Assembly (NCBI GenBank): GCA_944392945.1
Contig: CALXYJ010000004.1
Span: 12,934-76,933, forward strand
Direction of reading: 5' to 3'
Length of the DNA stretch: 64,000 bases
From: an uncultured Clostridia bacterium
GTDB lineage: Bacteria > Bacillota > Clostridia > TANB77 > CAG-508
Positions 1 through 64,000 of this stretch are shown here, in pieces. Both the position numbers and the translations under genes were made by a program. Each line of letters begins with the position of its first letter. Positions within the stretch are counted from its first letter, which is position 1. The notes beneath the pieces are model-generated. The model searched no databases. It saw only the letters and a program-made list of their open reading frames with translations, and was not told the origin of the DNA.

Positions 1-1
1 A

Positions 2-472
2 CAAGATACTAAGATCTTTCAAGGTACAATAAAAGATAATATTGCATATGGAAGACCAAATGCCAGTATGGACGAAATTCTTAATGCTGCTAAGTTATCT
101 TTTGCTAATACTTTTATAGAAAAATTACCAGATGGATATAACACATATATTTCTAATCCTGATATGCTTTCTGAAGGTGAAGTTCAATTACTTAATATTG
201 CAAGAATCATGCTTGTACATCCTCCTATTTTAATTTTAGATGAAGCTACAAGTAATATAGATTTACTTACTGAAGATAAAATAAAAAAAGCCCTCTTAAA
301 ATTAACAGCAAGTTCTACATCAATAATTATTGCACATAGATTGTCTACAATTAAAAATTGTGATTTAATAGTTTTTATCGAAAATGGAAATATTGTAGAA
401 AAAGGTACTCATGAAGAATTAATTAATAAAAAAGGTGCTTATTATAATATGTACAAAAGTCAATTTATTTAA
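2..472 (+). CDS. ABC exporter, C-terminal ATP-binding domain (5' end outside the window)
   Basis: Frame open from base 2 (QDTKIFQGTIKDNIAYG...). ABC signature variant LSEGE, Walker B ILILDEATS, H-loop IIIAHRLST. TAA at 470-472. Confidence 0.85.
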   Translation, partial: QDTKIFQGTIKDNIAYGRPNASMDEILNAAKLSFANTFIEKLPDGYNTYISNPDMLSEGEVQLLNIARIMLVHPPILILDEATSNIDLLTEDKIKKALLKLTASSTSIIIAHRLSTIKNCDLIVFIENGNIVEKGTHEELINKKGAYYNMYKSQFI

Positions 473-482
473 TTTATATATT

Positions 483-509
483 AAAAAGAAGAGCCTAGCT
501 CTTCTTTTT
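483..509. terminator. Bidirectional rho-independent terminator between convergent genes
   Basis: Stem AAGAAGAGC / GCTCTTCTT with loop cta, A-run before and T-run after. The loop holds the stop codon of the minus-strand ORF. Confidence 0.6.
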
Positions 510-836
510 GAATATATTTTTTATTTTATCAAACGCTGTAGATTTTGGTCTTTCATTTTTCTTACCATTTGCTATTTTCTCCATTAATTCTTTTCTTTGT
601 TTTTCGTTTTCACACCAATAATTAAAATTTAATAAATTAATCATATCTACAGTTTCTTTTTTCATCTTTAACTTTTCTAAAGGAGCACCTTTTGGATATT
701 TTGGTGTATAGTTATCGTCTTTTTTGTTCTTTATTAGCTCTCTTAAATCTTCAGGAATTTTATTTTTTCTTTCTTCATCTATACTATCCAAAAAAGCATT
801 AAGTTCTGAATAGATTTCTTTACTTTTTCCATCCAT
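495..836 (-). CDS. Hypothetical Lys/Glu-rich protein (113 aa from the best-spaced ATG; ORF open to 893)
   Basis: ORF track 495..893. GGAGGG (843-848 on minus strand) lies 6 nt before the ATG at 836. No recognisable motif. Confidence 0.55.
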   Translation of the reverse strand: MDGKSKEIYSELNAFLDSIDEERKNKIPEDLRELIKNKKDDNYTPKYPKGAPLEKLKMKKETVDMINLLNFNYWCENEKQRKELMEKIANGKKNERPKSTAFDKIKNIFKKKS

Positions 837-895
837 ACTCATCCCTCCTTTTCTAACGTATTCTATTCTATCATTCTTTTTTGGCTCTTTCAAGT

Positions 896-947
896 AAAAA
901 ATGTGGATTTATAAAAAAATGTGGATTTATAAAAAAATTGGATTTTA
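896..947. repeat. Three tandem 17-18 nt direct repeats (AAAAAATGTGGATTTAT x2, then AAAAAAATTGGATTTTA)
   Basis: Read directly at 896-912, 913-930 and 931-947. Lies 60-110 nt upstream of the 495..836 gene. Confidence 0.8.
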
Positions 948-1039
948 CTATATACAGATTAGTTCACAATATTATAACTTAAACTAAATTTGAAATTTTT
1001 ATGATATTTATAAATATTCTCCAATTTCTTTTACACATA

Positions 1040-1083
1040 AAAAAACACTATAAATATTAGTTTTTTCTAAGTATTTTATAGTG
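1040..1083 (-). terminator. Rho-independent terminator after the lexA-small ORF unit
   Basis: Minus strand: CACTATAAAATA...TATTTATAGTG hairpin (one bulge) followed by a T-run. Confidence 0.5.
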
Positions 1084-1093
1084 CTTCCCATAA

Positions 1094-1249
1094 TTATTTT
1101 TTCTTTTTCTTCTTGTTAGTTATGTTTTGTAGTCTTTCTGCATTTTCTTTTTGATATGGTAAACTTATCCATGCAAATTTAGTTGGTATAAATTCTCCAT
1201 TCCTACTAACATCTTCACCAACTTCTACATTTTCTTTTTCTTTATTCAT
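1094..1249 (-). CDS. Small hypothetical protein (51 aa, poly-Lys tail) directly downstream of lexA
   Basis: ORF track 1094..1276. AGGTGA RBS 4 nt before the ATG at 1249. 44-nt gap to the lexA stop with no terminator. Confidence 0.45.
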   Translation of the reverse strand: MNKEKENVEVGEDVSRNGEFIPTKFAWISLPYQKENAERLQNITNKKKKKK

Positions 1250-1293
1250 AATATCACCTAAATTTATTATGAACAAATTAATTCCTGTTTATT

Positions 1294-1935
1294 CTATATT
1301 TTTCTAAATACTCCTGCAACTTTTCCTAATATAATACAATCTGGCACAATAATAGGATCCATAGTGCTATTTTCTGGCTGTAATCTTATATAATCTTTTT
1401 CTTTATAAAATGTTTTTACTGTTGCTTCATCTTCTATTAATGCAACAACTATATCTCCATTTTCTGCAGTACTTTGTTGCTTAACTAAAATATAGTCACC
1501 ATCCAAAATACCAGCTTCTATCATACTTTCTCCTTTTACAGTTAGCATAAAACTATCTGAATTTCCAACAAAATCCAAAGGAATTGGAAAAGTATCTGTT
1601 ATATTTTCTACAGCAAGTATTGGTGCACCTGCAGTTATTTTCCCTACAACAGGTACATCTACCATTTCTTTACCAGAATAAATATCTTTTGGCTTTCTTA
1701 CAACATCATCTTCTTTAACAACCCTTAATGCTCTTCCTTTTTGTGATTCTTTCCTAATATAACCCTTTTGTTCTAATTTTTCCAAATAACCATGAACTGT
1801 AGCTGTAGAATTTAAACCTACTGCTCTACATATTTCTCTTACTGATGGTGGATATTGATTTGCTTTTATTTGTTTTGTTATAAAATTCAAAATTGATATT
1901 TCTCTTTTATTTAGATCACTTTTATCTCTTTTCAC
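1294..1935 (-). CDS. lexA: LexA SOS repressor / S24 autopeptidase
   Basis: N-terminal wHTH ([32 protein letters not shown]), cleavage region VGKITAGAP, catalytic Ser in VKGESM and Lys in ATVKTF. GTG start with GGAGG 9 nt upstream. Confidence 0.93.
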
Positions 1936-1990
1936 CTATTCACGCCTCCAAATTATTTTTATACATCCTATCATATGATTTTATGTTTGT

Positions 1991-2004
1991 CAAACAAAAT
2001 TTCG
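1991..2004 (-). promoter_or_regulatory. Candidate degenerate LexA (Cheo-type) box overlapping the lexA -35
   Basis: Minus strand CGAAATTTTGTTTG versus Firmicute consensus CGAAC-N4-GTTCG. Overlaps TTGACA-17-TAGGAT upstream of lexA. Confidence 0.4.
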
Positions 2005-2047
2005 TTTTTTGTTTATTTTTAAAATTGTTCTTATTTTATTAACTTTA

Positions 2048-2626
2048 TTATATTGATTTTAATGGGAAAGCCCCCTGGCTAAGCCAGGGGGTAGCAACAT
2101 ATTCGCTATTTGAATAATTATCGCTAAAAATGATATTAACAATTCTGTTAACGAGTTCTCCAATATCAGTGATAGTCGTATTTGCTTTGATATCATTTTT
2201 ATATAATTCTTCTATTCTTTCCTGTAAGAAATCTGTTCTTCTTTCTAACTCTCTTGTATACAGAGCAGAGCAGGTAAGGAAACCAATAATTAAACAGATT
2301 ATTGACCAAAGGGCTATAAGCTTCCAAAAGCCATGATAATCAGAATTATCTTCCTCGATCATCTCTTCGATTTCTGCCTCTAATTCTTCTCGAGACAATT
2401 CTGCATACCGTTTATGAAATTTTAAATATTTCTTTAATTCCTCAGTGGAATATTCAGAAAAATCAAAATTGGCTCTAAATTCGTTCTCAAGCTCTAAATC
2501 GGACATTTCCTTCAAGCTTTGATATGGAATGATGTCCTTTAACTCTTCTTCCATCTCTTCCCGGGTATATTTACTGCAATCCCAGAATTTCCGGATTCTT
2601 TGTTCTAGCTTTTTTCTATCTCCCAT
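2048..2626 (-). CDS. Hypothetical single-pass membrane protein with acidic helical N-terminal half (192 aa), on a compositionally atypical cassette
   Basis: ORF track. GGAGGA RBS 6 nt before the ATG. One TM segment (FWKLIALWSIICLIIGFLTCSALY). Codons such as CCG, CGG, TCG and CTC are unlike the neighbours. Confidence 0.6.
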   Translation of the reverse strand: MGDRKKLEQRIRKFWDCSKYTREEMEEELKDIIPYQSLKEMSDLELENEFRANFDFSEYSTEELKKYLKFHKRYAELSREELEAEIEEMIEEDNSDYHGFWKLIALWSIICLIIGFLTCSALYTRELERRTDFLQERIEELYKNDIKANTTITDIGELVNRIVNIIFSDNYSNSEYVATPWLSQGAFPLKSI

Positions 2627-2779
2627 TTTTTGTCCTCCAGTACTATGCTTATATGTTACTTCTTTTTAATCTTCTTTTTTCTATATCTCTCCCTTCTTTA
2701 ATTTAATCCGAATGCGATTTAAATTACGTTTTTGACTCTCCTACTTTTTCAAGTCTCCTTTCTATTTTTTTAGATTTCT

Positions 2780-2788
2780 ATTATACCA
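2780..2788 (-). promoter_or_regulatory. Extended -10 (TGGTATAAT) for the 192-aa gene
   Basis: Minus strand reads ATATGGTATAATAG about 150 nt upstream of the ATG. The -35 is weak (TTTAAA). Confidence 0.35.
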
Positions 2789-2835
2789 TATTTTATCTGT
2801 ATTTAAAAGATTTATATAATATTTTCCTATTTTTA

Positions 2836-2864
2836 TTGAATATTTATGCATATTATGTTAAAAT
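2836..2864 (+). promoter_or_regulatory. Sigma-A type promoter of the T-box leader
   Basis: TTGAAT, 17 nt, then TAAAAT with an upstream TG (TGTTAAAAT). Confidence 0.5.
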
Positions 2865-2870
2865 GTGTTA

Positions 2871-3108
2871 CATATTAATATAAACGTTAAATAAGAGACT
2901 AGTAACATACCTAATTTTTTTTAGAGAGTTTACGGTTGGTGTAAGTAAATAAAAATTATATGCGAATCTACTCTTAGATGTTTTTAGTGAAAGCTAAACC
3001 GTAAGTTAGGCGGTTATCCTACTAATTGAGTGTATTATTTTTATAATAACTTAAGGTGGCACCGCGGATTATATTTCGTCCTTATATTTTTATATAAGGA
3101 CGATTTTT
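2871..3108 (+). promoter_or_regulatory. T-box riboswitch leader, serine specifier (UCU)
   Basis: AGAGAG box (2923-2928); specifier context GAA-UCU-A (UCU at 2967-2969); F-box-like CCGTAA; T-box motif GGTGGCACCGCG (3055-3066); terminator TCGTCCTTATA/TATAAGGACGA plus T-run (3076-3108). Confidence 0.85.
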
Positions 3109-3174
3109 GTTTGTCTAAATAAAATTGTAATTGATGCAATTTATTAGAATATATTTTTATATGGAGGTAGGTTT

Positions 3175-3399
3175 ATGGATCATGTCGAAGTTGGAAAAGT
3201 TTATCGTCATTTTAAAGGAACATATCATCAAGTATTAAATATAGCATTAAATTCGGAAACTCAAGAAAGAATGGTTGTATATAACCATAAAGATAATGGA
3301 CAAATTTGGGTAAGACCTGAAAAAGAATTTTTAGAAAAAATTCCAAAAAGGTCGGATAATATTACAGGTCAAAAACATAGATTTGAAAAAATAGATTAA
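3175..3399 (+). CDS. DUF1653-family small protein
   Basis: VGKVYRHFKGTYHQVLNIALNSETQERMVVY...WVRP pattern typical of DUF1653. GGAGG 7 nt before the ATG. Confidence 0.65.
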   Translation: MDHVEVGKVYRHFKGTYHQVLNIALNSETQERMVVYNHKDNGQIWVRPEKEFLEKIPKRSDNITGQKHRFEKID

Positions 3400-3459
3400 A
3401 TTCATCAAACTCATTGTTTTTTAAATAACGCAAAAATTAAATAATTAGGAGGAATTATT

Positions 3460-4746
3460 ATGATAGATATTAAATTTTTAAGAGAAAATCCTGACATTGT
3501 TAAGGAAAATATTAAGAAAAAATTTCAAGATGAAAAACTAGTATTAGTTGATGAAGTTATAGATTTAGATAAAAAGTCTAGATCTGCTCAGCTTGCGGGC
3601 GATGAATTAAGAAATAAAAGAAAAACATTAAGTGCAGAAATTGGTAATTTAATGAAAAATGGTCAAAAAGATGAAGCAGAAAAGATAAAAGCTGAAGTTC
3701 AAGAGATTAACAATAAATTAGAGGAAAATGAAGCTTTAGAAAATAAATATGCTGAAGAAATTAAAACAAGAATGATGAAAATTCCAAATATTATGCATGA
3801 CTCAGTTCCTATAGGAAAAGATGATAGTGAAAATGTAGAAATCGAAAGATTTGGAGAACCTATAGTTCCAGACTATGAAATTCCATTTCATGGAGAAATA
3901 TTAGAAGCATTAGGTGGATTAGATTTAGATAGTGCAAGACGTGTTGCAGGACAAGGTTTCTATTATCTTATGGGAGATGTTGCAAGACTTCATTCTGCAG
4001 TCTTAACTTATGCCAGAGATTTTATGATAAATAAAGGATTTACCTATTGTATCCCACCTTACATGATTAGAAGTGACGTTGTAACAGGTGTTATGAGCTT
4101 TGAAGAAATGGATGCTATGATGTATAAAATAGAAGGAGAAGATTTATACTTAATAGGTACAAGTGAACATTCTATGATTGGAAAATTTAAGGGTCAAATT
4201 TTAAGAAAAGAAGATATGCCTTATACAATGACATCGTATTCTCCTTGCTTTAGAAAAGAAAAAGGTTCTCATGGTTTAGAAGAACGTGGCGTATATAGAA
4301 TTCACCAATTTGAAAAACAAGAGATGATAGTTGTTTGCGAACCAGAAGATTCTTGGGATTGGTATAATAAAATGTGGTCTTATACAGTTGAATTTTTTAG
4401 AAGTATGAATATTCCTGTAAGAACTTTAGAATGTTGTAGTGGTGATTTGGCAGACTTAAAAGCAAAATCTTGTGATGTAGAAGCTTGGAGTCCAAGACAA
4501 AAGAAATATTTTGAAGTTGGAAGTTGTTCTAACTTAACAGATGCACAAGCTCGTAGATTAGGTATTAGAATAAAAGGTGAAAAAGGAAACTATTTTGCAC
4601 ATACTTTAAATAATACTGTAGTTGCTCCACCACGTATGTTAATTGCAATTATGGAAAATAATTACCAACCAGATGGAAGTGTAATTGTGCCAGAAGTTTT
4701 AAGACCATATATGGGCGGATTAGAAAAAATTGAAGTAAAAAAATAA
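3460..4746 (+). CDS. serS: Seryl-tRNA synthetase
   Basis: N-terminal coiled-coil arm. Class II motifs (FRKEKGSHG, GVYRIHQFEKQE, SCSNLTDAQARRL...NNT). Confidence 0.95.
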   Translation: MIDIKFLRENPDIVKENIKKKFQDEKLVLVDEVIDLDKKSRSAQLAGDELRNKRKTLSAEIGNLMKNGQKDEAEKIKAEVQEINNKLEENEALENKYAEEIKTRMMKIPNIMHDSVPIGKDDSENVEIERFGEPIVPDYEIPFHGEILEALGGLDLDSARRVAGQGFYYLMGDVARLHSAVLTYARDFMINKGFTYCIPPYMIRSDVVTGVMSFEEMDAMMYKIEGEDLYLIGTSEHSMIGKFKGQILRKEDMPYTMTSYSPCFRKEKGSHGLEERGVYRIHQFEKQEMIVVCEPEDSWDWYNKMWSYTVEFFRSMNIPVRTLECCSGDLADLKAKSCDVEAWSPRQKKYFEVGSCSNLTDAQARRLGIRIKGEKGNYFAHTLNNTVVAPPRMLIAIMENNYQPDGSVIVPEVLRPYMGGLEKIEVKK

Positions 4747-4832
4747 AGTAATTGTAAGAACAGTTATATTATTAAAATAAAAATTTTAGTGCATATTTTA
4801 TAAATATCCTTAATATATTTTTATATTGCAAA

Positions 4833-4860
4833 AAGAAGTTCATTTGAACTTCTTTTTTTA
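4833..4860 (+). terminator. serS terminator
   Basis: AAGAAGTTC-attt-GAACTTCTT followed by a T-run. Confidence 0.7.
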
Positions 4861-4878
4861 CAAATTTCTGCTATTTTA

Positions 4879-4907
4879 TTGCCTTTAATTATATAGAGTG
4901 ATATAAT
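4879..4907 (+). promoter_or_regulatory. Promoter of the PurA-family cassette
   Basis: TTGCCT, 17 nt, then TATAAT with extended TG (TGATATAAT). Confidence 0.5.
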
Positions 4908-4970
4908 TTCTTCGTAAGTTTTTATGGTAACTTTTGTTCCTATTGAAATGTCATATAAGGAGGTAAATAA

Positions 4971-6314
4971 GTGAATAAAAATGTAACAGTAGTTGTTGGC
5001 TCTAAGTGGGGCGATGAAGGTAAAGGTAAAATTGCCTCTCGGGAAGCCAAAAATGCAAAACTTGTAATTCGGGCAACCGGCGGGAGCAATGCTGGACACA
5101 CTATTGTATATAATGGTGTAACATTAGCTCTTCACCTTATACCAAGCGGAATTGTGTATCCACAATCCACGGCTATCATCGGTCCTGGTACTGTAGTGGA
5201 TCCGCAGATTTTGCTTATTGAAATCAAGATGCTTGAACAAATGGAAATTCCAAATATCCATGAACGTCTTAAGATCAGTGGCAAAGCACATGTAGTATTT
5301 CCATGGCATAAATATTTGGATGAACTGCATGAAACAGTTAAAAAGCATCCAATCGGAACTACCAAACGTGGAATTGGTCCGGCCTATGCTGATAAAGCTT
5401 CTCGAAAAGGACTCCGGATTTATGATCTTCTTCTTCCTGTTGATGAAATTGAAAAAAAGATTTATGAAAATGTTTATCTTCATAATCAGCTTTTTATTGC
5501 AAACGGGATGGATGAATGTGTAGTGAATCCACATGAAGCAGCTGTTCAATTTTCCATTTATGGCAATCAGCTTCGCCACTATGTTACAGATATAACTCCA
5601 CTTTGCACTGAGGCTATATCAAATAACGAAAAAATCGTTATTGAAGGTGCCCAAGCATACAGATTGGATAATGATGATCCAGAATATCCAAATGTAACAT
5701 CATCACATCCTGTAACATGTGGAGCCATATTAGGAGCTGGACTTCCACCTCAGGCTTTAAAAATTTCTATCGGAGTGGATAAAGCCTATAATACCCGCGT
5801 AGGTAATGGTCCTTTTCCAACAGAGCTTCCTTCATCTATCGGAGAAGATGGAAATATTATTGAAAACCATCCTGTTATGGAAGGAGATATTATCCGAGAA
5901 CTTGGATACGAATATGGAGCCACCACTGGAAGACCACGCCGTTGCGGTTGGATGGATGCAGTAATGCTTCGCTCTGCTAAATATGGATGTGGAATTGATG
6001 TTTTGTGTATCAATCACCTGGATACATTGGGAAAAATCGGAAATAAGATCGGTTATGTTAAGGTTTGTGTTGCATACACGTACATGGGTAAAACTATCAG
6101 CTTTTATCCTGATGACACAAGTCTTACACATGAGATTCCCTCCCCCATTTATGAAACAATTGAAGGTGGATGGGAAATCACATCAGATATGAAATCATTT
6201 ACCGACCTTCCTGAAAAGGCTCAGCAGTTCGTAAAAATTGTTGAACGCGTTTCCGAGATTCCTGTGAAATTTGTTGGCATTGGACCAGCAAATGACGATA
6301 TTATTGAAGTATAA
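4971..6314 (+). CDS. purA: Adenylosuccinate synthetase family protein (divergent, compositionally foreign)
   Basis: GSKWGDEGKGK, GGSNAGH, IGTTKRGIGPAY, EGAQ, NVTSS, GATTGRPRR, GIGP. GTG start 7 nt after AAGGAGG. About 47 G+C per 100 nt in a hand-counted sample. Confidence 0.85.
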   Translation: MNKNVTVVVGSKWGDEGKGKIASREAKNAKLVIRATGGSNAGHTIVYNGVTLALHLIPSGIVYPQSTAIIGPGTVVDPQILLIEIKMLEQMEIPNIHERLKISGKAHVVFPWHKYLDELHETVKKHPIGTTKRGIGPAYADKASRKGLRIYDLLLPVDEIEKKIYENVYLHNQLFIANGMDECVVNPHEAAVQFSIYGNQLRHYVTDITPLCTEAISNNEKIVIEGAQAYRLDNDDPEYPNVTSSHPVTCGAILGAGLPPQALKISIGVDKAYNTRVGNGPFPTELPSSIGEDGNIIENHPVMEGDIIRELGYEYGATTGRPRRCGWMDAVMLRSAKYGCGIDVLCINHLDTLGKIGNKIGYVKVCVAYTYMGKTISFYPDDTSLTHEIPSPIYETIEGGWEITSDMKSFTDLPEKAQQFVKIVERVSEIPVKFVGIGPANDDIIEV

Positions 6315-6351
6315 ATCTACTGTTACCAAAAAGCTTACAAAGTTACAAAAA

Positions 6352-6387
6352 AGAGAGCATTACCTGTGGGTGATTGCTCTCTTTTAT
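6352..6387 (+). terminator. Terminator of the PurA-family cassette
   Basis: AGAGAGCA...TGCTCTCT stem followed by TTTTAT. Confidence 0.55.
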
Positions 6388-6471
6388 AAAATAATCAGTT
6401 TATTTTTTTATTTGCCAAATTAGTTTATTTTATGGTAAAATATATAAACATTAAATGTGAGGAGAATTAAT

Positions 6472-7053
6472 ATGATAGTAAAAGAACCTAAATTTGAAAT
6501 TTCTGCTGTTGGTCCAAAACAATATCCAACAAATAATTTACCAGAAATTGTATTAGTTGGAAAATCCAATGTTGGTAAATCTTCTTTTATAAATACCTTA
6601 ATTAATAGAAAAAAATTAGCCAAAACTAGTAGTGAACCTGGTAAAACAAGACAAATTAATTTTTATAATATAGATTCTAAATTTTACTTTGTAGATTTAC
6701 CTGGATATGGATATAGTAAAATGTCTAAAAAAGAACAAATAATTGTTGGTAATTTTATAGAAGAATATCTACATAAAAGGAAACAAATAGCATTAATCAT
6801 TTTTCTTGTTGATATTAGGCATAGACCAACTGAAAATGATAAATTAATGTACAATTATATAATTAGTAGTAAAATACCTTTTATAATTATTGCAAATAAA
6901 GCTGATAAAATAGCAATTACTAAAGTCGAAAACTCTGTTTTGGAAATCCAAAAAGCTCTAAATCCAATTGGTGACATAACTACCTTACCTTTTTCTTCAG
7001 AAAGAAAAATTTATACAGAATCTGTATGGAATGAAATTGAAAAATATATTTAA
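6472..7053 (+). CDS. engB: Ribosome-biogenesis GTPase EngB/YsxC
   Basis: G1 GKSNVGKSS, G3 DLPGYG, G4 NKADK. GAGGAG 7 nt before the ATG at 6472 (ORF open from GTG 6457). Confidence 0.9.
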   Translation: MIVKEPKFEISAVGPKQYPTNNLPEIVLVGKSNVGKSSFINTLINRKKLAKTSSEPGKTRQINFYNIDSKFYFVDLPGYGYSKMSKKEQIIVGNFIEEYLHKRKQIALIIFLVDIRHRPTENDKLMYNYIISSKIPFIIIANKADKIAITKVENSVLEIQKALNPIGDITTLPFSSERKIYTESVWNEIEKYI

Positions 7054-7066
7054 ATTTAGTATCATC

Positions 7067-7111
7067 GAGAAAGGCGATATTCATTACTAATAAATATCGC
7101 CTTTCTCTTTT
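7067..7111 (+). terminator. engB terminator
   Basis: 14-bp stem GAGAAAGGCGATAT/ATATCGCCTTTCTC followed by TTTT. Confidence 0.7.
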
Positions 7112-7126
7112 AATTCTAATGTTGGT

Positions 7127-8134
7127 TTACAGTGCAACTAAAATTGTCATTTTCTGCTCGTCTTCTTTTTTTATTAATGATTCTGAAACTGCCTCTTCTA
7201 CAACTTTATTAAAGTCTTTACCACCCATTTGTATTGCATATTTAGCCGAACTATATTCGCTCTTTCCGCCATTACGCAACACATAATAATAGAGGCGCCA
7301 GATAGGAAATATCTCATAACTCCCTTCCTTCATGATATCCCTATATTTGATTGCATTTATAGAAATCAATGTCCGAATAACCCTGGTTAAAGCTTGTTGA
7401 TTGGCTTTAAATCTCTCCTGAGCTAATGAAACTACAAATGCATCCTTTTGAGGAAACATGTACTTCAATATACCATCATATTCGCTTTTAGTAAGCATAT
7501 CCTTGAAAATCTTTTTCTTTTCCTCATTGGTATACTGCGGATAGTTCTCTTTTTCTCCATCATCTTTAGCTTCCTCTACAGAAACGTTTGATGCTTCGGA
7601 AGGCTGTTCATTACCTTTTTCAGCATCCGGATTTTTCTTTGCTTCTTGCGCCTTTGTTTTTTCCGGCTGTTTTTCTTCTGGAATCAGTTCCGATTTTTTA
7701 TGCAAAAAATATTTACAATCGTCTTCATTCCTATCCAGCATTCTTTTTTTATCCATACAGCGTAATACGTTATATGCAGAACTATAACTTATATCCAAGG
7801 CTGCAGCCACTTCAGTCGTTGAATAAGATTTACCTGTACTCATAAGTGTAAGGATTCTTTCTTGAATAGTTACAGTTTTGTTTTTAGTTTTTTCTTCAGG
7901 TCTAGGACTTTCATCTTTTGGAATCTCTTCTTTGCTTTCATCAATTTTTTCAAATGTTACTTGCTTTACGAGATTACACTCCAAAAGATCTAAGAAGATC
8001 TTTGAAACGGTCGATTGTGAATCAACGGAGCATTTTAATTCTCCATCAAAGTCTATTCCTTCAATGGACCGATTCAAAATTTTTTCTAAGATCCTCTTTT
8101 GAGCCTCTGGATTTTTTGTTTTAATTAATACCAT
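7127..8134 (-). CDS. Hypothetical protein with central winged-helix (MarR/ArsR-like) segment, acidic linker and second helical C-domain (335 aa), on an atypical-composition cassette
   Basis: AAGGAG 6 nt before the ATG at 8134 (ORF track starts at TTG 8155). wHTH-like TIQERILTLMSTGKSYSTTEVAAALDISYSSAYNVLRCM. Three shadow ORFs lie inside. Confidence 0.6.
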   Translation of the reverse strand: MVLIKTKNPEAQKRILEKILNRSIEGIDFDGELKCSVDSQSTVSKIFLDLLECNLVKQVTFEKIDESKEEIPKDESPRPEEKTKNKTVTIQERILTLMSTGKSYSTTEVAAALDISYSSAYNVLRCMDKKRMLDRNEDDCKYFLHKKSELIPEEKQPEKTKAQEAKKNPDAEKGNEQPSEASNVSVEEAKDDGEKENYPQYTNEEKKKIFKDMLTKSEYDGILKYMFPQKDAFVVSLAQERFKANQQALTRVIRTLISINAIKYRDIMKEGSYEIFPIWRLYYYVLRNGGKSEYSSAKYAIQMGGKDFNKVVEEAVSESLIKKEDEQKMTILVAL

Positions 8135-8242
8135 AAGGATCTCCTTTCTTAGCAAATCTGCGAGTTACAATGACATTTCTTTTATACACCATTCCTTTCT
8201 TAAATTATTTTACTTAAGATGTCTCAACTATTAGCATGGCTT

Positions 8243-8271
8243 TATTTTATCATAATATACATTTTTTTACA
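8243..8271 (-). promoter_or_regulatory. Promoter of the 335-aa gene
   Basis: Minus strand TTGTAA, 17 nt, then TAAAAT with extended TG (TGATAAAAT). Confidence 0.4.
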
Positions 8272-8302
8272 ATAATCTTTCCATACTAGGTAATTGTCCC
8301 AC

Positions 8303-8336
8303 AAAAAAAGATTGTAGCTAATCTACAATCTTTTTT
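8303..8336 (-). terminator. Terminator of the sortase-DUF951 unit
   Basis: AGATTGTAG/CTACAATCT stem with a T-run on the minus strand. Overlaps the DUF951 stop codon. Confidence 0.65.
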
Positions 8337-8497
8337 GTTATCATTTTTAATGCCTTTTGCCTTTCTACTAAAATAAAATGTCCACATCCTTCACACTTAA
8401 GTCCAAAATCTACTCCAACTCTTGTTATCTTCCATAATTTACTCCCACATGGATGTGCTTTTTTAGTTTTTACTATATCCCCCACATTATATTCCAT
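8318..8497 (-). CDS. DUF951-family small protein (59 aa; below the ORF-track cutoff)
   Basis: Own translation: MEYNVGDIVKTKKAHPCGSKLWKITRVGVDFGLKCEGCGHFILVERQKALKMITKKIVD. The HPCG...C-x-GCGH pattern matches YyzM/DUF951. The ATG overlaps the sortase TAA by 1 nt. Confidence 0.7.
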   Translation of the reverse strand: MEYNVGDIVKTKKAHPCGSKLWKITRVGVDFGLKCEGCGHFILVERQKALKMITKKIVD

Positions 8498-9240
8498 TAT
8501 AACACCTCTGTTGCTTTTACAATAATTCTTTCCTTTGAATCATCTGTACAAGTAATTAAAGTAATATCTTTTCTTCCATTAGTTAATGGACTTATTGGTG
8601 ACATATCATCATCTGAAACTTGATATTTATTATATACTGTATACTTAACAGTTCTTCCCTTTGTATCTGTTATTTCTATTATATCTCCATTTTCCAATGT
8701 TGGTACTTTACTAAAAAATTTTTTATTTCTATAATTATGTCCTGCTATACAAAAATTTCCTACTTCATTTGGCTCACCTTCCCAAAATCTAGTTGGTGCT
8801 TTTTTTAATAGCTCATCCGTTGTTTCTGATAATATTGGATAATAAATATCTATTTTAGGTATTTTTATAGTTGCAATTGGATAATATTTTTGTCCATCAG
8901 ATGTTGTATACTCTTTAGACAATAATTCATTTTCTTCTGTTGTCTCTTCTTCAGAAGAAGCACCACTATCTGCATTTAATGTATTTGCATCATTATCTAA
9001 CATTACAACTAATTTATCTGTAGGTTTAGTTGTTTGGTCTTCTCCAACAATATTGGCTTGTGCCAATATATCTTGAGAAACTGCTTCATCTTTATTTTTA
9101 TCATATTCTGCATATATATAATAAGAAGATAATACACAAACAATTACAAGAGAAATGAAAAATTCAAATTTGTAAAATTTTTTCTTTCTCTTTAATTCTG
9201 GCGTTATATATAGTTTTTCAGTTACAAGAATTTGATTCAT
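8497..9240 (-). CDS. Sortase-family transpeptidase
   Basis: N-terminal TM anchor, His in FCIAGHNY, catalytic TLITCT motif. GGAGG 5 nt before the ATG at 9240. Confidence 0.8.
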   Translation of the reverse strand: MNQILVTEKLYITPELKRKKKFYKFEFFISLVIVCVLSSYYIYAEYDKNKDEAVSQDILAQANIVGEDQTTKPTDKLVVMLDNDANTLNADSGASSEEETTEENELLSKEYTTSDGQKYYPIATIKIPKIDIYYPILSETTDELLKKAPTRFWEGEPNEVGNFCIAGHNYRNKKFFSKVPTLENGDIIEITDTKGRTVKYTVYNKYQVSDDDMSPISPLTNGRKDITLITCTDDSKERIIVKATEVL

Positions 9241-9335
9241 GATTACCTCCTTTTTTATCTTTTTATCCGAATACATTATACCATCTTAAGTATTTTTTTT
9301 CAATAATTGTTAATATGTTTTTAAAATACAAAAAT

Positions 9336-10190
9336 TTATTTATATAAAATATTTGATATGCTAGCAAAATCTTCTATCTTTAATTTTTCACTCCTAATTT
9401 TTTCATCTATATTTAGTTCTTTTAAAATTCTAGATAAAGTTTCTTTATCTGATATTCCGTTATTTGTTAGTGCATTTAATAAGGTTTTTCTTCTTTGCAA
9501 AAAAGCAATTTTTATTAAATTAAAAAATGCTTTTTCATTATGTATCTCTACAGGAGGCTGTTTCCTAATTTTTATTTTTATAACTTCTGATGTTACAGCA
9601 GGTTCTGGAATAAAAGATGTATTTGGAACTTCCAAAATTTTTTCTGCAATTCCATAATAATAAACTGTATATGTTATTGCACCAGTATTTTTTCCTCCAG
9701 GTATTTCTGTAAGCCTATCTGCAACTTCTTTTTGAATCATTACTGTGATACTTTCTATATTAATTTTGTTTTCTAATAAATTCATAATTATTGGAGTTGT
9801 AATATAATATGGTAAATTTGCTACTATTTTAGCACTTTTTAAATTATATTTTTCTTTTGCATTTTGTATAATTTTATTTAAATCTACTTTTAATATATCA
9901 TCATTAATAACTTCAAAATTTTTATATAAAAAGAACCTCTCTTTTAATAATTCTATCATTCTTTTGTCTAATTCCACACATATAACTTGTCCAGCTCTAT
10001 CTAATAAAAACTTCGTTAAGGTACCTAAACCAGGGCCTATCTCTATTACTAAATCATCAGAACTAATATCTGATTCATCTATTGCTGTATTTATAACATT
10101 TTCATCAATCAAAAAATTTTGTCCTAAATTTTTATTAGCTTTTATATTGTATTTTTCCATTAAAAATTTTGTTTCTTGGTATAAATTCAT
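9336..10190 (-). CDS. rsmA: 16S rRNA (adenine1518/1519-N6)-dimethyltransferase
   Basis: LGQNFLID, SAM motif IEIGPGLGTLT, NLPYYITTPI. Confidence 0.93.
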   Translation of the reverse strand: MNLYQETKFLMEKYNIKANKNLGQNFLIDENVINTAIDESDISSDDLVIEIGPGLGTLTKFLLDRAGQVICVELDKRMIELLKERFFLYKNFEVINDDILKVDLNKIIQNAKEKYNLKSAKIVANLPYYITTPIIMNLLENKINIESITVMIQKEVADRLTEIPGGKNTGAITYTVYYYGIAEKILEVPNTSFIPEPAVTSEVIKIKIRKQPPVEIHNEKAFFNLIKIAFLQRRKTLLNALTNNGISDKETLSRILKELNIDEKIRSEKLKIEDFASISNILYK

Positions 10191-10295
10191 TTTCTATCTC
10201 CATTTTCATTTTATAACTTTCATTTAATTATAACAGCCCTACTTAAATTATGTCAAATTCTTTTGTGAAAAATATGTGATTTGGTTGATTTTGGT

Positions 10296-10326
10296 AAATA
10301 CTTAATATACAATATATTAAGTATTT
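10296..10326. repeat. Perfect 14-bp inverted repeat upstream of the PBP gene
   Basis: AAATACTTAATATA-caa-TATATTAAGTATTT, 40 nt before the ATG at 10367. Confidence 0.8.
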
Positions 10327-10366
10327 GTTAATATTTAACATAAATTCGTTTAATTAGGTGATTCAT

Positions 10367-12679
10367 ATGAAAAAGAATAATAAAAAATTTAGATTTCCAA
10401 AATCAAAAAAATCAAATTCAAAATTATATAAATCTGCCAATAATGAATTTGCAACAAATTCACTGGCAATAAAAAAATTCAGAATAGTACTAATCTCATT
10501 ATTAATTATATTTTTATTATTAATAATAAGACTTATATGGCTTCAATTTGTGCAAGGAGCTGACTTAAAAGAACAAGCATATAATCAACAAACTACAGAT
10601 CAAATTATTAGCACTAGTAGAGGTACAATTTATGATGCTACAGGTAAAAAATTAGCAATAAGTACTCCAACAGATACCGTCTCAGTTAATCCTAAACAAA
10701 TTGTTGGTTCTACAGATGAGGAAACTAAAACTAAAAAAGAAAAAATAGCTAAAGCGTTTTCAGAAATTTTTGAACTAGATTATGATGAAACTTTAGAAAA
10801 ATTAAATAGTAACTCTAATGTTCAAACTATTGCTAAAAAAGTAGATAAAGATAAGATAGATAAATTAAAAGAATGGATGCAAACAGAAAAAATAAGTACT
10901 GGTATTAATATTGATGAAGATACTAAAAGAGTATATCCATATAATAATTTAGCTTCAAATTTAATAGGATTTTGTGGTACAGATAATACTGGAATACAAG
11001 GTTTAGAAGATAAATGGAATAGTGTTTTACAGGGTACTCCTGGTAAAATAACAACTTCAACAGATGCTATTCAAGAAGAAATACCAGATAGTAACCAAAC
11101 ATATATCCCTGCAGAAAATGGTAGTGATATTGTTTTAACAATTGATGTATATATACAAACAATTGTAGAAAAATACCTAAAACAAGCTGTTGAAGAAAAC
11201 CATGCTGATAGTGGTACTGTTGTTGCAATGGCTCCTAGTACTGGTGATATTCTAGCTATGGCTTGTTACCCAGATTATAATTTAAATACACCATTCGAGC
11301 CAAATACTGAAGAATTAAAATCTGTATGGGATACACTAGATTCTGCTACTCAATCAGAGGAATTATATAATATGTGGAAAAATGATGTTATTTCTTCTCC
11401 TTATGAACCTGGTTCTCCATATAAATTGATTACTGCAGCTACTGCATTAGAAGAAAATATTACAAGTGAAGATGTTCCAAATGATTTTTATTGTGATGGT
11501 TCAATAAAAATAGGAGATAGAACTATTAGTTGTTGGACACAAGCACATAAAGGTGGAAAATCCTTAAGGCAAGCTTTACAAGTTTCTTGTAATCCATCCC
11601 TAATTCAATTAGGTCAACGTATTGGTGCAGAAACTTTATATAAATATTACCAAGCATTTGGATTTTTTGATAAAACAGGAATCGATTTACCTTCTGAAGC
11701 AAGTAGTACATATTGGGATTTAGAAGATGTTCATGAGGTAGAACTTGCAACAATGTCTTTTGGGCAAAGATTTACAATTACACCAATTCAGTTAGTATCT
11801 GCTGTATCTGCAATAGCAAATGATGGAATCTTAATGAAACCTAGAATTGTAAAACAAATTATAAATCCAGAAACAAATACAACAACAGATATTGAACCTG
11901 TACAAGTAAGACAAGTTATCTCTAAATCAACTTCAGAAAGAATGAGAAACTTAATGAAATCTGTTGTAGATGATGGTTCTGGTAGACTTGCAAAAGTTGA
12001 AGGCTATTCTATAGGTGGTAAAACTGGTACTTCAGAACCTCAAACTGGTAGAGAAGATGAAGGTTATATTGCATCTTATGTAGCCATTGCTCCTACAGAA
12101 AAACCCGAAATTTGCTTATTAATAGCTGTACATAATCCAAATCCAAATAATGAAGGTAGCCACCAAGGTGGTCAAGTTTGTGGACCAGTTGTTTCACAAA
12201 TGTTATCAGAAATTCTACCATATATGGGTATAAATTCTAATAATACTCAAACAACTACAGATCCCGTAGAAGAAGATTCAAATTATGTTACTGTTCCAGA
12301 TATCAGGAACAAAACAGTTACTGAAGCAGAAAAAATACTAAAACAAGCTGGTTTTACAACAAAGATTTCTATTTCTGGAGATAAAAATTCAACTTTAGTT
12401 ACAGACCAAATGCCAAAACCTGGTTCTAGCATACCTAAGGATTCTATTATAATATTATACTCTGAAGAAAATGATACTAGAGTTTCTGTAAAAGTACCTG
12501 ATTTTAAAAATAAAACATTAGCACAAGCAGAAAATATAGCTAAGGCAAGTAATCTAAATATAACCTCAGAAGGTTCCGGAACAGTTATAAGTCAAAGTAT
12601 AATGGTTGATACTGCTGTTGAAGAAGGTACTATTATAAAATTAACTTTATCAACTGATAATGATGGAACCAATCAATAA
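10367..12679 (+). CDS. Class B penicillin-binding protein (FtsI/PBP2B/SpoVD family) with two C-terminal PASTA domains
   Basis: TM anchor, SxxK (SPYK), SxN (SCN), KTG (KTGT), two PASTA-like repeats near the C-terminus. AGGTGA RBS before the ATG at 10367. Confidence 0.88.
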   Translation: MKKNNKKFRFPKSKKSNSKLYKSANNEFATNSLAIKKFRIVLISLLIIFLLLIIRLIWLQFVQGADLKEQAYNQQTTDQIISTSRGTIYDATGKKLAISTPTDTVSVNPKQIVGSTDEETKTKKEKIAKAFSEIFELDYDETLEKLNSNSNVQTIAKKVDKDKIDKLKEWMQTEKISTGINIDEDTKRVYPYNNLASNLIGFCGTDNTGIQGLEDKWNSVLQGTPGKITTSTDAIQEEIPDSNQTYIPAENGSDIVLTIDVYIQTIVEKYLKQAVEENHADSGTVVAMAPSTGDILAMACYPDYNLNTPFEPNTEELKSVWDTLDSATQSEELYNMWKNDVISSPYEPGSPYKLITAATALEENITSEDVPNDFYCDGSIKIGDRTISCWTQAHKGGKSLRQALQVSCNPSLIQLGQRIGAETLYKYYQAFGFFDKTGIDLPSEASSTYWDLEDVHEVELATMSFGQRFTITPIQLVSAVSAIANDGILMKPRIVKQIINPETNTTTDIEPVQVRQVISKSTSERMRNLMKSVVDDGSGRLAKVEGYSIGGKTGTSEPQTGREDEGYIASYVAIAPTEKPEICLLIAVHNPNPNNEGSHQGGQVCGPVVSQMLSEILPYMGINSNNTQTTTDPVEEDSNYVTVPDIRNKTVTEAEKILKQAGFTTKISISGDKNSTLVTDQMPKPGSSIPKDSIIILYSEENDTRVSVKVPDFKNKTLAQAENIAKASNLNITSEGSGTVISQSIMVDTAVEEGTIIKLTLSTDNDGTNQ

Positions 12680-12714
12680 AAAAATCACTTAGAATTACAT
12701 TCTTTTAAAAAAAT

Positions 12715-12745
12715 ACCGTGGAAATAAAATTCCACGGTTTATTAC
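12715..12745 (+). terminator. PBP gene terminator
   Basis: ACCGTGGAA-ataaaa-TTCCACGGT followed by TTATT. Confidence 0.6.
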
Positions 12746-12816
12746 TAGATAATTATGGTAAATGTAAGATTTTCGACACTTAGTGAATGTTAAAAATCTT
12801 ACATTCACTTTTTATA
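12738..12816 (+). repeat. About 80-nt palindromic dispersed element, family 2, copy a
   Basis: TTTATTACTAGATAATTATGG...AATGTAAGATTTT...AAAATCTTACATTCACTTTTTATA. Aligns end to end with the reverse complement of 23132-23213. Confidence 0.8.
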
Positions 12817-15424
12817 TCTCTTCTCTAGTTTTATAATTATATACTATTTTTCCAAATTTAATTTCATTAAATTTTTTCTGAATCTCTATTATAAATATTG
12901 GAGCTATAGAAATACCTAAAGTAATTAACCACTGTATATTATTTAATTGTGTTAATTTAAATATTTCTGCCAAACTTGGAATAAATACTATTCCGACTTG
13001 CAATATTGTTCCCAATAAAAACGCTCCTATTAAATACTTATTTTCTAGTATGCCAGCTTTAAAAATAGATTCTTCACTCTTTACATTAAAGCTATGTATT
13101 AACTCTAACATTCCTAAACTTATAAATGCCATTGTTCTTCCTACTTCTAAACCATAATATTTATTTCCTATAAAGAATGCTAAAATCGTAAACATTCCTA
13201 TCATAAATCCTTCAACAATTATCCTTCCCATTAATCCATCTGCAAATATACTTTTTCGTGGATTTCTTGGAGGTCTATTCATAATATCTTTTTCTGGAGG
13301 TTCCAATCCCAATGCTATTGCTGGTAATGAATCTGTAACCAAATTAATCCACAATAGTTGTATTGCAAGCAGTGGAGATTTTACTCCCAATAATAGTCCC
13401 ACAAAAATTGTAACAATTTCTCCAATATTCGTAGCAATCAAAAAATGAATTGCTTTCTTTATATTATCAAATATATTTCTTCCTTCTTTTACAGCACTAA
13501 CTATAGTAACAAAATTATCATCATTTAAAATCATATCTGATGCATTTTTTGCCACATCTGTTCCCTTTAGACCCATTGCAATTCCAATATCGGATTTTTT
13601 TAGTGCTGGTGCATCATTTACTCCATCCCCAGTCATTGCAACAACTGCTCCTGTTTTTTGGAATGCTTTTACTATCCTTACTTTATGCTCTGGAGTAACT
13701 CTAGCAAAAACAGAGTATTGCATTATTTCCTTTTCCAATTGTATATCTGGAATCTTATCCAATTCTTGACCAGTTATAGCCAATTCTCTTCCTTTTAATA
13801 TTTCTAAATTTTTAGCTATTGCTTTTGCAGTTATAATGTGATCTCCTGTAATCATTACTGTTTTTATTCCTGCTTTTCTACATGCTAAAACAGCTTCTTT
13901 AACTCCCTTCCTTGGTGGATCCATCATTCCAATTAATCCTATAAATATTAAGCCTTTTTCTAAAAAATCTGAAGTTATTTCTTTTGGCATAATATCTACA
14001 TCCAAATATGCAACACCTAATACTCTTAACGCTCTTTCTGCCATTTTTTCATTTTTATTTTTAATTTTACTAAGATACTGACTACTCATATCACTTATTC
14101 TTCCGTTTTCTTCATAGTAGTCACATTTATTTAATAATATCTCTGGAGCTCCTTTAGTAATTATTCTGTATTTTCCATTTTCCAATTCATTAACTACTGT
14201 CATTAATTTTCTATTAGAATCAAATGGTATCTCGCATATTCTAGGTAACTTTTTATTAATTTTCTCCTTTACTGCTTCTCTTACTATTGCAACTTCTGTT
14301 GGCTCTCCTTCAACTTTTCCATCATTTATCTCGCAATTAGAACATAATGCTCCATATTCTAAAATTTTATTTTTGTCTCCTATAATTTCTACTACTTTCA
14401 TATTATTTTCTGTAAGTGTACCTGTTTTATCTGAGCAAATTACCCTACTACTACCCAATGTTTCTACTGCTGGCAATTTTCTAATTATTGCATTTTTCTT
14501 CGCCATCTTTGTTACTGCTATAGAAAGAATTATTGTAACAATAGCTGGTAAACCTTCTGGTATTGCTGCCACTGCTAGCCCAACAGATGTCATAAACATT
14601 TCTACAACAGAAATTTTCTTAAAAACTCCAATTACAAATATAAATGCACATATTATAATACAAGCAATTCCTAGTATTTTTCCTACCTCTTCTAACTTTT
14701 TCTGAATTGGAGTTGTTGGTGCTTCATTTGTCATAATCATATTTGCAATTTTTCCAACCTCAGTACTCATACCAATATTAATTACAATACCTTCTCCATG
14801 TCCATTTACTACTGCAGTCCCTGCAAATGCTAAATTACACATATCTCCAAGTGGAATTTTATCATTGCTAAAAACAGCTTTTTCATCTTTTAATACAGCT
14901 TCTGTTTCTCCTGTTAAACTAGATTCTTCTATTTTTAAATTATTTGTATTTATTAATCTAAGATCTGCAGGGACATAGTTTCCTGCCTCTAAAATAACAA
15001 TATCACCTGGTACAATATCTTCTCCATTTATTGTTAATATCTTTCCATTCCTTCTTACTTTTGCCACAGGAGCAGACATCTTTTTTAATGCTTCTATAGA
15101 TTTCTCTGCTTTCATTTCTTGTACTAGACCCATTATTCCATTAAAAATGACTATAGCTATTATTATTATTGAATCAAAGTAGTCTCCTGCTCCCTCCATA
15201 TAACTTACTATTGCAGAAATTATTGCTGCAATAATTAAAATTATAATCATAAAATCTTTAAACTGATTTAAAAATTTTACAAATATACTTTCCTTTTTCC
15301 TTTCTTCTATTTTATTTTTTCCAAATTCATTCTGTCTTATTTTTACATCCTCTTCACCTAAGCCTGTCTTAATATTTGTCCTAAGTTCTTTTTCTATTTC
15401 TTTAATATTTTTTGTATGCCACAT
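12812..15424 (-). CDS. P-type cation-transporting ATPase, Ca2+ (type IIA, YloB-like)
   Basis: CSDKTGTLT phosphorylation site, TGES, MITGDH, TGDGVNDAPALKKSDIG, about 10 TM segments. Confidence 0.9.
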   Translation of the reverse strand: MWHTKNIKEIEKELRTNIKTGLGEEDVKIRQNEFGKNKIEERKKESIFVKFLNQFKDFMIIILIIAAIISAIVSYMEGAGDYFDSIIIIAIVIFNGIMGLVQEMKAEKSIEALKKMSAPVAKVRRNGKILTINGEDIVPGDIVILEAGNYVPADLRLINTNNLKIEESSLTGETEAVLKDEKAVFSNDKIPLGDMCNLAFAGTAVVNGHGEGIVINIGMSTEVGKIANMIMTNEAPTTPIQKKLEEVGKILGIACIIICAFIFVIGVFKKISVVEMFMTSVGLAVAAIPEGLPAIVTIILSIAVTKMAKKNAIIRKLPAVETLGSSRVICSDKTGTLTENNMKVVEIIGDKNKILEYGALCSNCEINDGKVEGEPTEVAIVREAVKEKINKKLPRICEIPFDSNRKLMTVVNELENGKYRIITKGAPEILLNKCDYYEENGRISDMSSQYLSKIKNKNEKMAERALRVLGVAYLDVDIMPKEITSDFLEKGLIFIGLIGMMDPPRKGVKEAVLACRKAGIKTVMITGDHIITAKAIAKNLEILKGRELAITGQELDKIPDIQLEKEIMQYSVFARVTPEHKVRIVKAFQKTGAVVAMTGDGVNDAPALKKSDIGIAMGLKGTDVAKNASDMILNDDNFVTIVSAVKEGRNIFDNIKKAIHFLIATNIGEIVTIFVGLLLGVKSPLLAIQLLWINLVTDSLPAIALGLEPPEKDIMNRPPRNPRKSIFADGLMGRIIVEGFMIGMFTILAFFIGNKYYGLEVGRTMAFISLGMLELIHSFNVKSEESIFKAGILENKYLIGAFLLGTILQVGIVFIPSLAEIFKLTQLNNIQWLITLGISIAPIFIIEIQKKFNEIKFGKIVYNYKTREEI

Positions 15425-15530
15425 ATAAATCTCTCCTTTGTATGTTTTAATTAATTTATATGCACATACTATTTTTTTATTACTTCATTTCACCTATTTT
15501 TCTAGTTTACATATTATATATAGAGGTGAT

Positions 15531-16157
15531 ATGATGCTAATTACAATTATTGCACTTGCTTTATCTGTTAGTATAGATGCTTTTGGAATCGGAATTACAT
15601 ATGGTCTTAGGAAAACATCAATACCTACTTCTTCTAAAATTATATTATTTGCCATCTCTTTTGCTTTTGTAAGCTTATCAGTATTATTGGGATATTTCCT
15701 TGTTTCCATATTATCAGAAAAAATAATAAAAATATTTAGTGTAATACTTCTATATATTATGGGCTTATTAATTATTTATGAAGCGACATGTGAAAATAAT
15801 AAAAAAGAAATAATAAGTCATAAAATTTTATTAAAATCACTAGGAATTACAATTCAAATTATTAGAAATCCAATTTTTTCTGATTTAAATAATTCTAAAA
15901 TAATAGAAAAAAATGAAGCCATTTACTTGGCATTTGCACTTTCGTTAGATTCTATATGTGTTGGAATTACTAGCTCTTCATTTGGATTATATTGTTTGCT
16001 TTTTCCAATATTAGTCCCTTTATTTCAATTTATTTTTTTAAATTTTGGAATAAATCTTGGTACAAATATTGTTTCTTATTTACCTTCTTTAAAAAAATGG
16101 AATATTATTTCTGGAATATTATTAATTATTATTGGTACATTAAGAATTTTCATATAA
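15531..16157 (+). CDS. MntP/YtaF-family membrane protein (putative Mn efflux / sporulation membrane protein)
   Basis: MMLITIIALALSVSIDAFGIGITYGL and a second LSLDSICVGI repeat. GAGGTGA before the ATG at 15531 (ORF open from 15438). Confidence 0.6.
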   Translation: MMLITIIALALSVSIDAFGIGITYGLRKTSIPTSSKIILFAISFAFVSLSVLLGYFLVSILSEKIIKIFSVILLYIMGLLIIYEATCENNKKEIISHKILLKSLGITIQIIRNPIFSDLNNSKIIEKNEAIYLAFALSLDSICVGITSSSFGLYCLLFPILVPLFQFIFLNFGINLGTNIVSYLPSLKKWNIISGILLIIIGTLRIFI

Positions 16158-16182
16158 ATAGTATTTATTTTTATGTGAACTT

Positions 16183-16206
16183 GTGATATAATTTTATTTA
16201 TATCAC
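16183..16206 (+). promoter_or_regulatory. Extended -10 (TGATATAAT) embedded in a 9-bp inverted repeat, upstream of the 75-aa gene
   Basis: GTGATATAA-ttttat-TTATATCAC, with TATAAT at 16187-16192. Confidence 0.4.
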
Positions 16207-16224
16207 ACAAAGGAGGAAAAATAA

Positions 16225-16452
16225 ATGACATTGGAAATTACTTATCGGTATGGAGTTTATAAAAGGACAAAGATAATTACCACTCCGGACGATAAGCTCT
16301 ATGAAGCCTGTATAAAATATATCTCGTTATATGGTAGCGTAGAGCACTCTCCCGAAGGAGACAAAATCGAGCTTAAATCGCAGGAAGATTTTAATACAGC
16401 AGAAAACATGCTGACTCAACTCTGCATTGCTCATAAAAAGGGATTGGTGTAA
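16225..16452 (+). CDS. Small hypothetical protein (75 aa), on an atypical-composition cassette
   Basis: AAAGGAGG RBS 7 nt before the ATG. Codons CGG, CCG, CTC, TCG, GCC. No motif recognised. Confidence 0.5.
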   Translation: MTLEITYRYGVYKRTKIITTPDDKLYEACIKYISLYGSVEHSPEGDKIELKSQEDFNTAENMLTQLCIAHKKGLV

Positions 16453-16468
16453 CAGCCAGTCCCTTTTT
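16436..16468. terminator. Bidirectional terminator shared by the 75-aa gene and smc
   Basis: AGGGATTGG/CCAGTCCCT (one G-U) flanked by an A-run and a T-run. Overlaps the stop at 16450-16452. Confidence 0.55.
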
Positions 16469-16488
16469 ATTGTTAAATAAACTTATAA

Positions 16489-19400
16489 TTAATTAACTTT
16501 ACGATTACTTAATTTCATAGAAAGTAATTTACTAATTCCGTTTTCCTCCATTGTTATTCCATATACTGTATCTGCAACTTCCATTGTTCCTTTTCTATGT
16601 GTTATTACTAAAAATTGAGTATCCCTAGCAAATTTTTTTAAATACTCTGCATATCTATTTACATTAACATCATCTAATGCAGCTTCTATCTCATCTAATA
16701 CACAAAATGGCGCAGGATTTATTTTTAAAATTGCAAATAAAATTGCAATTGCTGTAAATGCTTTTTCTCCTCCTGATAATAAAGTCATGTTTTGTAATTT
16801 TTTTCCTGGTGGTTGAACTCTAATATCAATTCCACAATTTAATATATCATTTTCATCTTCTAATATTAATTCTGCTTTTCCTCCACCAAAAAGTTCTTTG
16901 AATACTTCATCAAAATTTTTGTTAATTAATACAAATTTTTCTTTAAATTGTGCTTTCATAGTAGTTATCATTTCTGAAATAACATTTTTTAGTTTTGCCA
17001 TAGAATTTTCTAGATCCAATCTTTGTTCACAAATAAAGTCATATCTTTCCTTTAATGTTTGATATTCCTTAATAGAATCTATGTTTATACTTCCTAAATC
17101 ACGAATTTGTGCTCTTAAATAATTAACATCTTTTTGTGTTTTATTAGGATCTGTTGTTTTTGTAAAATTCTCTGCATTATTAGGAGTTAATTCATATTCC
17201 TCCCACATTTTATTTATAACAGCTTCTAAGTCCTGTGATGTTTTATTTTTCTTTAAATCTATTTTTACTAATTGTTCTTTTAAATCCTGTAGTCTTTTAA
17301 ATTGATCTTCTATATCTTTTTCTATTTTTTCGAGTTCATCATTTTTTGTATTTTTAGTATTTTTTAGTTCTTCTATTTTTGATCCACTATTCTTAACATT
17401 TTCTTTTATTTCGATAATTTCTTTTTTAAATCCTTCTATTTGTAATTCTAAATTTTTCTTTTCTTCTTTATTGTTATTTATTTGTTCTTTTTTTAATTTC
17501 AAACTATTTTTATTGTTCTCTATATCAGTTTTTATTCTTTCTGTAATTTCATCTATTGACATTTCACTTTCTTCAAAAGAAGATACAGATATTTTTAAAT
17601 TAGTTATATCCATATTTAGATTATCTATATATGTTTGATCATCTTTATTTAGTTTAACAAATTCTTCTACTTCTAAATTTAATCCTTCTATCTCTTGAGT
17701 TAGGTATTCTAATTCATTTTTTATTTTTTCTTTATTTTTTGCAATATCTATTTTCTGATTATTTAAATTTTCTATTTCTTCTTTTGATTTATTCATTCTA
17801 ACTGTTAATTTATCTACATTTTCTGATATTAATTCCACTTTTTGTTTTTGAGTTGCATATTGTATATCTATTTCTTGTAAGTTATTTTCTAAGCTTTCTA
17901 TAGTTTCTAATAAATCTTCTATACTTTCTAAGAATTCATCTTTTTCTTTTTCTTTATTAGCTAATTTCGTTTTTAAATTTTTTAACTCTTCTTTTAAATT
18001 TTCTATTTCTCTACTTCTTCCTAAAATGTTAACAGTCTTATTTTGTACAGATCCACCTGTCATTGCTCCAGAAGAATTAATTATATCTCCTTTTAAAGTA
18101 ACAATTCTAAATGCATAATTATTCTTTTTGGCAAGATTTATTCCTGCATCCATATTTTCGACAATTACAGTTCTACCTAATAAACTTTTAAATATTCCAT
18201 CATATTTTTTATCATATTCAACTAAATCTGAAGCAATCCCTATTACTCCATTATTATTTTTTAAATTTATATTTTCTAATTTCTTACCTTTAACTGCTGT
18301 GATTGGTAAAAATGTTACTCTTCCTAAATTATTGTTTCTTAGGTATTCTATCATTTTTTTTGCATCTTGTTCTGTTTCTGTTACAACATTTTGAAGATTA
18401 GCTCCAAGTGACATTTCTATTGCAATCTCATATTCTTTTTTTACCTTTAATAAATTTGCAATAACGTCATTTAATCCTTTTCTTAATTCTGGATTTGTCT
18501 CTGCAGATTTTAACAAAGATTTAACACTTTTAGTATATCCTTCTTTTTCTCTTTCAGTTTCTTCTAAAAACTTTAGTCTTGCCTCTTTTATTCTTACTTC
18601 TTGAGCAATCTGATTTATTTCTATTTCAAAACTCTTTGTTTTACTATCTGCCTGATTTTTTTTATTTTCTATTTCTGATAAATCTTGTTTTAATTTATTT
18701 CTTTTGGTTTCTATTTCTAAAAAATTTTGTTCTATTTCACTCTTTTTTAATCTAGATCCATCTAATTCTGAAATTGTGAGTTCTAATTCTTCTGTTTTTG
18801 TTTTTATATTTTTTGCAATTGAATCAGTCTTTACATCTTGAGTATTTATATCATTTTGCAATTCATATTTTTTGTCTGTATTTTCTTCTATTATTTTCTT
18901 TTTATTTTCTATTTCTATTTGTTTATCTGATAATTTTGCAACTAATTCATTTAGTTCTTTTTCTTTTTCTTGTAATTCTTTAGCAAATTTTTCTTTATTA
19001 TTATATAAAGTTTCCTTTTTTGCTAATTTTTGCTCTTTTTCTTGTTCTAATTCTGCAATTTTAGAATCTATTTCAGAAATTTCATTTTCATATCTTTTAT
19101 TATTCTCTTCTATATTACTTATTCTTTCTTCTGAAACATTTATACTAGAATTTATTTTTTCTATTTTATTAGTGCTCTCAAAACCTATATTTTGCATAGA
19201 TTCTATTTCTTCTATTAAATTATTTATTTCTATTTTTAAATTATTCTTTTTTATATTTTTTTGTTCTTGCACTTTCTGTTCTTCTTCATATGTTGAATTC
19301 ATTATTTCTTCATCAGAAGTTATTTTTTCTAATCTTTCTTTATATAAATCTATATTATATAAAAATAATCCTACTTCTATTCCTTTTAATTCTTCTCTTA

Positions 19401-20052
19401 AATCTAAAAATTTCTTAGCTTTTTCTGATTGAATTTTTAAAGGTTCCATATTATTTTCTACTTCTGATAATATATCATTTATACGCAATAAATTTAATTT
19501 TGCTCTTTCTAATTTTTTTTCTGATTCTTCTTTTCTAGCACGATATTTTACAATTCCAGCAGCTTCTTCAAAAATATGTCTTCTGTCTTCTGATTTATTG
19601 CTTAATATTTCATCTATTTTTCCTTGACCTATAATAGAATAACCATCTTTCCCAATTCCAGTATCCATAAATAATTCTAAAATATCTTTTAATCTACATG
19701 GAGTTTTATTTATAAAATAGCCTGTTTCCCCAGTTCTATATATCCTTCTTGTAACTGTAACTTCTGCATATTCTATTGGTAATTTTCCATCATCATTGTT
19801 AAAAACTAATGAAGCCTCTGCAAAACCTAATGATTTTCTATTTTGTGTACCCGCAAAAATTATATCTTCTGATTTTGAGCCTCTTAAAGATTTTATACTC
19901 TGTTCTCCTAGGACCCAACGAATTGCATCAGATATATTACTTTTACCAGATCCATTTGGTCCTATTACTGTGGTAATTCCTGGCATAAATTCTAAAACTG
20001 TTTTATCTGCAAAGGATTTAAATCCTTGTAATTCTAATCTTTTTAAATACAT
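16489..20052 (-). CDS. smc: Chromosome partition protein SMC
   Basis: Walker A GPNGSGKSN, long coiled coils, hinge (VTETEQDAKKMIEYL...GRVTFLP), signature LSGGEK, Walker B FCVLDEIEAALD. Confidence 0.95.
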   Translation of the reverse strand: MYLKRLELQGFKSFADKTVLEFMPGITTVIGPNGSGKSNISDAIRWVLGEQSIKSLRGSKSEDIIFAGTQNRKSLGFAEASLVFNNDDGKLPIEYAEVTVTRRIYRTGETGYFINKTPCRLKDILELFMDTGIGKDGYSIIGQGKIDEILSNKSEDRRHIFEEAAGIVKYRARKEESEKKLERAKLNLLRINDILSEVENNMEPLKIQSEKAKKFLDLREELKGIEVGLFLYNIDLYKERLEKITSDEEIMNSTYEEEQKVQEQKNIKKNNLKIEINNLIEEIESMQNIGFESTNKIEKINSSINVSEERISNIEENNKRYENEISEIDSKIAELEQEKEQKLAKKETLYNNKEKFAKELQEKEKELNELVAKLSDKQIEIENKKKIIEENTDKKYELQNDINTQDVKTDSIAKNIKTKTEELELTISELDGSRLKKSEIEQNFLEIETKRNKLKQDLSEIENKKNQADSKTKSFEIEINQIAQEVRIKEARLKFLEETEREKEGYTKSVKSLLKSAETNPELRKGLNDVIANLLKVKKEYEIAIEMSLGANLQNVVTETEQDAKKMIEYLRNNNLGRVTFLPITAVKGKKLENINLKNNNGVIGIASDLVEYDKKYDGIFKSLLGRTVIVENMDAGINLAKKNNYAFRIVTLKGDIINSSGAMTGGSVQNKTVNILGRSREIENLKEELKNLKTKLANKEKEKDEFLESIEDLLETIESLENNLQEIDIQYATQKQKVELISENVDKLTVRMNKSKEEIENLNNQKIDIAKNKEKIKNELEYLTQEIEGLNLEVEEFVKLNKDDQTYIDNLNMDITNLKISVSSFEESEMSIDEITERIKTDIENNKNSLKLKKEQINNNKEEKKNLELQIEGFKKEIIEIKENVKNSGSKIEELKNTKNTKNDELEKIEKDIEDQFKRLQDLKEQLVKIDLKKNKTSQDLEAVINKMWEEYELTPNNAENFTKTTDPNKTQKDVNYLRAQIRDLGSINIDSIKEYQTLKERYDFICEQRLDLENSMAKLKNVISEMITTMKAQFKEKFVLINKNFDEVFKELFGGGKAELILEDENDILNCGIDIRVQPPGKKLQNMTLLSGGEKAFTAIAILFAILKINPAPFCVLDEIEAALDDVNVNRYAEYLKKFARDTQFLVITHRKGTMEVADTVYGITMEENGISKLLSMKLSNRKVN

Positions 20053-20182
20053 TCTTTATCACCTTTTATCTTTTTGTACCTATTAATAATATATTAAAAA
20101 TCGATATAAATCAACAAAATATTGAACTTTATTTTATTTAATGTTATTATAATTTTATAATATTTACAAAGGAGATAAAAAA

Positions 20183-21073
20183 ATGTTTAAAGAGAAATTC
20201 GATTTTTACGATAAAACAGTTTTAAAATCTTATGACTTAGATTCGGCTGCAAGATATCAGTTAAAAATGTTAGATTCCTTAGATAATTTTACTAGAAAAC
20301 ATTCAGAAAGTGTCGCAAATTTAACTTGTAGAATTTGTGATTATTTACATTTAAACAAGGATTTTACTATATATTGCACCACATGTGCATATTTACATGA
20401 TATTGGAAAAATGTTCATTCCTCCTTCAATCTTGCAAAAACCTGGTAAGCTTACAGATGATGAATATGAAATAATGAAAACTCATACAAGTATTGGTTAT
20501 AAAATGTGCATGAATGACACTAAATTAAGACCATATTCAGCTGGTCCTAGATGGCATCACGAAGCTCTAGATGGAAGTGGATATCCAGATGGGTTAAAAG
20601 GAGACAAAATTCCTATAGAAGATCAAATTATTAGAGTTGCAGATGAGTTTGACGCAATTGTTAGTAAAAGACAATATAAATCCCATGTTGGTATAACAGA
20701 TACCTTAAAAATGTTAATAGAAAATGCTCATTCTGGAAAAAATAACATACCTGCCACAAAAGCCTTAAAAAAAGTTGTAATAGATGATACTATTTATGAG
20801 ATTTCTTGTACTTTTGATTATTTAGATTATCTAAAAGAAAATATAAAAAGATTAAAACAAATAAAAAAATACTATGATAAAATGACTTCTTCACATTCTC
20901 AAAAACAAAAAAATTATTATTTAGAAGGCATGAAAATGCTTTTTACAGAAGGAGAAACTGAAGAAAATTTCCAAAATATTTTATCAGAATATAAAGAAGC
21001 TTTAAGTTCTAGATCACAGGTTATAGACAAATTAAATGCTGAACTAAAAGAAATTAAAAAACTAAAAATATAA
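20183..21073 (+). CDS. HD-GYP domain protein (putative cyclic-dinucleotide phosphodiesterase), paralog 1
   Basis: YLHDIGK, KTHT, HHEALDGSGYPDGL, RVADEFDA. Coiled-coil C-terminus and no sensor domain. Confidence 0.8.
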   Translation: MFKEKFDFYDKTVLKSYDLDSAARYQLKMLDSLDNFTRKHSESVANLTCRICDYLHLNKDFTIYCTTCAYLHDIGKMFIPPSILQKPGKLTDDEYEIMKTHTSIGYKMCMNDTKLRPYSAGPRWHHEALDGSGYPDGLKGDKIPIEDQIIRVADEFDAIVSKRQYKSHVGITDTLKMLIENAHSGKNNIPATKALKKVVIDDTIYEISCTFDYLDYLKENIKRLKQIKKYYDKMTSSHSQKQKNYYLEGMKMLFTEGETEENFQNILSEYKEALSSRSQVIDKLNAELKEIKKLKI

Positions 21074-21099
21074 TTTATTTACACAAAAGAGGAGATTAA

Positions 21100-22035
21100 A
21101 TGCTAGATAATAAATTTGATTTTTATGATAAAACTACATTAAAGTCGTACAATTTAGATGTTACAATGAGATATCAACTTACAATGTTAGATAGTCTTGA
21201 TCCATTTACTAGAATTCATAGTGAAAATGTAGCAAGTATTACTTGTAGATTATGCGAATATTTACATTGTGATAAAAACTTTACTTCTTATTGTACTATT
21301 TGTGCATATTTACATGATATTGGGAAAATGTTTATTCCACCTAAAATATTAAACAAACCTGATAAACTAACAGATGACGAATTTGAAATAATGAAAACTC
21401 ATACACTTATTGGGTATAAAATGTGCATGGATGATATTAGATTAAGACCATATGCATTAGGTCCAAAATATCATCACGAAACATTGGATGGAACAGGTTA
21501 TCCAGAAGGATTAACTGGTAGTTTAATTCCATATGAAGATCAAATTATAAAAGTTGCAGATGATTATGATGCTTTAGTTACTAAAAGGCAATATAAAACT
21601 CATATTCATATATCAGATACATTAAAAGATTTATTAAAAGATACTGAACCTAATATAAAAATTGCAGCACTAGATAATGCAGCCCAAGGCGTACGACTTG
21701 GAAAACTTAATAAAAAAGTTGTTAAAGCTTTATTTAAAGTTGTAATTGATGATACTTATTACGAAATTTCTTGTGTTACAGGATATGTTGATTATTTAAA
21801 AGATCAAATAAAAAGAATTGAAAAAATATTAGAATATGAAGAAAAAATGAATAAATCTAATTCCGAAAAAAAGAAAAATTACTACAAGGAAGGAATGGAA
21901 ATCTTATTCCAAGATGGCGAAAATTTTAATAATATTCATCAAATATATCATGAATATCAAACTGCATATTCAATAAGAAAAGATATGGTTCAAAAATTAT
22001 ATAATGAGATAAAAATAATTAAAAAATTAAATTAA
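21100..22035 (+). CDS. HD-GYP domain protein, paralog 2
   Basis: YLHDIGK, HHETLDGTGYPEGL, KVADDYDA. Collinear with the upstream paralog. Confidence 0.8.
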   Translation: MLDNKFDFYDKTTLKSYNLDVTMRYQLTMLDSLDPFTRIHSENVASITCRLCEYLHCDKNFTSYCTICAYLHDIGKMFIPPKILNKPDKLTDDEFEIMKTHTLIGYKMCMDDIRLRPYALGPKYHHETLDGTGYPEGLTGSLIPYEDQIIKVADDYDALVTKRQYKTHIHISDTLKDLLKDTEPNIKIAALDNAAQGVRLGKLNKKVVKALFKVVIDDTYYEISCVTGYVDYLKDQIKRIEKILEYEEKMNKSNSEKKKNYYKEGMEILFQDGENFNNIHQIYHEYQTAYSIRKDMVQKLYNEIKIIKKLN

Positions 22036-22067
22036 CTTTTTTTACACAATAATTTTTACAAAATCTT

Positions 22068-22096
22068 AAAGAGGATACAAAACTAGTATCCTCTTT
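22068..22096. terminator. Bidirectional terminator (HD-GYP / mazF convergent)
   Basis: AAAGAGGATAC-aaaacta-GTATCCTCTTT. Confidence 0.6.
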
Positions 22097-22098
22097 AC

Positions 22099-22449
22099 TT
22101 ATTCTCCTAGCCCAAAACTAACACCAAGAGCATTATTTATCTTTCCAATAATTTCATCATTATCAATATGTCCTATTCTCTCTTTTAATCTACTTTTATC
22201 TATTGTTCTTATTTGTTCTGCAAGTACTATTGAATCTGACTTTAATCCAAAATCCTTCGAGTTTATTTCTATATGAGTAGGCAACTTATTTTTGGTTTTC
22301 TGAGATGTAATTGCAGCAGCAATTACAGTTGGACTATATTTATTTCCTAAATCATTTTGAATTATTAAAACTGGTCTTATTCCCCCTTGTTCTGAGCCAA
22401 CTACAGGACTTAAATCCGCATAAAACATGTCGCCTCTTTTTATATTCAT
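22099..22449 (-). CDS. mazF: MazF/PemK/EndoA-type endoribonuclease toxin
   Basis: [31 protein letters not shown]...[10 protein letters not shown]...LPTHIEI. GGGAGTG RBS before the ATG at 22449. Confidence 0.88.
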
Positions 22450-22521
22450 TTTCTTCACTCCCATTATTAGTATATATCTTGTTTTAAATACTAGCTCGAG
22501 ATAAAGAAAATAGTGTAGCTA

Positions 22522-23121
22522 CTACGTATAACTTATCTCATTATATAATATGTAAACAGTTATATTTTGGTTAATATCTTGTACTTCCAATTTTTTTGGT
22601 TTTCCTGTATCTTTATCTATAATTAGCTTCTTTTTTATTTGATATTTATTTTCTTGTGTTTTACAATCAGTAGTTAATATGATTTCATTTTCGTTTTCTT
22701 CTTGTTTAGAATTTTTATTATTTTTATAATCATCTATAAATTCATTTAAAAACAAATTATTTTCTGCTATATATTTATAATTTTCATATATATTGGTAAG
22801 ATTTAAATTAGTATTTTTTATAGATAATGTATTATTCATATATTCTATTCTAACTCCTCTTATATTTTCTGGCTCTTCTATTTCTTGTATACTATATTCA
22901 TCTTTTTTATATTGCTGTATCATTTTATATTTGTTTGTATTTTTATTACTTATTACAGTTACCTCTATTTTTGCTTCATACGAGTTCATATTTAAAATTT
23001 GATTATTATCATTATTCCCAGTTTCTATATTTTTATTATTAGTTAACAAAAAAATTATTAAAAAAATTAATATTAATATTATAAGAAGAATTATTAAAAT
23101 TATCAATTTACTTTTTTTCAT
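22522..23121 (-). CDS. Membrane-anchored Asn/Lys-rich protein; possibly LolA-fold/DUF4367 (YdcC-like) sporulation protein
   Basis: N-terminal TM anchor. Assignment rests mainly on the neighbourhood with mazF, as in B. subtilis ydcC-alr-ndoAI-ndoA. Weak. Confidence 0.35.
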   Translation of the reverse strand: MKKSKLIILIILLIILILIFLIIFLLTNNKNIETGNNDNNQILNMNSYEAKIEVTVISNKNTNKYKMIQQYKKDEYSIQEIEEPENIRGVRIEYMNNTLSIKNTNLNLTNIYENYKYIAENNLFLNEFIDDYKNNKNSKQEENENEIILTTDCKTQENKYQIKKKLIIDKDTGKPKKLEVQDINQNITVYILYNEISYT

Positions 23122-23131
23122 TTTGACCTCC

Positions 23132-23213
23132 TATAAAAAGCGAATGTAAGATTTTCTACATATTAGCAAATATTAGAAAATCTAACATTCGCCATAATTA
23201 TCTAGTACATAAA
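23132..23213 (-). repeat. About 80-nt palindromic dispersed element, family 2, copy b (inverted relative to copy a)
   Basis: Reverse complement reads TTTATGTACTAGATAATTATGGCGAATGTTAGATTTTC...GAAAATCTTACATTCGCTTTTTATA. Confidence 0.8.
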
Positions 23214-23245
23214 TTTCTCCTACCAGGAGAAATTTCTTACTATAT

Positions 23246-23275
23246 AAAAAAAAAGATAGTTTTAAACTATCTTTT
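23246..23275 (-). terminator. dusB terminator
   Basis: AAAGATAGTTT/AAACTATCTTT stem followed by a long T-run on the minus strand. Confidence 0.65.
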
Positions 23276-23287
23276 ATATATTTCTAT

Positions 23288-24271
23288 TCAATTATTATTT
23301 AGATATTCAAAATATAATTTTATTTCTTTTAATAATTCTTCTCTATTTCCAATTTTATTAATTTTATCCCTCATTTGACTTGAATCTTTTAAATTTTTTA
23401 TATACCAACTCAATTGTTTTCTCATTTCTTTTACAGCTACTTCTTCTCCTCTTTCTTGAATCTCCATATTTATATGTCTTATCATAATATCATATCTTTC
23501 CTCTAATGTTGGTTTAGGTAATTTTTTACCAGTTTGCAAATAATGTATTATCTCTCTAAAAATCCATGGATTTCCAAAACTTGCTCTTCCTATCATAATG
23601 CCATCTACATTTGTATATTTGAACATTTCTTCTGCACTTTCTTCATCCACTATATCACCATTCCCTATTACGGGAATGTTTACACTTTCTTTTACTTTTT
23701 TAATACTGTCCCAATCTGCTTTTCCAGAATAAAATTCCTTTCTAGTTCTACCATGAATTATAATTGCTGAGCCTCCAGCCTTTTCTATTATTTTAGCTGC
23801 TTCTACTGCTACAATATTATTTTCATCCCAACCCTTTCTAATTTTAAAAGTAATAGGTTTATTGGTATTTTCTCTAATTGCTTTAACGATTTTTTCTATT
23901 AAATCTAGATGTAATAATAAATTACTTCCATCCCCATTTTTTACAATCTTTGGAGCTGGACACCCCATATTAAAATCTATAATATCAGCAATTTTATCTA
24001 CTTCTTGCGTTGCATATTTTATTGATTCTATGTCACTCCCAAATAATTGAATACTAATAGGTCTTTCTTCACCTTCTAAATTATATAATTTTTTAGTTTT
24101 ACTATCACCATAAAAAATTGCTTTTGCACTAACCATTTCTGTTGTAGTAAGCCCTACACCCATTTCTTTGCATATTATTCTAAATGTTTTATCTGTAATT
24201 CCAGCCATAGGAGCTAAAAAAACATTATTCTTTAATTCTACATCTCCTATTTTTATTTTTCTTAAATACAT
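23288..24271 (-). CDS. dusB: tRNA-dihydrouridine synthase
   Basis: LAPMAGITD, NMGCP, catalytic region HGRT. GGAAG RBS before the ATG at 24271 (ORF open to 24325). Confidence 0.88.
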   Translation of the reverse strand: MYLRKIKIGDVELKNNVFLAPMAGITDKTFRIICKEMGVGLTTTEMVSAKAIFYGDSKTKKLYNLEGEERPISIQLFGSDIESIKYATQEVDKIADIIDFNMGCPAPKIVKNGDGSNLLLHLDLIEKIVKAIRENTNKPITFKIRKGWDENNIVAVEAAKIIEKAGGSAIIIHGRTRKEFYSGKADWDSIKKVKESVNIPVIGNGDIVDEESAEEMFKYTNVDGIMIGRASFGNPWIFREIIHYLQTGKKLPKPTLEERYDIMIRHINMEIQERGEEVAVKEMRKQLSWYIKNLKDSSQMRDKINKIGNREELLKEIKLYFEYLNNN

Positions 24272-24338
24272 ATTAATCTTCCTTTTTATTAAATTATTCT
24301 TATAGTTAGCAAAAGTTGAAAGCATAAACTTTCAACTT

Positions 24339-25445
24339 TTATTCTATAAATATTGCTTTTTGTCTTCTACCACTTATATTTAGTAATAATGCTATTAAAA
24401 TAAAATTAGTAAGTAAAGAACTTCCTCCATAACTTACAAAAGGTAATGGTACACCTGTTATTGGCAATAATCCCATCGTCATGCCAATATTTTCTAACAT
24501 ATGGAATAAGAATATTCCAGCTATTCCAATTGCAATATATGATCCCAGGTCATCCTTAGCTGTTTTTGCCACATATATTGATTTCGTTATCAGCACTACA
24601 TAGATTATAATTACTGCACCTGCTACAATAAATCCCATTTCTTCTCCAATAACAGAAAAAATAAAGTCAGTTGTTTTTGGATATAAAAAACCTAATTGTG
24701 TTTGATTTCCTTTTAGTAGACCCATTCCTGTTAATTGACCTGCACCTATTGCTAATTTTGATTGTGTTAAATTATATCCTGATCCTCTTGGATCAGATTC
24801 TGGATTTAAAAATACTTCTATTCTCTCTTTAGCATGCTCTGGTAGTACAAAAAAGTATAATAAAGGTACTGCTATTATAATTAATAATATTGTCCCTATA
24901 ATATATTTTTTATTTATTCCTGCAGTAAAAATCATCATGACTGTTGCAACTAAAAATGCTGCTGCAGTACCATAGTCCGGTTGTTTTATAATTAAAAGTA
25001 CTGGTACGGCTACAACTGCTAATGCTAATAATAATCTAGTAGGTCTATTTATTTCATTCTTATCCTTAGTTTGTATCTTACATAAAACCAATGCCAGGAA
25101 TAATATTACTGCAATTTTGGCAAATTCGGCTGGCTGAAAAGAAAATACTTTAAAATCGAACCAGCTTGTAGCTCCATTTACTGGATCTGTAAACAAAACT
25201 GCAACCAGTAATATTAAAATTATTCCATACAAAATCGGAGAAATTTTTGCTATGGATTCATAATCTATAAAAATTAATATAAAAACAACTGGGATACAAA
25301 CAATAAACCATATAATTTGTTTTTGTAAACTATTATCATCAGAATCATATGTTGCAGAGAACAATGCAACCATTCCTATTATTGTTAAAATTATGCAACA
25401 TATAAAGATTCCCCAATCTATATTTTTTAAAATTTTCTTCTTCAT
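24339..25445 (-). CDS. rodA: SEDS-family peptidoglycan glycosyltransferase (RodA-type by context)
   Basis: FtsW/RodA/SpoVE multi-TM pattern (QPAEFAKI, TDFIFSVIGEE, PLPFVSYGGSS). Sits downstream of minDE. Confidence 0.8.
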   Translation of the reverse strand: MKKKILKNIDWGIFICCIILTIIGMVALFSATYDSDDNSLQKQIIWFIVCIPVVFILIFIDYESIAKISPILYGIILILLVAVLFTDPVNGATSWFDFKVFSFQPAEFAKIAVILFLALVLCKIQTKDKNEINRPTRLLLALAVVAVPVLLIIKQPDYGTAAAFLVATVMMIFTAGINKKYIIGTILLIIIAVPLLYFFVLPEHAKERIEVFLNPESDPRGSGYNLTQSKLAIGAGQLTGMGLLKGNQTQLGFLYPKTTDFIFSVIGEEMGFIVAGAVIIIYVVLITKSIYVAKTAKDDLGSYIAIGIAGIFLFHMLENIGMTMGLLPITGVPLPFVSYGGSSLLTNFILIALLLNISGRRQKAIFIE

Positions 25446-25522
25446 ATTTCTTCCTTTACGTATTTATTTTATTGGTTTAATTTATATAGATTTTATACAA
25501 ATCTATTTTTGTTACACATCCC

Positions 25523-26284
25523 CTATCTCTTTCCTTTTCTTTTTTTATTTCTTCTTTTTCTATTATTATGTATCACAAACTCCTGATTAGTTTGAGAATT
25601 TTTTTGTTCTTCATTTATATTATTATCTATTTTTGTTTCTGTATTCTCATCCTTTTCTTCTTCATTTATTACATCATTTGTTGTCTCTTCTACTGACTCT
25701 GTATCTATATTTTCTTCCTCTTTTTTCTCATCTTTTACTTGGATTTCTTCTTTTTCCTCTTCTTCTATTTCTTCCTTAGTCTGTGGTTCTTCTTCCTTAG
25801 AAATATCTTTAGAATTACTATCAGAATTATCATCTACTTTTACTTCTGACTCATCGCTTTTTTCTTCATCTTTAATTTCTTCTTTTACATCTTCTTTAGA
25901 TGTATCACTTGAAATATTATTTTTTTCTTCTTTAGCCTCTTGTTCTTTTTCTTGAACTTTCTCTTTTACTTCATCATCCATTTCACCTGTATGTTTAATA
26001 CTAACTATTGGAATGTTTGCATATAAAGCTGGTGCTAAAGTTGTTCCATCTTCACTAGTTTTATTTGTTAGATGAACATCTATCTCACTTTCATCTACAT
26101 CTATATATTTCTTTATTACATCTATAATTTCTTGTTTCATCATTTCTAGGAAATCTGCAGAAACATTCGCTCTATCTTGCATTAAAACTAGATGTAATCT
26201 TTCTTTTGCCATATCTTTATTTTTTTCTTCTTCCTCTTCTTTTTTAAATATTTTTTTAAAGAAACCTACTATATTTTCAAACAT
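25523..26284 (-). CDS. minE: Cell-division topological specificity factor MinE with a long acidic C-terminal extension
   Basis: Residues 1-97 are MinE-like (AKERLHLVLMQDRANVSADFLEMMKQEIIDVIKKYIDV...ANIPI). A further 155 aa are E/K/D/N-rich and end in RKRRNKKRKGKR. Confidence 0.8.
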   Translation of the reverse strand: MFENIVGFFKKIFKKEEEEEKNKDMAKERLHLVLMQDRANVSADFLEMMKQEIIDVIKKYIDVDESEIDVHLTNKTSEDGTTLAPALYANIPIVSIKHTGEMDDEVKEKVQEKEQEAKEEKNNISSDTSKEDVKEEIKDEEKSDESEVKVDDNSDSNSKDISKEEEPQTKEEIEEEEKEEIQVKDEKKEEENIDTESVEETTNDVINEEEKDENTETKIDNNINEEQKNSQTNQEFVIHNNRKRRNKKRKGKR

Positions 26285-26304
26285 ATTTAACCTCCAAACG
26301 TTAA

Positions 26305-27099
26305 TTATTTTCTCTTAAAGAATCTTTTTAAAGCTGCTAAGAATCCCTTTTCTCTTCCAGGTATTGTAACTTCAATATCTTCACCAAGAATACGTTTAGC
26401 AGTTTCCATATATGCTTTACCTGAAGGTGCCCTCCTATTAGATATAACAGGTTCTCCTTTGTTTGTTTGGGTAATTACATATTCATCATCTGGGACTACT
26501 CCTAAAAGTTGTATTGATAATAAATCTACTATATCATCAACATCCATCATTTTCCCTTTTCTTACCATTTCCGGTCTTAGTTTGTTAATTATTAGTTGAG
26601 GATTTTTTATATCTGCTGACTCTAATAGACCAATTATTCTGTCAGCATCTCTGATTGCAGAAATTTCTGGCATTGTTACTACAATCGCTTTATCTGCACC
26701 AACAATAGCATTTTTAAATCCTTGCTCTATTCCTGCTGGGCAATCTATTAAAATATAGTCAAATTCTTCTTTTAGTTTCTTTGTTAAATCTCTCATTTGT
26801 TCTTCTGTTATTGCACTTTTATCTCTTGTTTGGGCTGCTGGTAATAGGAATAATTCTTGAAAACGCTTGTCCTTTATTAAAGCTTGTCTTAATTTGCATT
26901 TTTCTTCTACTACATCTACTATGTCATAAACAATTCTATTTTCCAATCCCATTACTACATCTAGATTACGAAGTCCTATATCTGTATCTACTAATACTAC
27001 TTTTTTTCCTTCTAATGCTAATGCTGATCCTAAATTTGCTGTTGTTGTTGTTTTTCCTACTCCTCCTTTACCAGATGTTATAACTATTACTTCTCCCAT
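26305..27099 (-). CDS. minD: Septum site-determining ATPase MinD
   Basis: Deviant Walker A SGKGGVGKTT; C-terminal amphipathic helix GFLAALKRFFKRK. Confidence 0.95.
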   Translation of the reverse strand: MGEVIVITSGKGGVGKTTTTANLGSALALEGKKVVLVDTDIGLRNLDVVMGLENRIVYDIVDVVEEKCKLRQALIKDKRFQELFLLPAAQTRDKSAITEEQMRDLTKKLKEEFDYILIDCPAGIEQGFKNAIVGADKAIVVTMPEISAIRDADRIIGLLESADIKNPQLIINKLRPEMVRKGKMMDVDDIVDLLSIQLLGVVPDDEYVITQTNKGEPVISNRRAPSGKAYMETAKRILGEDIEVTIPGREKGFLAALKRFFKRK

Positions 27100-27160
27100 A
27101 AAACTTCCTCCTTAAGCTAGTGCTTTTATATCTCATTTATACATAAAATTTGACACTATA

Positions 27161-27189
27161 ATAATATATGAAAAACTCTAAAAAGTCAA
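27161..27189 (-). promoter_or_regulatory. Promoter directly upstream of minD
   Basis: Minus strand TTGACT, 17 nt, then TATTAT. Confidence 0.45.
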
Positions 27190-27235
27190 TGCTAGAATCC
27201 TTATTTGCGTAAGATTTATGCCTTTTTTATAACCG

Positions 27236-27267
27236 CCAAACGAGCGGGTTAACTCCCGCTCGTTTGG
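27236..27267. terminator. GC-rich 13-bp perfect hairpin after the 549-aa gene (no adjacent T-run on the transcribed strand)
   Basis: CCAAACGAGCGGG-ttaact-CCCGCTCGTTTGG. Composition unlike the surrounding DNA. Confidence 0.45.
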
Positions 27268-27273
27268 TATTAC

Positions 27274-28923
27274 TTAAACAATAAAATCCGCAGAATAAAA
27301 GAAGGCAAATAAACGAATATATTTCTCCTTTGTTCCAATATTCCGCTGTGATTCGACAAATTCCTCTCTTGAAATATAATTATTATCAAGAGCCTCCAAA
27401 ACTTTATTGATTTTGGAAAAATCCGCATTTTTACTCGAAAGATTATTAAGAGAATATTTCCGTAACTCCTTTTTAATATTTTCTTTATAATCTTCCATTG
27501 CTTTTTCGCATATTCTAGCGATTTCTTCGTCGTCGTTCTCTCTCCACAGTCCATGGCGTAAAGCTGCAAGTGCTTCTACTTTAGTATCAGCTTTTTCGAT
27601 TCCTCCTGCAACTACTTTTAAATCATCCATTAAACTTTTGAGGATTTCTTCCATGGCCAATCCTTTAATTTTTTCTTCGCTCTGTTTATATGCTTTTTCT
27701 AAATTGTCAGAGTCAATCTCTTTAAGTTTCAACAGGAAAAGAGACTCCATGAATTTCCAATCTTCATTTACTCCTTTTCTTTCCATTTCATTTACCATAA
27801 TTGGCCTAATCAAACGAAATGTTTGAAACAACCAGCAAATTTCGTTCAATAGATCTTCATATTCCCATGGTGCCTTATATAATGAATCTAAATCTAAGAA
27901 CTCTATTTTTTGGATAATCAGACTCTTTAGCTTTCTAGCCATAACAACAGCCTCATTTATTACAGCATTTCTTTCTTCTTTTTTTGAAAGATTAAAATAC
28001 ACTGCAATAAATTCTTCATCGCTTAAAACAATTGCTTGTGCAAGGTTAAAATAATAATTTTCAGCAATCAATTGTTCAGAAGAACACTCTGTCTTAATTT
28101 CAGCAATACTTTGTTCGATTCTGTGGATACTTTTAGTACTGAAAATTTTAGGCTCATATAAAAAATTTTTCGCATTTGCCAAAGCTTTCCAAAAAGTAAC
28201 TCTTTCTTTTGTTAAGCTCTTGAAGATATTGTTGTACAAAACATCCTTTAAGCTAACATCTTCCAGAATTACCCACGGCAATGAGGCACTTTCTAAACCT
28301 CTTTCTAAAATATCCAAAATAATTAAGATATAATAGATTACCCTGTGAATCATTCGTTCTTCATACTTTCCAGACACCTCTTTTATATTGCTTAAAATTT
28401 TGTCCGGTAATATTATTTTTGACAGGTCTGATTCAAAATCTACTATAAAAGCTTCACCTCCGTTAATATCTGGTAAATAAATTTCCGGTACTTGAAAATT
28501 TTTATTTTTCTCCTCATTTAACACTTTTTTTAGGAAAGACGTATTGTCTAATGCATCAAGAATTACATCTATGGTATGAACTTTTGCGACTTCTCTTTCC
28601 TCTGTTGCAATTTTAAGTGGCTTACCTAAAACAGCAATTCCAATCTGAGTCAGTAAATTATATTCTTCATAGATTTCTTTTTGTAATTCATTCATCTCAC
28701 CATATAAAATCTGCTTAATATTATCCCAGAGATTTCTGGCCCTTTCCATACTCTTTTCATTATTATGCATTACTGCATAAATCCGTTTTGAATACATTGC
28801 TGAAAATTTTAAATTTTCTAACTCCTCCTTATCCAAGTTCTTTTTTGCAACGGCTCTTAAGTTTCCAAAATACATGTCGAACTCCTTTAGTTCTTTTGGT
28901 CTTAATTTTGGTCTAATAATCAT
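27274..28923 (-). CDS. Hypothetical 549-aa predominantly helical protein, no recognisable catalytic motif
   Basis: ORF track. AAAGGAGG RBS. About 34 G+C per 100 nt in a hand-counted sample. C-ending and GC-rich codons are more frequent than in neighbours. Confidence 0.65.
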   Translation of the reverse strand: MIIRPKLRPKELKEFDMYFGNLRAVAKKNLDKEELENLKFSAMYSKRIYAVMHNNEKSMERARNLWDNIKQILYGEMNELQKEIYEEYNLLTQIGIAVLGKPLKIATEEREVAKVHTIDVILDALDNTSFLKKVLNEEKNKNFQVPEIYLPDINGGEAFIVDFESDLSKIILPDKILSNIKEVSGKYEERMIHRVIYYILIILDILERGLESASLPWVILEDVSLKDVLYNNIFKSLTKERVTFWKALANAKNFLYEPKIFSTKSIHRIEQSIAEIKTECSSEQLIAENYYFNLAQAIVLSDEEFIAVYFNLSKKEERNAVINEAVVMARKLKSLIIQKIEFLDLDSLYKAPWEYEDLLNEICWLFQTFRLIRPIMVNEMERKGVNEDWKFMESLFLLKLKEIDSDNLEKAYKQSEEKIKGLAMEEILKSLMDDLKVVAGGIEKADTKVEALAALRHGLWRENDDEEIARICEKAMEDYKENIKKELRKYSLNNLSSKNADFSKINKVLEALDNNYISREEFVESQRNIGTKEKYIRLFAFFYSADFIV

Positions 28924-28970
28924 TTCATATCCTCCTTTTGACCTTTCTCCTACTCGTTTTTAACATTAAG

Positions 28971-28999
28971 ATTATATCACTTTTCTGTAATTATGTCTA
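28971..28999 (-). promoter_or_regulatory. Promoter of the 549-aa gene
   Basis: Minus strand TAGACA, 17 nt, then TATAAT with extended TG (TGATATAAT). Confidence 0.45.
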
Positions 29000-29044
29000 C
29001 TAGATTTGAATAATACTTATGACCATTTATTCTAAGAAATTACC

Positions 29045-29073
29045 TTGACACTTATCATTTTTAAGAATATACT
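29045..29073 (+). promoter_or_regulatory. Promoter of the por operon
   Basis: TTGACA, 17 nt, then TATACT. Confidence 0.5.
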
Positions 29074-29124
29074 TTAAGTGTATATTTATACGTAAATTTA
29101 CTAAAAGGAGGTAATTTCAAACCA

Positions 29125-29703
29125 ATGAACGATTTAATTGAAATTAGATGGCACGGTAGAGGTGGTCAAGGTGCAAAAACAGCTTCTTTATTATTAGCTG
29201 ACGCAGCATTTAATACAGGCAAATACATACAAGGATTTCCTGAATATGGTGCTGAAAGAATGGGAGCACCAATCACTGCTTACAACAGAATTAGTACAAC
29301 ACCTATTAGAATACATTGCAATATTTATAATCCAGATTATGTAGTAGTTGTTGATGATACTTTATTAAATTCTGTAGATGTTACATCAGGTTTAAAGGAA
29401 TCTGGTGCAATAATTATTAATACCACAAAAGATGGAGAAACATTAAAAAGACTATTAAAAGGATATAAAGGACACATATATACAATAGATGCAAGAACAA
29501 TATCAGAGGAAGCTTTAGGAAAATACTTTCCTAACACTCCAATGCTTGCAGCAGTTGTTAAAGTTACAGGTATTATTCCTGAGCAAGAATTTTTAGAAGA
29601 TATGAAAGGCTCTTTCAAGCATAAATTTGCAAAAAAACCAGAAGTAATAGAAGGAAACATGAAAGCTTTAGAAATAGCTCTTCAAAAAGTCGTTGAACTT
29701 TAG
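29125..29703 (+). CDS. porG: 2-oxoacid (pyruvate-type):ferredoxin oxidoreductase, gamma subunit
   Basis: IRWHGRGGQGAKTAS motif; first gene of the G-D-A-B order. The last codons GAA CTT TAG lie inside a palindromic element. Confidence 0.85.
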   Translation: MNDLIEIRWHGRGGQGAKTASLLLADAAFNTGKYIQGFPEYGAERMGAPITAYNRISTTPIRIHCNIYNPDYVVVVDDTLLNSVDVTSGLKESGAIIINTTKDGETLKRLLKGYKGHIYTIDARTISEEALGKYFPNTPMLAAVVKVTGIIPEQEFLEDMKGSFKHKFAKKPEVIEGNMKALEIALQKVVEL

Positions 29704-29721
29704 GGACGTTCCTTAAAGTTC
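29695..29721 (+). repeat. 27-nt palindromic element, family 1, copy 1
   Basis: GAACTTTAGGGACGTTCCTTAAAGTTC (12-13 bp stem incl. one G-U). Overlaps the porG stop. Confidence 0.85.
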
Positions 29722-29741
29722 ACAAAAAAGGAGTTAAAAAT

Positions 29742-29768
29742 GAACTTTTGGGACATTCCTTAAAGTTC
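29742..29768 (+). repeat. 27-nt palindromic element, family 1, copy 2 (variant)
   Basis: GAACTTTTGGGACATTCCTTAAAGTTC. Part of a tandem duplication of about 47 nt (hairpin, RBS, ATG). Confidence 0.85.
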
Positions 29769-29787
29769 ATCGAGAAAGGAGTTAAAG

Positions 29788-30093
29788 ATGGATAAAACAA
29801 ATATAAATAATTCTACTCCAATGGAAGATATGACAATTGGAGGAACAATTTATAATGCTGGAAATTCTCGTGAAGTAAAAACTGGAGATTGGAGAAGCAA
29901 AAGACCTATTTTTGATAGTGAAAAATGCAAACAATGCGGATTATGTTTCCCAGTATGCCCAGATAATGCAATTCCAGTAGGAAAAGATATGAAAAGAACT
30001 GATTTTAATTATGATTATTGTAAAGGATGCGGAGTATGCTCTAAAGTATGTCCTTTTAAAGCAATAACTATGGTAGAGGAGGGAATTGAATAA
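29788..30093 (+). CDS. porD: 2-oxoacid:ferredoxin oxidoreductase, delta subunit (2x[4Fe-4S])
   Basis: CKQCGLCFPVCP and CKGCGVCSKVCP cluster motifs. Confidence 0.88.
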   Translation: MDKTNINNSTPMEDMTIGGTIYNAGNSREVKTGDWRSKRPIFDSEKCKQCGLCFPVCPDNAIPVGKDMKRTDFNYDYCKGCGVCSKVCPFKAITMVEEGIE

Positions 30094-31289
30094 TGAGTAT
30101 TAGAGAACGTTTAAGTGGTAATGAAGCTGCTGCTACTGCAATGAAACAAATAAATCCAGATGTAGTTGCTGCATTCCCTATTACACCATCTACAGAAATT
30201 CCACAATATTTTTCTACTTTTGTTAGTAATGGAGTAGTAGATACAGAATTTGTTGCTGTAGAAAGTGAACATAGTGCAATGAGTGCTTGTGTTGGAGCAG
30301 AAGCTGCTGGTGCAAGAGCTATGACTGCCACATCATCTAATGGTTTATCATTCATGTGGGAAATGATATATATTGCTTCATCATTACGTTTACCTATAGT
30401 AATGTCACTTGTAAACCGTGCAGTATCTGGACCATTAAATATCCATAATGATCACTCTGATGCAATGGGAGTTCGTGATGCTGGATGGATAATGTTATTT
30501 TCAGAAAGCAATCAAGAAGCATATGATAATTTATTGATGGCTCATAGAATTGCAGAACATAAAGATGTTTTACTTCCATTAATGGTTTGCCAAGATGGAT
30601 TTATCACATCACACTCAATAGAAACAATTGATTTAGTAGAAGATGAAAAAGTAAAAGAATTTGTTGGCACATATAAACCAGATCATTATTTGCTAAATAG
30701 TAAAGAACCAATTTCTATTGGACCTTTAGACTTACAAGGATACTTATTTGAGCATAAAGCTCAACAAGCTCAAGCTATGAGAAATGCTAAAAAAGTTATT
30801 TTAGAAGTTGCAGAAGAATTTGAAAAATTAACAGGTAGAAAATACGGATTATTTGAAGAATATAAAATGGATGATGCAGATATCGCAATTGTTTGTATGA
30901 ATTCTACTGCTGGAACAACAAAATTTGTAGTAGATGAATTACGTAATAAAGGAATTAAAGCAGGTCTTTTAAAAGTTCGTGTATTTAGACCATTCCCTGC
31001 TGAAGAAATTGCTAAAGCTCTTTCTAAAGTAAAGGCTGTTGCAGTATTAGATAAAGCTGATTCTTTAAATGCTGCAGGTGGTGCATTATTTACAGATGTT
31101 ACATCTGGTATGTATGTAAATAATATTCATGTACCTACTGTAAGCTATATCTATGGAATTGGTGGTAGAGATACAAAAACAGATGATATAGAAAAAGTTT
31201 ATTCTGATTTATCAGAAATTGTAAAAACAGGAAAAATAGATAATCCATATAGACATTTAGGATTAAGAACGAAAGGAGCTGAAAAATAA
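30093..31289 (+). CDS. porA: 2-oxoacid:ferredoxin oxidoreductase, alpha subunit
   Basis: GNEAAA...AFPITPSTEI...ESEHSA pattern. ATG overlaps the porD TAA by 1 nt. Confidence 0.9.
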   Translation: MSIRERLSGNEAAATAMKQINPDVVAAFPITPSTEIPQYFSTFVSNGVVDTEFVAVESEHSAMSACVGAEAAGARAMTATSSNGLSFMWEMIYIASSLRLPIVMSLVNRAVSGPLNIHNDHSDAMGVRDAGWIMLFSESNQEAYDNLLMAHRIAEHKDVLLPLMVCQDGFITSHSIETIDLVEDEKVKEFVGTYKPDHYLLNSKEPISIGPLDLQGYLFEHKAQQAQAMRNAKKVILEVAEEFEKLTGRKYGLFEEYKMDDADIAIVCMNSTAGTTKFVVDELRNKGIKAGLLKVRVFRPFPAEEIAKALSKVKAVAVLDKADSLNAAGGALFTDVTSGMYVNNIHVPTVSYIYGIGGRDTKTDDIEKVYSDLSEIVKTGKIDNPYRHLGLRTKGAEK

Positions 31290-32242
31290 TGCCATATAAT
31301 TTAAAAGAAATAGTTGCAACAAAACCTTCAAGATTTTCAGAAGGACATAAAATGTGTGCAGGTTGTGGAGCTCCACCAGTTGCTAGAATGGTTTTACGTG
31401 CATTAAAACCAGAAGATCATGCTGTAATTGCTACAGCTACTGGATGTATGGAAGTTTCTACATTTACATACCCATATACATCTTGGACAGACTCTTTTAT
31501 ACATACAGCTTTTGAAAACGCTGGAAGTACATTATCTGGTGTTGAAGCTGCATATAAATCACTTAAAAAACAAGGTAAATTACAAGAAGATACACATACA
31601 AAATTCATCGCTTTTGGTGGAGATGGTGGAACATATGATATAGGTTTACAATCACTTTCAGGTGCAATGGAAAGAGGACATGATATGGTATATGTTTGCT
31701 ATGATAATGGTGCATATATGAACACAGGTATTCAACGTTCTTCTGCAACACCTAAGTTTGCAGATACAACAACATCACCTGCTGGAACAGTTATTCCTGG
31801 TAAAGCACAAGAAAGAAAAGATTTAACAGAAATCATGGTTTCTCATCATTTGCCATATGTTGCTCAATCAATAGCTATGACTAATTTTAAAGACTTATAT
31901 GAAAAATCTGAAAAAGCTATATATACAGAAGGTCCAACATTCTTAAATGTATTAGCACCTTGCCCAAGAGGATGGGGATATGCAACAGAAGATTTAATGC
32001 AAATAAATAAATTAGCTGCAGATACATGTTATTGGCCATTATATGAAGTAGTAGATGGAAAATATAAAATAACATATAAACCAGCAAAAAAACTTCCTGT
32101 AGAAGAATTCTTAAAACCACAAAAACGTTTTAGACATATGTTTAAACCTGGAAATGAATGGATGATAGAAGAATTCCAAAGAATAGTAGATAAAAGATGG
32201 AATGAACTATTAGCATTAGAAGAAATGACAAATAAAGAATAA
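31289..32242 (+). CDS. porB: 2-oxoacid:ferredoxin oxidoreductase, beta subunit (TPP-binding)
   Basis: CAGCG, GGDGGTYDIG, YDNGAYMNTGIQ motifs. ATG overlaps the porA stop. Confidence 0.9.
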   Translation: MPYNLKEIVATKPSRFSEGHKMCAGCGAPPVARMVLRALKPEDHAVIATATGCMEVSTFTYPYTSWTDSFIHTAFENAGSTLSGVEAAYKSLKKQGKLQEDTHTKFIAFGGDGGTYDIGLQSLSGAMERGHDMVYVCYDNGAYMNTGIQRSSATPKFADTTTSPAGTVIPGKAQERKDLTEIMVSHHLPYVAQSIAMTNFKDLYEKSEKAIYTEGPTFLNVLAPCPRGWGYATEDLMQINKLAADTCYWPLYEVVDGKYKITYKPAKKLPVEEFLKPQKRFRHMFKPGNEWMIEEFQRIVDKRWNELLALEEMTNKE

Positions 32243-32293
32243 AATTTTTAATACACGTTAAATTATTATTCTAATAATTTAAATTTAATAAAA

Positions 32294-32348
32294 TAAGCCA
32301 TCATTCAAAAATTTTAATTTTACATTTGAATGATGGCTTATAATTTTT
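32294..32348 (+). terminator. por operon terminator
   Basis: 16-bp stem TAAGCCATCATTCAAA/TTTGAATGATGGCTTA followed by TAATTTTTG. Confidence 0.7.
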
Positions 32349-32357
32349 GCAAAAAAT

Positions 32358-32384
32358 GAACTTTAAGGAATGTCCCTAAAGTTC
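32358..32384 (-). repeat. 27-nt palindromic element, family 1, copy 3 (inverted); acts as the ferredoxin terminator hairpin
   Basis: Plus strand GAACTTTAAGGAATGTCCCTAAAGTTC. On the minus strand it follows the fdx stop and precedes ATTTTTTG. Confidence 0.85.
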
Positions 32385-32391
32385 AAATTAT

Positions 32392-32562
32392 TTATTCTTC
32401 TTCTGGAGCCTCTACTGGGCAAACTCCTGCACAAGTTCCGCAAGAGATACATGCTTCTGGATCTATTACAAATTTATCTTCTCCTTGTGAAATACATCCT
32501 ACTGGACATTCTGCTGCACATGCTCCACAACTTATACATTTATCTGTTATTTTATATGCCAT
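32392..32562 (-). CDS. Clostridial-type 2x[4Fe-4S] ferredoxin (56 aa)
   Basis: MAYKITDKCISCGACAAECPV...CISCGTCAGVCPV. GGTGGTG RBS before the ATG at 32562. Confidence 0.9.
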   Translation of the reverse strand: MAYKITDKCISCGACAAECPVGCISQGEDKFVIDPEACISCGTCAGVCPVEAPEEE

Positions 32563-32639
32563 ATTTTTCACCACCTTTCATTACTATATCTATTACTACT
32601 TCTTTATTCACTTATAGCATTTTTATGCTATATTATATG

Positions 32640-33554
32640 CTACATATCATCTTCTACTAATATATCATCTTTGGCTAATTTTTCAAGTTCTTCCAATTCT
32701 TTTTCATTTTCTTTTTCTTCCGGATCTATTTCTTCAACATCACTTTCTTTTATTACCTTTACATCTTTTGCATGATACTTTTTATAATGAAAACCATCAT
32801 CATCTTCAAATTTTACTCTTAAATCTTCTTTTAAAATATCAACACTTGAAACACTACCTTCCCCATCAATAGTTTCTACTATTGATCCTACTTTTGGCAA
32901 TCTTGCTAATTTTTCCTCATATGCTTCTTGTTCATATTTTAAACAACACATTAACCTACCACAAACTCCAGAAATTTTAGATGGATTTAGTGACATATTT
33001 TGTTCTTTTGCCATTTTTATTGATACTGCTTCAAAATTATTTAAAAAACTACAACAACATAGTTCTCTTCCACAGATTCCATTTCCGCCTATTCTTCTTA
33101 CTTCATCTCTTACTCCAATTTGTCTAAGTTCTATTCTAGTTCTAAAAATAGCTGCTAAATCTTTTACAAGTTCCCTAAAATCTATTCTTCCATCTGCAGT
33201 AAAATAAAATAATAATTTTGTTCTATCAAATTTATATTCCACATCTATAAGTTTCATTGGCAATTTGTGTTTAGCAATTTTATCTAGTGCAATCTTGTAT
33301 GCCTCTTTTTCTTTTTGTTTGTTTTCATTAAATTGATTTATATCTTTGTGATTAGCAACTCTTAATATTTTTCTAAGAGGTTCTACTATTTTTTCTTCTG
33401 GCATTAATTTATTTGCCATCGCAATCTTAGCAAATTCTTCACCATTTGTAGTATCTGCTATAACAGAATCATTTAAATTTAATTTTAAACCTGCTGGGTC
33501 AAAAAAGTATATCTTTCCTGGCTTTTTAAATCTAATACCTACTACTTCCTTCAC
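32640..33554 (-). CDS. yaaT: PSP1-domain protein, stage 0 sporulation protein YaaT/RicT
   Basis: PSP1 core (YFFDP...IELRQIGVRD) and Cys cluster GICGRELCCCSF...CGRLMCCLKYE. Follows holB as in B. subtilis. Confidence 0.85.
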   Translation of the reverse strand: MKEVVGIRFKKPGKIYFFDPAGLKLNLNDSVIADTTNGEEFAKIAMANKLMPEEKIVEPLRKILRVANHKDINQFNENKQKEKEAYKIALDKIAKHKLPMKLIDVEYKFDRTKLLFYFTADGRIDFRELVKDLAAIFRTRIELRQIGVRDEVRRIGGNGICGRELCCCSFLNNFEAVSIKMAKEQNMSLNPSKISGVCGRLMCCLKYEQEAYEEKLARLPKVGSIVETIDGEGSVSSVDILKEDLRVKFEDDDGFHYKKYHAKDVKVIKESDVEEIDPEEKENEKELEELEKLAKDDILVEDDM

Positions 33555-34458
33555 TATTTATCTCCTTCCACATATTCATTAAAAGATAGTCCATTGACAT
33601 ATCATAATTACTATTTGCTCTTAATCTTTTTTTTACTTCTTCTACAATAAAAATACAATTTGCATATTTAAAAGAATTCTTATTATTCTCATTCATTTTA
33701 TTTGTAAGTAAAATATTTATATAATCTAAGATATTATATATATCATCCTTACCATTATATATAATTTCTGCAGAATTAATAAAAGTAACTAAGTCCTCCT
33801 TATTTATTATATCAAATAATTTATTAATTTGCTCGTATTCTGTCGATTTTTCTTTAATTAATAATGCTTTTTTTATACTACCATTTGATGCATCTAAAAA
33901 AGATTCTTTTATATCTGTCATATTAAACTTTGAAGTTAAAATCTTTCTCATATCATTATTTTCTAACTTGTTAAAATATAATTTCATACACCTTGATTTA
34001 ATTGTATTTAATATTTTATTTTCATTAGCAGTAATTAAAATAATTACAACATATTCAGGTGGTTCTTCCAAAGTTTTTAATAAACAATTTTGTGCATCAT
34101 CCCTCATAAGCTCAGCATCATCAATTATATATACTTTATATTCAGAATTGATTGGCTTTTCTGCAATTTTATTTTGCATATTTCGTATATCTTCAATTTT
34201 TATTCCTGATCCATCCTCATTTATAATGCTAAAATTGACATTATTATTAGAATTAAATTCTACACATGATTTACAAATATCACATGGTTTGTTATCTTCT
34301 GAAGTACACAAAATCGTTTTAGCAAATTCTTTTGCAAGCAATTTTTTACCAATTCCTTCTTCTCCTATAAACAAATAACTATGTAATATAGTTTTGTTAT
34401 TTATTGCATTTTCTAATATCTTCTTTACTTTTGTATTTCCTACAACATTTTCAAACAA
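33532..34458 (-). CDS. holB: DNA polymerase III delta-prime subunit
   Basis: AAA+-like HSYLFIGEEGIGKK, zinc module CDICKSC, SRC motif (KSRC). Confidence 0.85.
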   Translation of the reverse strand: MFENVVGNTKVKKILENAINNKTILHSYLFIGEEGIGKKLLAKEFAKTILCTSEDNKPCDICKSCVEFNSNNNVNFSIINEDGSGIKIEDIRNMQNKIAEKPINSEYKVYIIDDAELMRDDAQNCLLKTLEEPPEYVVIILITANENKILNTIKSRCMKLYFNKLENNDMRKILTSKFNMTDIKESFLDASNGSIKKALLIKEKSTEYEQINKLFDIINKEDLVTFINSAEIIYNGKDDIYNILDYINILLTNKMNENNKNSFKYANCIFIVEEVKKRLRANSNYDMSMDYLLMNMWKEINSEGSSRY

Positions 34459-34470
34459 AACTATTTCCTC

Positions 34471-35145
34471 CTAATTTCCTACTTTACCAAATTTGTTCAA
34501 TGGCCAAAATCTTATTACAACTTTTCCCTCTATTTTATCTAAAGGAATACAACCAAAAGCTCTACAATCAACACTTGCATTTCTATTATCACCCAATGCA
34601 AAAACCGTATTTTCTGGGACTATTAAATCATAGAAATATCCCGCTGAATTATCTGTAACGATTCCTGGTTGTAAATAATCTTCCTCTAATTCTTCTCCAT
34701 TTATATAAACCTTTCCTTTATCTATTGTTACATGTTCCCCTGGCAGACCAATTACTCTTTTAATATAACTTGTTTTTCCATTTTCTAAAACATAATAATT
34801 AAACTTTTCCCAAAGATTCATATCTTTTTCTTCAAATATTGCTACTGGATTTGAAAGATCTGTATCATCAGAATCTCTATATGTTACAGTAGGCGCCTCA
34901 AAAGTTATTATATCTCCCCTTTTTGGCATCTGTTTAAAAGTTCTCGTAAGCCTATTTAAAATCAATCTCTGATCTTCCTCAAGTGTAGGAAACATTGATT
35001 CCTGTTTTACAACAGTTGGCGTTACCACAAAATATTTTAATAATAAAGCCAATATAATTGCAATTAATATACAAACTATCCAACTTAATATTTCATTCCC
35101 TATTTTCTTTATCTTTAATATCTGGTTGTCGTTTAGCTTCATCAT
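34471..35145 (-). CDS. lepB: Signal peptidase I
   Basis: TM anchor, catalytic Ser box QESMFPTL, Lys box YIKRVIGLPGE, GDNRNASVDCR. Confidence 0.9.
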   Translation of the reverse strand: MMKLNDNQILKIKKIGNEILSWIVCILIAIILALLLKYFVVTPTVVKQESMFPTLEEDQRLILNRLTRTFKQMPKRGDIITFEAPTVTYRDSDDTDLSNPVAIFEEKDMNLWEKFNYYVLENGKTSYIKRVIGLPGEHVTIDKGKVYINGEELEEDYLQPGIVTDNSAGYFYDLIVPENTVFALGDNRNASVDCRAFGCIPLDKIEGKVVIRFWPLNKFGKVGN

Positions 35146-36595
35146 TTGAATTTTCTTCCTCCTTTAGCATAAACTTATTGTTAGTTTTAGTAGGGATTCT
35201 TATTACAACTTCTGTTCCTTCATTAATTTTACTTTTTATATCTATAGTTCCATTATTTCTATCTAATATTTCTTTTGCAATAGAAAGACCTAAACCAGTT
35301 CCTCCCATCTCTCTTGTTCGTGCTTTATCTACTCTATAGAATCTTTCAAAAATTCTTTCTAAATCTTCTTCTGGTATTCCTATTCCAGTATCTATAAACT
35401 TTATGTATGCATCATTATATACAAATCCAACATAAATATTTATACTACCATTTTCGTTAGTATATTTAATACTATTTGACAAAATGTTTATTATAACTCT
35501 TTCTATTCCATCTTTTTCTGCATATACTGGTGGTACATTTGCAGTTACTAGACAATGTACTTTTAGTTTTTTCTTATCTATCTCTATTTGAAGTTTCTCT
35601 TGACATTTTTTTGCAAGTTCTCCCAAATCGAACTCTTCTTTTACAATATCTACCTTATTACTATCAAATCTTGATAATGATAATAAATCTGTAACAAGTT
35701 TTGCCATTCTTCTTGCTTCTGATGAAATTACCCCTAAAAATTTAGTTTCAATTTCTTTATCATGTTCTGTTTCTAGCAGTGTATCTGCATATCCCATAAT
35801 TGATGTAATAGGCGTTTTTAATTCATGTGATACATCAGCAACAAATTCTTTTCTCATATTATCAAGTTTTACATGTTCTGTAATATCTTGTATAACGACC
35901 ATAATACCAGCTGGTCTATCATTTTCATCTTTAAAAATTTCAAACGTTAAATTTAAAAATTTATCTTTTACTTGTACCTTTTCTTCTGATGATGTCCAGT
36001 CTTCTAGATAAATAATTTTTTCCATATTTATATCTAAATTTATATTTTTAAATATCGTTTCAAAATCTGTATTCTCATCTATAATAGATAAAGCTCTAGT
36101 AGCTGCTAGATTTATTAATATAATTTTTCCTTCCATATTAAAAGCTATTATTCCATCACTCATATGTAAAAGAATGGTTTCCATTTGCTTTTTCTGTCTA
36201 GACATTTCTGTTAAATTATCTTGCAATTTTGTTGTCATTTCCTCAAAAGCATCTGCTAAATTATCTATCTCATTTTTATTTTTAAAAACCTTATTGCCTT
36301 CTGTTGATGTTAATTTTTCTGCATTTTTTATTAATTTATCTATTGGTTTTACAACTGTTTTAGATAAAAATATTCCTACAATTATACTTATTATTCCAAG
36401 TATTGCAAGAGATATCATTAAAACCAATTTTATATGAGAAATCTCTTGTGCAACTATATCTGTAATCTCTGGCATATTAATTGCCAGATTTATTCCTTCT
36501 AACGAATTAGTAAAAAAGAACCCTAAACCTATAATTATTAATAAAGCTAATATAAAGAAAATTAATACTATTTTTAATTGTATATTTTTTATCAT
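35093..36595 (-). CDS. Sensor histidine kinase (two TM, HAMP, PAS, HisKA, HATPase; WalK/PhoR-like)
   Basis: H-box FVADVSHELKTPITSI, N-box NILSNSIKYT, G-boxes DTGIGI and GGTGLGLSIAK. 3' end overlaps lepB by 53 nt. Confidence 0.88.
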   Translation of the reverse strand: MIKNIQLKIVLIFFILALLIIIGLGFFFTNSLEGINLAINMPEITDIVAQEISHIKLVLMISLAILGIISIIVGIFLSKTVVKPIDKLIKNAEKLTSTEGNKVFKNKNEIDNLADAFEEMTTKLQDNLTEMSRQKKQMETILLHMSDGIIAFNMEGKIILINLAATRALSIIDENTDFETIFKNINLDINMEKIIYLEDWTSSEEKVQVKDKFLNLTFEIFKDENDRPAGIMVVIQDITEHVKLDNMRKEFVADVSHELKTPITSIMGYADTLLETEHDKEIETKFLGVISSEARRMAKLVTDLLSLSRFDSNKVDIVKEEFDLGELAKKCQEKLQIEIDKKKLKVHCLVTANVPPVYAEKDGIERVIINILSNSIKYTNENGSINIYVGFVYNDAYIKFIDTGIGIPEEDLERIFERFYRVDKARTREMGGTGLGLSIAKEILDRNNGTIDIKSKINEGTEVVIRIPTKTNNKFMLKEEENSNDEAKRQPDIKDKENRE

Positions 36596-36691
36596 TTAAT
36601 TACCCCTTATACAAGTAAATCGCCAGCAAAATTATAGTAAATACCTTATATTTTGACCGACGATTATACATTTTTATTTTACTCTATCTAA

Positions 36692-37420
36692 TTATTTATC
36701 TCCTGTAGCTATATAATAGCCAACTCCTCTTTTAGTTATTAATATTTTTGGATTAGATGTATCTTCTTCTATTTTCTCTCTTATTCTTCTTACAGTTACA
36801 TCCACAGTTCTTATATCTCCATAATATTCATAACCCCAAACTTTTTCTAACAAAGTTTCTCTTGTTACAACTTGACCTAATTGGTTAGCCAAATATTTTA
36901 ATACTTCAAACTCTCTTAATGTTAAGTCTATAACTTTATTTTTTACTCTTGTTTCAAATTTATCTACATCTAATTGTAAATCTCCTACAATTATTTTATT
37001 TGTATTTGGTTCTGGCATACCTTCTTCATAATTGCCTTTACCTTTTCTTAAATTTGCTTTTATTCTTGCCATTAATTCCCTTATACTAAATGGTTTTGTT
37101 ATATAATCATCTGCTCCTAGTTCTAACCCTAGTATTTTATCTATTTCTTCTCCTTTGGCTGTTAGCATTATAATAGGAACATTTAAAGTATGTCTTATTC
37201 TCTTGCAAACAGATAATCCATCCATTTTAGGAATCATTATATCTAATAATATTAAATCAGGAGTTTGATTTAAAGCTATATCTACTGCTTTTTCGCCATC
37301 TGTTGCTTCTAGAGTATTATAACCTTCTTTCTCCAAATTATATACTAACATATCAATTATTGGTTGTTCATCATCCACAATTAATATTGTTTTTTTATCG
37401 CTGTTTGTTTCGCTTTCCAC
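36692..37420 (-). CDS. OmpR-family response regulator (WalR/YycF-like)
   Basis: Receiver ILIVDDE...LILLDIMIPKMDG...MLTAK. Winged-helix output LTLREFEVLKYL...RTVDVTVRRIREKIE. Confidence 0.9.
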   Translation of the reverse strand: MESETNSDKKTILIVDDEQPIIDMLVYNLEKEGYNTLEATDGEKAVDIALNQTPDLILLDIMIPKMDGLSVCKRIRHTLNVPIIMLTAKGEEIDKILGLELGADDYITKPFSIRELMARIKANLRKGKGNYEEGMPEPNTNKIIVGDLQLDVDKFETRVKNKVIDLTLREFEVLKYLANQLGQVVTRETLLEKVWGYEYYGDIRTVDVTVRRIREKIEEDTSNPKILITKRGVGYYIATGDK

Positions 37421-37586
37421 AAATGTTCCACCTTTCTCTTTTTTATTTGGAATATCCAGTTAAAATGTAGCTAATATTTTAGTTTTACTTTAATATAACT
37501 GCATTAATCCAATCAAAAAATTCCATATATATTTTATATCACAATCTGGAAATTTGTACAAGCTATTTATAAAAGTTTTTCATTAA

Positions 37587-38498
37587 TTACAATAAGCTTG
37601 CAGCTCCTATTATACCAGCATCATTTCCTAAACTTGCTAATACAATTTCTATTTCTTTTCTTGGATTAAATAACAATTTTTCATCTTGAATCTCTTTCTT
37701 TAGTTTAGGAATAATTAAATCACCAATAAAAACAAAGCTTCCTCCAAGACTTACTATTTCTGGCTCAAATATATTAATTAAATTAGATATTCCAATTGCC
37801 AAATATTGCACATATTCCTCTATTAATGGTTGCACCCTTAAATCATTAATATGTTCTCTAATTTCTTTTACAATGCTTGCACCAGTTTGATTTTCATCTA
37901 ATTGTAAAGTTTCTATTATCTCTCTTTTTAAAACTTTCATTGAGCAATATGTTTCAAAACAACCTTTGCTTCCACATTTACACACTCTTCCATCTTTCTG
38001 GATTATCATATGGCCAAATTCCATTCCAGATTTATATCTAGGCTCTACTAATTTATTACTTAAAAATGCTGCTCCACCTATTCCTGTACCTAAACATAGA
38101 TATATATTATCTTGTGCTGTTTTTGTACTTCCATACATACTTTCTGCAATTCCAGCACATTTAGCATCATTTTTTATTTTTACCTCTAAATCAAACTCTT
38201 TTTTTATATATCTAGCTATATCTAATTTTTCTAGCCCTAAATTAACCACATTATATATACAGTTATTTTCTATATTTCCTGGAGATGCAATTCCAATATA
38301 TCCAATCTCCTTTGTTTCTATATCTTGTTCTTTTAGAATTGATTTTATAAAATTTATAATTGTATTTATAATCATTTTTTCTATATTTTTTTTATCTTTT
38401 TCTGTAATATCTACTTCTTTTTTATTTATTATTTTTCCACTTGATCCTACAAGTCCCACTCCTATGTGACTTCCTCCTATATCTATCCCTATATTCAT
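37587..38498 (-). CDS. ROK-family sugar kinase (glucokinase-like)
   Basis: IGIDIGGSHIGVG, GTGIGGA, zinc motif CKCGSKGCFETYCS. Confidence 0.85.
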   Translation of the reverse strand: MNIGIDIGGSHIGVGLVGSSGKIINKKEVDITEKDKKNIEKMIINTIINFIKSILKEQDIETKEIGYIGIASPGNIENNCIYNVVNLGLEKLDIARYIKKEFDLEVKIKNDAKCAGIAESMYGSTKTAQDNIYLCLGTGIGGAAFLSNKLVEPRYKSGMEFGHMIIQKDGRVCKCGSKGCFETYCSMKVLKREIIETLQLDENQTGASIVKEIREHINDLRVQPLIEEYVQYLAIGISNLINIFEPEIVSLGGSFVFIGDLIIPKLKKEIQDEKLLFNPRKEIEIVLASLGNDAGIIGAASLL

Positions 38499-38545
38499 AT
38501 ATTTTTTCCTTTCTAATTTTAAATTTATCTTATTATACTATATTT

Positions 38546-38590
38546 TAAAAAAATATAATAGACATATACAAATTAATGTATATGCCTATT
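38546..38590 (-). terminator. Terminator after the small anchored protein gene
   Basis: 13-bp stem AATAGGCATATAC/GTATATGTCTATT (one G-U) followed by a T-run on the minus strand. Confidence 0.55.
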
Positions 38591-38610
38591 AATACTTATT
38601 TATATAAATT

Positions 38611-39018
38611 TTAATTTACATCTTTTACTTTCATATTTTGTGTATCTATCGTAACAATATATTTATCTCCAGCATTTGTTATATATTCAACAGAACTTCC
38701 ATCTGCACCTTCTTTAAAATTAGAAGATTTATCTATTGCTTTTATAACTTCATCTATAATATCTTCACTAGTACTTCCTCCGTCTACAGCATTTTCATCT
38801 TGTGAATCATCTTTTGCAACTACTTTTAATGCCATAGTTACAATATCTCTTGCATATGCCTTATCTCTTTCAGCTTCTAGAGCGTTATCTTTACCTTCCA
38901 AATCATTTTGACCAAATACTAAATAAACTATAACTCCCGCCAAACATAATAATATTATTATTGTTATTATTAATACTACTAAAGTTATTCCTTTTTCTTC
39001 TTTTACTTTATTAAGCAT
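38611..39018 (-). CDS. Small N-terminally anchored protein with pilin-like leader (KG/ITLVV, lacks Glu+5)
   Basis: ATG at 39018 after GGGAGA. MLNKVKEEKGITLVVLIITIIIL resembles a prepilin-type N-terminus. The rest is acidic with no motif. Confidence 0.4.
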   Translation of the reverse strand: MLNKVKEEKGITLVVLIITIIILLCLAGVIVYLVFGQNDLEGKDNALEAERDKAYARDIVTMALKVVAKDDSQDENAVDGGSTSEDIIDEVIKAIDKSSNFKEGADGSSVEYITNAGDKYIVTIDTQNMKVKDVN

Positions 39019-39164
39019 ATAAAACGTCTCCCTTCTTTTGTATATATATTTTGCGTAGCATTTTACAGTTTTCTCATAACAATATTTTATATGTTTAAAC
39101 AAAAAAGTCAAGGTGTTTAATTTAAACATAATAATAATGTAATATTATCGTAATAAAGGTGTAA

Positions 39165-41132
39165 CTATCTTACTCCACCTCCGCCTCCTCCGGCTCCACC
39201 ACCTCCACCTCTAGAAAATCCTCCGCCAAATCCTGAACCAGATGATCTAAATAGTGAACTTGAAGAAGCCAAATCAAATGAAGAATTTAGATATAATTCT
39301 GATAACATTTGACCAAAATCGAAATTCATATTAAATGTTAAATCATCCAATATACGAACTTCGTGTTCTAAATCATCTGACCAACGTGAATTATCAGTAT
39401 CTTCTTCATCATCTTTATGCTCTATTTCTGTTTTTATTTCTTTGATAATTTTCTCCGAAATTCCAAATGCTGTTGCATATATTAAATACTCTTCCCATAA
39501 TCCTAAATCTCTAATTTTCTTCTCATTCAATAAAGAATATTCTTCTAAGAATTTCCTTAATCCACTCCATTTACTACTTTCTTCTAAGCCTTTTTCTGTT
39601 AAATAATATGTAACTTTTTTTATTCTCCATATAAAGATTAAGTTTATTATAGGTAAAATAATTGCAATCATAAATATTAAATTTAGGAAGAACCATGTTA
39701 ATCCTACTATTAGTAGTAAAATTCCAATTTGAACCATAATCTCCCAACTATATTCATTATTCGTGTGTTTATTTTTTATATTATTTTTTCTTTTTATATT
39801 TCCATTTAATGTTTCTATAACTTCAATTTTATTATAAACAGAACTTGCAAGTTCTACAAATTCCATTTTATTTTTTTCATTATAATTTATATGGCCACTA
39901 ATATCTTGTAATGGCAATATTCCTTCTTCATTTGTTAAATCCACAACATAATCTAAAATCAAATTTTCATCTTCAGATAAATTTTCTATATGATCTATTC
40001 TATATTTTCTTTTTGCCTTATATTTCATCATATCTTCTGATAACTCTATATATGAAATATTCTTTTCTTTTCCTGGTTTTTCTTTTATATCGAAATATCC
40101 TTTATTTTTTAAATCCAATATTGTTGCAGCAAAAACTTTATTAAAATCCCCATGTTCCACTTCCAATTTTGAATTTAGTAAAAATACAGCTCTCCCAGGT
40201 GAAGAATCTTTATTAGGAATCTCTCTATAATAGATATATTTTGAATTATATGTTTTTCTTTCATCTAATTTTGCTTTTAATTTTTTTAATTTTCTTATTT
40301 CATAATAAAAAATATAAGCAAAAAGAATTATTAAAGCAATTAATAATATTGTATTAAAAGCTCTATAAATATTTGAAGAATTAGCAAATCCCTGTTCTTC
40401 TTTAATGATATTATCTTTCATAGCAATATTTTCATATCTATTGCTATTTGTAATTGCATTTGCAGGTAATAATAATCTAACTTCCAAAAATTGATTTGCA
40501 CTATATCTAGTAATATTAAAAGTTACTGTATGAGCATTTTTAATTTTTATTGAACCTGTCATACTATTTATATGTCCCCAAGCTCTAATTTCTGACTTTT
40601 TTTCTATTCCATCTGGAAGTGTTATTGTACCTGTTATCTTTTTGGCAGGTATAGAAAAATCCTCACCTAAAAACTGCCAATATAATTCTGCACAATCATT
40701 ATACTGGGTTATAATATCTTTAACATAATATGCCAATCTATATTTCTTTCTTACAGTTTTGCCAGCAGTTCCAGTTCCCCACTCTACTTCTGTTAAATCT
40801 CCTATTTCTTTTATATCATAATATCCTTCTATACTTCCATTCCCCTTAGATAAAGGAGTTTGAGAACCATTAGATAAATCATAAACCTGTATTCCAGTTA
40901 CTCCATAATATTTTGACATATCTTTTTTAAAACTTTTATATATACTCCTTGCATTCTTTAAGGTAATATCCCAATCTTCTATAACTGTCATATCCCCTTC
41001 TTCATTAATTTTAACGTCAAAATTTAAGCTGTTTAATACTGCACTTGCTGCAAAACTCCCCTTAGGAAATAATAAATATAATCCTAATATAAATAAAAGT
41101 ATAATCCCTATTTTTAATAAATTTTTTTTCAT
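39165..41132 (-). CDS. DUF2207-family membrane protein
   Basis: Signal peptide, large extracytoplasmic N-domain, internal TM pair/triple, Gly-rich tail SGSGFGGGFSRGGGGGAGGGGGG typical of DUF2207. Confidence 0.7.
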   Translation of the reverse strand: MKKNLLKIGIILLFILGLYLLFPKGSFAASAVLNSLNFDVKINEEGDMTVIEDWDITLKNARSIYKSFKKDMSKYYGVTGIQVYDLSNGSQTPLSKGNGSIEGYYDIKEIGDLTEVEWGTGTAGKTVRKKYRLAYYVKDIITQYNDCAELYWQFLGEDFSIPAKKITGTITLPDGIEKKSEIRAWGHINSMTGSIKIKNAHTVTFNITRYSANQFLEVRLLLPANAITNSNRYENIAMKDNIIKEEQGFANSSNIYRAFNTILLIALIILFAYIFYYEIRKLKKLKAKLDERKTYNSKYIYYREIPNKDSSPGRAVFLLNSKLEVEHGDFNKVFAATILDLKNKGYFDIKEKPGKEKNISYIELSEDMMKYKAKRKYRIDHIENLSEDENLILDYVVDLTNEEGILPLQDISGHINYNEKNKMEFVELASSVYNKIEVIETLNGNIKRKNNIKNKHTNNEYSWEIMVQIGILLLIVGLTWFFLNLIFMIAIILPIINLIFIWRIKKVTYYLTEKGLEESSKWSGLRKFLEEYSLLNEKKIRDLGLWEEYLIYATAFGISEKIIKEIKTEIEHKDDEEDTDNSRWSDDLEHEVRILDDLTFNMNFDFGQMLSELYLNSSFDLASSSSLFRSSGSGFGGGFSRGGGGGAGGGGGGVR

Positions 41133-41144
41133 AATTTTCCCCTT

Positions 41145-42449
41145 TTATTTTTTTAACATAGTAATAAAAAATCCATCATGCTCATTACATGGTAAAAATT
41201 GAATCATATTGTTATCTGCTTTTTTGTAGAATCCTGTTGGTATTAATTTTTCTATATTAACTGTCTTAAAATTTTCCTCTTTTATGAATCTTTCGATAAT
41301 TAATTCATTTTCTTCTTTTAATAAACTACATGTTGAATATATTAACACTCCATCACTTTTTAAATATTGAGAACATGTTTTTAATATTTTGTATTGAATA
41401 TCTACTATTTCTTCTATATCCTTTTCATTTCTATTCCATTTTATATCTGGTTTTCTTCTTATTACTCCTAATCCCAAACAAGGAACATCTAATAAAATTT
41501 TGTTAAACTTATTTTTATATTCATCTTTAAAAATAGTAGCATCATGTAATTCTGTTTTTATAATATTAATCCCTAACCTTTTAGCATTTTCTTCTACCTG
41601 ATTTAGTCTTTCTTTATAAATATCCCATGCTATTATTTCACCTTTATTTTCCATAATTTCAGCTAAATAAGTTGTTTTTCCTCCTGGAGCGCTACATGCA
41701 TCTAATACAATATCTCCTGAACTTGGATTTAATAAAAAACTGCTTAATCCAGCTGCTTCATCTTGAATACTTATTTTTCCTTCTACATATTCATCCAGCT
41801 TAGTTATATTTTTAGTACCGGTTATTATTCTAAAATCATTAAGTAAAGTTTTCTTTCCAAAATCATCTGCTACACCATTTTTTAATCTATTTATTCTAAC
41901 AGATATTTCTGGCCTTAAATTAAGATTTTTACATATTTGCTCTGTTAATTCTTCTCCATATTCTTCAAGAAATTTGTTTACCATCCACTTTGGAATTGAA
42001 TATTTTAGACTAATTCTACTAATATTATCATCTATACCATCTATTTCTTCGTAATCACTTTTTTCAACTTTTCTTAAGATTGCATTAACAAAATTTGCAG
42101 ATTTAAAATTATATTTTTTACATAAATTGACACTTTCATTTACAGATGCAGATTTGGGTACTTTATCTAGAAATACAATTTGATAAATTCCTAAATATAA
42201 TATGTTTTTTACCCAAGCAGAAATTTTCTTTATTTTTACTTTTGAATATTTCTGAATTATATATTCAAGTGTTAGCTTCCAAGTTATAACACCATATACT
42301 AATTCAGAAATAAATTTAGTATCCAATCTACTTAATTTTTCTCTATTTTCATTTATATATTTGTCTAAAACTATATTTGAATATGCTTGCTTTTCATTTA
42401 TTTCATATAAAACTTTAAGTGCAACATTTCTTGCAAAATCAATTTTCAT
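41145..42449 (-). CDS. rsmB: 16S rRNA (cytosine967-C5)-methyltransferase
   Basis: NusB-like N-domain, SAM site DACSAPGGKT, catalytic DVPCLGLGVIRRKPD and YSTCS. Confidence 0.9.
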   Translation of the reverse strand: MKIDFARNVALKVLYEINEKQAYSNIVLDKYINENREKLSRLDTKFISELVYGVITWKLTLEYIIQKYSKVKIKKISAWVKNILYLGIYQIVFLDKVPKSASVNESVNLCKKYNFKSANFVNAILRKVEKSDYEEIDGIDDNISRISLKYSIPKWMVNKFLEEYGEELTEQICKNLNLRPEISVRINRLKNGVADDFGKKTLLNDFRIITGTKNITKLDEYVEGKISIQDEAAGLSSFLLNPSSGDIVLDACSAPGGKTTYLAEIMENKGEIIAWDIYKERLNQVEENAKRLGINIIKTELHDATIFKDEYKNKFNKILLDVPCLGLGVIRRKPDIKWNRNEKDIEEIVDIQYKILKTCSQYLKSDGVLIYSTCSLLKEENELIIERFIKEENFKTVNIEKLIPTGFYKKADNNMIQFLPCNEHDGFFITMLKK

Positions 42450-42558
42450 TTTTTCCTCCAGATTGTATTTATTTGCTTTTTATATTATAACATTGCATTG
42501 CATAAAATTTAAATATTTGGAAAAAATATTAATAATTTTATTTTTAGGAGGTTATCTT

Positions 42559-42771
42559 ATGACTGTCGAAAAACACATTAGAGTTAAAGGTTCATCTAAT
42601 ATATCTTGGAAAGATGCAATTGTTCAAACAATTAACGAAGCTTCTAAAACAATTAATTATTTATCAGAAGTAAAAGTTATAGATCAAACAGCAACAATTC
42701 AAGATGGAAAAATTTCAGAATACTTTGTAGATATAGAATTAACTTTTTTTATTGATCATTCTTCTATTTAG
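42559..42771 (+). CDS. Dodecin-family small flavin-binding protein (70 aa)
   Basis: AGGAGG RBS before the ATG at 42559. Pattern KHIRVKGSSNISWKDAIVQTINEASKTINYLSEVKVID...GKISEYFVDIELTF matches dodecins. Confidence 0.65.
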   Translation: MTVEKHIRVKGSSNISWKDAIVQTINEASKTINYLSEVKVIDQTATIQDGKISEYFVDIELTFFIDHSSI

Positions 42772-42786
42772 AAAGGAGTAATTATT

Positions 42787-43251
42787 ATGAAACCTATTGA
42801 AACACAAAAAAAATATCAAGAATACGTAGATAAAAAGTCACCTAATTCACCTATTTTAAAAAATTGTTTTAATGCATTTTGGGTTGGAGGTTTAATATGT
42901 ACAATTGGACAAATAATCATGCTAATATGTAAATCTAGAGGATTGGATGATGCAAATTCTAGTACTATTGTTTCCATAATTTTAATAGGTATTAGTGCTT
43001 TTTTAACTGGTTTAAACATCTTTAATAAAATTGGAAAATTTGCTGGTGCAGGATCTTTAGTTCCTATTACTGGTTTTGCAAATTCAATTGTTGCACCTTC
43101 TATTGAATATAAATCAGAAGGATATATTATGGGTGTTGGTAGCAAAATGTTTACAATTGCAGGACCTGTATTAGTATTTGGAATTTCTACATCAATTATT
43201 GTAGGTATTATATATTTAATTTTTAATACTCAAGGTATTACTTTAGCATAA
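42787..43251 (+). CDS. spoVAC: Stage V sporulation protein AC
   Basis: KNCFNAFWVGGLICTIGQ...GAGSLVPITGFANS pattern. Confidence 0.88.
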   Translation: MKPIETQKKYQEYVDKKSPNSPILKNCFNAFWVGGLICTIGQIIMLICKSRGLDDANSSTIVSIILIGISAFLTGLNIFNKIGKFAGAGSLVPITGFANSIVAPSIEYKSEGYIMGVGSKMFTIAGPVLVFGISTSIIVGIIYLIFNTQGITLA

Positions 43252-43260
43252 GGAGATGAT

Positions 43261-44268
43261 TTGTTGGAAAAAATAGGTAAACAAACTATAAAATTTAAAA
43301 ATCTTCCAACAATACTAGATACAGCTTGTATTGTTGGGCCAAAAGAAGCAGAAGGTCCTCTTGCAAAATATTTTGATAAATGTTTAGAAGATGAATTTTG
43401 GGGAGAAAAAAGTTGGGAAAAAGCTGAAAGCAAAATAATTAAAGAAACTGTTTATTCTGCTGTTAAAAAATCTAATATTCCAATCTCAAGTATTGATTTT
43501 TGCTTTGCTGGAGATCTTTTAAATCAATGTATTTCTTCTAGTTTTGGACTTAGAGATTCTAATATTCCTTTTATTGGAATTTTTGGTGCTTGCTCTACTT
43601 TTGTAGAAGGTCTTGGATTAGGATCAATTTTTATTGATGGAGGCGCTGCTAATAACGTCATTTGTGCTGCTTCCAGTCATTTTTGTAGTGCAGAAAAACA
43701 ATTTAGATTTCCTTTAGAATTAGGAAACCAAAGACCTCAATCTTCGCAATGGACAGTTACAGGTGCAGGAGCTGCAATACTATCATCTACTGCTACAGGT
43801 CCTTTTGTAACACATTTTACTCCTGGAAGAATTATAGATATGGGAATTAAAGATGCAAATAATATGGGAGCAGCTATGGCTCCTGCTGCCCTAGATACAT
43901 TGATAACACATTTAACCGATACAGGCAGAAAGCCTAGTTATTATGATGCAATTATTACTGGTGACCTAGGTCATATTGGAAAAGAAATATTAATTGAATT
44001 GGCAGAGACAAATGGTTTTAATATTAAATCAAATTATAATGATTGTGGTGTTTTAATTTTTGACAAGGATAAACAAGACACTCATGCTGGCGGTAGTGGT
44101 TGTGCTTGTTGTGGTACAGTATTTTCGGGTTATTTATTTAATATGTTACAAAGCAAAAAATATAAAAAAATATTATTAATTGCAACTGGTGCTTTAATGA
44201 ATGCTACATCCTCACAACAAGGAGAAAGCATTCCAGGTATTGCACATGCTGTTAGTATAGAAATATAG
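43261..44268 (+). CDS. spoVAD: Stage V sporulation protein AD (thiolase-fold)
   Basis: GPKEAEGPL, GDLLNQ, GACST, HAGGSGCACC. TTG start after AAGGAG. Confidence 0.88.
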   Translation: MLEKIGKQTIKFKNLPTILDTACIVGPKEAEGPLAKYFDKCLEDEFWGEKSWEKAESKIIKETVYSAVKKSNIPISSIDFCFAGDLLNQCISSSFGLRDSNIPFIGIFGACSTFVEGLGLGSIFIDGGAANNVICAASSHFCSAEKQFRFPLELGNQRPQSSQWTVTGAGAAILSSTATGPFVTHFTPGRIIDMGIKDANNMGAAMAPAALDTLITHLTDTGRKPSYYDAIITGDLGHIGKEILIELAETNGFNIKSNYNDCGVLIFDKDKQDTHAGGSGCACCGTVFSGYLFNMLQSKKYKKILLIATGALMNATSSQQGESIPGIAHAVSIEI

Positions 44269-44292
44269 GGATTTTGAAAATTTCAAAATCCC
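44268..44292. terminator. Bidirectional terminator hairpin
   Basis: GGGATTTTGAAA-a-TTTCAAAATCCC perfect palindrome between convergent genes. Confidence 0.6.
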
Positions 44293-44320
44293 TATATTTA
44301 TAATTTTTTCTAAAAATCAA

Positions 44321-45478
44321 TTATTTAACCTCGTGCAAATTTTTGCCTTTATCTTTACTTAGGTCATTTTTTATCGCTTTTATAGCAGATTCCTTTTTTT
44401 CTGCAGGAACTTTTTCTATAGCCTTTTCTATTTTTTGTATTGGTATACTATATTTCTTATTCTGAAACTCGTGCATTTTTACTACTGTTTCTTCTCCTTT
44501 AGTAATTAATCTAAATACACTTCTTGTAAGTTCCGTATCTCTTTTATTTATATAATCATCCATAAAAGTATAATATGGAATTTTTGCATAATTTTGCACA
44601 CATTCATTTAATTTTTCTAAATTCTCTTCTCCTATAACATCTGTTAAGACTCTGGGATCTTCTGCAACCATTCCATCTATTATATTATCCATATAATCAT
44701 TCTGAAATTTAACCGTTATACGACTATAACGCTCATACTCAGTTCCACCCTTCTCTCTTGCAATTATAGGATCATCAAATAAAAATATCCCCTTTTCATG
44801 TAATTTTCTAGTAACTCTAATGGCTAATTCTTGATGTAAATTTTCAGATAATAATTCATATTTTCTATTTTCTGTATCATCATCTTTCTTGTCATCTATT
44901 ACTACTTGTTCATCTTCTCCAAGAATTCTCTCTGTAAAATTATCTAAACCTGTTTTAAAATAAAATTCATTATCAGAAGTTTGCTTACCTGTTGTTTCGA
45001 CAGCATGTAATATTTCATGAATTACATGTACATCTTTATATTCTTCTAAAATTCCAGGTATATTTAAATGTATAATATTGAAAACTCTAAAAGTTCCATC
45101 TGGGTTTTGTTTTATATTTGGGCTTAAACAATTTTTTCCATTTTGCACAAATTGCGCACAAAAAGCATCTTGTATTCTAAGTCCTTGGGACAATATATTG
45201 TTTTTACATTCTTCATAGTTTCCTGTATTTACATAATATTCTATTTCTTTATCTTTTTCACATTCTTCATATATTTTTTCCAAATTTTCTACTAATTCTG
45301 AATCTGGCATCAATTTTTTAGCTTCATCATTTTCTTCATATGCTTCATAATTATTTCCCAAATCCAACCCACGGCTCTTAAAATATCTTATTCTATTTTC
45401 TTTTATGTTATATGATGTAATACCATTTTCATCAACTATCCTTTGAGATTTTTTAGAAAATGCAATTAGCATTGGCAT
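44321..45478 (-). CDS. Hypothetical protein with HExxH motif (putative zinc metallopeptidase), 385 aa
   Basis: VHVIHEILHAVE is the only motif recognised. Sits between spoVAD and spoVAE on the opposite strand. Confidence 0.55.
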   Translation of the reverse strand: MPMLIAFSKKSQRIVDENGITSYNIKENRIRYFKSRGLDLGNNYEAYEENDEAKKLMPDSELVENLEKIYEECEKDKEIEYYVNTGNYEECKNNILSQGLRIQDAFCAQFVQNGKNCLSPNIKQNPDGTFRVFNIIHLNIPGILEEYKDVHVIHEILHAVETTGKQTSDNEFYFKTGLDNFTERILGEDEQVVIDDKKDDDTENRKYELLSENLHQELAIRVTRKLHEKGIFLFDDPIIAREKGGTEYERYSRITVKFQNDYMDNIIDGMVAEDPRVLTDVIGEENLEKLNECVQNYAKIPYYTFMDDYINKRDTELTRSVFRLITKGEETVVKMHEFQNKKYSIPIQKIEKAIEKVPAEKKESAIKAIKNDLSKDKGKNLHEVK

Positions 45479-45489
45479 TCCATTAGTTT

Positions 45490-46278
45490 CTAAGTATTTT
45501 TTTCTTTATCTGCATCCATAACAAACTGATATCCATCCTTTTGATCTATTTCTAATGCCTTTTTTATATTCATTCCATCACTTGGATCAACATATGGAAG
45601 TATCCTTTTAGCATATATTTTTAAATATTTAAAATTTAATTCTCTTTTATAATTTGATATAGCATCCATATATTCAATATAATCTTTATTTTCTTCTCTA
45701 AACTGTTTATATTCTCTATCACATTCTTTTGCAACTTCATATGCTTTATATGCTCTACCTAATATTTCTTTTCCATTTTGAGTTTGTATAACTTCATAAT
45801 AATTTTCTGGAGATATTTCTAACCCCATTTTTCTTAAGACATCACATCTATCTTGAACTGCTTTTTTCTTTATATATTCTTCTTCAGAACGCAATAATTC
45901 ATCATCAAAAGCAAATAATTTTCCATAACTACTAAATTGATTTTCTTGAAAGAAAATTTTTAATATTTTTTTATTTTCGTCTGATAAATTATATGTTCCA
46001 TTTTTATATACTTTTTCTTCTTCTTCCCTTTGGATTTTAATACCAATTTTTTTTAGGAACTTTATTCCTAACATTTCTGAAAATTTTGATTGCCTTTTGT
46101 AAAAATCATTCTCTATATCTTTTGCCGTAACATAAGAATTAATATATGTATTATTTAAAGCTTCCTCAATTTGATTTCTGTGTTTTTGTCCATATACTTC
46201 TACAATTGATTGGATTATCAATGATTTTACTTTTTCCATCGAAATTCTATATCTATCAAAAACTTTACTTTTTATCAT
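45490..46278 (-). CDS. Hypothetical protein, 262 aa (possibly the N-terminal part of one gene with 44321..45478)
   Basis: ORF track. Ends in ...GAA AAA AAT ACT TAG. The downstream ORF frame (-1) is already open across the A7 run. Confidence 0.5.
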   Translation of the reverse strand: MIKSKVFDRYRISMEKVKSLIIQSIVEVYGQKHRNQIEEALNNTYINSYVTAKDIENDFYKRQSKFSEMLGIKFLKKIGIKIQREEEEKVYKNGTYNLSDENKKILKIFFQENQFSSYGKLFAFDDELLRSEEEYIKKKAVQDRCDVLRKMGLEISPENYYEVIQTQNGKEILGRAYKAYEVAKECDREYKQFREENKDYIEYMDAISNYKRELNFKYLKIYAKRILPYVDPSDGMNIKKALEIDQKDGYQFVMDADKEKNT

Positions 46279-46408
46279 ATTTTACCTTCACATTTTTTTT
46301 ATTAATTCTAACACATCAAATTTCTATATTCAATATATCATAATTAGTATATTTTACGTAATTATGCACAAAATATTAGTATGAATTATTTCCAATGGAG
46401 GAGATTTT

Positions 46409-46804
46409 ATGAGTAATGTTGATTGGTCATCTGTCTTTGAATGGACAACTCTTTTAAAAAGTTTTGTTGTTGGTGGTTTAATATGTGTTGTTGGACAAAT
46501 TTTAATAGATAAAACTAAATTGACATCTGCTAGAATTTTAGTTACTTTTGTTACTTTAGGTGTTATATTGGGTGGACTTGGTATCTACAAATATCTAGTA
46601 GATTTTGCTGGAGCTGGAGCGACTGTTCCCCTTACTGGATTTGGATATAATTTAGCCAAAGGTGCTATAGAAGGTGTTAAAACTTCTGGTTTATTAGGAG
46701 CATTTACTGGTGGTATAAAAAATGCTGCTGGTGGTATCGCAGCAGCCATTTTCTTCGGATATCTCGCTTCTTTAATTGCAAAACCTAAAATGAAAAAGCA
46801 ATAA
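46409..46804 (+). CDS. spoVAE: Stage V sporulation protein AE (SpoVAEB-type)
   Basis: VVGGLICVVGQILID...GAGATVPLTGFGYNLAKG pattern. GGAGGAG RBS. Confidence 0.85.
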   Translation: MSNVDWSSVFEWTTLLKSFVVGGLICVVGQILIDKTKLTSARILVTFVTLGVILGGLGIYKYLVDFAGAGATVPLTGFGYNLAKGAIEGVKTSGLLGAFTGGIKNAAGGIAAAIFFGYLASLIAKPKMKKQ

Positions 46805-46823
46805 AGATTAAATTCTTTATTGC
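46798..46823. terminator. Bidirectional hairpin spanning both convergent stop codons
   Basis: GCAATAAAG-attaaatt-CTTTATTGC. Confidence 0.5.
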
Positions 46824-47320
46824 CTTAAAAGTGTAAAAAAAGTTAAATTACTTAAAAAACTTTTTAAACTATCAGATAAATTAACGTTTTTATATATTTT
46901 ATCATGAACTATATCTTGTGCAAATTTCATTCTCTTCGTTTTTATTTGTATTTCTAGGGGAATATTATTTTCTATATGATAATTTAAATGCACACTTTGA
47001 TAACCATTTTTAGGATTTCTAATATAGTCTTCTTCTAAACACTCTCCTAAATTATTTTCCAATATATTTTTTACTTTATAAACATCTTCAACAGTATTTG
47101 TAATAACCATATATCCAATATAATCACTTATTTGATTTGCAGAATTAAAATTTCTTACTTTCATTTTTTCTAATGCTGATTTTTTGTCTTTAACTCTTGA
47201 GATTACTTGTATATTTTTATTAAATTTTAGTATATCATTTATTTTGTATAAATATTTATTACAAATTCCGTTTTGATTTATATAATCTATAATTGATAAA
47301 ACTTTTTGTTCTTCTACCAT
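46817..47320 (-). CDS. RelA/SpoT-homolog synthetase-domain protein, minimal small-alarmone-synthetase-like (167 aa)
   Basis: RVKDKKSALEKMKVRN, DYIGYMVI, GYQSVHL, EIQIKT, HDKIYK correspond to Syn motifs 1-5. Confidence 0.6.
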   Translation of the reverse strand: MVEEQKVLSIIDYINQNGICNKYLYKINDILKFNKNIQVISRVKDKKSALEKMKVRNFNSANQISDYIGYMVITNTVEDVYKVKNILENNLGECLEEDYIRNPKNGYQSVHLNYHIENNIPLEIQIKTKRMKFAQDIVHDKIYKNVNLSDSLKSFLSNLTFFTLLRQ

Positions 47321-47381
47321 ATATTTTCCCCCCTTCCTTTATATATTATATGTTTTATATAGTTTATAATTTATTTTTTCA

Positions 47382-47411
47382 TAAAAAATACTAGTTATAA
47401 AAACTAGTATT
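47382..47411 (-). terminator. rplT terminator
   Basis: AATACTAGTT/AACTAGTATT stem followed by a T-run on the minus strand. Confidence 0.6.
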
Positions 47412-47428
47412 TGGATAATAATTTTAAT

Positions 47429-47779
47429 TTATGCTTTTTTTGCCATTTCAGCTATTTCTGTAAATGCTTTTGGATCTGTAATAGCAATGTCTGCTAACAT
47501 TTTTCTATTAATTGTTATATTTGCCTTTTTTAAACCTGCTATTAATTTGCTATATGATATTCCATTCATTCTTGCTGCAGCATTTATTCTTGTTATCCAT
47601 AATTTTCTAAAATTACTCTTTTTATCTTTTCTTGCAATATAAGCATACATTCCAGATTTCATAACAGCTTGTTTAGCCATTCTAAATCTATAATGTTTTG
47701 CTCCAAAATATCCTTTTGCTTGTTTTAATACTTTTTTATGTTTTTTACGAGTAATTCTTGCTGTTTTTACTCTTGCCAT
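47429..47779 (-). CDS. rplT: 50S ribosomal protein L20
   Basis: [26 protein letters not shown]... Confidence 0.97.
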
Positions 47780-47811
47780 TTTCTATTCCTCCTCATTCTT
47801 CGTTCTTTTTA

Positions 47812-48009
47812 TTAACCATAAGGTAATAATTTTTTAATTCCTCCAACACATGTTTTATCTGCATATGAATTTTGTTTTCTAGACATTTTTTGTCTACTTG
47901 TTTTTGTTGATAATCTGTGTCTTGAATTTGCTGAAGTTCTTTTTACTTTTCCTTTTGCTGTAAGACCATATCTTTTACTTGCAGCTTTATTTGTTTTTAA
48001 TTTTGGCAT
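47812..48009 (-). CDS. rpmI: 50S ribosomal protein L35
   Basis: MPKLKTNKAASKRYGLTAKGKVKR... Confidence 0.95.
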   Translation of the reverse strand: MPKLKTNKAASKRYGLTAKGKVKRTSANSRHRLSTKTSRQKMSRKQNSYADKTCVGGIKKLLPYG

Positions 48010-48028
48010 TTTAATTGCTCCTTTCTAT

Positions 48029-48538
48029 TTATGCTTTTTTTGATAAAATTACAAACATATTTCTACCTTCTAATAAAGGTTTCTTTTCTGGAACTGCTAT
48101 ATCACTTAATTCCTCTATGAATTTGTTTATAACAGCTTCTCCCAGTTTAACATTATTAACTTCTCTTCCTCTAAATCTAACTGTAATCTTTACTTTTGCT
48201 CCATCTTCTAAGAATTTTCTAGCATTTTTAGATTTAAATCCAAAGTCATGTTCTTCTATATTAGGTGTTACTCTAATTTCTTTTAATTCATAAACTTTTT
48301 GCTTCTTTTTAGCTTCTTTTTCCCTCTTAGCTTGCTCAAATTTATATTTTCCATAGTTCATTATTTTGCAAACTGGTGGTTCTGCATTTGGAGAAACTAA
48401 AGCTAAATCTAAATTCTTTTCTGAAGCTATGTTAAGAGCTTCGCGAAGTGACATTACTCCTAATTTTTCTCCGTTTTCGCCAATTAAATTAACTTCTCTT
48501 GCTCTTATTTTTTCGTTAATAAGTAAATCTTGTTTTAT
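48029..48538 (-). CDS. infC: Translation initiation factor IF-3 (probable non-AUG start, ATA)
   Basis: IKQDLLINEKIRAREVNLIG... is a typical IF-3 N-terminus. GGAGGTG lies 7 nt upstream of ATA at 48536-48538. The ATG at 48568 has no RBS and adds a non-conserved extension. Confidence 0.85.
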   Translation of the reverse strand: MKQDLLINEKIRAREVNLIGENGEKLGVMSLREALNIASEKNLDLALVSPNAEPPVCKIMNYGKYKFEQAKREKEAKKKQKVYELKEIRVTPNIEEHDFGFKSKNARKFLEDGAKVKITVRFRGREVNNVKLGEAVINKFIEELSDIAVPEKKPLLEGRNMFVILSKKA

Positions 48539-48759
48539 TCTAAAACACCTCCGTATATTTTCAGCCAAATATATTTATAATTATATTTGAACATAAAAAA
48601 ATGAATTAACTTAAAGACGCAAGTTAACCCACTAAAATAATTACATATTAAAATAAAATATTTAATTATTTACCTTTCTATCTTTATAGATAAGGTGGAA
48701 GTGGTTACCTTCTTCTTTAATCGCTTATATATAATAACATCGATTTATTTATTTGTCAA
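48539..48759 (-). promoter_or_regulatory. infC operon promoter plus leader with attenuator-like hairpin (L20-leader position)
   Basis: Minus strand TTGACA, 17 nt, TATTAT (48731-48759). About 185-nt leader. TTAACTT...AAGTTAA hairpin plus T-run at 48594-48627. Confidence 0.4.
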
Positions 48760-48852
48760 TACTTTTTTAACTTTTAATTACTCAATATGAAAAAAATGAA
48801 CCCTCTTTATTAAACTTTTTTGTCTAATAATTTAGGTTCATTTCAAATTAGT

Positions 48853-49965
48853 TCATTTTTTTGTTTCTCTTTGATATTCCTCTCCAGATTTAAATAAAAT
48901 ATTTTTTATAGACTGCATAATAATCTGGAATTTATTTCTTCTTTTAGCTGGTAAATTTACAACTTCCTGAGCAATTTCTTCATAATTTACTCCATTTTCT
49001 AATTCGTTATATTTATTTTCTAATTTATTCATTGTTTTAATGTAATATTCATTAAATGTATCTATTCCATCCACAAAACCAACTAAATCTTTATAATTAT
49101 ATAATGACCTTCTATAATTTTCTACTTGTTCTAAATTAGAGATTCTTTCAAAAGATTTATCAAAATATGATGTAATTATCAAATTTTGTGATTCCATAAA
49201 TGTATTTTGAATATCATTTTTAATTTTTAATCTTTTTTTATTTAAATTTGAGTTTAAATTATCTTCAACTTCCATTTTATTGTTTAATTTTAACAATTCT
49301 TCTTCTAAATTTAGTAATTTATCAAAATTCTTTTCTAAAGTATAAAAAGTTGATTCTGATGTTTTTTCTATAAATTCTTCTTTAAAATTATTATTACTAT
49401 TAAATGTACTATCAAATAAAACTTTTTCACCTGTTACATATCCCATTTGTGCAATCAAATTACAGATTAAAGGATAACAAGTTGGACTTATTGTATCAAA
49501 TGTTATTCCATAATATTTAACATTATCTTTTGGCTCCTTTAATGCTTTTGCTGTAGCATATTGTACAGCAGCCTCGTTTAATGCCAATCCATGCACTTTA
49601 TATTGAGTTAAATCACATAACCCCAATCTTATTAAAAATCCTGTTTTATCTTTTCTCTCTTGTAAATAATGAATACATTCATGTATTGCATATTTTTCTA
49701 TATCTTCTATGGGAATTTCGTGATTAAAATAAATTGAAGTATTTTTATAGAAATAATTAGCTTCGGAAAAACCTTTTGGTACTTCTGCATAATACATTTT
49801 TAATTGTGAAAGTTTAATAAATATTTCACCTAATTTAAAGTTAAGTTCAGGGAACGCTGCAACTATTTTTTGTGCAACATTTTTAGCTATAGTATTTACT
49901 TTTATCTTATCTAGTTCTTCTATAACTTTTATTCCTTCTTTTCTTAAATTTGATTCTATCCCCAT
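48853..49965 (-). CDS. Hypothetical protein with HExxH motif (putative metallopeptidase) and coiled-coil C-half, 370 aa
   Basis: YAIHECIHYLQE motif. No signal peptide or TM segment. Confidence 0.55.
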   Translation of the reverse strand: MGIESNLRKEGIKVIEELDKIKVNTIAKNVAQKIVAAFPELNFKLGEIFIKLSQLKMYYAEVPKGFSEANYFYKNTSIYFNHEIPIEDIEKYAIHECIHYLQERKDKTGFLIRLGLCDLTQYKVHGLALNEAAVQYATAKALKEPKDNVKYYGITFDTISPTCYPLICNLIAQMGYVTGEKVLFDSTFNSNNNFKEEFIEKTSESTFYTLEKNFDKLLNLEEELLKLNNKMEVEDNLNSNLNKKRLKIKNDIQNTFMESQNLIITSYFDKSFERISNLEQVENYRRSLYNYKDLVGFVDGIDTFNEYYIKTMNKLENKYNELENGVNYEEIAQEVVNLPAKRRNKFQIIMQSIKNILFKSGEEYQRETKK

Positions 49966-50040
49966 AATAATTCTCCTTGATACACTTATAGATATTTATA
50001 TTATACTATAACCAAGCAAAAGTTGTATAACAGTATTATT

Positions 50041-50084
50041 AAAAAAACATTACAGCTATATTACAAAATATAACTGCAATGTTT
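50041..50084 (-). terminator. leuS terminator
   Basis: 17-bp stem (with G-U pairs) followed by a T7 run on the minus strand. Confidence 0.6.
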
Positions 50085-50087
50085 ATA

Positions 50088-52586
50088 TTAACCTATTACT
50101 ATATTATAGATTTTATTTTTTACATATATTTCTTTTATAATTTGCTTACCTTCTATTAAATCCTTTATTGCTTCTCTAGCCTTTTGTTTTACTACCTCTT
50201 CATCCTCATCTTTATTTATTTTTATTGTAGCTCTAAGTTTTCCTTTTACTTGTATAGGAATTTCTATTTCATCTTCTACTGTTTTTTCTTCATCGTATTT
50301 TGGCCATTCTTTATAAGCTAATTCTCCTTCTCCACCTATTCTTTGATATAGTTCTTCTGTCATATGTGGTGCAAATGGATTTAATAATTGTAAAAATGTA
50401 GCAAATTCTGCTTTATTAATTTGTTTTTCTTTATAGAACTCATTTACCATAGTCATAAATGTAGCTACAGATGTATTAAATTTCATTTCTTCTATATCAG
50501 AAGATACTTTTTTAATAGCTTTATGCATCATTTTTTCAAATTTTTCTGAGTATCTATCTCCTTCTACTAAGAAATCTTGCATATTCCATACTCTATCTAA
50601 AAATTTCATACAACCTCTTATACTATCCATAGACCAAGGTGCTGTTTGATCAAAAGGTCCCATAAACATTTCATAAACTCTAAAACTATCAGCACCAAAT
50701 TCTTCTACTATATCATCAGGATTTATTACATTTCCCTTTGATTTAGACATTTTTTCACCATTAGTTCCTAATATCATTCCATGTGATGTTCGTTTTGCAT
50801 ATGGTTCTTTTGTTGGAACTACACCAATATCATATAAAAATTTATGCCAAAATCTTGAATATAGTAAATGTAGAGTTGTATGTTCCATTCCACCATTATA
50901 CCAATCTACTGGTGACCAATATTCTAATGCTTCTTTTGAAGCTAATGCTTTATCATTATGTGGATCCATATATCTTAAATAATACCAAGATGATCCTGCC
51001 CATTGTGGCATTGTATCTGTCTCTCTTCTAGCTTTTCCACCACAATGTGGACATGTTGTATTTATCCATTCTTCATGTTTTGCAAGTGGTGATTCACCAT
51101 TTTCTCCTGGTTCATAATCATCTACATCTGGCAATTTTAAAGGTAATTCTTCTTCTGGAATTGGAACCCATCCACATTTTTCGCAATATACCATTGGTAT
51201 TGGTTCTCCCCAATAACGTTGTCTAGAAAATACCCAATCACGAAGTTTATAATTTACTGTTCTTTTTCCTAAATGATGTTCTTCTATATATTCTATTGCT
51301 TTTTGTATTGCATCTTTAGATTCTAGTCCATCTAAGAATTCAGAATTTACTGCAATACCATTGTTTACATCTGTAAATGGCTCTGTTATTCCATATTTTG
51401 AATCAGCTTCATTTTCAAAAAGTTTAGTAAATTTAGCTTCTAATAATTCTTGAAGCATTCCAAAGTCTTCTTTTTTTGGATCATATCCTTCTGGCTTTGG
51501 TACTATTACTGGTACAATTGGTAATTTGAATTTTTTAGCAAATTCAAAATCCCTTGTATCATGTGCAGGAACAGCCATTATAGCACCTGTACCATATGTT
51601 ATTAAAACATAATCAGAAATCCAAATAGGAATTTCTTCATTTGTTAATGGATTAACTGCTTTAATTCCTTTTATTTCTACTCCTGTTTTTTCTTTATTTA
51701 ATTCTGACCTTTCAAAATCAGATTTTAATGATGCTTTTCTTTTATATTCTTCTACCTCATCAAGATTTGTAATTCTATCTTTATATTTTTCTATTAATTT
51801 ATGCTCTGGAGCTACGACCATATATGTTGCACCAAATATTGTATCTGGTCTTGTTGTATAAATAAGTAAATTATCATCTGTTCCACTTATTTTAAAATTA
51901 ACTTCTGCTCCTTCACTTCTTCCAATCCAATTTATTTGTTGTGCTTTAATTTTATCTAAGAAGTCTACATCATCTAAATCATCAATTAGTCTTTGTGCAT
52001 ATTTTGTAATTCTTAGCATCCATTGACTTTTTTCTTTTTGAACAACTGGACTTCCACATCTTTCACAAACGCCATTTACAACTTCTTCATTAGCTAGACC
52101 TACTTTACAACCTGTACAAAAGTTGATTGGCATTGTTGCTTTATATGCTAATCCATGTTTATATAATTGGATAAATATCCATTGTGTCCATTTATAATAA
52201 TTAGGATCTGTTGTATTTACTTCTCTTGACCAATCAAAAGAATATCCTAATGATTTTAATTGTTCTCTAAAATGATTTATATTTTTTTCTGTAGTTATTT
52301 TAGGATGAACATGATTTTTTATTGCATAATTTTCTGCTGGAAGGCCAAATGCATCAAAACCAATTGGGAATAATACATTATATCCTTGCATTCTTCTTTT
52401 TCTTGCAATAATATCAAGTGCTGTATAACTTCTTGGATGTCCAACATGCAGACCTTGTCCTGATGGATAAGGAAATTCTATTAATCCATACCATTTTTTC
52501 TTTGAATAATCATCTTTTGCATTAAAGGTACCTTCTGCATACCATTTATCTTGCCATTTTTTCTCTACCTCTTTAAAATTGTACAT
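50088..52586 (-). CDS. leuS: Leucyl-tRNA synthetase
   Basis: HVGH (HIGH) motif, KMSKS, CP1 editing domain. Start [15 protein letters not shown] at 52586 (ORF open to TTG 52619). Confidence 0.95.
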
Positions 52587-52639
52587 AAGCTTCATCCCTT
52601 CATTTTTTTGTGTTTGCAAGCATTATATATCAAAAAATG

Positions 52640-52673
52640 GAAAAAGTAAACATATTTGGCTATATGTTTACTT
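52640..52673 (-). terminator. Terminator after the GNAT gene
   Basis: AAGTAAACATAT/ATATGTTTACTT stem followed by a T-run on the minus strand. Confidence 0.55.
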
Positions 52674-52730
52674 TAAATTAGTATATCATATATTTTATCT
52701 AATTCATTATAAGTAATTAATTTATTTTGA

Positions 52731-53186
52731 TTATAAATTTAATACCATTGCAGTTTCATCTTTTACAAAACCTAGTTTAGTATATATTCTTACTGCATTT
52801 TCTTTCTTAGTATTTAATTTTATTTTAGTTATTCCTTGCTTTTGTATTTCTTTTATACTATTACTTACAAGTTCATTCATTATTCCTTGGCCTCTATATT
52901 CTCGCTTAGTATATGCACTACATAAGTAAGCCATTTTACCAGTATGATTTTCCATTGTAGGGAAACTATTCCACACATTATATCCACATATTGCAATTAA
53001 TTCATCTTGTATATATGCTCCAAACATGTATAGTTCTTTATTTAAACATTCCTCTAAATATTGTTTTGTATATTCTAAAATATTTTTTTCTTCTTCATTT
53101 AAACATTCATGATATTCTTTTTGTTGCTCCAATCTTAATTCTAATAGTTCTGGAATATCTTGTTTATTTAGTACATTTATTTTCAT
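52731..53186 (-). CDS. GNAT-family N-acetyltransferase
   Basis: Acetyl-CoA motif YRGQGIMNELV. Length 151 aa. Confidence 0.8.
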   Translation of the reverse strand: MKINVLNKQDIPELLELRLEQQKEYHECLNEEEKNILEYTKQYLEECLNKELYMFGAYIQDELIAICGYNVWNSFPTMENHTGKMAYLCSAYTKREYRGQGIMNELVSNSIKEIQKQGITKIKLNTKKENAVRIYTKLGFVKDETAMVLNL

Positions 53187-53204
53187 CTTTATTCTCCCAT
53201 ATGA

Positions 53205-54443
53205 TTAGTCTAATAAATATTTAGCTATTTCTTCTGAAGCATTTCTACCAGAACGTGCAGCCCATGCAACAGTTGCTTTTGTTCCTATTAAATCTCCCCC
53301 AGCAAATACACCCTTTTTAGATGTCATATATTTCTCGTCAACTTTTATATTTCCATACTCAGTTGTCTCTAATCCTGTTTTTTCTACTACTTCTTTATTA
53401 GCTTTAGATCCTACTGCCATTACAACAAAATCCATATCTAATATATAATTAGAATTCTCTATAACAACTGGAACTAATCTTTTCTCTCCTTCTTTTTGAA
53501 CAAGTTCCGTTTTTATACATTCAATTTTTTCTACTTTATCATTACCCATTATTTTTATAATATTATTTTGGAATAAAAATTCTACTCCTTCTTTTATTGC
53601 CTCTTCTACTTCATAATCTTCTGCTGGCATTTGTTCTCTAGCCCTTCTGTATATAACATATACATTTTTAGCACCTAATCTTTTTATTGTTCTTGCAGAA
53701 TCCATTGCAACATTTCCTCCACCTATTACTGCAACAGATTTACCTTCATAATTTGGATGTCTTCCTGTTTCTAATAATTCATTTCCTCCATATACTCCAT
53801 CTAAATCTTCTCCTGGTATATTCATTTTAGCAGAAATATTAGCACCAAAACTTAAATAAATAGCATCATATTTATCTTCTAAATCTGATAGTTCATAATC
53901 TCTTCCTAATTCCTGGTTACATTTTTCTTCTACACCTAAACTTAATATCTTTTCTACAGTTCTATCTATTATATCTCTTGGTAATCTAAAATCAGGAATT
54001 CCATATCTTGTAATTCCACCAAGTTTTGGTTGTTTTTCGTATATTGTAACTTTAGCTCCTTTCTTACTTAAAAAAGCAGAGCATGTAAGACCAGAAGGTC
54101 CTCCACCTATTACTGCAACTTTTTTACCTTGTAATTGGCTTGTTTTTTCAATTTCAAAATTTTGTTCTAAAGCATTATCAAATACATAACTTTCTAATTT
54201 ACCAATATTTATTGGCTCTGATTTTATACCTCTTACACAATTTCCCATACATTGTTTTAAATGAGGACATACTCTTCCACAAATTGCCCCCAATACTGTT
54301 GTATTTGTTAATATATTAAATGCTTCTTCTAAATTTTCTTCTTTAACCTGTTTTATAAAACCTGGTATATCATTTTCTAATGGGCAACCTTTTTGACATG
54401 GTTTTGTTTTACAGTTTAAACATCTATTTGCTTCTTCTATCAT
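53205..54443 (-). CDS. GltD-family FAD/NAD(P)-dependent Fe-S oxidoreductase (glutamate synthase small-subunit-like)
   Basis: N-terminal Cys clusters (CLNCKTKPCQKGCP, CGRVCP), two dinucleotide folds (VAVIGGGPSG, VAVIGGGNVAMD), GVFAGGD. Confidence 0.8.
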   Translation of the reverse strand: MIEEANRCLNCKTKPCQKGCPLENDIPGFIKQVKEENLEEAFNILTNTTVLGAICGRVCPHLKQCMGNCVRGIKSEPINIGKLESYVFDNALEQNFEIEKTSQLQGKKVAVIGGGPSGLTCSAFLSKKGAKVTIYEKQPKLGGITRYGIPDFRLPRDIIDRTVEKILSLGVEEKCNQELGRDYELSDLEDKYDAIYLSFGANISAKMNIPGEDLDGVYGGNELLETGRHPNYEGKSVAVIGGGNVAMDSARTIKRLGAKNVYVIYRRAREQMPAEDYEVEEAIKEGVEFLFQNNIIKIMGNDKVEKIECIKTELVQKEGEKRLVPVVIENSNYILDMDFVVMAVGSKANKEVVEKTGLETTEYGNIKVDEKYMTSKKGVFAGGDLIGTKATVAWAARSGRNASEEIAKYLLD

Positions 54444-55009
54444 ATTTCCTCCTTATGTATTTTTTTATTATAAAAATAACTTAATATTGCTATTAGTTCT
54501 GCTGAAGAATGAATTTCTCCATTTTTATATAATTGCTTTAATTCATCTATAGATATTTTCTTTACTTTTATATCTTCTGTTGGATCTAAATGTCTATGTG
54601 TCTTTTTTAAATCTTTTGCTTTAAAAATATATACCTTTTCGTCAGAATATCCTACTGCTGGATATTCATATGTTATCTGCTCTATTTTTCCAGCTCTATA
54701 TCCTGTTTCTTCTTCTAACTCTCTTATTGCAGCATCTTCTGGCTTTTCTCCCTCTTCTATTAATCCTGCTGGAAATGCTAATATACTTTTTCCTATTGGA
54801 GTTCTTATTTCTTGAATCATAATTAAAGTATTATCATCCAAAAATGGCATAATTACTGCACCATTTCCTGCTTTTATATGTTCACGATAAATTTCTTTTT
54901 TATCTCTTTTATTATAGTATCTTTCTATTTTTACCTTAACTCTTTTCCCATTAAAAGCTTCTTCCTCACTTAGTTTTTCATAATCCATATCTTTAAAATA
55001 TTTTGGCAT
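54440..55009 (-). CDS. Nudix hydrolase (ADP-ribose pyrophosphatase-like)
   Basis: Nudix box GLIEEGEKPEDAAIRELEEETGY. Confidence 0.85.
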   Translation of the reverse strand: MPKYFKDMDYEKLSEEEAFNGKRVKVKIERYYNKRDKKEIYREHIKAGNGAVIMPFLDDNTLIMIQEIRTPIGKSILAFPAGLIEEGEKPEDAAIRELEEETGYRAGKIEQITYEYPAVGYSDEKVYIFKAKDLKKTHRHLDPTEDIKVKKISIDELKQLYKNGEIHSSAELIAILSYFYNKKIHKEEI

Positions 55010-55010
55010 A

Positions 55011-55589
55011 TTAAATCTCCTTCTCTATATTTATCTTTAATTCCTCACACATATTTATTACTTTTTTAAAATCTCTCCAAAAATCTATTTTTTTATTTTC
55101 ATCTCTTAGAAGAGCTGTTGGATGCCAAGTAGGTAAATACATTATTCCTTTTTTCTCTATCCAATTTCCTCTACTAGCTGTTATTTTATATTCCTTTCCT
55201 AATATGTTCTGTAATGCTGTACTTCCCATTAATACAATTATTTGAGGTTTTACCAATATTACTTGATTTCTTAAATAATCTAAACATGCTCTTGCTTCAT
55301 CCTCTTCTGGTACTCTATTGTTTGGTGGTCTACATTTTACAATATTGGCAATATATAGCTTTGTTCTATCAATTCCTAAACCTTCAAAAGCTTTATTCAT
55401 CAGTTGACCTGCTCTACCTACAAATGGTACACCTTGCCTATCTTCATCAGCACCAGGTCCTTCCCCTATAAGCATTACATTTGCATTTTTATTTCCATCT
55501 GCAAATACTATATTTGTTCTATTAGTGCATAATTTACATTTTTTGCAACCTATTATAGACTTTTCTAAGTCCTCCCAATTATCATACAA
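55011..55589 (-). CDS. Uracil-DNA glycosylase, family 4
   Basis: CKKCKLC Fe-S cysteines, GEGPGADED, PFVGRAGQLM, HPTAL. Confidence 0.88.
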   Translation of the reverse strand: MYDNWEDLEKSIIGCKKCKLCTNRTNIVFADGNKNANVMLIGEGPGADEDRQGVPFVGRAGQLMNKAFEGLGIDRTKLYIANIVKCRPPNNRVPEEDEARACLDYLRNQVILVKPQIIVLMGSTALQNILGKEYKITASRGNWIEKKGIMYLPTWHPTALLRDENKKIDFWRDFKKVINMCEELKINIEKEI

Positions 55590-55607
55590 TTTTTACACCT
55601 CTTTATG

Positions 55608-56525
55608 CTATTTTACACAATTCTCTAATAATTTAATTTTTACATCATCATTTGTATCTATTCTTGCTCTTATTCCTACAGGTATAGCAGTTTTTCTATC
55701 TGTATGTCCAAAATTATTAGACTTAATAATTGGAAAATTATATTCATCACCAATTGTATCTTTTAATATTTGCTCGATTGTAATTCCACTTTCATGTTCA
55801 TAATTTCCAAGCCATATACCTCGTATTTTATCAAAAACTCCATTTTGTTTCATATAGTATAAATAATGACTAACAGCTTCTGGAGGAGATTCTAAGCCTA
55901 ATTCTTCTAAAAATAAAATTTTATCTTGAAAATTCATTTTATATTTTCCTGTCACCAAATCATGCATTAAATTTAGATTTCCTCCAATTAAAATTCCTTC
56001 TGCTTCTCCTGGTTTTAGAATCTTATATTCATCATCTTTAGTGCCTAATTCCAAACTTCCATCCTGTAATCTTTTTATAATCTCTTTATAGCTATATTCT
56101 GTTTCACAATTTGCAAGTCCTTTAAAAGTTTGTCCAGAAAAAGTAACCAAACCTGTTTTTTCATAAATCATATTTGTAATAGATGTTATATCACTAAATC
56201 CACATATTATTTTAGGATTTTTCTTAATCAATTCATAATCTATTAAATCAAATATAGAATTCGAGTTATTACCACCTTTTGCACACCAAACCATTTTTAC
56301 TTCTGTATCTGCAAACATATTATTTAAGTCTTCTGCCTTTTGCTCTACAGTTGCTCCATATCCTGTTGGATTCTTAAAAACATTTTTACCAATTTTTATT
56401 TTATACCCACTAACTTCCATTAATAATATTGAATTATTAAATTCCTCCAAATTTTCTTCTGTTACTGGATTAGCTGGAGCTATAATTCCTATTGTATCGC
56501 CCTTTTTTATCCTTTCGGGTATCAT
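55608..56525 (-). CDS. S66-family LD-carboxypeptidase (LdcA/MccF-like)
   Basis: GIIAPANP, nucleophile context GFSDITS, C-terminal FGHT. Confidence 0.82.
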   Translation of the reverse strand: MIPERIKKGDTIGIIAPANPVTEENLEEFNNSILLMEVSGYKIKIGKNVFKNPTGYGATVEQKAEDLNNMFADTEVKMVWCAKGGNNSNSIFDLIDYELIKKNPKIICGFSDITSITNMIYEKTGLVTFSGQTFKGLANCETEYSYKEIIKRLQDGSLELGTKDDEYKILKPGEAEGILIGGNLNLMHDLVTGKYKMNFQDKILFLEELGLESPPEAVSHYLYYMKQNGVFDKIRGIWLGNYEHESGITIEQILKDTIGDEYNFPIIKSNNFGHTDRKTAIPVGIRARIDTNDDVKIKLLENCVK

Positions 56526-56543
56526 AAACTTCTCCTTTCTTAT

Positions 56544-56570
56544 GAACTTTAGGGACGTTCCTTAAAGTTC
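56544..56570 (+). repeat. 27-nt palindromic element, family 1, copy 4
   Basis: GAACTTTAGGGACGTTCCTTAAAGTTC (flanked as ATGAAC...GTTCAT). Between the pgeF stop and the RBS of the LD-carboxypeptidase gene. Confidence 0.85.
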
Positions 56571-56575
56571 ATAGT

Positions 56576-57355
56576 TCATTTTAGCATAATAATATTCATA
56601 TTTCTATCTGCTTTTTCTTTTTCGGCTCTATAAGAAAACATATTATCTTTATTACAAACACTACATATTCCACTATCATATATATTTTCACTTTTTATGC
56701 CAATTTCTATTAAATTATCTATTATTAGACTTGTAGTATCAAAATAAAATTTTTGCTTTCCATCTAATATCTCACCAATTTTATAATATTTTTCTATATT
56801 TTTAAATTCTTTTCTAAATTGATATATAAAATCTTCTTCTACTTGGAAGTGACATTGTTTAATACATGGTCCTATACATACTATAATGTCTTTTGGGTTA
56901 ACATCATAATTTTTCATCATTAGCTCAACTGCATTTTGACTAATTCTTTTTAATGTGCCTCTCCATCCAGAATGTACATTTCCTATTATATTTTTATTTT
57001 TATCATATAAAATTATTGGAGTACAATCTGCATATTTTGTAACTAATGGAATATCTTTAGCTCCTGTTATAAATCCATCTACATATTCAAATTTTTCTTT
57101 AGTGAATTCTTTTATATCTTTTACTATACTAGTATGTTTCTGTGTAGATTTTATTATCTTAGTGTAATCCATACCTAATATATCACACATTTTTTCATAA
57201 TTTGGTTGTGATTTTGGATTTTTATCACTAAATTCTAATGGTTTTAATGAATAACAATGCTGTATTTTATCGGAATATTTTAATAATTCTTTAAATTGAA
57301 GGTATTCTACACCATCTTCTTTAATGTGAATTATATTTTTATTGCTCAGATTCAT
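56576..57355 (-). CDS. pgeF: YfiH/PgeF (DUF152) family protein, peptidoglycan editing factor / purine nucleoside phosphorylase-like
   Basis: ADCTPI, HSGWRG, CIGPCI...CHF, C..C near the C-terminus. Confidence 0.82.
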   Translation of the reverse strand: MNLSNKNIIHIKEDGVEYLQFKELLKYSDKIQHCYSLKPLEFSDKNPKSQPNYEKMCDILGMDYTKIIKSTQKHTSIVKDIKEFTKEKFEYVDGFITGAKDIPLVTKYADCTPIILYDKNKNIIGNVHSGWRGTLKRISQNAVELMMKNYDVNPKDIIVCIGPCIKQCHFQVEEDFIYQFRKEFKNIEKYYKIGEILDGKQKFYFDTTSLIIDNLIEIGIKSENIYDSGICSVCNKDNMFSYRAEKEKADRNMNIIMLK

Positions 57356-60300
57356 TAATCTCTCCTTTCATACATTCCATTATATACTCTTTTTCTAGAT
57401 TATCTATATAATTGTAATCATTTCCATAAAACCCTTTTTTAAAATTACATATTGAATTATATGCACAATATTCACATGGTTTTCTTTTATTACTTACATT
57501 ATAATATGGTTTTATATCTATATTTCCATCCAAAATTTCTTTTGCAATATCACCTAAAGTTTTTCTTACATATTTTTGCAAAATTTCAAATTCTTTTCTA
57601 GAAACGACCTTAGAGGTTCTATCCATACTTCCATCTTTTTTTAATTTTACAGGAATTATATTCGATTTTTCTCCATCTTTTAGCTTATTATCCATCATAT
57701 TAATTACTTTCATCTCTGCTAATACTAACCCATTCATTCTAAATTGCTCTCTTATTTGCTTTTCTATTTCTTCATCAGTTATATTCTTTGATTTTTTCAT
57801 TCCTCCTATTTTAGGCTCTATTAAACCAAAATATAAAACTCCAGCAGGTATTACATCCTGTATTTGACAAACTGCATCTAAATAAGTAATTAATTGTAAC
57901 TGTAATCCAGCTAAAACTTCGTTTAGATTTATATCCTTTATAGATGATTTATAATCTATTATTCTAATATATTTTCCCGTTTCATCTTTGGCTAAATCTA
58001 TTCTATCTATTTTACCTGTTATTTCTACTTTTTTTCCATCTTCTGTACAAATTTCTATTGGTTCATATTCTTTTCCAGATTTAAATTCAATTTCATTTCC
58101 TATAACCTCAAAATCAGTATCCTTTAATCCTTGTACAATATATATTATAGATAAAGTTACAATTCTGCATAATCTATTTGTAAGCACGATGAATTTTGGA
58201 ATACTCTTAAAGATATAGTTGGATCTTAAATTTAGTTTCTCTTCTATTATTTCTTTTACAATTTTCTCAATATCTTCTTTTTCTATTTCTTTTACATTAA
58301 TTTTTTTATCTGCTACTTTTTCAAAGAATTCGTCTATAACTTCATGCATAAATGAACCTGTATCTATTGGTTGTAATTTTAATGATTTCTTTTCTTTTAA
58401 TTTTAGTCCATATTCTAAGTAGAAAGAAAATGGACAACTTCTATATCTCTCTAATCTAGAAATTGTGGTATGTAATTTTTCACCATATAATTTTTTTATA
58501 AACTCTGGCTTTATTTTTTCTGGTACATTTGTATATTTAATTCCTTGTAGACTTTTTAGTAATCTACTTTTCCATACAGGATCATTTTCATAATATTTAA
58601 ATACATCAAACCAAATATCTTCTATTTCATTTCCTTCTTGATATTCATTTAGTTTTTCTATTAAATTATCAAATGTATTATTTGGTGTAATAATTTCTTT
58701 TTCCTGATTAATTATATCACTTGTTTCTTTTAATTCTGGATATATTTTCTTTAGTTTAGTCACAAGTATAGAAGGTCTTAAAGTTCTACCTTCATTATCA
58801 GAGGAAGCATATGACAAATATAATTTTTCTTCTGCAATTGTAAATGCTTTATATATATTAAAATTTTCTTCATATAGATTCTCCATACTTCCATTGGCAA
58901 GTTCAAAACCTTTTTCTCTTAAATATTCCCTATCTTTATCATTAAAAAATCCCTCATCTTTATATACACTTGGAAATTCACCATCATTTATTCCTATTAT
59001 AAAAACAGCTCTAACCTTATGGCTTCTAGATCTGCTCACATCCCCAACAACAACCTGGTCCTGTGTTGCTGGAATCTTTCCTAATCCTGTATTTCTTAAA
59101 CCAATTTTTAATAAATTCATATATTTATCAAAATTAGTTTTTTCTTCTCCAAATACCAATACGATTTCATCAAATAACTCCATAAGTACCTTAAAGCTTG
59201 TATCATATTCATTTGCAATTTCTAATAAGCCCTTCTCTTCTAATTTTTGAATTTTATTTTTTATAATTTGTTCTATATTCATTTCTTCTAAAAACTCATA
59301 TAAAATTTTTGTCAAATTAATAAAACTATTGTCTTTCTTTGCTTTTTCCTGCAATCTACGTATTGGAGTAGCAATTATTTTTCTTAACTCGTTTAACCTT
59401 TCTACCTCTTCTTCTGTATATTCATCTTTTCCAATATAATTCCAATCTTCTTTGTACCACTTATTACCTTTTATTCCCCATCTAATACAATAATTCTCTA
59501 ACTTAAATATCTCCTCTTTATCTAAATTATTAAAACCGGTTTTTAAATAATTAAATACAGATTCATATGACCAATTTTTATTACAAATTTCTAATACAGA
59601 AATAAGGAATTTTACTAAAATATTTTCACTTAATTCCTTTTTTTCATCTATAAATACTGGAATGTCATAATTATTAAAAATAACTTTTATTAAGCTAGAA
59701 TAAATATTTAGATTTTTTGTAATAACAGATATTTCCTTAAATCTATAGCCATCATTTCTAACCAATTTTACTATTTCAGAAGCTATATGTTCAATTTCGG
59801 TATATTGATTATTTGCCAAAAACATTTTTATATTTTTAGGTTCTGTTTTAAAAGGCTTATATGGTACTGCATATAAATTCTCTTCTAAATGTTTTAATTC
59901 TTCATTTTTAAATCTATATGTATTTTCGAGTTTTATATCATCCTCTATTTTTATGCCATATTCTTTAGCAATATTTATTAATTTTATTCCTGTATTTTTA
60001 TTAGCAAAAAAAATATCTTTATCAGGATCTTCTATTTGCATTAAATTATCTGTACAAATTGTTACATTTACTTTTTTTGCTATTTGCATCAATTTCGCTA
60101 TAATTTCATATTCTTGGGTGGTAAATCCCACAAATTCATCTATATATATAATTGAATTTTTAAATTGATTACTTTCCAATATTTGATTATTTAAAATATC
60201 CAAAACATCATTTTCGTCTAAAAATCTATTTTCTATACTTTTCTCAAACTCTTCATACATAGTAATAATATCATTTAACTTTAGCTTTAAATACACATCT

Positions 60301-60722
60301 GTTGTATTATTACTTTCTTCTTTTAGCTGTTCTATATCAATTCTATGTTTTTTAAATTCAGTTATAGAATTTCCTATTATATCTACATTCTCAGCATTTT
60401 TCCCTAAAAAATTTAAATTATCCTTTTGTTTATTTAAGATATCATATAAAAGCATTGCTTTACCACTTTTACTTAAATTAGTCTTTTTTGCTCCACCAAT
60501 TTCATTCCTAATTCTAAAAGCCATTCTACTAAAGGTAATTACTTCTGTATTAACTAACGCTTTATTCTTAACTACTTCCATTAACTTCTTTTCAGCAGTT
60601 AAAGCCATTTGATTAGGAACAATCATATATATTTTTTCTTTATTAATATTTTCAGAAATTTCTTTAAAACAATATTCGCTCTTTCCACAACCTGACTTTC
60701 CATATATCAATCTTAAACTCAT
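57339..60722 (-). CDS. addB: ATP-dependent helicase/nuclease subunit B (AddB/RexB)
   Basis: N-terminal Walker A GKSGCGKS. C-terminal RecB-type nuclease with Fe-S cysteines (C...CEYCAYNSIC). Collinear with B. subtilis AddB as recalled. Confidence 0.88.
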   Translation of the reverse strand: MSLRLIYGKSGCGKSEYCFKEISENINKEKIYMIVPNQMALTAEKKLMEVVKNKALVNTEVITFSRMAFRIRNEIGGAKKTNLSKSGKAMLLYDILNKQKDNLNFLGKNAENVDIIGNSITEFKKHRIDIEQLKEESNNTTDVYLKLKLNDIITMYEEFEKSIENRFLDENDVLDILNNQILESNQFKNSIIYIDEFVGFTTQEYEIIAKLMQIAKKVNVTICTDNLMQIEDPDKDIFFANKNTGIKLINIAKEYGIKIEDDIKLENTYRFKNEELKHLEENLYAVPYKPFKTEPKNIKMFLANNQYTEIEHIASEIVKLVRNDGYRFKEISVITKNLNIYSSLIKVIFNNYDIPVFIDEKKELSENILVKFLISVLEICNKNWSYESVFNYLKTGFNNLDKEEIFKLENYCIRWGIKGNKWYKEDWNYIGKDEYTEEEVERLNELRKIIATPIRRLQEKAKKDNSFINLTKILYEFLEEMNIEQIIKNKIQKLEEKGLLEIANEYDTSFKVLMELFDEIVLVFGEEKTNFDKYMNLLKIGLRNTGLGKIPATQDQVVVGDVSRSRSHKVRAVFIIGINDGEFPSVYKDEGFFNDKDREYLREKGFELANGSMENLYEENFNIYKAFTIAEEKLYLSYASSDNEGRTLRPSILVTKLKKIYPELKETSDIINQEKEIITPNNTFDNLIEKLNEYQEGNEIEDIWFDVFKYYENDPVWKSRLLKSLQGIKYTNVPEKIKPEFIKKLYGEKLHTTISRLERYRSCPFSFYLEYGLKLKEKKSLKLQPIDTGSFMHEVIDEFFEKVADKKINVKEIEKEDIEKIVKEIIEEKLNLRSNYIFKSIPKFIVLTNRLCRIVTLSIIYIVQGLKDTDFEVIGNEIEFKSGKEYEPIEICTEDGKKVEITGKIDRIDLAKDETGKYIRIIDYKSSIKDINLNEVLAGLQLQLITYLDAVCQIQDVIPAGVLYFGLIEPKIGGMKKSKNITDEEIEKQIREQFRMNGLVLAEMKVINMMDNKLKDGEKSNIIPVKLKKDGSMDRTSKVVSRKEFEILQKYVRKTLGDIAKEILDGNIDIKPYYNVSNKRKPCEYCAYNSICNFKKGFYGNDYNYIDNLEKEYIMECMKGEINESEQ

Positions 60723-60747
60723 TTTTCCACCTCGTTGAATTTTAGTT

Positions 60748-60774
60748 GAACTTTAGGGACGTTCCTTAAAGTTC
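60748..60774 (+). repeat. 27-nt palindromic element, family 1, copy 5
   Basis: Identical to copies 1 and 4. The minus-strand reading GAA CTT TAA supplies the last two codons and stop of the ABC ATPase. Confidence 0.85.
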
Positions 60775-61431
60775 AATTGTTCCATCTTCTATTTGTATGA
60801 TTCTATCTGCTAACTTTGCTATTTCTAAATTATGCGTAATCATTATTATTGTTTGTTTATATTCTTTATTAGTCTTTTTTAATAATTGTATAATTTCATC
60901 ACTTGATTTTGTATCTAAATTTCCTGTTGGTTCATCTGCTAAAATTATTTTTGGACTTATCATTAGTGCTCGTCCAATTGCTACTTTTTGCTGTTGACCA
61001 CCTGATAATTCATTTGGTAAATGTTTTTTTCTGTTATCAATATTTAAGAATTTCGTTATCCTATTTAACTTTTCTTTATCCACCTTTTTTCTATCTAACT
61101 CAATTGGCAATAATATATTTTCTTCCACATTTAATGTAGGTATTAAATTATAGAATTGATATATAATTCCTATCTCTTCTCTTCTTAATATCGTTAATTG
61201 TTTTTTATTCATTTCATAAAGATTTTTTCCATAAAAATATACTTTTCCATCAGTTGGTGGCTCTAGTCCTGCAATTGTATGCAAAAGAGTAGATTTTCCA
61301 CTTCCAGAAGGTCCTATGATTGCAATAAATTCTCCTTCTTCTACTTCAAAAGAAACATTATTTAAAGCAACAACCTCTGCCTCTCCCTTTCCATATATTT
61401 TCGTTACATTTTCTACTTTTAAAATATTCAT
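60766..61431 (-). CDS. ABC transporter ATP-binding protein (MacB/FtsE-like)
   Basis: Walker A GPSGSGKST, signature LSGGQQQ, Walker B ILADEPTGNLD. Confidence 0.92.
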   Translation of the reverse strand: MNILKVENVTKIYGKGEAEVVALNNVSFEVEEGEFIAIIGPSGSGKSTLLHTIAGLEPPTDGKVYFYGKNLYEMNKKQLTILRREEIGIIYQFYNLIPTLNVEENILLPIELDRKKVDKEKLNRITKFLNIDNRKKHLPNELSGGQQQKVAIGRALMISPKIILADEPTGNLDTKSSDEIIQLLKKTNKEYKQTIIMITHNLEIAKLADRIIQIEDGTIEL

Positions 61432-61448
61432 CTTTTATCTCCCATAAT

Positions 61449-63788
61449 CTATTTATTCTTTATAAATCTTGCTGAAAATAATGTTATAACTAAGGAAATT
61501 ATAAACAATATTGCAAAAAATACACTAACACTTCCAAAAGGTATTAACAATTTTTTTAGAATTATAACATTCTCCATATGTTTCACAATTCCATATATTA
61601 TTGGTATTGATAAAATAACTGATATTATCAATGCTTTTATAAACATATATATACACTCATATATTAAAATTTTGTTTATATTTCCGTTTGTAGCACCCAG
61701 CCTTGATAATATATTAAATTCTTCTCGTCTTTCTAATAAACTTGCATTTATTATATTTATAGCACTTACTATTCCAATTACTACAATTGTTAATATTATA
61801 ATTCTTAAAATTAATTGCAATATATCTAAATATATCATTTTTTCTTGATATTCTAAAGAATAAATTAGTGGTATAAGATATTTTAAATCATCTTTTCTCG
61901 CTAAGTTCCAGCTATAATCTGAAAAAGAAATTATATTTCCACAGTTTACTCTAATAACTCTTCTATCTTCCATAATTCTTTCGACCGAAATTCTCCCTGT
62001 AACTTCTGAAGTATCTTTCGGTATTTTTTCTTCTAGTTTATTATAAGTTTCCATATTTACAAAAATTGAACAATCTCTAGCACGATCTTTAAATCCATCT
62101 AAAATTTCGTCAGTTAATACAAAATTTCCGTTCAATTCTCCTATATCAACTATCTCATAAGTTTGTGTATTTTCTAAATCTCCTTCCTTCAATTTTTCAT
62201 TTAATAAATAAATATTTATATTATTGGTATTAAACGCTGAACTATATGTATAAATATATTCGTTTTCTCCTACTTTTTCTGATTCTACTACTGTATTGTA
62301 AATAATATAATCTCCGTAATTTGCATTTATTTTATTTATATATTCATTATATTTTTTATCTTCTAAACCAACTATCTCTATAATAATTCCCTTTTTGTCA
62401 TTTTCATTATATTCCTTACCTTCTAAACCCAATAATTCTATATTCATTCCATTTTCATCATTTTCATAATCAAATGTTCCAACATCTGTTTCAATTGCAC
62501 TTGGTGGATCTACTAATGCATAAAAGCCATCATCTTTATATTCAAAATATTCTATTGTATCACCAGTCGTAGCAGAATAGTCTTCAAACATCTTTTTATA
62601 ATCTATTTTACTAGCATCAATTATTAATTCTGCATCAATGTCATAATCAGTAACAAGATTAGCAGATTCTTTTTCATAATTAATATATGTACTTACAGAA
62701 ATAAACGAAACCATGCATATTACCATTAAAGTCGTTATAACTCTATATTTATTTTTATTTCTTTTTATATTTACAAAAGCAATTCGTCCTTCTACTGGAA
62801 GAATTTTTCCTATAATATAATTTCTTTTTCTATATTTGATTTGCTTATTATTTCTTATGCTCTCAATAACTGATGTGCTACTAGCTTTTACACTTGGAAT
62901 AATAGCAGATATGTATATATTAAATAATATAATTATTAATGCTGTAATTACATATTTAATATCAACTACTAAACTAAAATTAAATGTTGTTGGATCCAAT
63001 ATGTCATTTATAAATCTTAATATACCATTTGTTGCTAAAAATGATATTATTCCACCTATTACAATTCCGAATATTCCCATAATTGTTGCCTCAATAAATA
63101 TCATTTTTAAAATTTGTCCTTCTGTTCCACCAATACTATTTAAAATAGCATATTCTCTCTTCCTTTCATTTATAGTTACTAAAAATGCATTATATAATAT
63201 GATTATAAATAATACTGAAAACACTATTAATATAAGTACTATCATTAAATCTATAACATATGAGAAATTTACTTGACTTTTATATACTAGTTGTAAAGAA
63301 TCTGAAAAATCCAAATTTGCTCCCATTAATCCATATACCGTAAGCATTTTATCATTAAATTGGCACTTCGTTTCTGCATCTGTTAGCGAATATTGCAAAG
63401 TTTGAATTATATTACTTGAATATTTATATGTTTCTTTTACATTTTTGTATTTTATATATACATTTATAGTATCAATATTACTAAATGGATCATCTATTTC
63501 ATTTAATTCTCTTAATCCTTCATTATCGTTTGATTGTATATAGATTTTATCTATATAACTTTTATCCTTGATAAGATTAAATTCATCCGAATTTACACCC
63601 TTTATAATAAAATGATAATCATTATACTCTATATTTGTATTTTCATTTATACCGTTTCTAATACTAGCTATTAGGAGTAATGTGGTTAAAATAAGAAATG
63701 TACATAAAGCTATTGATATTGTGGTATATATTGTTCTTTTTATATTTCTTATCATGTTCTTTAATGTTAATTTCGTTTCTATTTTCAT
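61449..63788 (-). CDS. FtsX-family ABC transporter permease with large extracytoplasmic domains
   Basis: Two FtsX-type 4-TM modules with a long middle domain. GAGGAG RBS before the ATG at 63788 (ORF open to 63818). Confidence 0.8.
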   Translation of the reverse strand: MKIETKLTLKNMIRNIKRTIYTTISIALCTFLILTTLLLIASIRNGINENTNIEYNDYHFIIKGVNSDEFNLIKDKSYIDKIYIQSNDNEGLRELNEIDDPFSNIDTINVYIKYKNVKETYKYSSNIIQTLQYSLTDAETKCQFNDKMLTVYGLMGANLDFSDSLQLVYKSQVNFSYVIDLMIVLILIVFSVLFIIILYNAFLVTINERKREYAILNSIGGTEGQILKMIFIEATIMGIFGIVIGGIISFLATNGILRFINDILDPTTFNFSLVVDIKYVITALIIILFNIYISAIIPSVKASSTSVIESIRNNKQIKYRKRNYIIGKILPVEGRIAFVNIKRNKNKYRVITTLMVICMVSFISVSTYINYEKESANLVTDYDIDAELIIDASKIDYKKMFEDYSATTGDTIEYFEYKDDGFYALVDPPSAIETDVGTFDYENDENGMNIELLGLEGKEYNENDKKGIIIEIVGLEDKKYNEYINKINANYGDYIIYNTVVESEKVGENEYIYTYSSAFNTNNINIYLLNEKLKEGDLENTQTYEIVDIGELNGNFVLTDEILDGFKDRARDCSIFVNMETYNKLEEKIPKDTSEVTGRISVERIMEDRRVIRVNCGNIISFSDYSWNLARKDDLKYLIPLIYSLEYQEKMIYLDILQLILRIIILTIVVIGIVSAINIINASLLERREEFNILSRLGATNGNINKILIYECIYMFIKALIISVILSIPIIYGIVKHMENVIILKKLLIPFGSVSVFFAILFIISLVITLFSARFIKNK

Positions 63789-63902
63789 ATTATTACTCCT
63801 CGGTAATTCTAAATCCAAAAATTAGTTTTATCTTCTTTAATATTTATAACATTATGAATACAGTTTTACAACAATTTTAATAATTTATATCTAGTATTAA
63901 TT

Positions 63903-64000
63903 CTATTTTTGGCAATACAAGTAACTTAGTTTATGTGCAAATTGTTTTGCAATTACACTAACATAATCATTATTAATAGCTTTAACTACTTTCCAATTTA
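63903..64000 (-). CDS. 3' end of an unidentified CDS running out of the window
   Basis: Minus-strand frame open from the window edge: ...NWKVVKAINNDYVSVIAKQFAHKLSYLYCQK, stop TAG at 63903-63905. Too short to classify. Confidence 0.3.
   Translation of the reverse strand, partial: NWKVVKAINNDYVSVIAKQFAHKLSYLYCQK

Follow-up and report, generated by a model that had tools for sequence, protein, structure and literature searches.

Compositionally atypical single genes as probable independent occupants of hypervariable inter-operon slots in an A+T-rich gut Clostridia genus

Five genes of atypical composition were analyzed in the window, the whole stretch of 64,000 nucleotides considered here, which derives from an uncultured Clostridia bacterium. 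They are best explained jointly, and probably correctly, as five independent occupants of hypervariable inter-operon slots in a very A+T-rich, uncultured, spore-forming gut Clostridia genus. Their shared mid-GC codon usage is a property of the variable-gene class across the clade; it is maintained and is not the fingerprint of a donor. Homologous recombination in the conserved flanks would exchange alleles of the X3 and X5 type, whose diversity may be kept by selection that is diversifying or frequency-dependent. Each gene might act alone as a determinant of specificity or conflict, in phage, competitor or self-recognition.

Codon usage of the five genes

The genes were termed X1 (positions 2048–2626), X2 (4971–6314), X3 (7127–8134), X4 (16225–16452) and X5 (27274–28923); related loci and congeners carry L numbers. 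Coordinates and open reading frames agree with those of an earlier sequence-only reading, and the atypical composition which it had claimed was borne out. GC3 amounts to 0.326, 0.261, 0.297, 0.395 and 0.273 in X1 to X5, compared to a mean of 0.127 (sd 0.026, maximum 0.218) in the 51 core genes of the window with at least 100 amino acids, corresponding to z values of 5.1–10.1 against the core distribution. Average-linkage clustering of synonymous codon frequencies, a check proposed by the same reading and run on the genes of the window, separated X1, X2, X3 and X5 cleanly from 51 other genes; X4 was left out because it is too short. The share of ATA among isoleucine codons is 0.56 in core genes versus 0.17 in X genes, that of CGG and CGC among arginine codons 0.00 versus 0.30, and C3 is 0.04 versus 0.10–0.17. 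CGG was found once in 17,479 core codons but 12 times in 1,605 X codons (Fisher p = 1e-12), and each of the five genes harbors at least one. All five are located inside 27 kb. The next 34 kb contain none: no additional gene with similarly raised GC3 was detected between 30 and 64 kb of the window. A plus-strand ORF at 32370–32660 was rejected as a further gene, as it is the shadow of a minus-strand ferredoxin of 56 amino acids.

Variability of the slots among congeners

The slots lexA|serS (X1), serS|engB (X2), engB|DUF951-sortase (X3), ytaF|smc (X4) and porC|minD (X5) all vary among congeners with flanks that are 80–100% identical. At the X1, X3 and X5 slots of sister species, flanking proteins share 90–100% identity but slot proteins only 24–60%. 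Within L001–L012, core proteins are 80–97% identical, X1 homologs 35–38% and X3 homologs 26–34%, and these homologs have GC3 values of 0.19–0.42. L001 and L003 share 97% identity in core proteins and 96% in X3; for L001 compared to L005, L007 and L009 the values are 94–96% and 30–33%, respectively. The X3 and X5 alleles form discrete, very old classes (24–60% identity) whose distribution disagrees with the species tree. In same-class pairs pS is 0.09–0.17, equal to that of the flanks, and in cross-class pairs it is saturated at 0.69–0.76. PorC is 100% identical in L081, L105 and L106/107, which have X5-slot proteins of 27–37% identity, and MinD of L105 and L106/107 is 99–100% identical despite the divergent slot proteins. 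On the nucleotide level, L105 and L107 are 99.3% and 95.2% identical in the two flanks and 35–65% identical from about codon 25 to the stop codon, and they share the terminator. Both X3 and X5 switch from about 95–100% to random-level nucleotide identity within tens of bases, with the conserved promoter and N-terminus at one switch point and the terminator at the other. The flanking core genes show mosaic pS values, for example 0.36 versus 0.10 in the sortase gene and 0.35 versus 0.05–0.14 in engB, which indicates that recombination is active in this region. Sharp breakpoints, discrete classes and mosaic flanks support the integrase-independent route that had been suggested from the sequence. 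The window lacks tRNAs, integrases and flanking direct repeats, as that reading had stated, and X1–X5 lack integrase and transposase domains.

All of 16 strain contigs with more than 99.5% identity carry the X genes. Within the species these genes are fixed and diverge at a rate close to the local synonymous one. Their dN/dS is 0.2–0.4 versus less than 0.1 in core genes; in close pairs it spans 0.2–0.66. No polymorphism of alleles was observed at any slot in this species; swapping is documented in its sister species. Relatives of X1, X3 and X5 among 5.8–15 billion proteins are confined to the same A+T-rich clade. No near-identical donor copy was found for any of the five, and 50,697 phage records, 72,556 plasmids and 2.9 million viral contigs (IMG/VR) contained no relatives. 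Small ORFs that congeners carry in these slots have GC3 values of up to 0.45–0.70.

Maintenance of the raised GC3

Raised GC3 is a clade-wide mark of the variable families and is shared by the positional homologs of X1, X3 and X5 in every congener that carries them. The direction of synonymous substitutions was assessed by parsimony with 3–4 taxa (L001, L003, L004 and in part L002) and a few hundred sites; W>S changes per W site amount to 0.11–0.17 in X genes versus 0.07–0.085 in core genes, and S>W changes per S site to 0.31–0.34 versus 0.39–0.45. The implied stationary GC3 of the X genes is 0.27–0.34 compared to an actual value of 0.30–0.32, and decay at the rates of neighboring core genes was rejected in this group (p = 2e-4 and 4e-5). 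Core genes gave an implied equilibrium of 0.14–0.18, above their actual GC3 of 0.09, which indicates a shared bias. The 13 polarized within-species SNPs in X genes are too few for such an estimate and may be recombination imports. As the cause of the maintained GC3 we favor selection acting on the choice of codons; repeated reseeding of the slots from a pool not yet sampled appears less likely to us.

Such reseeding, from a reservoir of higher G+C content (phage, plasmid or a rarer sister lineage) and with raised GC3 as a sign of recent arrival, is unlikely to explain the five slots as a whole. Allele replacement as such is demonstrated, and the small ORFs of high GC3 in the slots of congeners as well as the X5 hairpin of the window, which is part of the swapped segment, would fit this explanation; however, the phage, plasmid and viral collections yielded no relative. 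Furthermore, a profile of X3 detected 17 matches below 1e-30 in 1.84e9 representatives, all with the amino acid make-up of proteins from A+T-rich hosts, and the conserved promoter and N-terminus mean that any donors must have the same locus.

Even less likely is that the genes are plain orphans that, weakly constrained and without exchange, evolve very rapidly in place, their GC3 being a by-product of relaxed codon selection. In-place point mutation cannot account for X3 and X5 alleles of random-level identity between genomes with 95–100% identical flanks, where same-class pairs match the pS of these flanks, although the dN/dS of close pairs, the divergence of X1 (which roughly tracks that of core genes) and the higher G+C content of the faster purA lineage would agree with it. 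Low GC3 is equal in ribosomal-protein genes and weakly expressed core genes, which gives no sign of a strong codon selection that could be relaxed, and the intergenic G+C of 0.23 is lower than the GC3 of the X genes.

The genes in the slots

X3 (7127–8134, minus strand) encodes a protein of 335 amino acids, or 342 if translation starts at TTG 8155. An alpha/beta domain at the N-terminus precedes one winged helix, which a disordered acidic linker connects to a winged-helix tandem. The AF2 model has a pLDDT of 77 overall and above 85 in the folded domains (about 85–93 in domains 88–146 and 200–335). Foldseek searches with single domains retrieved the winged helices of Z-alpha/Z-beta, AspA and IclR (TM-score per target 0.65–0.85, rmsd 1.3–1.7 Å), and the winged-helix array resembled TFIIIC tauB, ESCRT-II, ScpB and SelB WH2-4. 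A profile comparison matched AspA with E = 1.3e-3, and the PADLOC and PHROG models gave marginal winged-helix matches only (E about 1e-3). On the basis of this model X3 is predicted to have a winged-helix (wHTH) fold, and it may be a multi-winged-helix nucleic-acid binder or scaffold. Its allele classes in congeners share 25–34% identity and the closest non-self match, from the same clade, shares 34%. A distant family member adjoining adhE has a GC3 of 0.36 compared to 0.14 in adhE. In other genera, unrelated genes with raised GC3 are located next to engB.

X5 (27274–28923, minus strand) encodes a mostly helical orphan of 549 amino acids. Its first ~24 codons (M-I-I-R-x-K-L-R-P-K-E-L-x-E-F) are kept in every allele class and the remainder is hypervariable, with breakpoints at about 28880 and 27235. 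In 5.8e9 proteins, eight clusters of homologs with 40–48% identity were found, all in the same slot. The alleles of L081 and L083 belong to this range (GC3 0.29–0.30; PorC 94–95% and MinD 98% identical), and those of L105–L110 share 26–30% identity where MinD is 95–99% and PorC 94–95% identical. The AF2 model is poor (pLDDT 55, mostly helical), and no family, PADLOC or PHROG match was obtained. X5 was rejected as MinC because no allele has a Pfam match and the protein is predicted to be mostly helical; nor is there a conserved minC-minD arrangement, as porC directly adjoins minD in L116, L154 and L157, where the slot is empty.

X1 (2048–2626, minus strand) is located between lexA and the T-box (2878–3086, the only Rfam match of the window) that precedes serS. 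It encodes a protein of 192 amino acids with acidic N-terminal 'S-x-Y-T-R-E-E-L/M' repeats, one transmembrane helix and a short coiled coil, and matches no family in Pfam, NCBIfam, PADLOC or PHROG. X1 is a putative determinant in the form of a bitopic membrane protein. X5 would be a large helical determinant, with the conserved 24 residues at the N-terminus as a handle. Positional homologs of X1 in congeners share 35–38% identity and have GC3 values of 0.21–0.42. Nucleotide identity to L001 is 30–65% between about 1990 and 2810 and 80–92% outside. The divergence of X1 roughly scales with that of core genes, and steady fast divergence in place fits this gene as well as allele exchange. X4 (16225–16452, plus strand) encodes an orphan of 75 amino acids in the ytaF|smc slot. 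It is carried by all strains of the species examined and restricted to it, with no homolog among 184 related loci; congeners have an empty slot or one with REP-like palindromes. X4 gave no PADLOC, PHROG or family-model match, and a known anti-phage (PADLOC) or phage (PHROGs) family was rejected for X1, X4 and X5.

X2 (4971–6314, plus strand) matches adenylosuccinate synthetase over its full length (PF00709, 446 bits, cut-off 27; NF002223, 441.4 bits, cut-off 402; TIGR00184, 399.9 bits, cut-off 395.55). With scores above all three curated cut-offs it is, judged by its sequence, a genuine PurA; PurZ was rejected (110.6 bits, cut-off 300). The order serS-purA-engB was also found in L005, L014, L015, L021, L028 and L051, and this position is ancestral. 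In the purA tree, X2 belongs to a long-branched clade nested inside the clade's own purA radiation. Two deep lineages occur, a G+C-richer one in the window and L005 and one with low GC3 in L014 and L015; the G+C-richer lineage is also the faster one. purA is often lost and is absent from many congeners. The closest non-self match of X2 shares 75% identity and belongs to the same clade.

Promoters and terminators

The sequence-only reading had assigned an extended -10 element to each gene, and all five were located: TGGTATAAT at 2780–2788 (minus strand), ~150 nt upstream of X1; TGATATAAT at 4899–4907 (plus strand) for X2, preceded by TTGCCT at a distance of 17 nt (promoter 4879–4907); the similar box TGATAAAAT at 8244–8252 (minus strand) for X3; and TGATATAAT at 16184–16192 (plus strand) for X4 and at 28971–28979 (minus strand) for X5, the latter within the conserved porC-X5 intergenic region. 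The promoter/5'UTR region of X3 is kept across allele classes in congeners. The promoters and the hairpins are of a generic kind. The window contains 15 copies of TGNTATAAT compared to an expected 11.3±2.9, and the element also lies upstream of further genes, among them ksgA and those of the sortase operon, which indicates that it is the usual promoter type of the organism and no shared signature.

A hairpin of its own had likewise been claimed for each gene. This holds for X2, X3, X4 and X5 (z of -3 to -7.5), that of X3 being shared with engB, but the hairpin of X1 is no better than those of shuffled sequences. The X2 terminator at 6349–6385 (plus strand) is followed by a U run (z = -2.97). 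The convergent genes engB and X3 have a bidirectional terminator with a 19-bp stem in common (7068–7107, z = -7.5). A hairpin over the stop codon of X4 serves as terminator for X4 and the convergent smc (16440–16463, z = -3.5). The 13-bp G+C-rich hairpin 3' of X5 (27236–27267, minus strand) lies in the variable segment and was seen only with the present X5 allele.

Relationship among the five genes

It had also been suggested that the five belong together functionally, as parts of one system scattered outside an operon. This is very improbable, even though they have a common codon usage, are clustered within 27 kb, and X1 and X3 are both present in the window and in groups A and B. X3 is missing from L013–L015 and X1 from L013 and L015 (the X1 slot is outside the L014 contig), but such co-occurrence is explicable by one gain or loss on the tree. 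The allele types of X1 and X3 do not co-vary; L001 and L005 share 87% identity in X1 and 30% in X3. X4 was seen in no other genome; purA codes for a housekeeping enzyme, has a patchy history of its own and exists elsewhere with low GC3; the build of the five is generic, and in other genera the genes of raised GC3 beside engB are unrelated. The least probable explanation, already largely refuted, is a recent horizontal import from one donor or from several donors of similar G+C content, as the sequence-only reading had proposed, with a composition fading towards that of the host: the X codon usage is sharply unlike that of the host and similar among the five, its arginine codon choice resembles that of a Firmicute with 35–45% G+C, and nearly any donor would be G+C-richer than the 27% genome, but the raised GC3 is found in the positional homologs of all carrying congeners, decay was rejected in the L001 group, purA is nested, family members have the amino acid make-up of A+T-rich hosts, no donor copy and no phage, plasmid or IMG/VR relatives were found, and the closest non-self matches (75% for purA, 48% for X5, 34% for X3, 38% for X1) are not from unrelated taxa but all from the same clade.

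Comparison with known systems

According to PMC3787668, the minimal mobile elements (MMEs) of Neisseria (Saunders & Snyder 2002; Snyder et al. 2007) are regions of variable content flanked by specific conserved genes. The X slots likewise are variable between specific conserved flanks and differ among the closest relatives, the composition of the X genes is unlike that of the surrounding chromosome (here also in congeners), and the slots carry neither mobility genes nor att sites nor terminal repeats. MMEs are exchanged by homologous recombination in their flanks once DNA has been taken up; at the X slots a signature of recombination was observed in the form of discrete allele classes, sharp breakpoints and flanks with mosaic pS, and uptake by competence or transduction would be the putative route. 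In contrast to MMEs, each slot is filled mostly by divergent alleles of a single family restricted to the clade and not by unrelated cassettes; these alleles share promoter, N-terminus and sometimes the terminator, and they reside in an uncultured Clostridia lineage that has maintained their raised GC3 over time.

Hypervariable specificity loci with conserved flanks include the comQXP pherotypes of Bacillus, the agr groups of staphylococci and capsule or O-antigen loci, and discrete ancient classes shared across species with sharp borders are the pattern expected under frequency-dependent selection. X3 and X5 resemble these loci in their discrete ancient classes, which cross species lines, and in their sharp borders to the flanks. 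However, the X loci are single genes without recognizable signaling peptide, receptor kinase or glycosyltransferase.

Like integron cassettes, the X genes are single and compact, have hairpin-forming sequences at the 3' end and an odd composition. They were rejected as such cassettes, as the window contains no integrase, array or attC family and no sequence relationship exists among the five 3' hairpins; moreover, each gene has its own promoter and the hairpins are ordinary terminators, those of X3 and X4 being shared with a convergent core gene. Classical genomic islands and foreign DNA that ameliorates (Lawrence & Ochman model) share with the X genes an unusual codon usage and the presence of rare codons outside the core genes, but an integrase-mediated island was rejected due to the absence of integrase, tRNA/att target and direct-repeat borders, and the X genes have long resided in the clade, their substitution directions showing no decay towards the host composition. 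Rare codons gate developmental genes in the bldA/TTA system of Streptomyces. By analogy only, the X genes are similar in that CGG and CGC are nearly absent from core genes and present in a small non-core set, but here the entire codon usage is shifted and not a single codon.

Codon usage of the five genes

Five genes of the window differ in codon usage from the conserved core genes around them. X1 (2048-2626, minus strand) lies between lexA and serS, X2 (4971-6314, plus strand), a purA gene, between serS and engB, X3 (7127-8134, minus strand), encoding a multi-winged-helix protein, between engB and the DUF951-sortase unit, X4 (16225-16452, plus strand) between ytaF and smc, and X5 (27274-28923, minus strand) between porC and minD; X1, X4 and X5 are orphans. 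Their third-position G+C contents (GC3) of 0.33, 0.26, 0.30, 0.40 and 0.27, respectively, lie at z = 5-10 with respect to 51 core genes of the window (0.127±0.026, maximum 0.218). Clustering by synonymous codon frequencies separated X1, X2, X3 and X5 cleanly from 51 other window genes. Codons ending in C and in G are raised alike. The fraction of ATC is 0.28 in X1-X5 versus 0.04 in the core, that of CAG 0.44 versus 0.13 and that of CCG 0.17 versus 0.01, whereas CGG, present 12 times in X1-X5 and at least once in each gene, was found once in 17,479 core codons. The compositional atypicality noticed in the sequence-only reading is thus confirmed. The slot loci are a variant of known genome variability and stand out by one puzzling trait, namely that their codon dialect is maintained.

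The window has a G+C content of 27.3% and also harbors lexA, a T-box-led DUF1653-serS unit, engB, the DUF951-sortase unit, ksgA, a SpoVD-type PBP gene, a Ca-ATPase gene, ytaF, smc, GerS and FtsW genes, minE, minD and porCDAB. It was analyzed together with 184 related loci from other genomes and protein collections. When one genome per GTDB species was scanned with EngB, all matches came from MAGs of uncultured gut Clostridia (entitled 'Clostridium sp. CAG:354', CAG:389, CAG:575 and similar), whose core proteins are 74-97% identical to those of the window.

Allele classes in fixed slots

Homologs of X1 and X3 occupy the same slots in the congeners that were fetched, with a GC3 of 0.19-0.42. Core proteins of these genomes are 80-97% identical to those of the window, in contrast to only 35-38% for X1 and 26-34% for X3. 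Seven congeners (L001-L005, L007 and L009) share core proteins that are 94-99% identical among themselves, but X3 falls into classes: identity is 74-96% inside L001-L004 and 30-33% between these and L005, L007 and L009. The synonymous difference (pS) of X3 pairs of the same class is 0.09-0.17, like that of the flanks, whereas cross-class pairs are saturated (0.69-0.76). An alignment of L001 with L005 shows 92-98% identical nucleotides in engB and DUF951 and 70-88% in the promoter and leader of X3, but about 45% in its coding sequence and terminator. Among 1.84 billion representative proteins, a profile of the X3 family matched 17 with E-values below 1e-30 and about 40 when the threshold was 1e-10; the best-scoring matches whose composition was examined all resemble proteins of A+T-rich hosts in their amino acids. 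One distant member adjoins adhE and has a GC3 of 0.36 versus 0.14 for adhE.

The pattern is even clearer for X5. Among 5.8 billion clusters only eight relatives of X5 were found (40-48% identity), and the ones that were traced to their loci have a GC3 of 0.29-0.30 and are flanked by porC (94-95% identical) and minD (98%). A MinD-based metagenome scan recovered further alleles with 26-30% identity beside MinD proteins that are 95-99% identical, and some relatives in which porC directly abuts minD and the slot is empty. PorC is 100% identical in the related loci L081, L105 and L106/107, whereas their X5-slot proteins are 27-37% identical; MinD is likewise 99-100% identical between L105 and L106/107 despite the differing slot proteins. 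The flanks of L105 and L107 share 99.3% and 95.2% nucleotide identity and the slots have promoter, first 24 codons and terminator in common, but identity drops to 35-65% in the rest of the coding sequence, which begins at about codon 25. The window allele shows the same pattern, with borders at about 28880 and 27235. Codons 1 to ~24 (28852-28923, minus strand) are kept in every allele class, the remainder being 24-60% identical. This N-terminus, with the consensus M-[IL]-I-[KR]-x-K-L-R-P-K-E-L-x-E-F-[ND]-x-[YW]-F-G-[DN]-L-K, could serve as a targeting or partner-binding handle, or could merely represent a recombination border.

For X1, the divergence is explained equally well by steady fast divergence and by allele exchange. 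In the congeners the lexA-serS slot harbors two more orphan families with raised GC3 3' of X1 that are absent from the window: a 117-aa protein (GC3 0.24-0.38; L001:5913-6266, minus strand) and a 76-110-aa protein with a TM helix and coiled coil (GC3 0.45-0.70 in a 28% G+C genome; L001:6405-6662, minus strand), both with counterparts in L002-L013. The 548-nt gene-free stretch beside X1 is mostly accounted for by the T-box leader of DUF1653-serS (2878-3086, plus strand; Rfam RF00230, 103.8 bits), which is 87-98% conserved in L001.

X2 is, by its sequence, a genuine adenylosuccinate synthetase. The order serS-purA-engB was found in several genera, which indicates that the position of purA is ancestral, and the nearest relatives of X2 all belong to the same purA radiation. 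Within the genus, purA of L014 and L015 has a host-like GC3 (0.11-0.12), purA of the window and L005 forms a long-branched clade (0.26-0.27; only 74% identical to each other, compared with 96% for serS), and many congeners lack the gene between serS and engB. Some congeners carry two accessory genes of 194 aa and 116-133 aa in this slot (L001:8913-9870 and L005:7374-8390, minus strand). Their GC3 is host-typical (0.08-0.18), so accessory status alone does not entail raised GC3.

No homolog of X4 was found in the 184 related loci compared, and the ytaF-smc gap of the congeners is empty or contains REP-like palindromes. Members of this palindrome family (GAACTTTAGGGACGTTCCTTAAAGTTCA, 31 nt each) are located at gene ends of the window (29692, 29739, 32355, 56541 and 60745), and related copies take the place of X4 in the ytaF-smc gap, as in L013 and L014. 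In L001 this slot contains a tandem array of a G+C-rich unit of ~19 nt (GGAACGTCCCCAAATCCCT).

Replacement of alleles and origin of the slot genes

All of X1-X5 are also present in sixteen contigs that were recovered from other samples and match the window at >99.5% identity. The synonymous divergence of X1-X5 within the species is broadly that of their neighbors, with a higher dN/dS (0.2-0.4 versus below 0.1). X1-X5 are fixed in the window species; polymorphism of alleles was observed in its sister species. Synonymous divergence among the core genes of L001-L009 is strongly mosaic, indicating that homologous recombination between lineages is common there: pS of the sortase gene is 0.36 against L003 and 0.10 against L004, and that of DUF1653 is 0.06 and 0.31. 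The slot alleles would be swapped by ordinary homologous recombination through their conserved flanks. The integrase-independent route proposed earlier gains support, as a replacement of alleles through the flanks, from the X3 and X5 classes, their borders and the mosaic flanks. This resembles the minimal mobile elements of Neisseria, variable regions between conserved flanks, but the slot occupants here are mostly deep alleles with one family per slot.

Import from one donor is not supported, in view of the same-slot homologs with raised GC3 in congeners and of the confinement of the relatives found to the same A+T-rich clade; the homologs likewise do not support recent import of X1-X5. Atypical composition is hence no sure sign that genes have lately arrived from one shared source, and the foreign-looking genes are probably old residents of fixed slots. 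The idea of a split-up functional system is not supported either: X4 is restricted to the species, purA has a separate history, and the classes of X1 and X3 are independent, since X1 is 87% identical between L001 and L005 but X3 only 30%. The joint occurrence of X1 and X3 throughout the genus is accounted for by a single gain or loss in the phylogeny. The uniform build of the five genes did not hold up as a signature either. The promoter motif TGNTATAAT occurs 15 times in the window versus 11.3 expected, without enrichment, and is also located upstream of ksgA, the sortase unit and other genes; the 3' hairpins are ordinary terminators, those of X3 and X4 serving a convergent core gene as well, and that of X1 scores no better than chance. 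Phage or plasmid origin was rejected, as tblastn revealed no relatives of X5 and X3 in a phage collection or of X5, X3 and X1 in a plasmid collection, and profiles of the X3 and X5 families had no match in IMG/VR.

Unrelated small genes with raised GC3 adjoin engB in other genera of the family, which also speaks against a linked system. In L016-L080 small unrelated ORFs (GC3 0.25-0.40) recur as the one or two genes 3' of engB, for example with 216 aa in L029, 91-92 aa in L037 and L052, 209 aa in L067, three of ~90 aa in a row in L070 and 151 aa in L079. The few recognizable genes above a GC3 of 0.25 in these loci encode Spo0A_C, acetate kinase, SpoVAC, YabP and reverse transcriptase.

Maintenance of the raised GC3

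Raised GC3 marks the slot families across the clade genomes that carry them and is thus not the fingerprint of a donor. The direction of substitution was assessed by simple parsimony in L001, L003 and L004, and also after adding L002, using codons with unchanged amino acid and adjacent core genes for comparison; between-species singleton counts from seven taxa were discarded as biased by fast-decaying GC sites, and the synonymous-only comparison of three to four taxa was kept. For X1, its 117-aa neighbor and X3 pooled, changes from A/T to G/C amounted to 0.11-0.17 per A/T site versus 0.07-0.085 in the core (p = 0.01 to 4e-6), and reverse changes to 0.31-0.34 per G/C site versus 0.39-0.45. The implied stationary GC3 of 0.27-0.34 matches the actual 0.30-0.32. 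The share of changes toward G/C was 0.44-0.55, whereas 0.25-0.34 is expected at the neighbors' rates (p = 2e-4 and 4e-5). Parsimony also overestimates the equilibrium GC3 of the core (0.14-0.18 versus 0.09), so that these figures are rough, but the contrast to the neighbors holds. Within the species, two changes toward G/C and nine toward A/T in a small sample hinted at decay, but a larger sample, with six and seven, did not; these SNPs are too few to carry weight and possibly include recombination imports.

The raised GC3 might stem from selection for particular codons, from a biased process specific to these genes or from an unsampled pool. A phage or plasmid reservoir is without support in the collections searched. 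Translational selection was rejected, because GC3 is lowest in ribosomal-protein genes and the rise extends to codons ending in G, as was avoidance of MazF-type sites (UACAU/ACA) or A/T runs, which are not depleted beyond composition. That hypervariable single-gene slot loci are actively kept in a separate codon dialect, with usage marking functional class and not ancestry, is a speculative reading that we consider improbable. It would describe a GC3 of about 0.3 versus 0.1 and the free use of CGG/CGC in slot genes, codons nearly absent from the core. The force that holds such a dialect might be selection, for instance if translation of the slot genes depended on a scarce tRNA or on a physiological state such as sporulation or stress, in the manner of bldA and TTA codons in Streptomyces; gene-specific biased repair or conversion is the alternative. 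A tRNA-Arg(CCG) gene was absent from 60 related loci, a sample that is uninformative on this point. The puzzle is that a handful of genes keep their third-position G+C two to four times above that of immediate neighbors.

Predicted proteins and expression

The model of X3, good by domain, starts with an alpha/beta domain at the N-terminus, followed by a single winged helix and, beyond an acidic linker that is disordered, by a tandem winged helix. Its likeness is to proteins with several winged helices (ESCRT-II, ScpB, SelB WH2-4 and TFIIIC tauB), without pointing to a specific family. In X1, acidic motifs of the form 'S-x-Y-T-R-E-E-L' recur, and the protein has one TM helix and a short coiled coil. 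X5 is large and, in a low-confidence model (pLDDT 55), mostly helical, with no recognizable domain in any allele. A role as MinC or its substitute was rejected, as X5 has no MinC domain match and its slot is empty in some relatives; likewise, neither PADLOC nor PHROG supported a known defence system among the X genes. X1, X3, X5 and the 117-aa and 76-110-aa partners of X1 define clade-restricted families in widespread uncultured gut Clostridia. They show hallmarks of strong diversifying selection, which makes them good candidates for functions in phage-host or cell-cell specificity, and we infer that X1, X3 and X5 may be independent specificity or conflict determinants.

Chicken-gut 'RNA-Seq' libraries contained the species at low depth in four runs (themselves labelled X1-X4; window 1-20000). 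Among the pieces listed, 13 are long and near-exact, and six of these map to X genes (p about 0.01). As the data are contigs from libraries of uncertain type, they are not taken as evidence of expression. Exact pieces of X3 (7190-7869) were present in three of the four runs.

Further features of the window

A plus-strand ORF of 96 aa at 32370-32660 (GC3 0.44) was rejected as a sixth cassette, being the shadow of a minus-strand gene (~32390-32560) for a 56-aa 2x[4Fe-4S] ferredoxin (MAYKITDKCISCGACAAECPVGCISQGEDKFVIDPEACISCGTCAGVCPVEAPEEE). The HD-domain genes at 20183-21073 and 21100-22035 lie next to each other and are tandem paralogs, with 78% identity across 300 nt (20252-20551 versus 21169-21468).

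Follow-up and report, generated by a model that had tools for sequence, protein, structure and literature searches.

Results

Gene layout of the purA locus

In the window (the whole 64,000-nt stretch of DNA that we analysed), purA occupies positions 4971 to 6314, begins with GTG at 4971 and encodes a protein of 447 aa. It belongs to a 'long' subfamily of adenylosuccinate synthetases (AdSS) and, within it, to a class of GC-rich alleles; like every feature described here, it lies on the forward strand. Both of its neighbours are conserved. On the left is serS (3460–4746; Pfam Seryl_tRNA_N and tRNA-synt_2b), 96–98% identical to its nearest relatives and part of a DUF1653-serS unit with a T-box leader upstream (2878–3086; Rfam RF00230, 103.8 bits against a gathering score of 93). 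On the right is engB (6472–7053; Pfam MMR_HSR1), which encodes a GTPase of the YihA/EngB type and is 92% identical to its nearest relatives.

The spacers on the two sides of the gene hold the signals of a separate unit. serS ends in a hairpin with a T run (4830–4860) whose arms, at 4830–4842 and 4845–4857, form a perfect 13-bp inverted repeat. It is followed by a promoter-like site for purA (4879–4907; TTGCCT, 17 nt, TATAAT with an extended -10 TG), which agrees with the consensus at 10 of 12 positions and is a consensus match only, of a kind no rarer in the window than in shuffled sequence. A ribosome-binding site, AAGGAGG (4957–4963), can be read 7 nt 5' of the GTG, and the gene closes with a terminator hairpin (6349–6385) in which a perfect 11-bp inverted repeat (arms 6349–6359 and 6375–6385) encloses a 15-nt loop. 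Beyond it lies a promoter-like site for engB (6412–6441; TTGCCA, 18 nt, TAAAAT with TG), again matching at 10 of 12 positions. The serS and purA terminators are both missed by a simple terminator scan because of that scan's rules on loop length and GC content. Scanning the spacers for a leader or riboswitch returned none, the only match being a chance one of a miRNA model to the terminator hairpin.

The promoter, ribosome-binding site and terminator that an earlier sequence-only reading of this DNA had assigned to the frame are therefore located, and the evidence supports purA as a self-contained single-gene transcription unit with a predicted sigma-A-type promoter. That reading had also counted six shadow ORFs of at least 60 aa inside purA; we count the same six wholly within the gene and a seventh that overlaps its 5' end.

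The product has the family, fold and active site of an AdSS

The 447-aa protein matches Pfam PF00709 with 446.1 bits (cut-off 27) and passes two NCBIfam equivalog models, NF002223 with 441.4 against a cut-off of 402 and TIGR00184 narrowly, by about 4 bits, with 399.9 against 395.55. The best matches in a sequence search of the PDB are all AdSS (E 1.7e-96). A structure model of the protein (pLDDT 91.5, pTM 0.90) has the same fold: the top 31 Foldseek matches are all AdSS, with TM scores of 0.78–0.90 by query and 0.88–0.94 by target (0.89 and 0.94 for B. anthracis AdSS, 4m9d).

To compare active sites we use E. coli residue numbers, checked against the MG1655 PurA sequence, and assign residues to the IMP, Asp, Mg2+ and guanine sites by their roles in E. 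coli AdSS. The motifs quoted in the sequence-only reading (GDEGKGK, GGSNAGH, EGAQ, VTSS and GATTGRPRR) are all found where it placed them. The window protein, like about 120 of 120 relatives, keeps D13, K16, N38, H41, T129, R143, Q224, L228, T239, V273, T300/T301, R303, R305 and D333. These comprise the P-loop GDEGKGK (Asp13, Lys16) and GGxNAGH (Asn38, His41), retained in 119–120 of the 120, and the IMP-site residues Thr129, Arg143 (from the partner subunit), Gln224, Leu228, Thr239 and Val273. The Asp loop, Gly298-x-Thr300-Thr301-Gly-Arg303-x-Arg305, reads GATTGRPRR (residues 316–324) and is kept in 120 of 120. For guanine specificity the elements compared are an (N/T)KxD-like motif with Asp333 and a Ser414-x-Gly-Pro stretch: Asp333 and Gly416-Pro417 are kept, and Lys331 is replaced by His and Ser414 by Gly throughout the long subfamily. 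The gene is under purifying selection (omega 0.10–0.13 against close relatives).

Two stretches had been singled out as unusual. The first, about 14 extra residues before GATTGR, is borne out by alignment to B. anthracis AdSS (4m0g), which leaves a 14-residue gap opposite DGNIIENHPVMEGD; the insertion is contained in the segment SSIGEDGNIIENHPVMEGDII (5832–5894), just upstream of the Asp loop, has a subfamily consensus of P.EGD.IRE and is modelled with a pLDDT of about 78. The second, a deviant segment after EGAQ, is indeed present as AYRLDNDDPEYP (5655–5690, E. coli residues 225–236), but most of its peculiarity disappears on residue comparison with 120 relatives: A225, Y/F226, R227 and D/E234 are found subfamily-wide. 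G233P is unique to the window allele among the 120, at a Gly that is normally invariant in the LDxDxGxYP segment, and N230, D232 and N237 are also peculiar to this allele, less strongly. The long PurA subfamily is thus recognisable by its ~14-residue insertion before the Asp loop, T34, A225-[Y/F]-R227, D/E234, H331 and G414; it is monophyletic, on a stem of 0.31 substitutions per site from other PurAs.

Could these features mark a PurA-fold enzyme recruited for other nucleotide chemistry, PurZ-like or otherwise, as the sequence-only reading had suggested? Specificity for the substrate or the nucleotide donor would then have been shifted by the changes in the LDxDxGxYP segment, by H331/G414 and by the extra residues. 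The long stem, the allele-specific G233P and the narrow margin on TIGR00184 fit such a change, as do K331H, S414G and Q34T, which fall at positions of GTP or IMP contacts in E. coli AdSS. However, every known IMP, Asp and Mg2+ contact is kept together with the guanine-specifying Asp333, and other compared PurAs vary at the same places (Ser at 331 in B. anthracis, Gly at 414 in the relatives L055 and L058). The equivalog cut-offs are passed, the PurZ HMM is failed, and the fold is that of AdSS rather than PurZ/DgsS (scores are given at the end). PADLOC gives no match for the protein, and no relative shows a further purA in its conserved locus. We consider recruitment to a new chemistry very improbable.

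A compositional outlier shared across the clade

In composition purA differs strongly from its surroundings. The coding sequence has 39.6% GC against 27.3% for the whole window and is the window's top 1344-nt segment (GC 0.397; mean 0.274, sd 0.031, runner-up 0.341), about 4 SD above the mean. Among the 49 window ORFs it has the highest GC1 (0.55) and the lowest codon-choice likelihood, and its GC3 is 0.262 against a mean of 0.137 (sd 0.051). A sliding GC and codon check on the 64-kb window thus agrees with the sequence-only reading that the gene is atypical, and the hand counts on which that view was based (47, 21 and 28 G+C per 100 nt for stretches of purA, serS and engB) are exact on recount. 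Its list of common codons holds for CGG (3), CCG (2) and GCC (7), which are enriched, but not for CTC, which occurs only once; the most striking choices are CTT for 19 of 30 Leu and CGN for 13 of 15 Arg.

For A and for A3, purA also ranks last among the 49 ORFs, and its T is normal. We considered a sparing of A in the message and ruled it out, since A and T drop together at strictly four-fold sites (A4 0.318 against 0.425, T4 0.452 against 0.529); the asymmetry comes from the replacement of TTA by CTT for Leu and of AGA by CGN for Arg, and from purine-ending two-fold codons. A translational codon bias like that of strongly expressed genes was rejected as well: rplT, rpmI, infC and the genes for PFOR rely on AGA and TTA codons and have an A3 of 0.46–0.67, the opposite of purA.

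The same excess recurs in the relatives. Many clade orthologs have 37–48% GC in genomes of 26–31% GC, and GC3 is at least 0.19 in 22 of the 57 loci compared, all hosts having 25–31% GC. These include L082 and L083, where the gene sits at a different locus, uvrB-purA-dnaG. Some orthologs reach a GC3 of 0.36–0.48, and one derived clade has a purA of host-like composition. At the population level, identical purA DNA is found in the four contigs that encode P0002, and likewise in the three that encode P0004. The atypical, GC-rich codon usage is a trait of the gene in many clade members and no mark of recent arrival. Polarising the synonymous changes by parsimony, as evidence for a GC-rich state in decay or at equilibrium, is uninformative, because serS controls give the same excess of AT-to-GC changes, a known artefact. 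A literature search found no paper reporting a GC-rich purA or tying PurA to anti-phage systems.

Gene order argues against a recent insertion

Now we consider where the gene lies in other genomes. Of about 60 related loci from MAGs of gut Clostridia, nearly all have the order serS-purA-engB, and it extends to L079 and L080, in which PurA identity has fallen to 51–52%. Other genes come and go around purA, making the adjoining interval a variable islet, and the islet's cargo genes in relatives are AT-rich like their hosts. By comparison of these loci, serS-purA-engB is evidently ancestral to the entire clade, a group of uncultured gut Clostridia with low GC that is probably GTDB order TANB77.

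This bears directly on the idea that the DNA between serS and engB recently took in a purA cassette whose donor was richer in GC. Several observations invite it: the foreign-looking composition and codon usage, the self-contained transcription unit, the neighbouring islet, and the fact that nucleotide identity to the relative L001 runs at 84–97% across serS, drops to 51–84% over precisely the purA segment and is back at about 90% in engB. Yet a gene that holds the same slot in some 60 loci, down to 51% PurA identity, was not recently inserted. The subfamily is monophyletic and all of its sampled hosts are low in GC; the islet cargo shares the hosts' AT-richness. At the purA locus itself there is no integrase or transposase, the neighbours being housekeeping genes; the 64-kb window has no tRNA gene; and the edges of purA show only short, AT-rich chance repeats. 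Phages, plasmids and IMG/VR yielded only PurAs of 39–44% identity (41–44% for the best), with no close phage, plasmid or viral-contig copy, and PHROGs matched only the generic PurA/PurZ family phrog_1211, so that these searches yielded no mobile donor. A recent xenologous insertion is accordingly extremely improbable. The 'clean single-gene insertion' of the sequence-only reading does not survive the finding that close and distant relatives share the gene order, many with the same raised GC; relatives with that synteny and a similar composition are among the findings that the reading itself had said would make the gene ordinary housekeeping.

A related question is whether the window gene is a second paralog, with the main purA elsewhere in the genome. 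No second purA occurs within the window, although this view covers 64 kb of the genome; a genome scan gave one locus per MAG, with patterns that are in part subfamily-specific (KWGDEGKG), so that a canonical copy could be missed. Against an extra copy, purifying selection acts on the gene and its synteny is clade-wide; moreover, genomes of this clade are small (genome reduction is mentioned for TANB77), so a redundant purA is unlikely. We regard a second copy as improbable.

The history of purA differs from that of its flanks

The tree of PurA conflicts with that of its flanks. The flank proteins group the window with L001, L069, L008 and L002 at 100% bootstrap, and PurA gives the same group 0%; PurA instead unites all host-like alleles at 100%, a group with 0% in the flanks. 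The conflict is confined to the clade, with no pointer to an outside donor, and it makes some xenology within the clade plausible. Of the xenologous purA proposed in the sequence-only reading, the foreign-looking composition and the disagreement with the flanks therefore stand, and capture by recent insertion does not. The trees are neighbour-joining trees, which could artefactually group slowly evolving, AT-shifted alleles. Deeper coalescence of purA, suggested by NG86 dS, was set aside, since four-fold transversion distances (4DTv; 0.40 for purA, 0.24–0.48 for the flanks) place silent sites near saturation in all three genes, at which point deeper coalescence cannot be demonstrated.

One reading of the conflict is that inheritance has been purely vertical. 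In some lineages, the window's among them, purA would evolve faster and selection would hold it less tightly to the A/T-ending codons of its host, so that GC3 drifts upwards; differences in rate and composition would then make the trees conflict spuriously. Per unit of 4DTv, GC-rich alleles do show about 1.6 times the amino-acid divergence of host-like ones, other fast-evolving window ORFs are likewise raised in GC3, and intergenic GC (20–25%) exceeds the typical GC3 of about 13%. The flanks' silent sites are as saturated as those of purA, and no pair of genomes has PurAs much more similar than the flanks predict. On the other side, a back-of-envelope neutral expectation (assuming about 25% GC) is about 43% AGA and about 43% TTA, where 13% and 10% are observed together with 63% CTT, and ortholog GC3 of up to 0.36–0.48 is well over intergenic GC. 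Root-to-tip lengths of 1.28 against 1.18 leave too small a gap for the 36% divergence of PurA from L008, the PurAs of L002 and L008 are nearer to another host group than their flanks predict (ratio 1.0), and the bootstrap conflict is 100% against 0%. Purely vertical descent is possible, and we lean away from it.

The window carries a GC-rich class allele with a history discordant with that of its flanks. The most likely cause, to which we give about an even chance, is that homologous recombination replaced the purA segment with that of a diverged member of the clade. More speculatively, a gene-specific force may have held purA of this order-level clade 10–20 GC points above the genome over the long term and in two chromosomal contexts, either through recurrent interspecies homologous exchange of alleles with GC-biased repair or through selection on the message; one derived sub-clade would have lost this regime and reached host composition, with slower and vertical evolution. 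We put this forward tentatively and think it rather doubtful as it stands.

Discussion

Taken together, these results describe a housekeeping purA with a compositional quirk. Very probably it is the lineage's own purA, encoding a predicted canonical AdSS of the long PurA subfamily, carried as a single-gene unit in the clade-ancestral order serS-purA-engB and present here as an allele of the GC-rich class. Judged from sequence and structure model, its product would convert IMP, L-aspartate and GTP to adenylosuccinate, GDP and Pi. By analogy with established AdSS enzymology, Asp13 and His41 would catalyse phosphoryl transfer from GTP to give 6-phosphoryl-IMP, its phosphate would then be displaced by aspartate held by Arg303, Arg305 and Thr301, and Arg143 would reach in from the partner subunit of the dimer. 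The expected biochemistry is unchanged, namely AMP synthesis from IMP.

A strong compositional outlier with its own promoter and terminator can thus still be a resident housekeeping gene. In MAGs that are very rich in AT, horizontal transfer called from composition should be checked against gene order. The work also defines a long PurA subfamily of uncultured gut bacteria that can be recognised by the insertion before the Asp loop, H331, G414 and T34. Should complete genomes bear out both the GC excess across the clade and the discordance of alleles, purA would be a clean single-gene case for control of base composition linked to recombination or selection; and if a gene-specific force does hold its GC, purA would serve as a natural experiment for asking how one bacterial gene comes by its base composition.

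Comparison with known systems

Recombination-associated GC enrichment in bacterial genes has been treated under the hypothesis of biased gene conversion (PLoS Genet 2015, PMC4450053). The purA case is alike in that the alleles with raised GC3 are those with phylogenetic conflict and excess divergence, and in that the host-like alleles look vertically inherited; it differs in that the effect is very large (+10 to +20 GC points) and seen in one gene only.

Among enzymes, the closest comparison is with bacterial PurA from E. coli (1ADE/1CG0) and B. anthracis (4M0G/4M9D). The window protein is 39% identical to the former and 38–40% to the latter (Foldseek) and has the same GDEGKGK/Asp13, GGxNAGH/His41, IGTTxRGIGP IMP loop, EGAQ/Gln224, VTSS/Thr239, Asp loop G-x-TTGRPRR and Asp333, as well as the same length class and fold. 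It differs by the ~14-residue insertion, Q34T, G225A/T226Y/L227R, T234E, K331H and S414G, by G233P in this allele only, and by a gene far GC-richer than its genome.

PurZ is a succino-amino-deoxyadenylate synthase, a short form of ~290–370 aa found in phages with a Z-genome cluster. With PurZ/DgsS (6FM1, 7ODX, 7VF6) the window protein has the superfamily fold and the N-terminal P-loop region in common, but the sequence match covers residues 3–145 only, the PurZ model NF038379 gives 110.6 bits against a cut-off of 300, and TM scores are 0.55–0.62 against 0.89 to AdSS. The window PurA is a long form (447 aa) that keeps the guanine-specifying Asp333 and, unlike phage-borne PurZ, is chromosomal and syntenic. 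The archaeal short AdSS of Pyrococcus horikoshii (2D7U/5K7X; ~340 aa) has the catalytic core in common with it; the two match in two stretches only (E 1e-40), with a TM of 0.66–0.67 by query, and the archaeal model NF003295 scores the window protein at 196 against 368.

Composition and signals of purA

The purA gene is a 447-aa ORF on the forward strand (4971-6314), starting at a GTG with AAGGAGG ending 7 nt before it. Upstream, serS is terminated by a 13-bp hairpin free of mismatches and followed by a T run (4830-4860); next comes a promoter-like site (TTGCCT-17-TG-n-TATAAT, 4879-4907). On the downstream side an 11-bp hairpin, likewise perfect (6349-6385), precedes a promoter-like site for engB (6412-6441). 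We saw no sign of mobility in the form of tRNA genes, an integrase or repeats of note at the cassette edges, and neither purB nor a second purA occurs within the 64 kb. Otherwise the window holds core chromosome of a spore former of the Clostridia (lexA, sortase, ksgA, PBP, SMC, MinDE, PFOR, SpoVA, infC-rpmI-rplT, leuS, addB).

The hand counts of 47, 21 and 28 G+C per 100 nt in the sequence-only reading are exact on recount, and its compositional observation stands, apart from the CTC codons that it called common: purA has a single one. The coding sequence is 39.6% GC against 27.3% for the window, and no other segment of its length in the window is as GC-rich (0.397; mean 0.274, sd 0.031; next best 0.341). 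Among the 49 window ORFs of at least 150 aa, purA ranks first in GC1 (0.55) and last in the likelihood of its synonymous codon choice under a model built from the rest of the window; its GC3 is 0.262, compared with 0.137 ± 0.051. The biggest departures are in Arg, where 13 of 15 codons are CGN (elsewhere in the window AGA makes up 79%), and in Leu, where CTT accounts for 19 of 30 (elsewhere TTA, 67%). We ruled out that this usage is the host translational optimum, since AGA and TTA are the codons used by rplT, rpmI, infC and the PFOR genes, which are A3-rich. A specific sparing of A is only apparent: at four-fold sites A and T drop together.

GC3 is also raised (0.27-0.33) in three reverse-strand ORFs without Pfam domains that are hypervariable among relatives (2048-2626, 7127-8155 and 27274-28923). 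These retain AGA and TTA, so the codon pattern of purA is distinct from theirs. Counterparts of the first two at the corresponding positions in close relatives are only 27-40% identical, against 80-98% for neighbour genes, and the second has weak winged-helix-like PADLOC matches (E about 1e-3). In L079, a distant one among the related purA loci from other genomes (L-numbers), engB is followed by a reverse-strand gene (7475-8494) whose 339-aa product carries part of a RelA_SpoT domain and whose GC3 reaches 0.45 in a genome of 28% GC. Here engB has a second neighbour that is strongly GC-rich.

Elsewhere in the window, a 167-aa reverse-strand ORF consisting of little but a RelA_SpoT domain (46817-47320; small alarmone synthetase-like) adjoins rplT-rpmI-infC, and two paralogues with HD_5/HD domains (296 and 311 aa) lie in tandem at 20183-22035 on the forward strand. 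Beside minD, a 253-aa reverse-strand ORF (25523-26284) has a MinE domain at just residues 23-93; MinE is usually far shorter, and this could be an extended MinE or a miscalled start.

Gene order in related genomes

The sequence-only reading took purA for a single-gene insertion between serS and engB, a claim that the gene order of relatives does not support. A scan of one genome per species gave 68 loci, of which about 60 belong to uncultured gut 'Clostridia' MAGs, Candidatus Merdicola faecigallinarum (NCBI: Clostridia incertae sedis) among them; this clade is probably the GTDB order TANB77. Nearly all of the roughly 60 share the arrangement DUF1653-serS-purA-engB, orientation included, down to PurA identities of 51-52% (L079, L080). 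The order survives the interposed extra genes of L077 and the inverted serS of L081 and L049. On the deepest branch of the subfamily (L082, L083) purA lies between uvrB and dnaG-sigA. Close relatives differ in the cargo that surrounds purA: upstream of the gene, L001 has a metallophosphoesterase with a 133-aa ORF; downstream of it, L069 has a related metallophosphoesterase with an ORF of 838 aa; and L074 carries a pyruvyl transferase and a 117-aa ORF. These cargo genes are all as AT-biased as their hosts. The window carries the minimal layout. The gene is not a recently acquired island.

The serS-engB interval of relatives is itself a small variable islet (L069 7543-10887; L001 4875-5891; L074 6558-8489; L077 2827-4860). 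Its metallophosphoesterase matches the PADLOC candidate PDC-S10 (E 3.5e-12); the partner, of 838 or 133 aa, has a common C-terminal motif, and the pair can sit to the left or to the right of purA. In further relatives the interval holds a polysaccharide pyruvyl transferase, or two unknown ORFs. Like the host, all of this cargo is AT-rich. Upstream in the window, a T-box leader (2878-3086) precedes a 74-aa DUF1653 ORF (3175-3399) and then serS, all on the forward strand; from its position between leader and serS, the DUF1653 gene seems to lie within the T-box-controlled serS unit. Most relatives keep DUF1653 next to serS, and L079 has a further DUF1653 domain, the second in that locus, as part of a fusion with a dUTPase/DCD protein.

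Two composition classes and a discordant history

Across the 57 related loci compared, purA falls into two classes. In 35 it is host-like (GC3 about 0.10), with total GC some 0.02 to 0.07 above the flanks, the excess to be expected from the many Gly, Ala, Pro and Arg residues of the protein. The other 22, to which the window and its nearest relatives belong, have a GC3 of 0.19-0.48 and a total GC of 0.35-0.48, beside flanks of 25-31% GC. Because the excess runs along the whole gene and is also seen in the uvrB-dnaG context, it is a property of the gene, not of its locus. Among the related loci sampled we found no GC-rich host of the subfamily.

The history of purA is discordant with that of its flanks. 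When the window is compared with its closest relatives, identity is 96-98% for SerS and 92% for EngB but only 74-75% for PurA; against L008 and L002 the values are 93-95%, 89% and 64-65%. Nucleotide identity to L001 is 84-97% through serS, collapses in the spacer, ranges from 51 to 84% within purA and recovers to about 90% where engB starts. In neighbour-joining (NJ) trees the group of the window, L001, L069, L008 and L002 has 100% bootstrap from SerS plus EngB and 0% from PurA, while all host-like alleles group in 100% of replicates by PurA and never by the flanks; this conflict places both allele classes in three host lineages. The PurA-to-flank divergence ratio is 1.0-2.1 for host-like alleles and 2.4-5.8 for closely related GC-rich alleles.

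PurA of L002/L008 is nearer another host group than the flanks predict (ratio 1.0). Simple acceleration is argued against by root-to-tip lengths that differ little (1.28 vs 1.18). On balance, we favour the reading that purA alleles have been exchanged inside the clade through homologous recombination, with real caveats. The NJ grouping of slow, AT-shifted alleles may be an artefact, and no pairs with unexpectedly similar PurA were found. Deeper coalescence is not demonstrable, as silent sites are near saturation in all three genes (4DTv), and parsimony polarisation was not usable, its control having failed. Phage, plasmid and IMG/VR collections yielded no mobile donor pool. The term 'xenologous' applies at most weakly, to a probable exchange of alleles between relatives.

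The remaining anomaly is a housekeeping gene whose GC content stays 10-20 points higher than that of its genome throughout a deep clade; one sub-clade has reverted to host composition. This persistent excess merits a look in complete genomes, as an evolutionary curiosity and not as a new system.

The product and its relation to known enzymes

The gene belongs to the PurA family and shows every defining feature that was assessed, save for two substituted guanine-site positions. Adenylsucc_synt (Pfam) matches end to end (446 bits), and both NCBIfam PurA equivalogs are passed, NF002223 at 441.4 (cut-off 402) and TIGR00184 narrowly at 399.9 (395.55). The best PDB sequence matches are all adenylosuccinate synthetases (AdSS), with that of B. 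anthracis on top (E 1.7e-96).

We tabulated ligand and catalytic positions for the protein and its 120 nearest relatives; counting E. coli MG1655 PurA without its Met, the literature numbering gives the expected residues. D13, K16, N38, H41, T129, R143, Q224, L228, T239, V273, T300/T301, R303, R305 and D333 are kept in the protein and essentially all 120, but the guanine-site positions Lys331 and Ser414 are replaced subfamily-wide, by H331 and G414 (each 120/120 among the nearest relatives). Positions 331 and 414 vary in other compared PurAs too (Ser331 in B. anthracis; Gly414 in two sequences of other phyla). T34 (118/120), A225, Y/F226, R227 and D/E234 are likewise shared in the subfamily, as is the insertion, with its conserved core P.EGD.IRE; P233 is the sole position unique to this allele, and N230, D232 and N237 are rare. 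Judged from these alignments, the features singled out in the sequence-only reading are largely subfamily traits.

Two distant proteins may be noted. The purA of the cultured gut Lachnospiraceae [Ruminococcus] torques ATCC 27756 (L062, 6001-7287) encodes a protein 30% identical to ours, on a very long branch, with Leu at the Gln224 position (EAQL for EGAQ), which may reflect an alignment shift or a divergent PurA. An unannotated 89-kb human-faecal 'Bacteriophage sp.' record (MT835471.1) encodes a full-length PurA-like protein (37235-38491; 43.8% identity, 98% coverage).

A confident AlphaFold model from a 52-sequence alignment (pLDDT 91.5, pTM 0.90) superposes on solved AdSS structures with TM 0.89/0.94, and omega against close relatives (0.10-0.13) indicates purifying selection. 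From the conserved residues, the fold match and this selection we read the product as a working adenylosuccinate synthetase, whose chemistry is inferred. A recruitment to new chemistry, raised in the sequence-only reading, is not supported: catalytic and ligand residues are conserved, the fold is that of AdSS, and the PurZ model fails. The protein is not a PurZ, scoring 110.6 against a cut-off of 300 and reaching TM of only 0.55-0.62 on PurZ/DgsS, nor is it of the short archaeal AdSS type.
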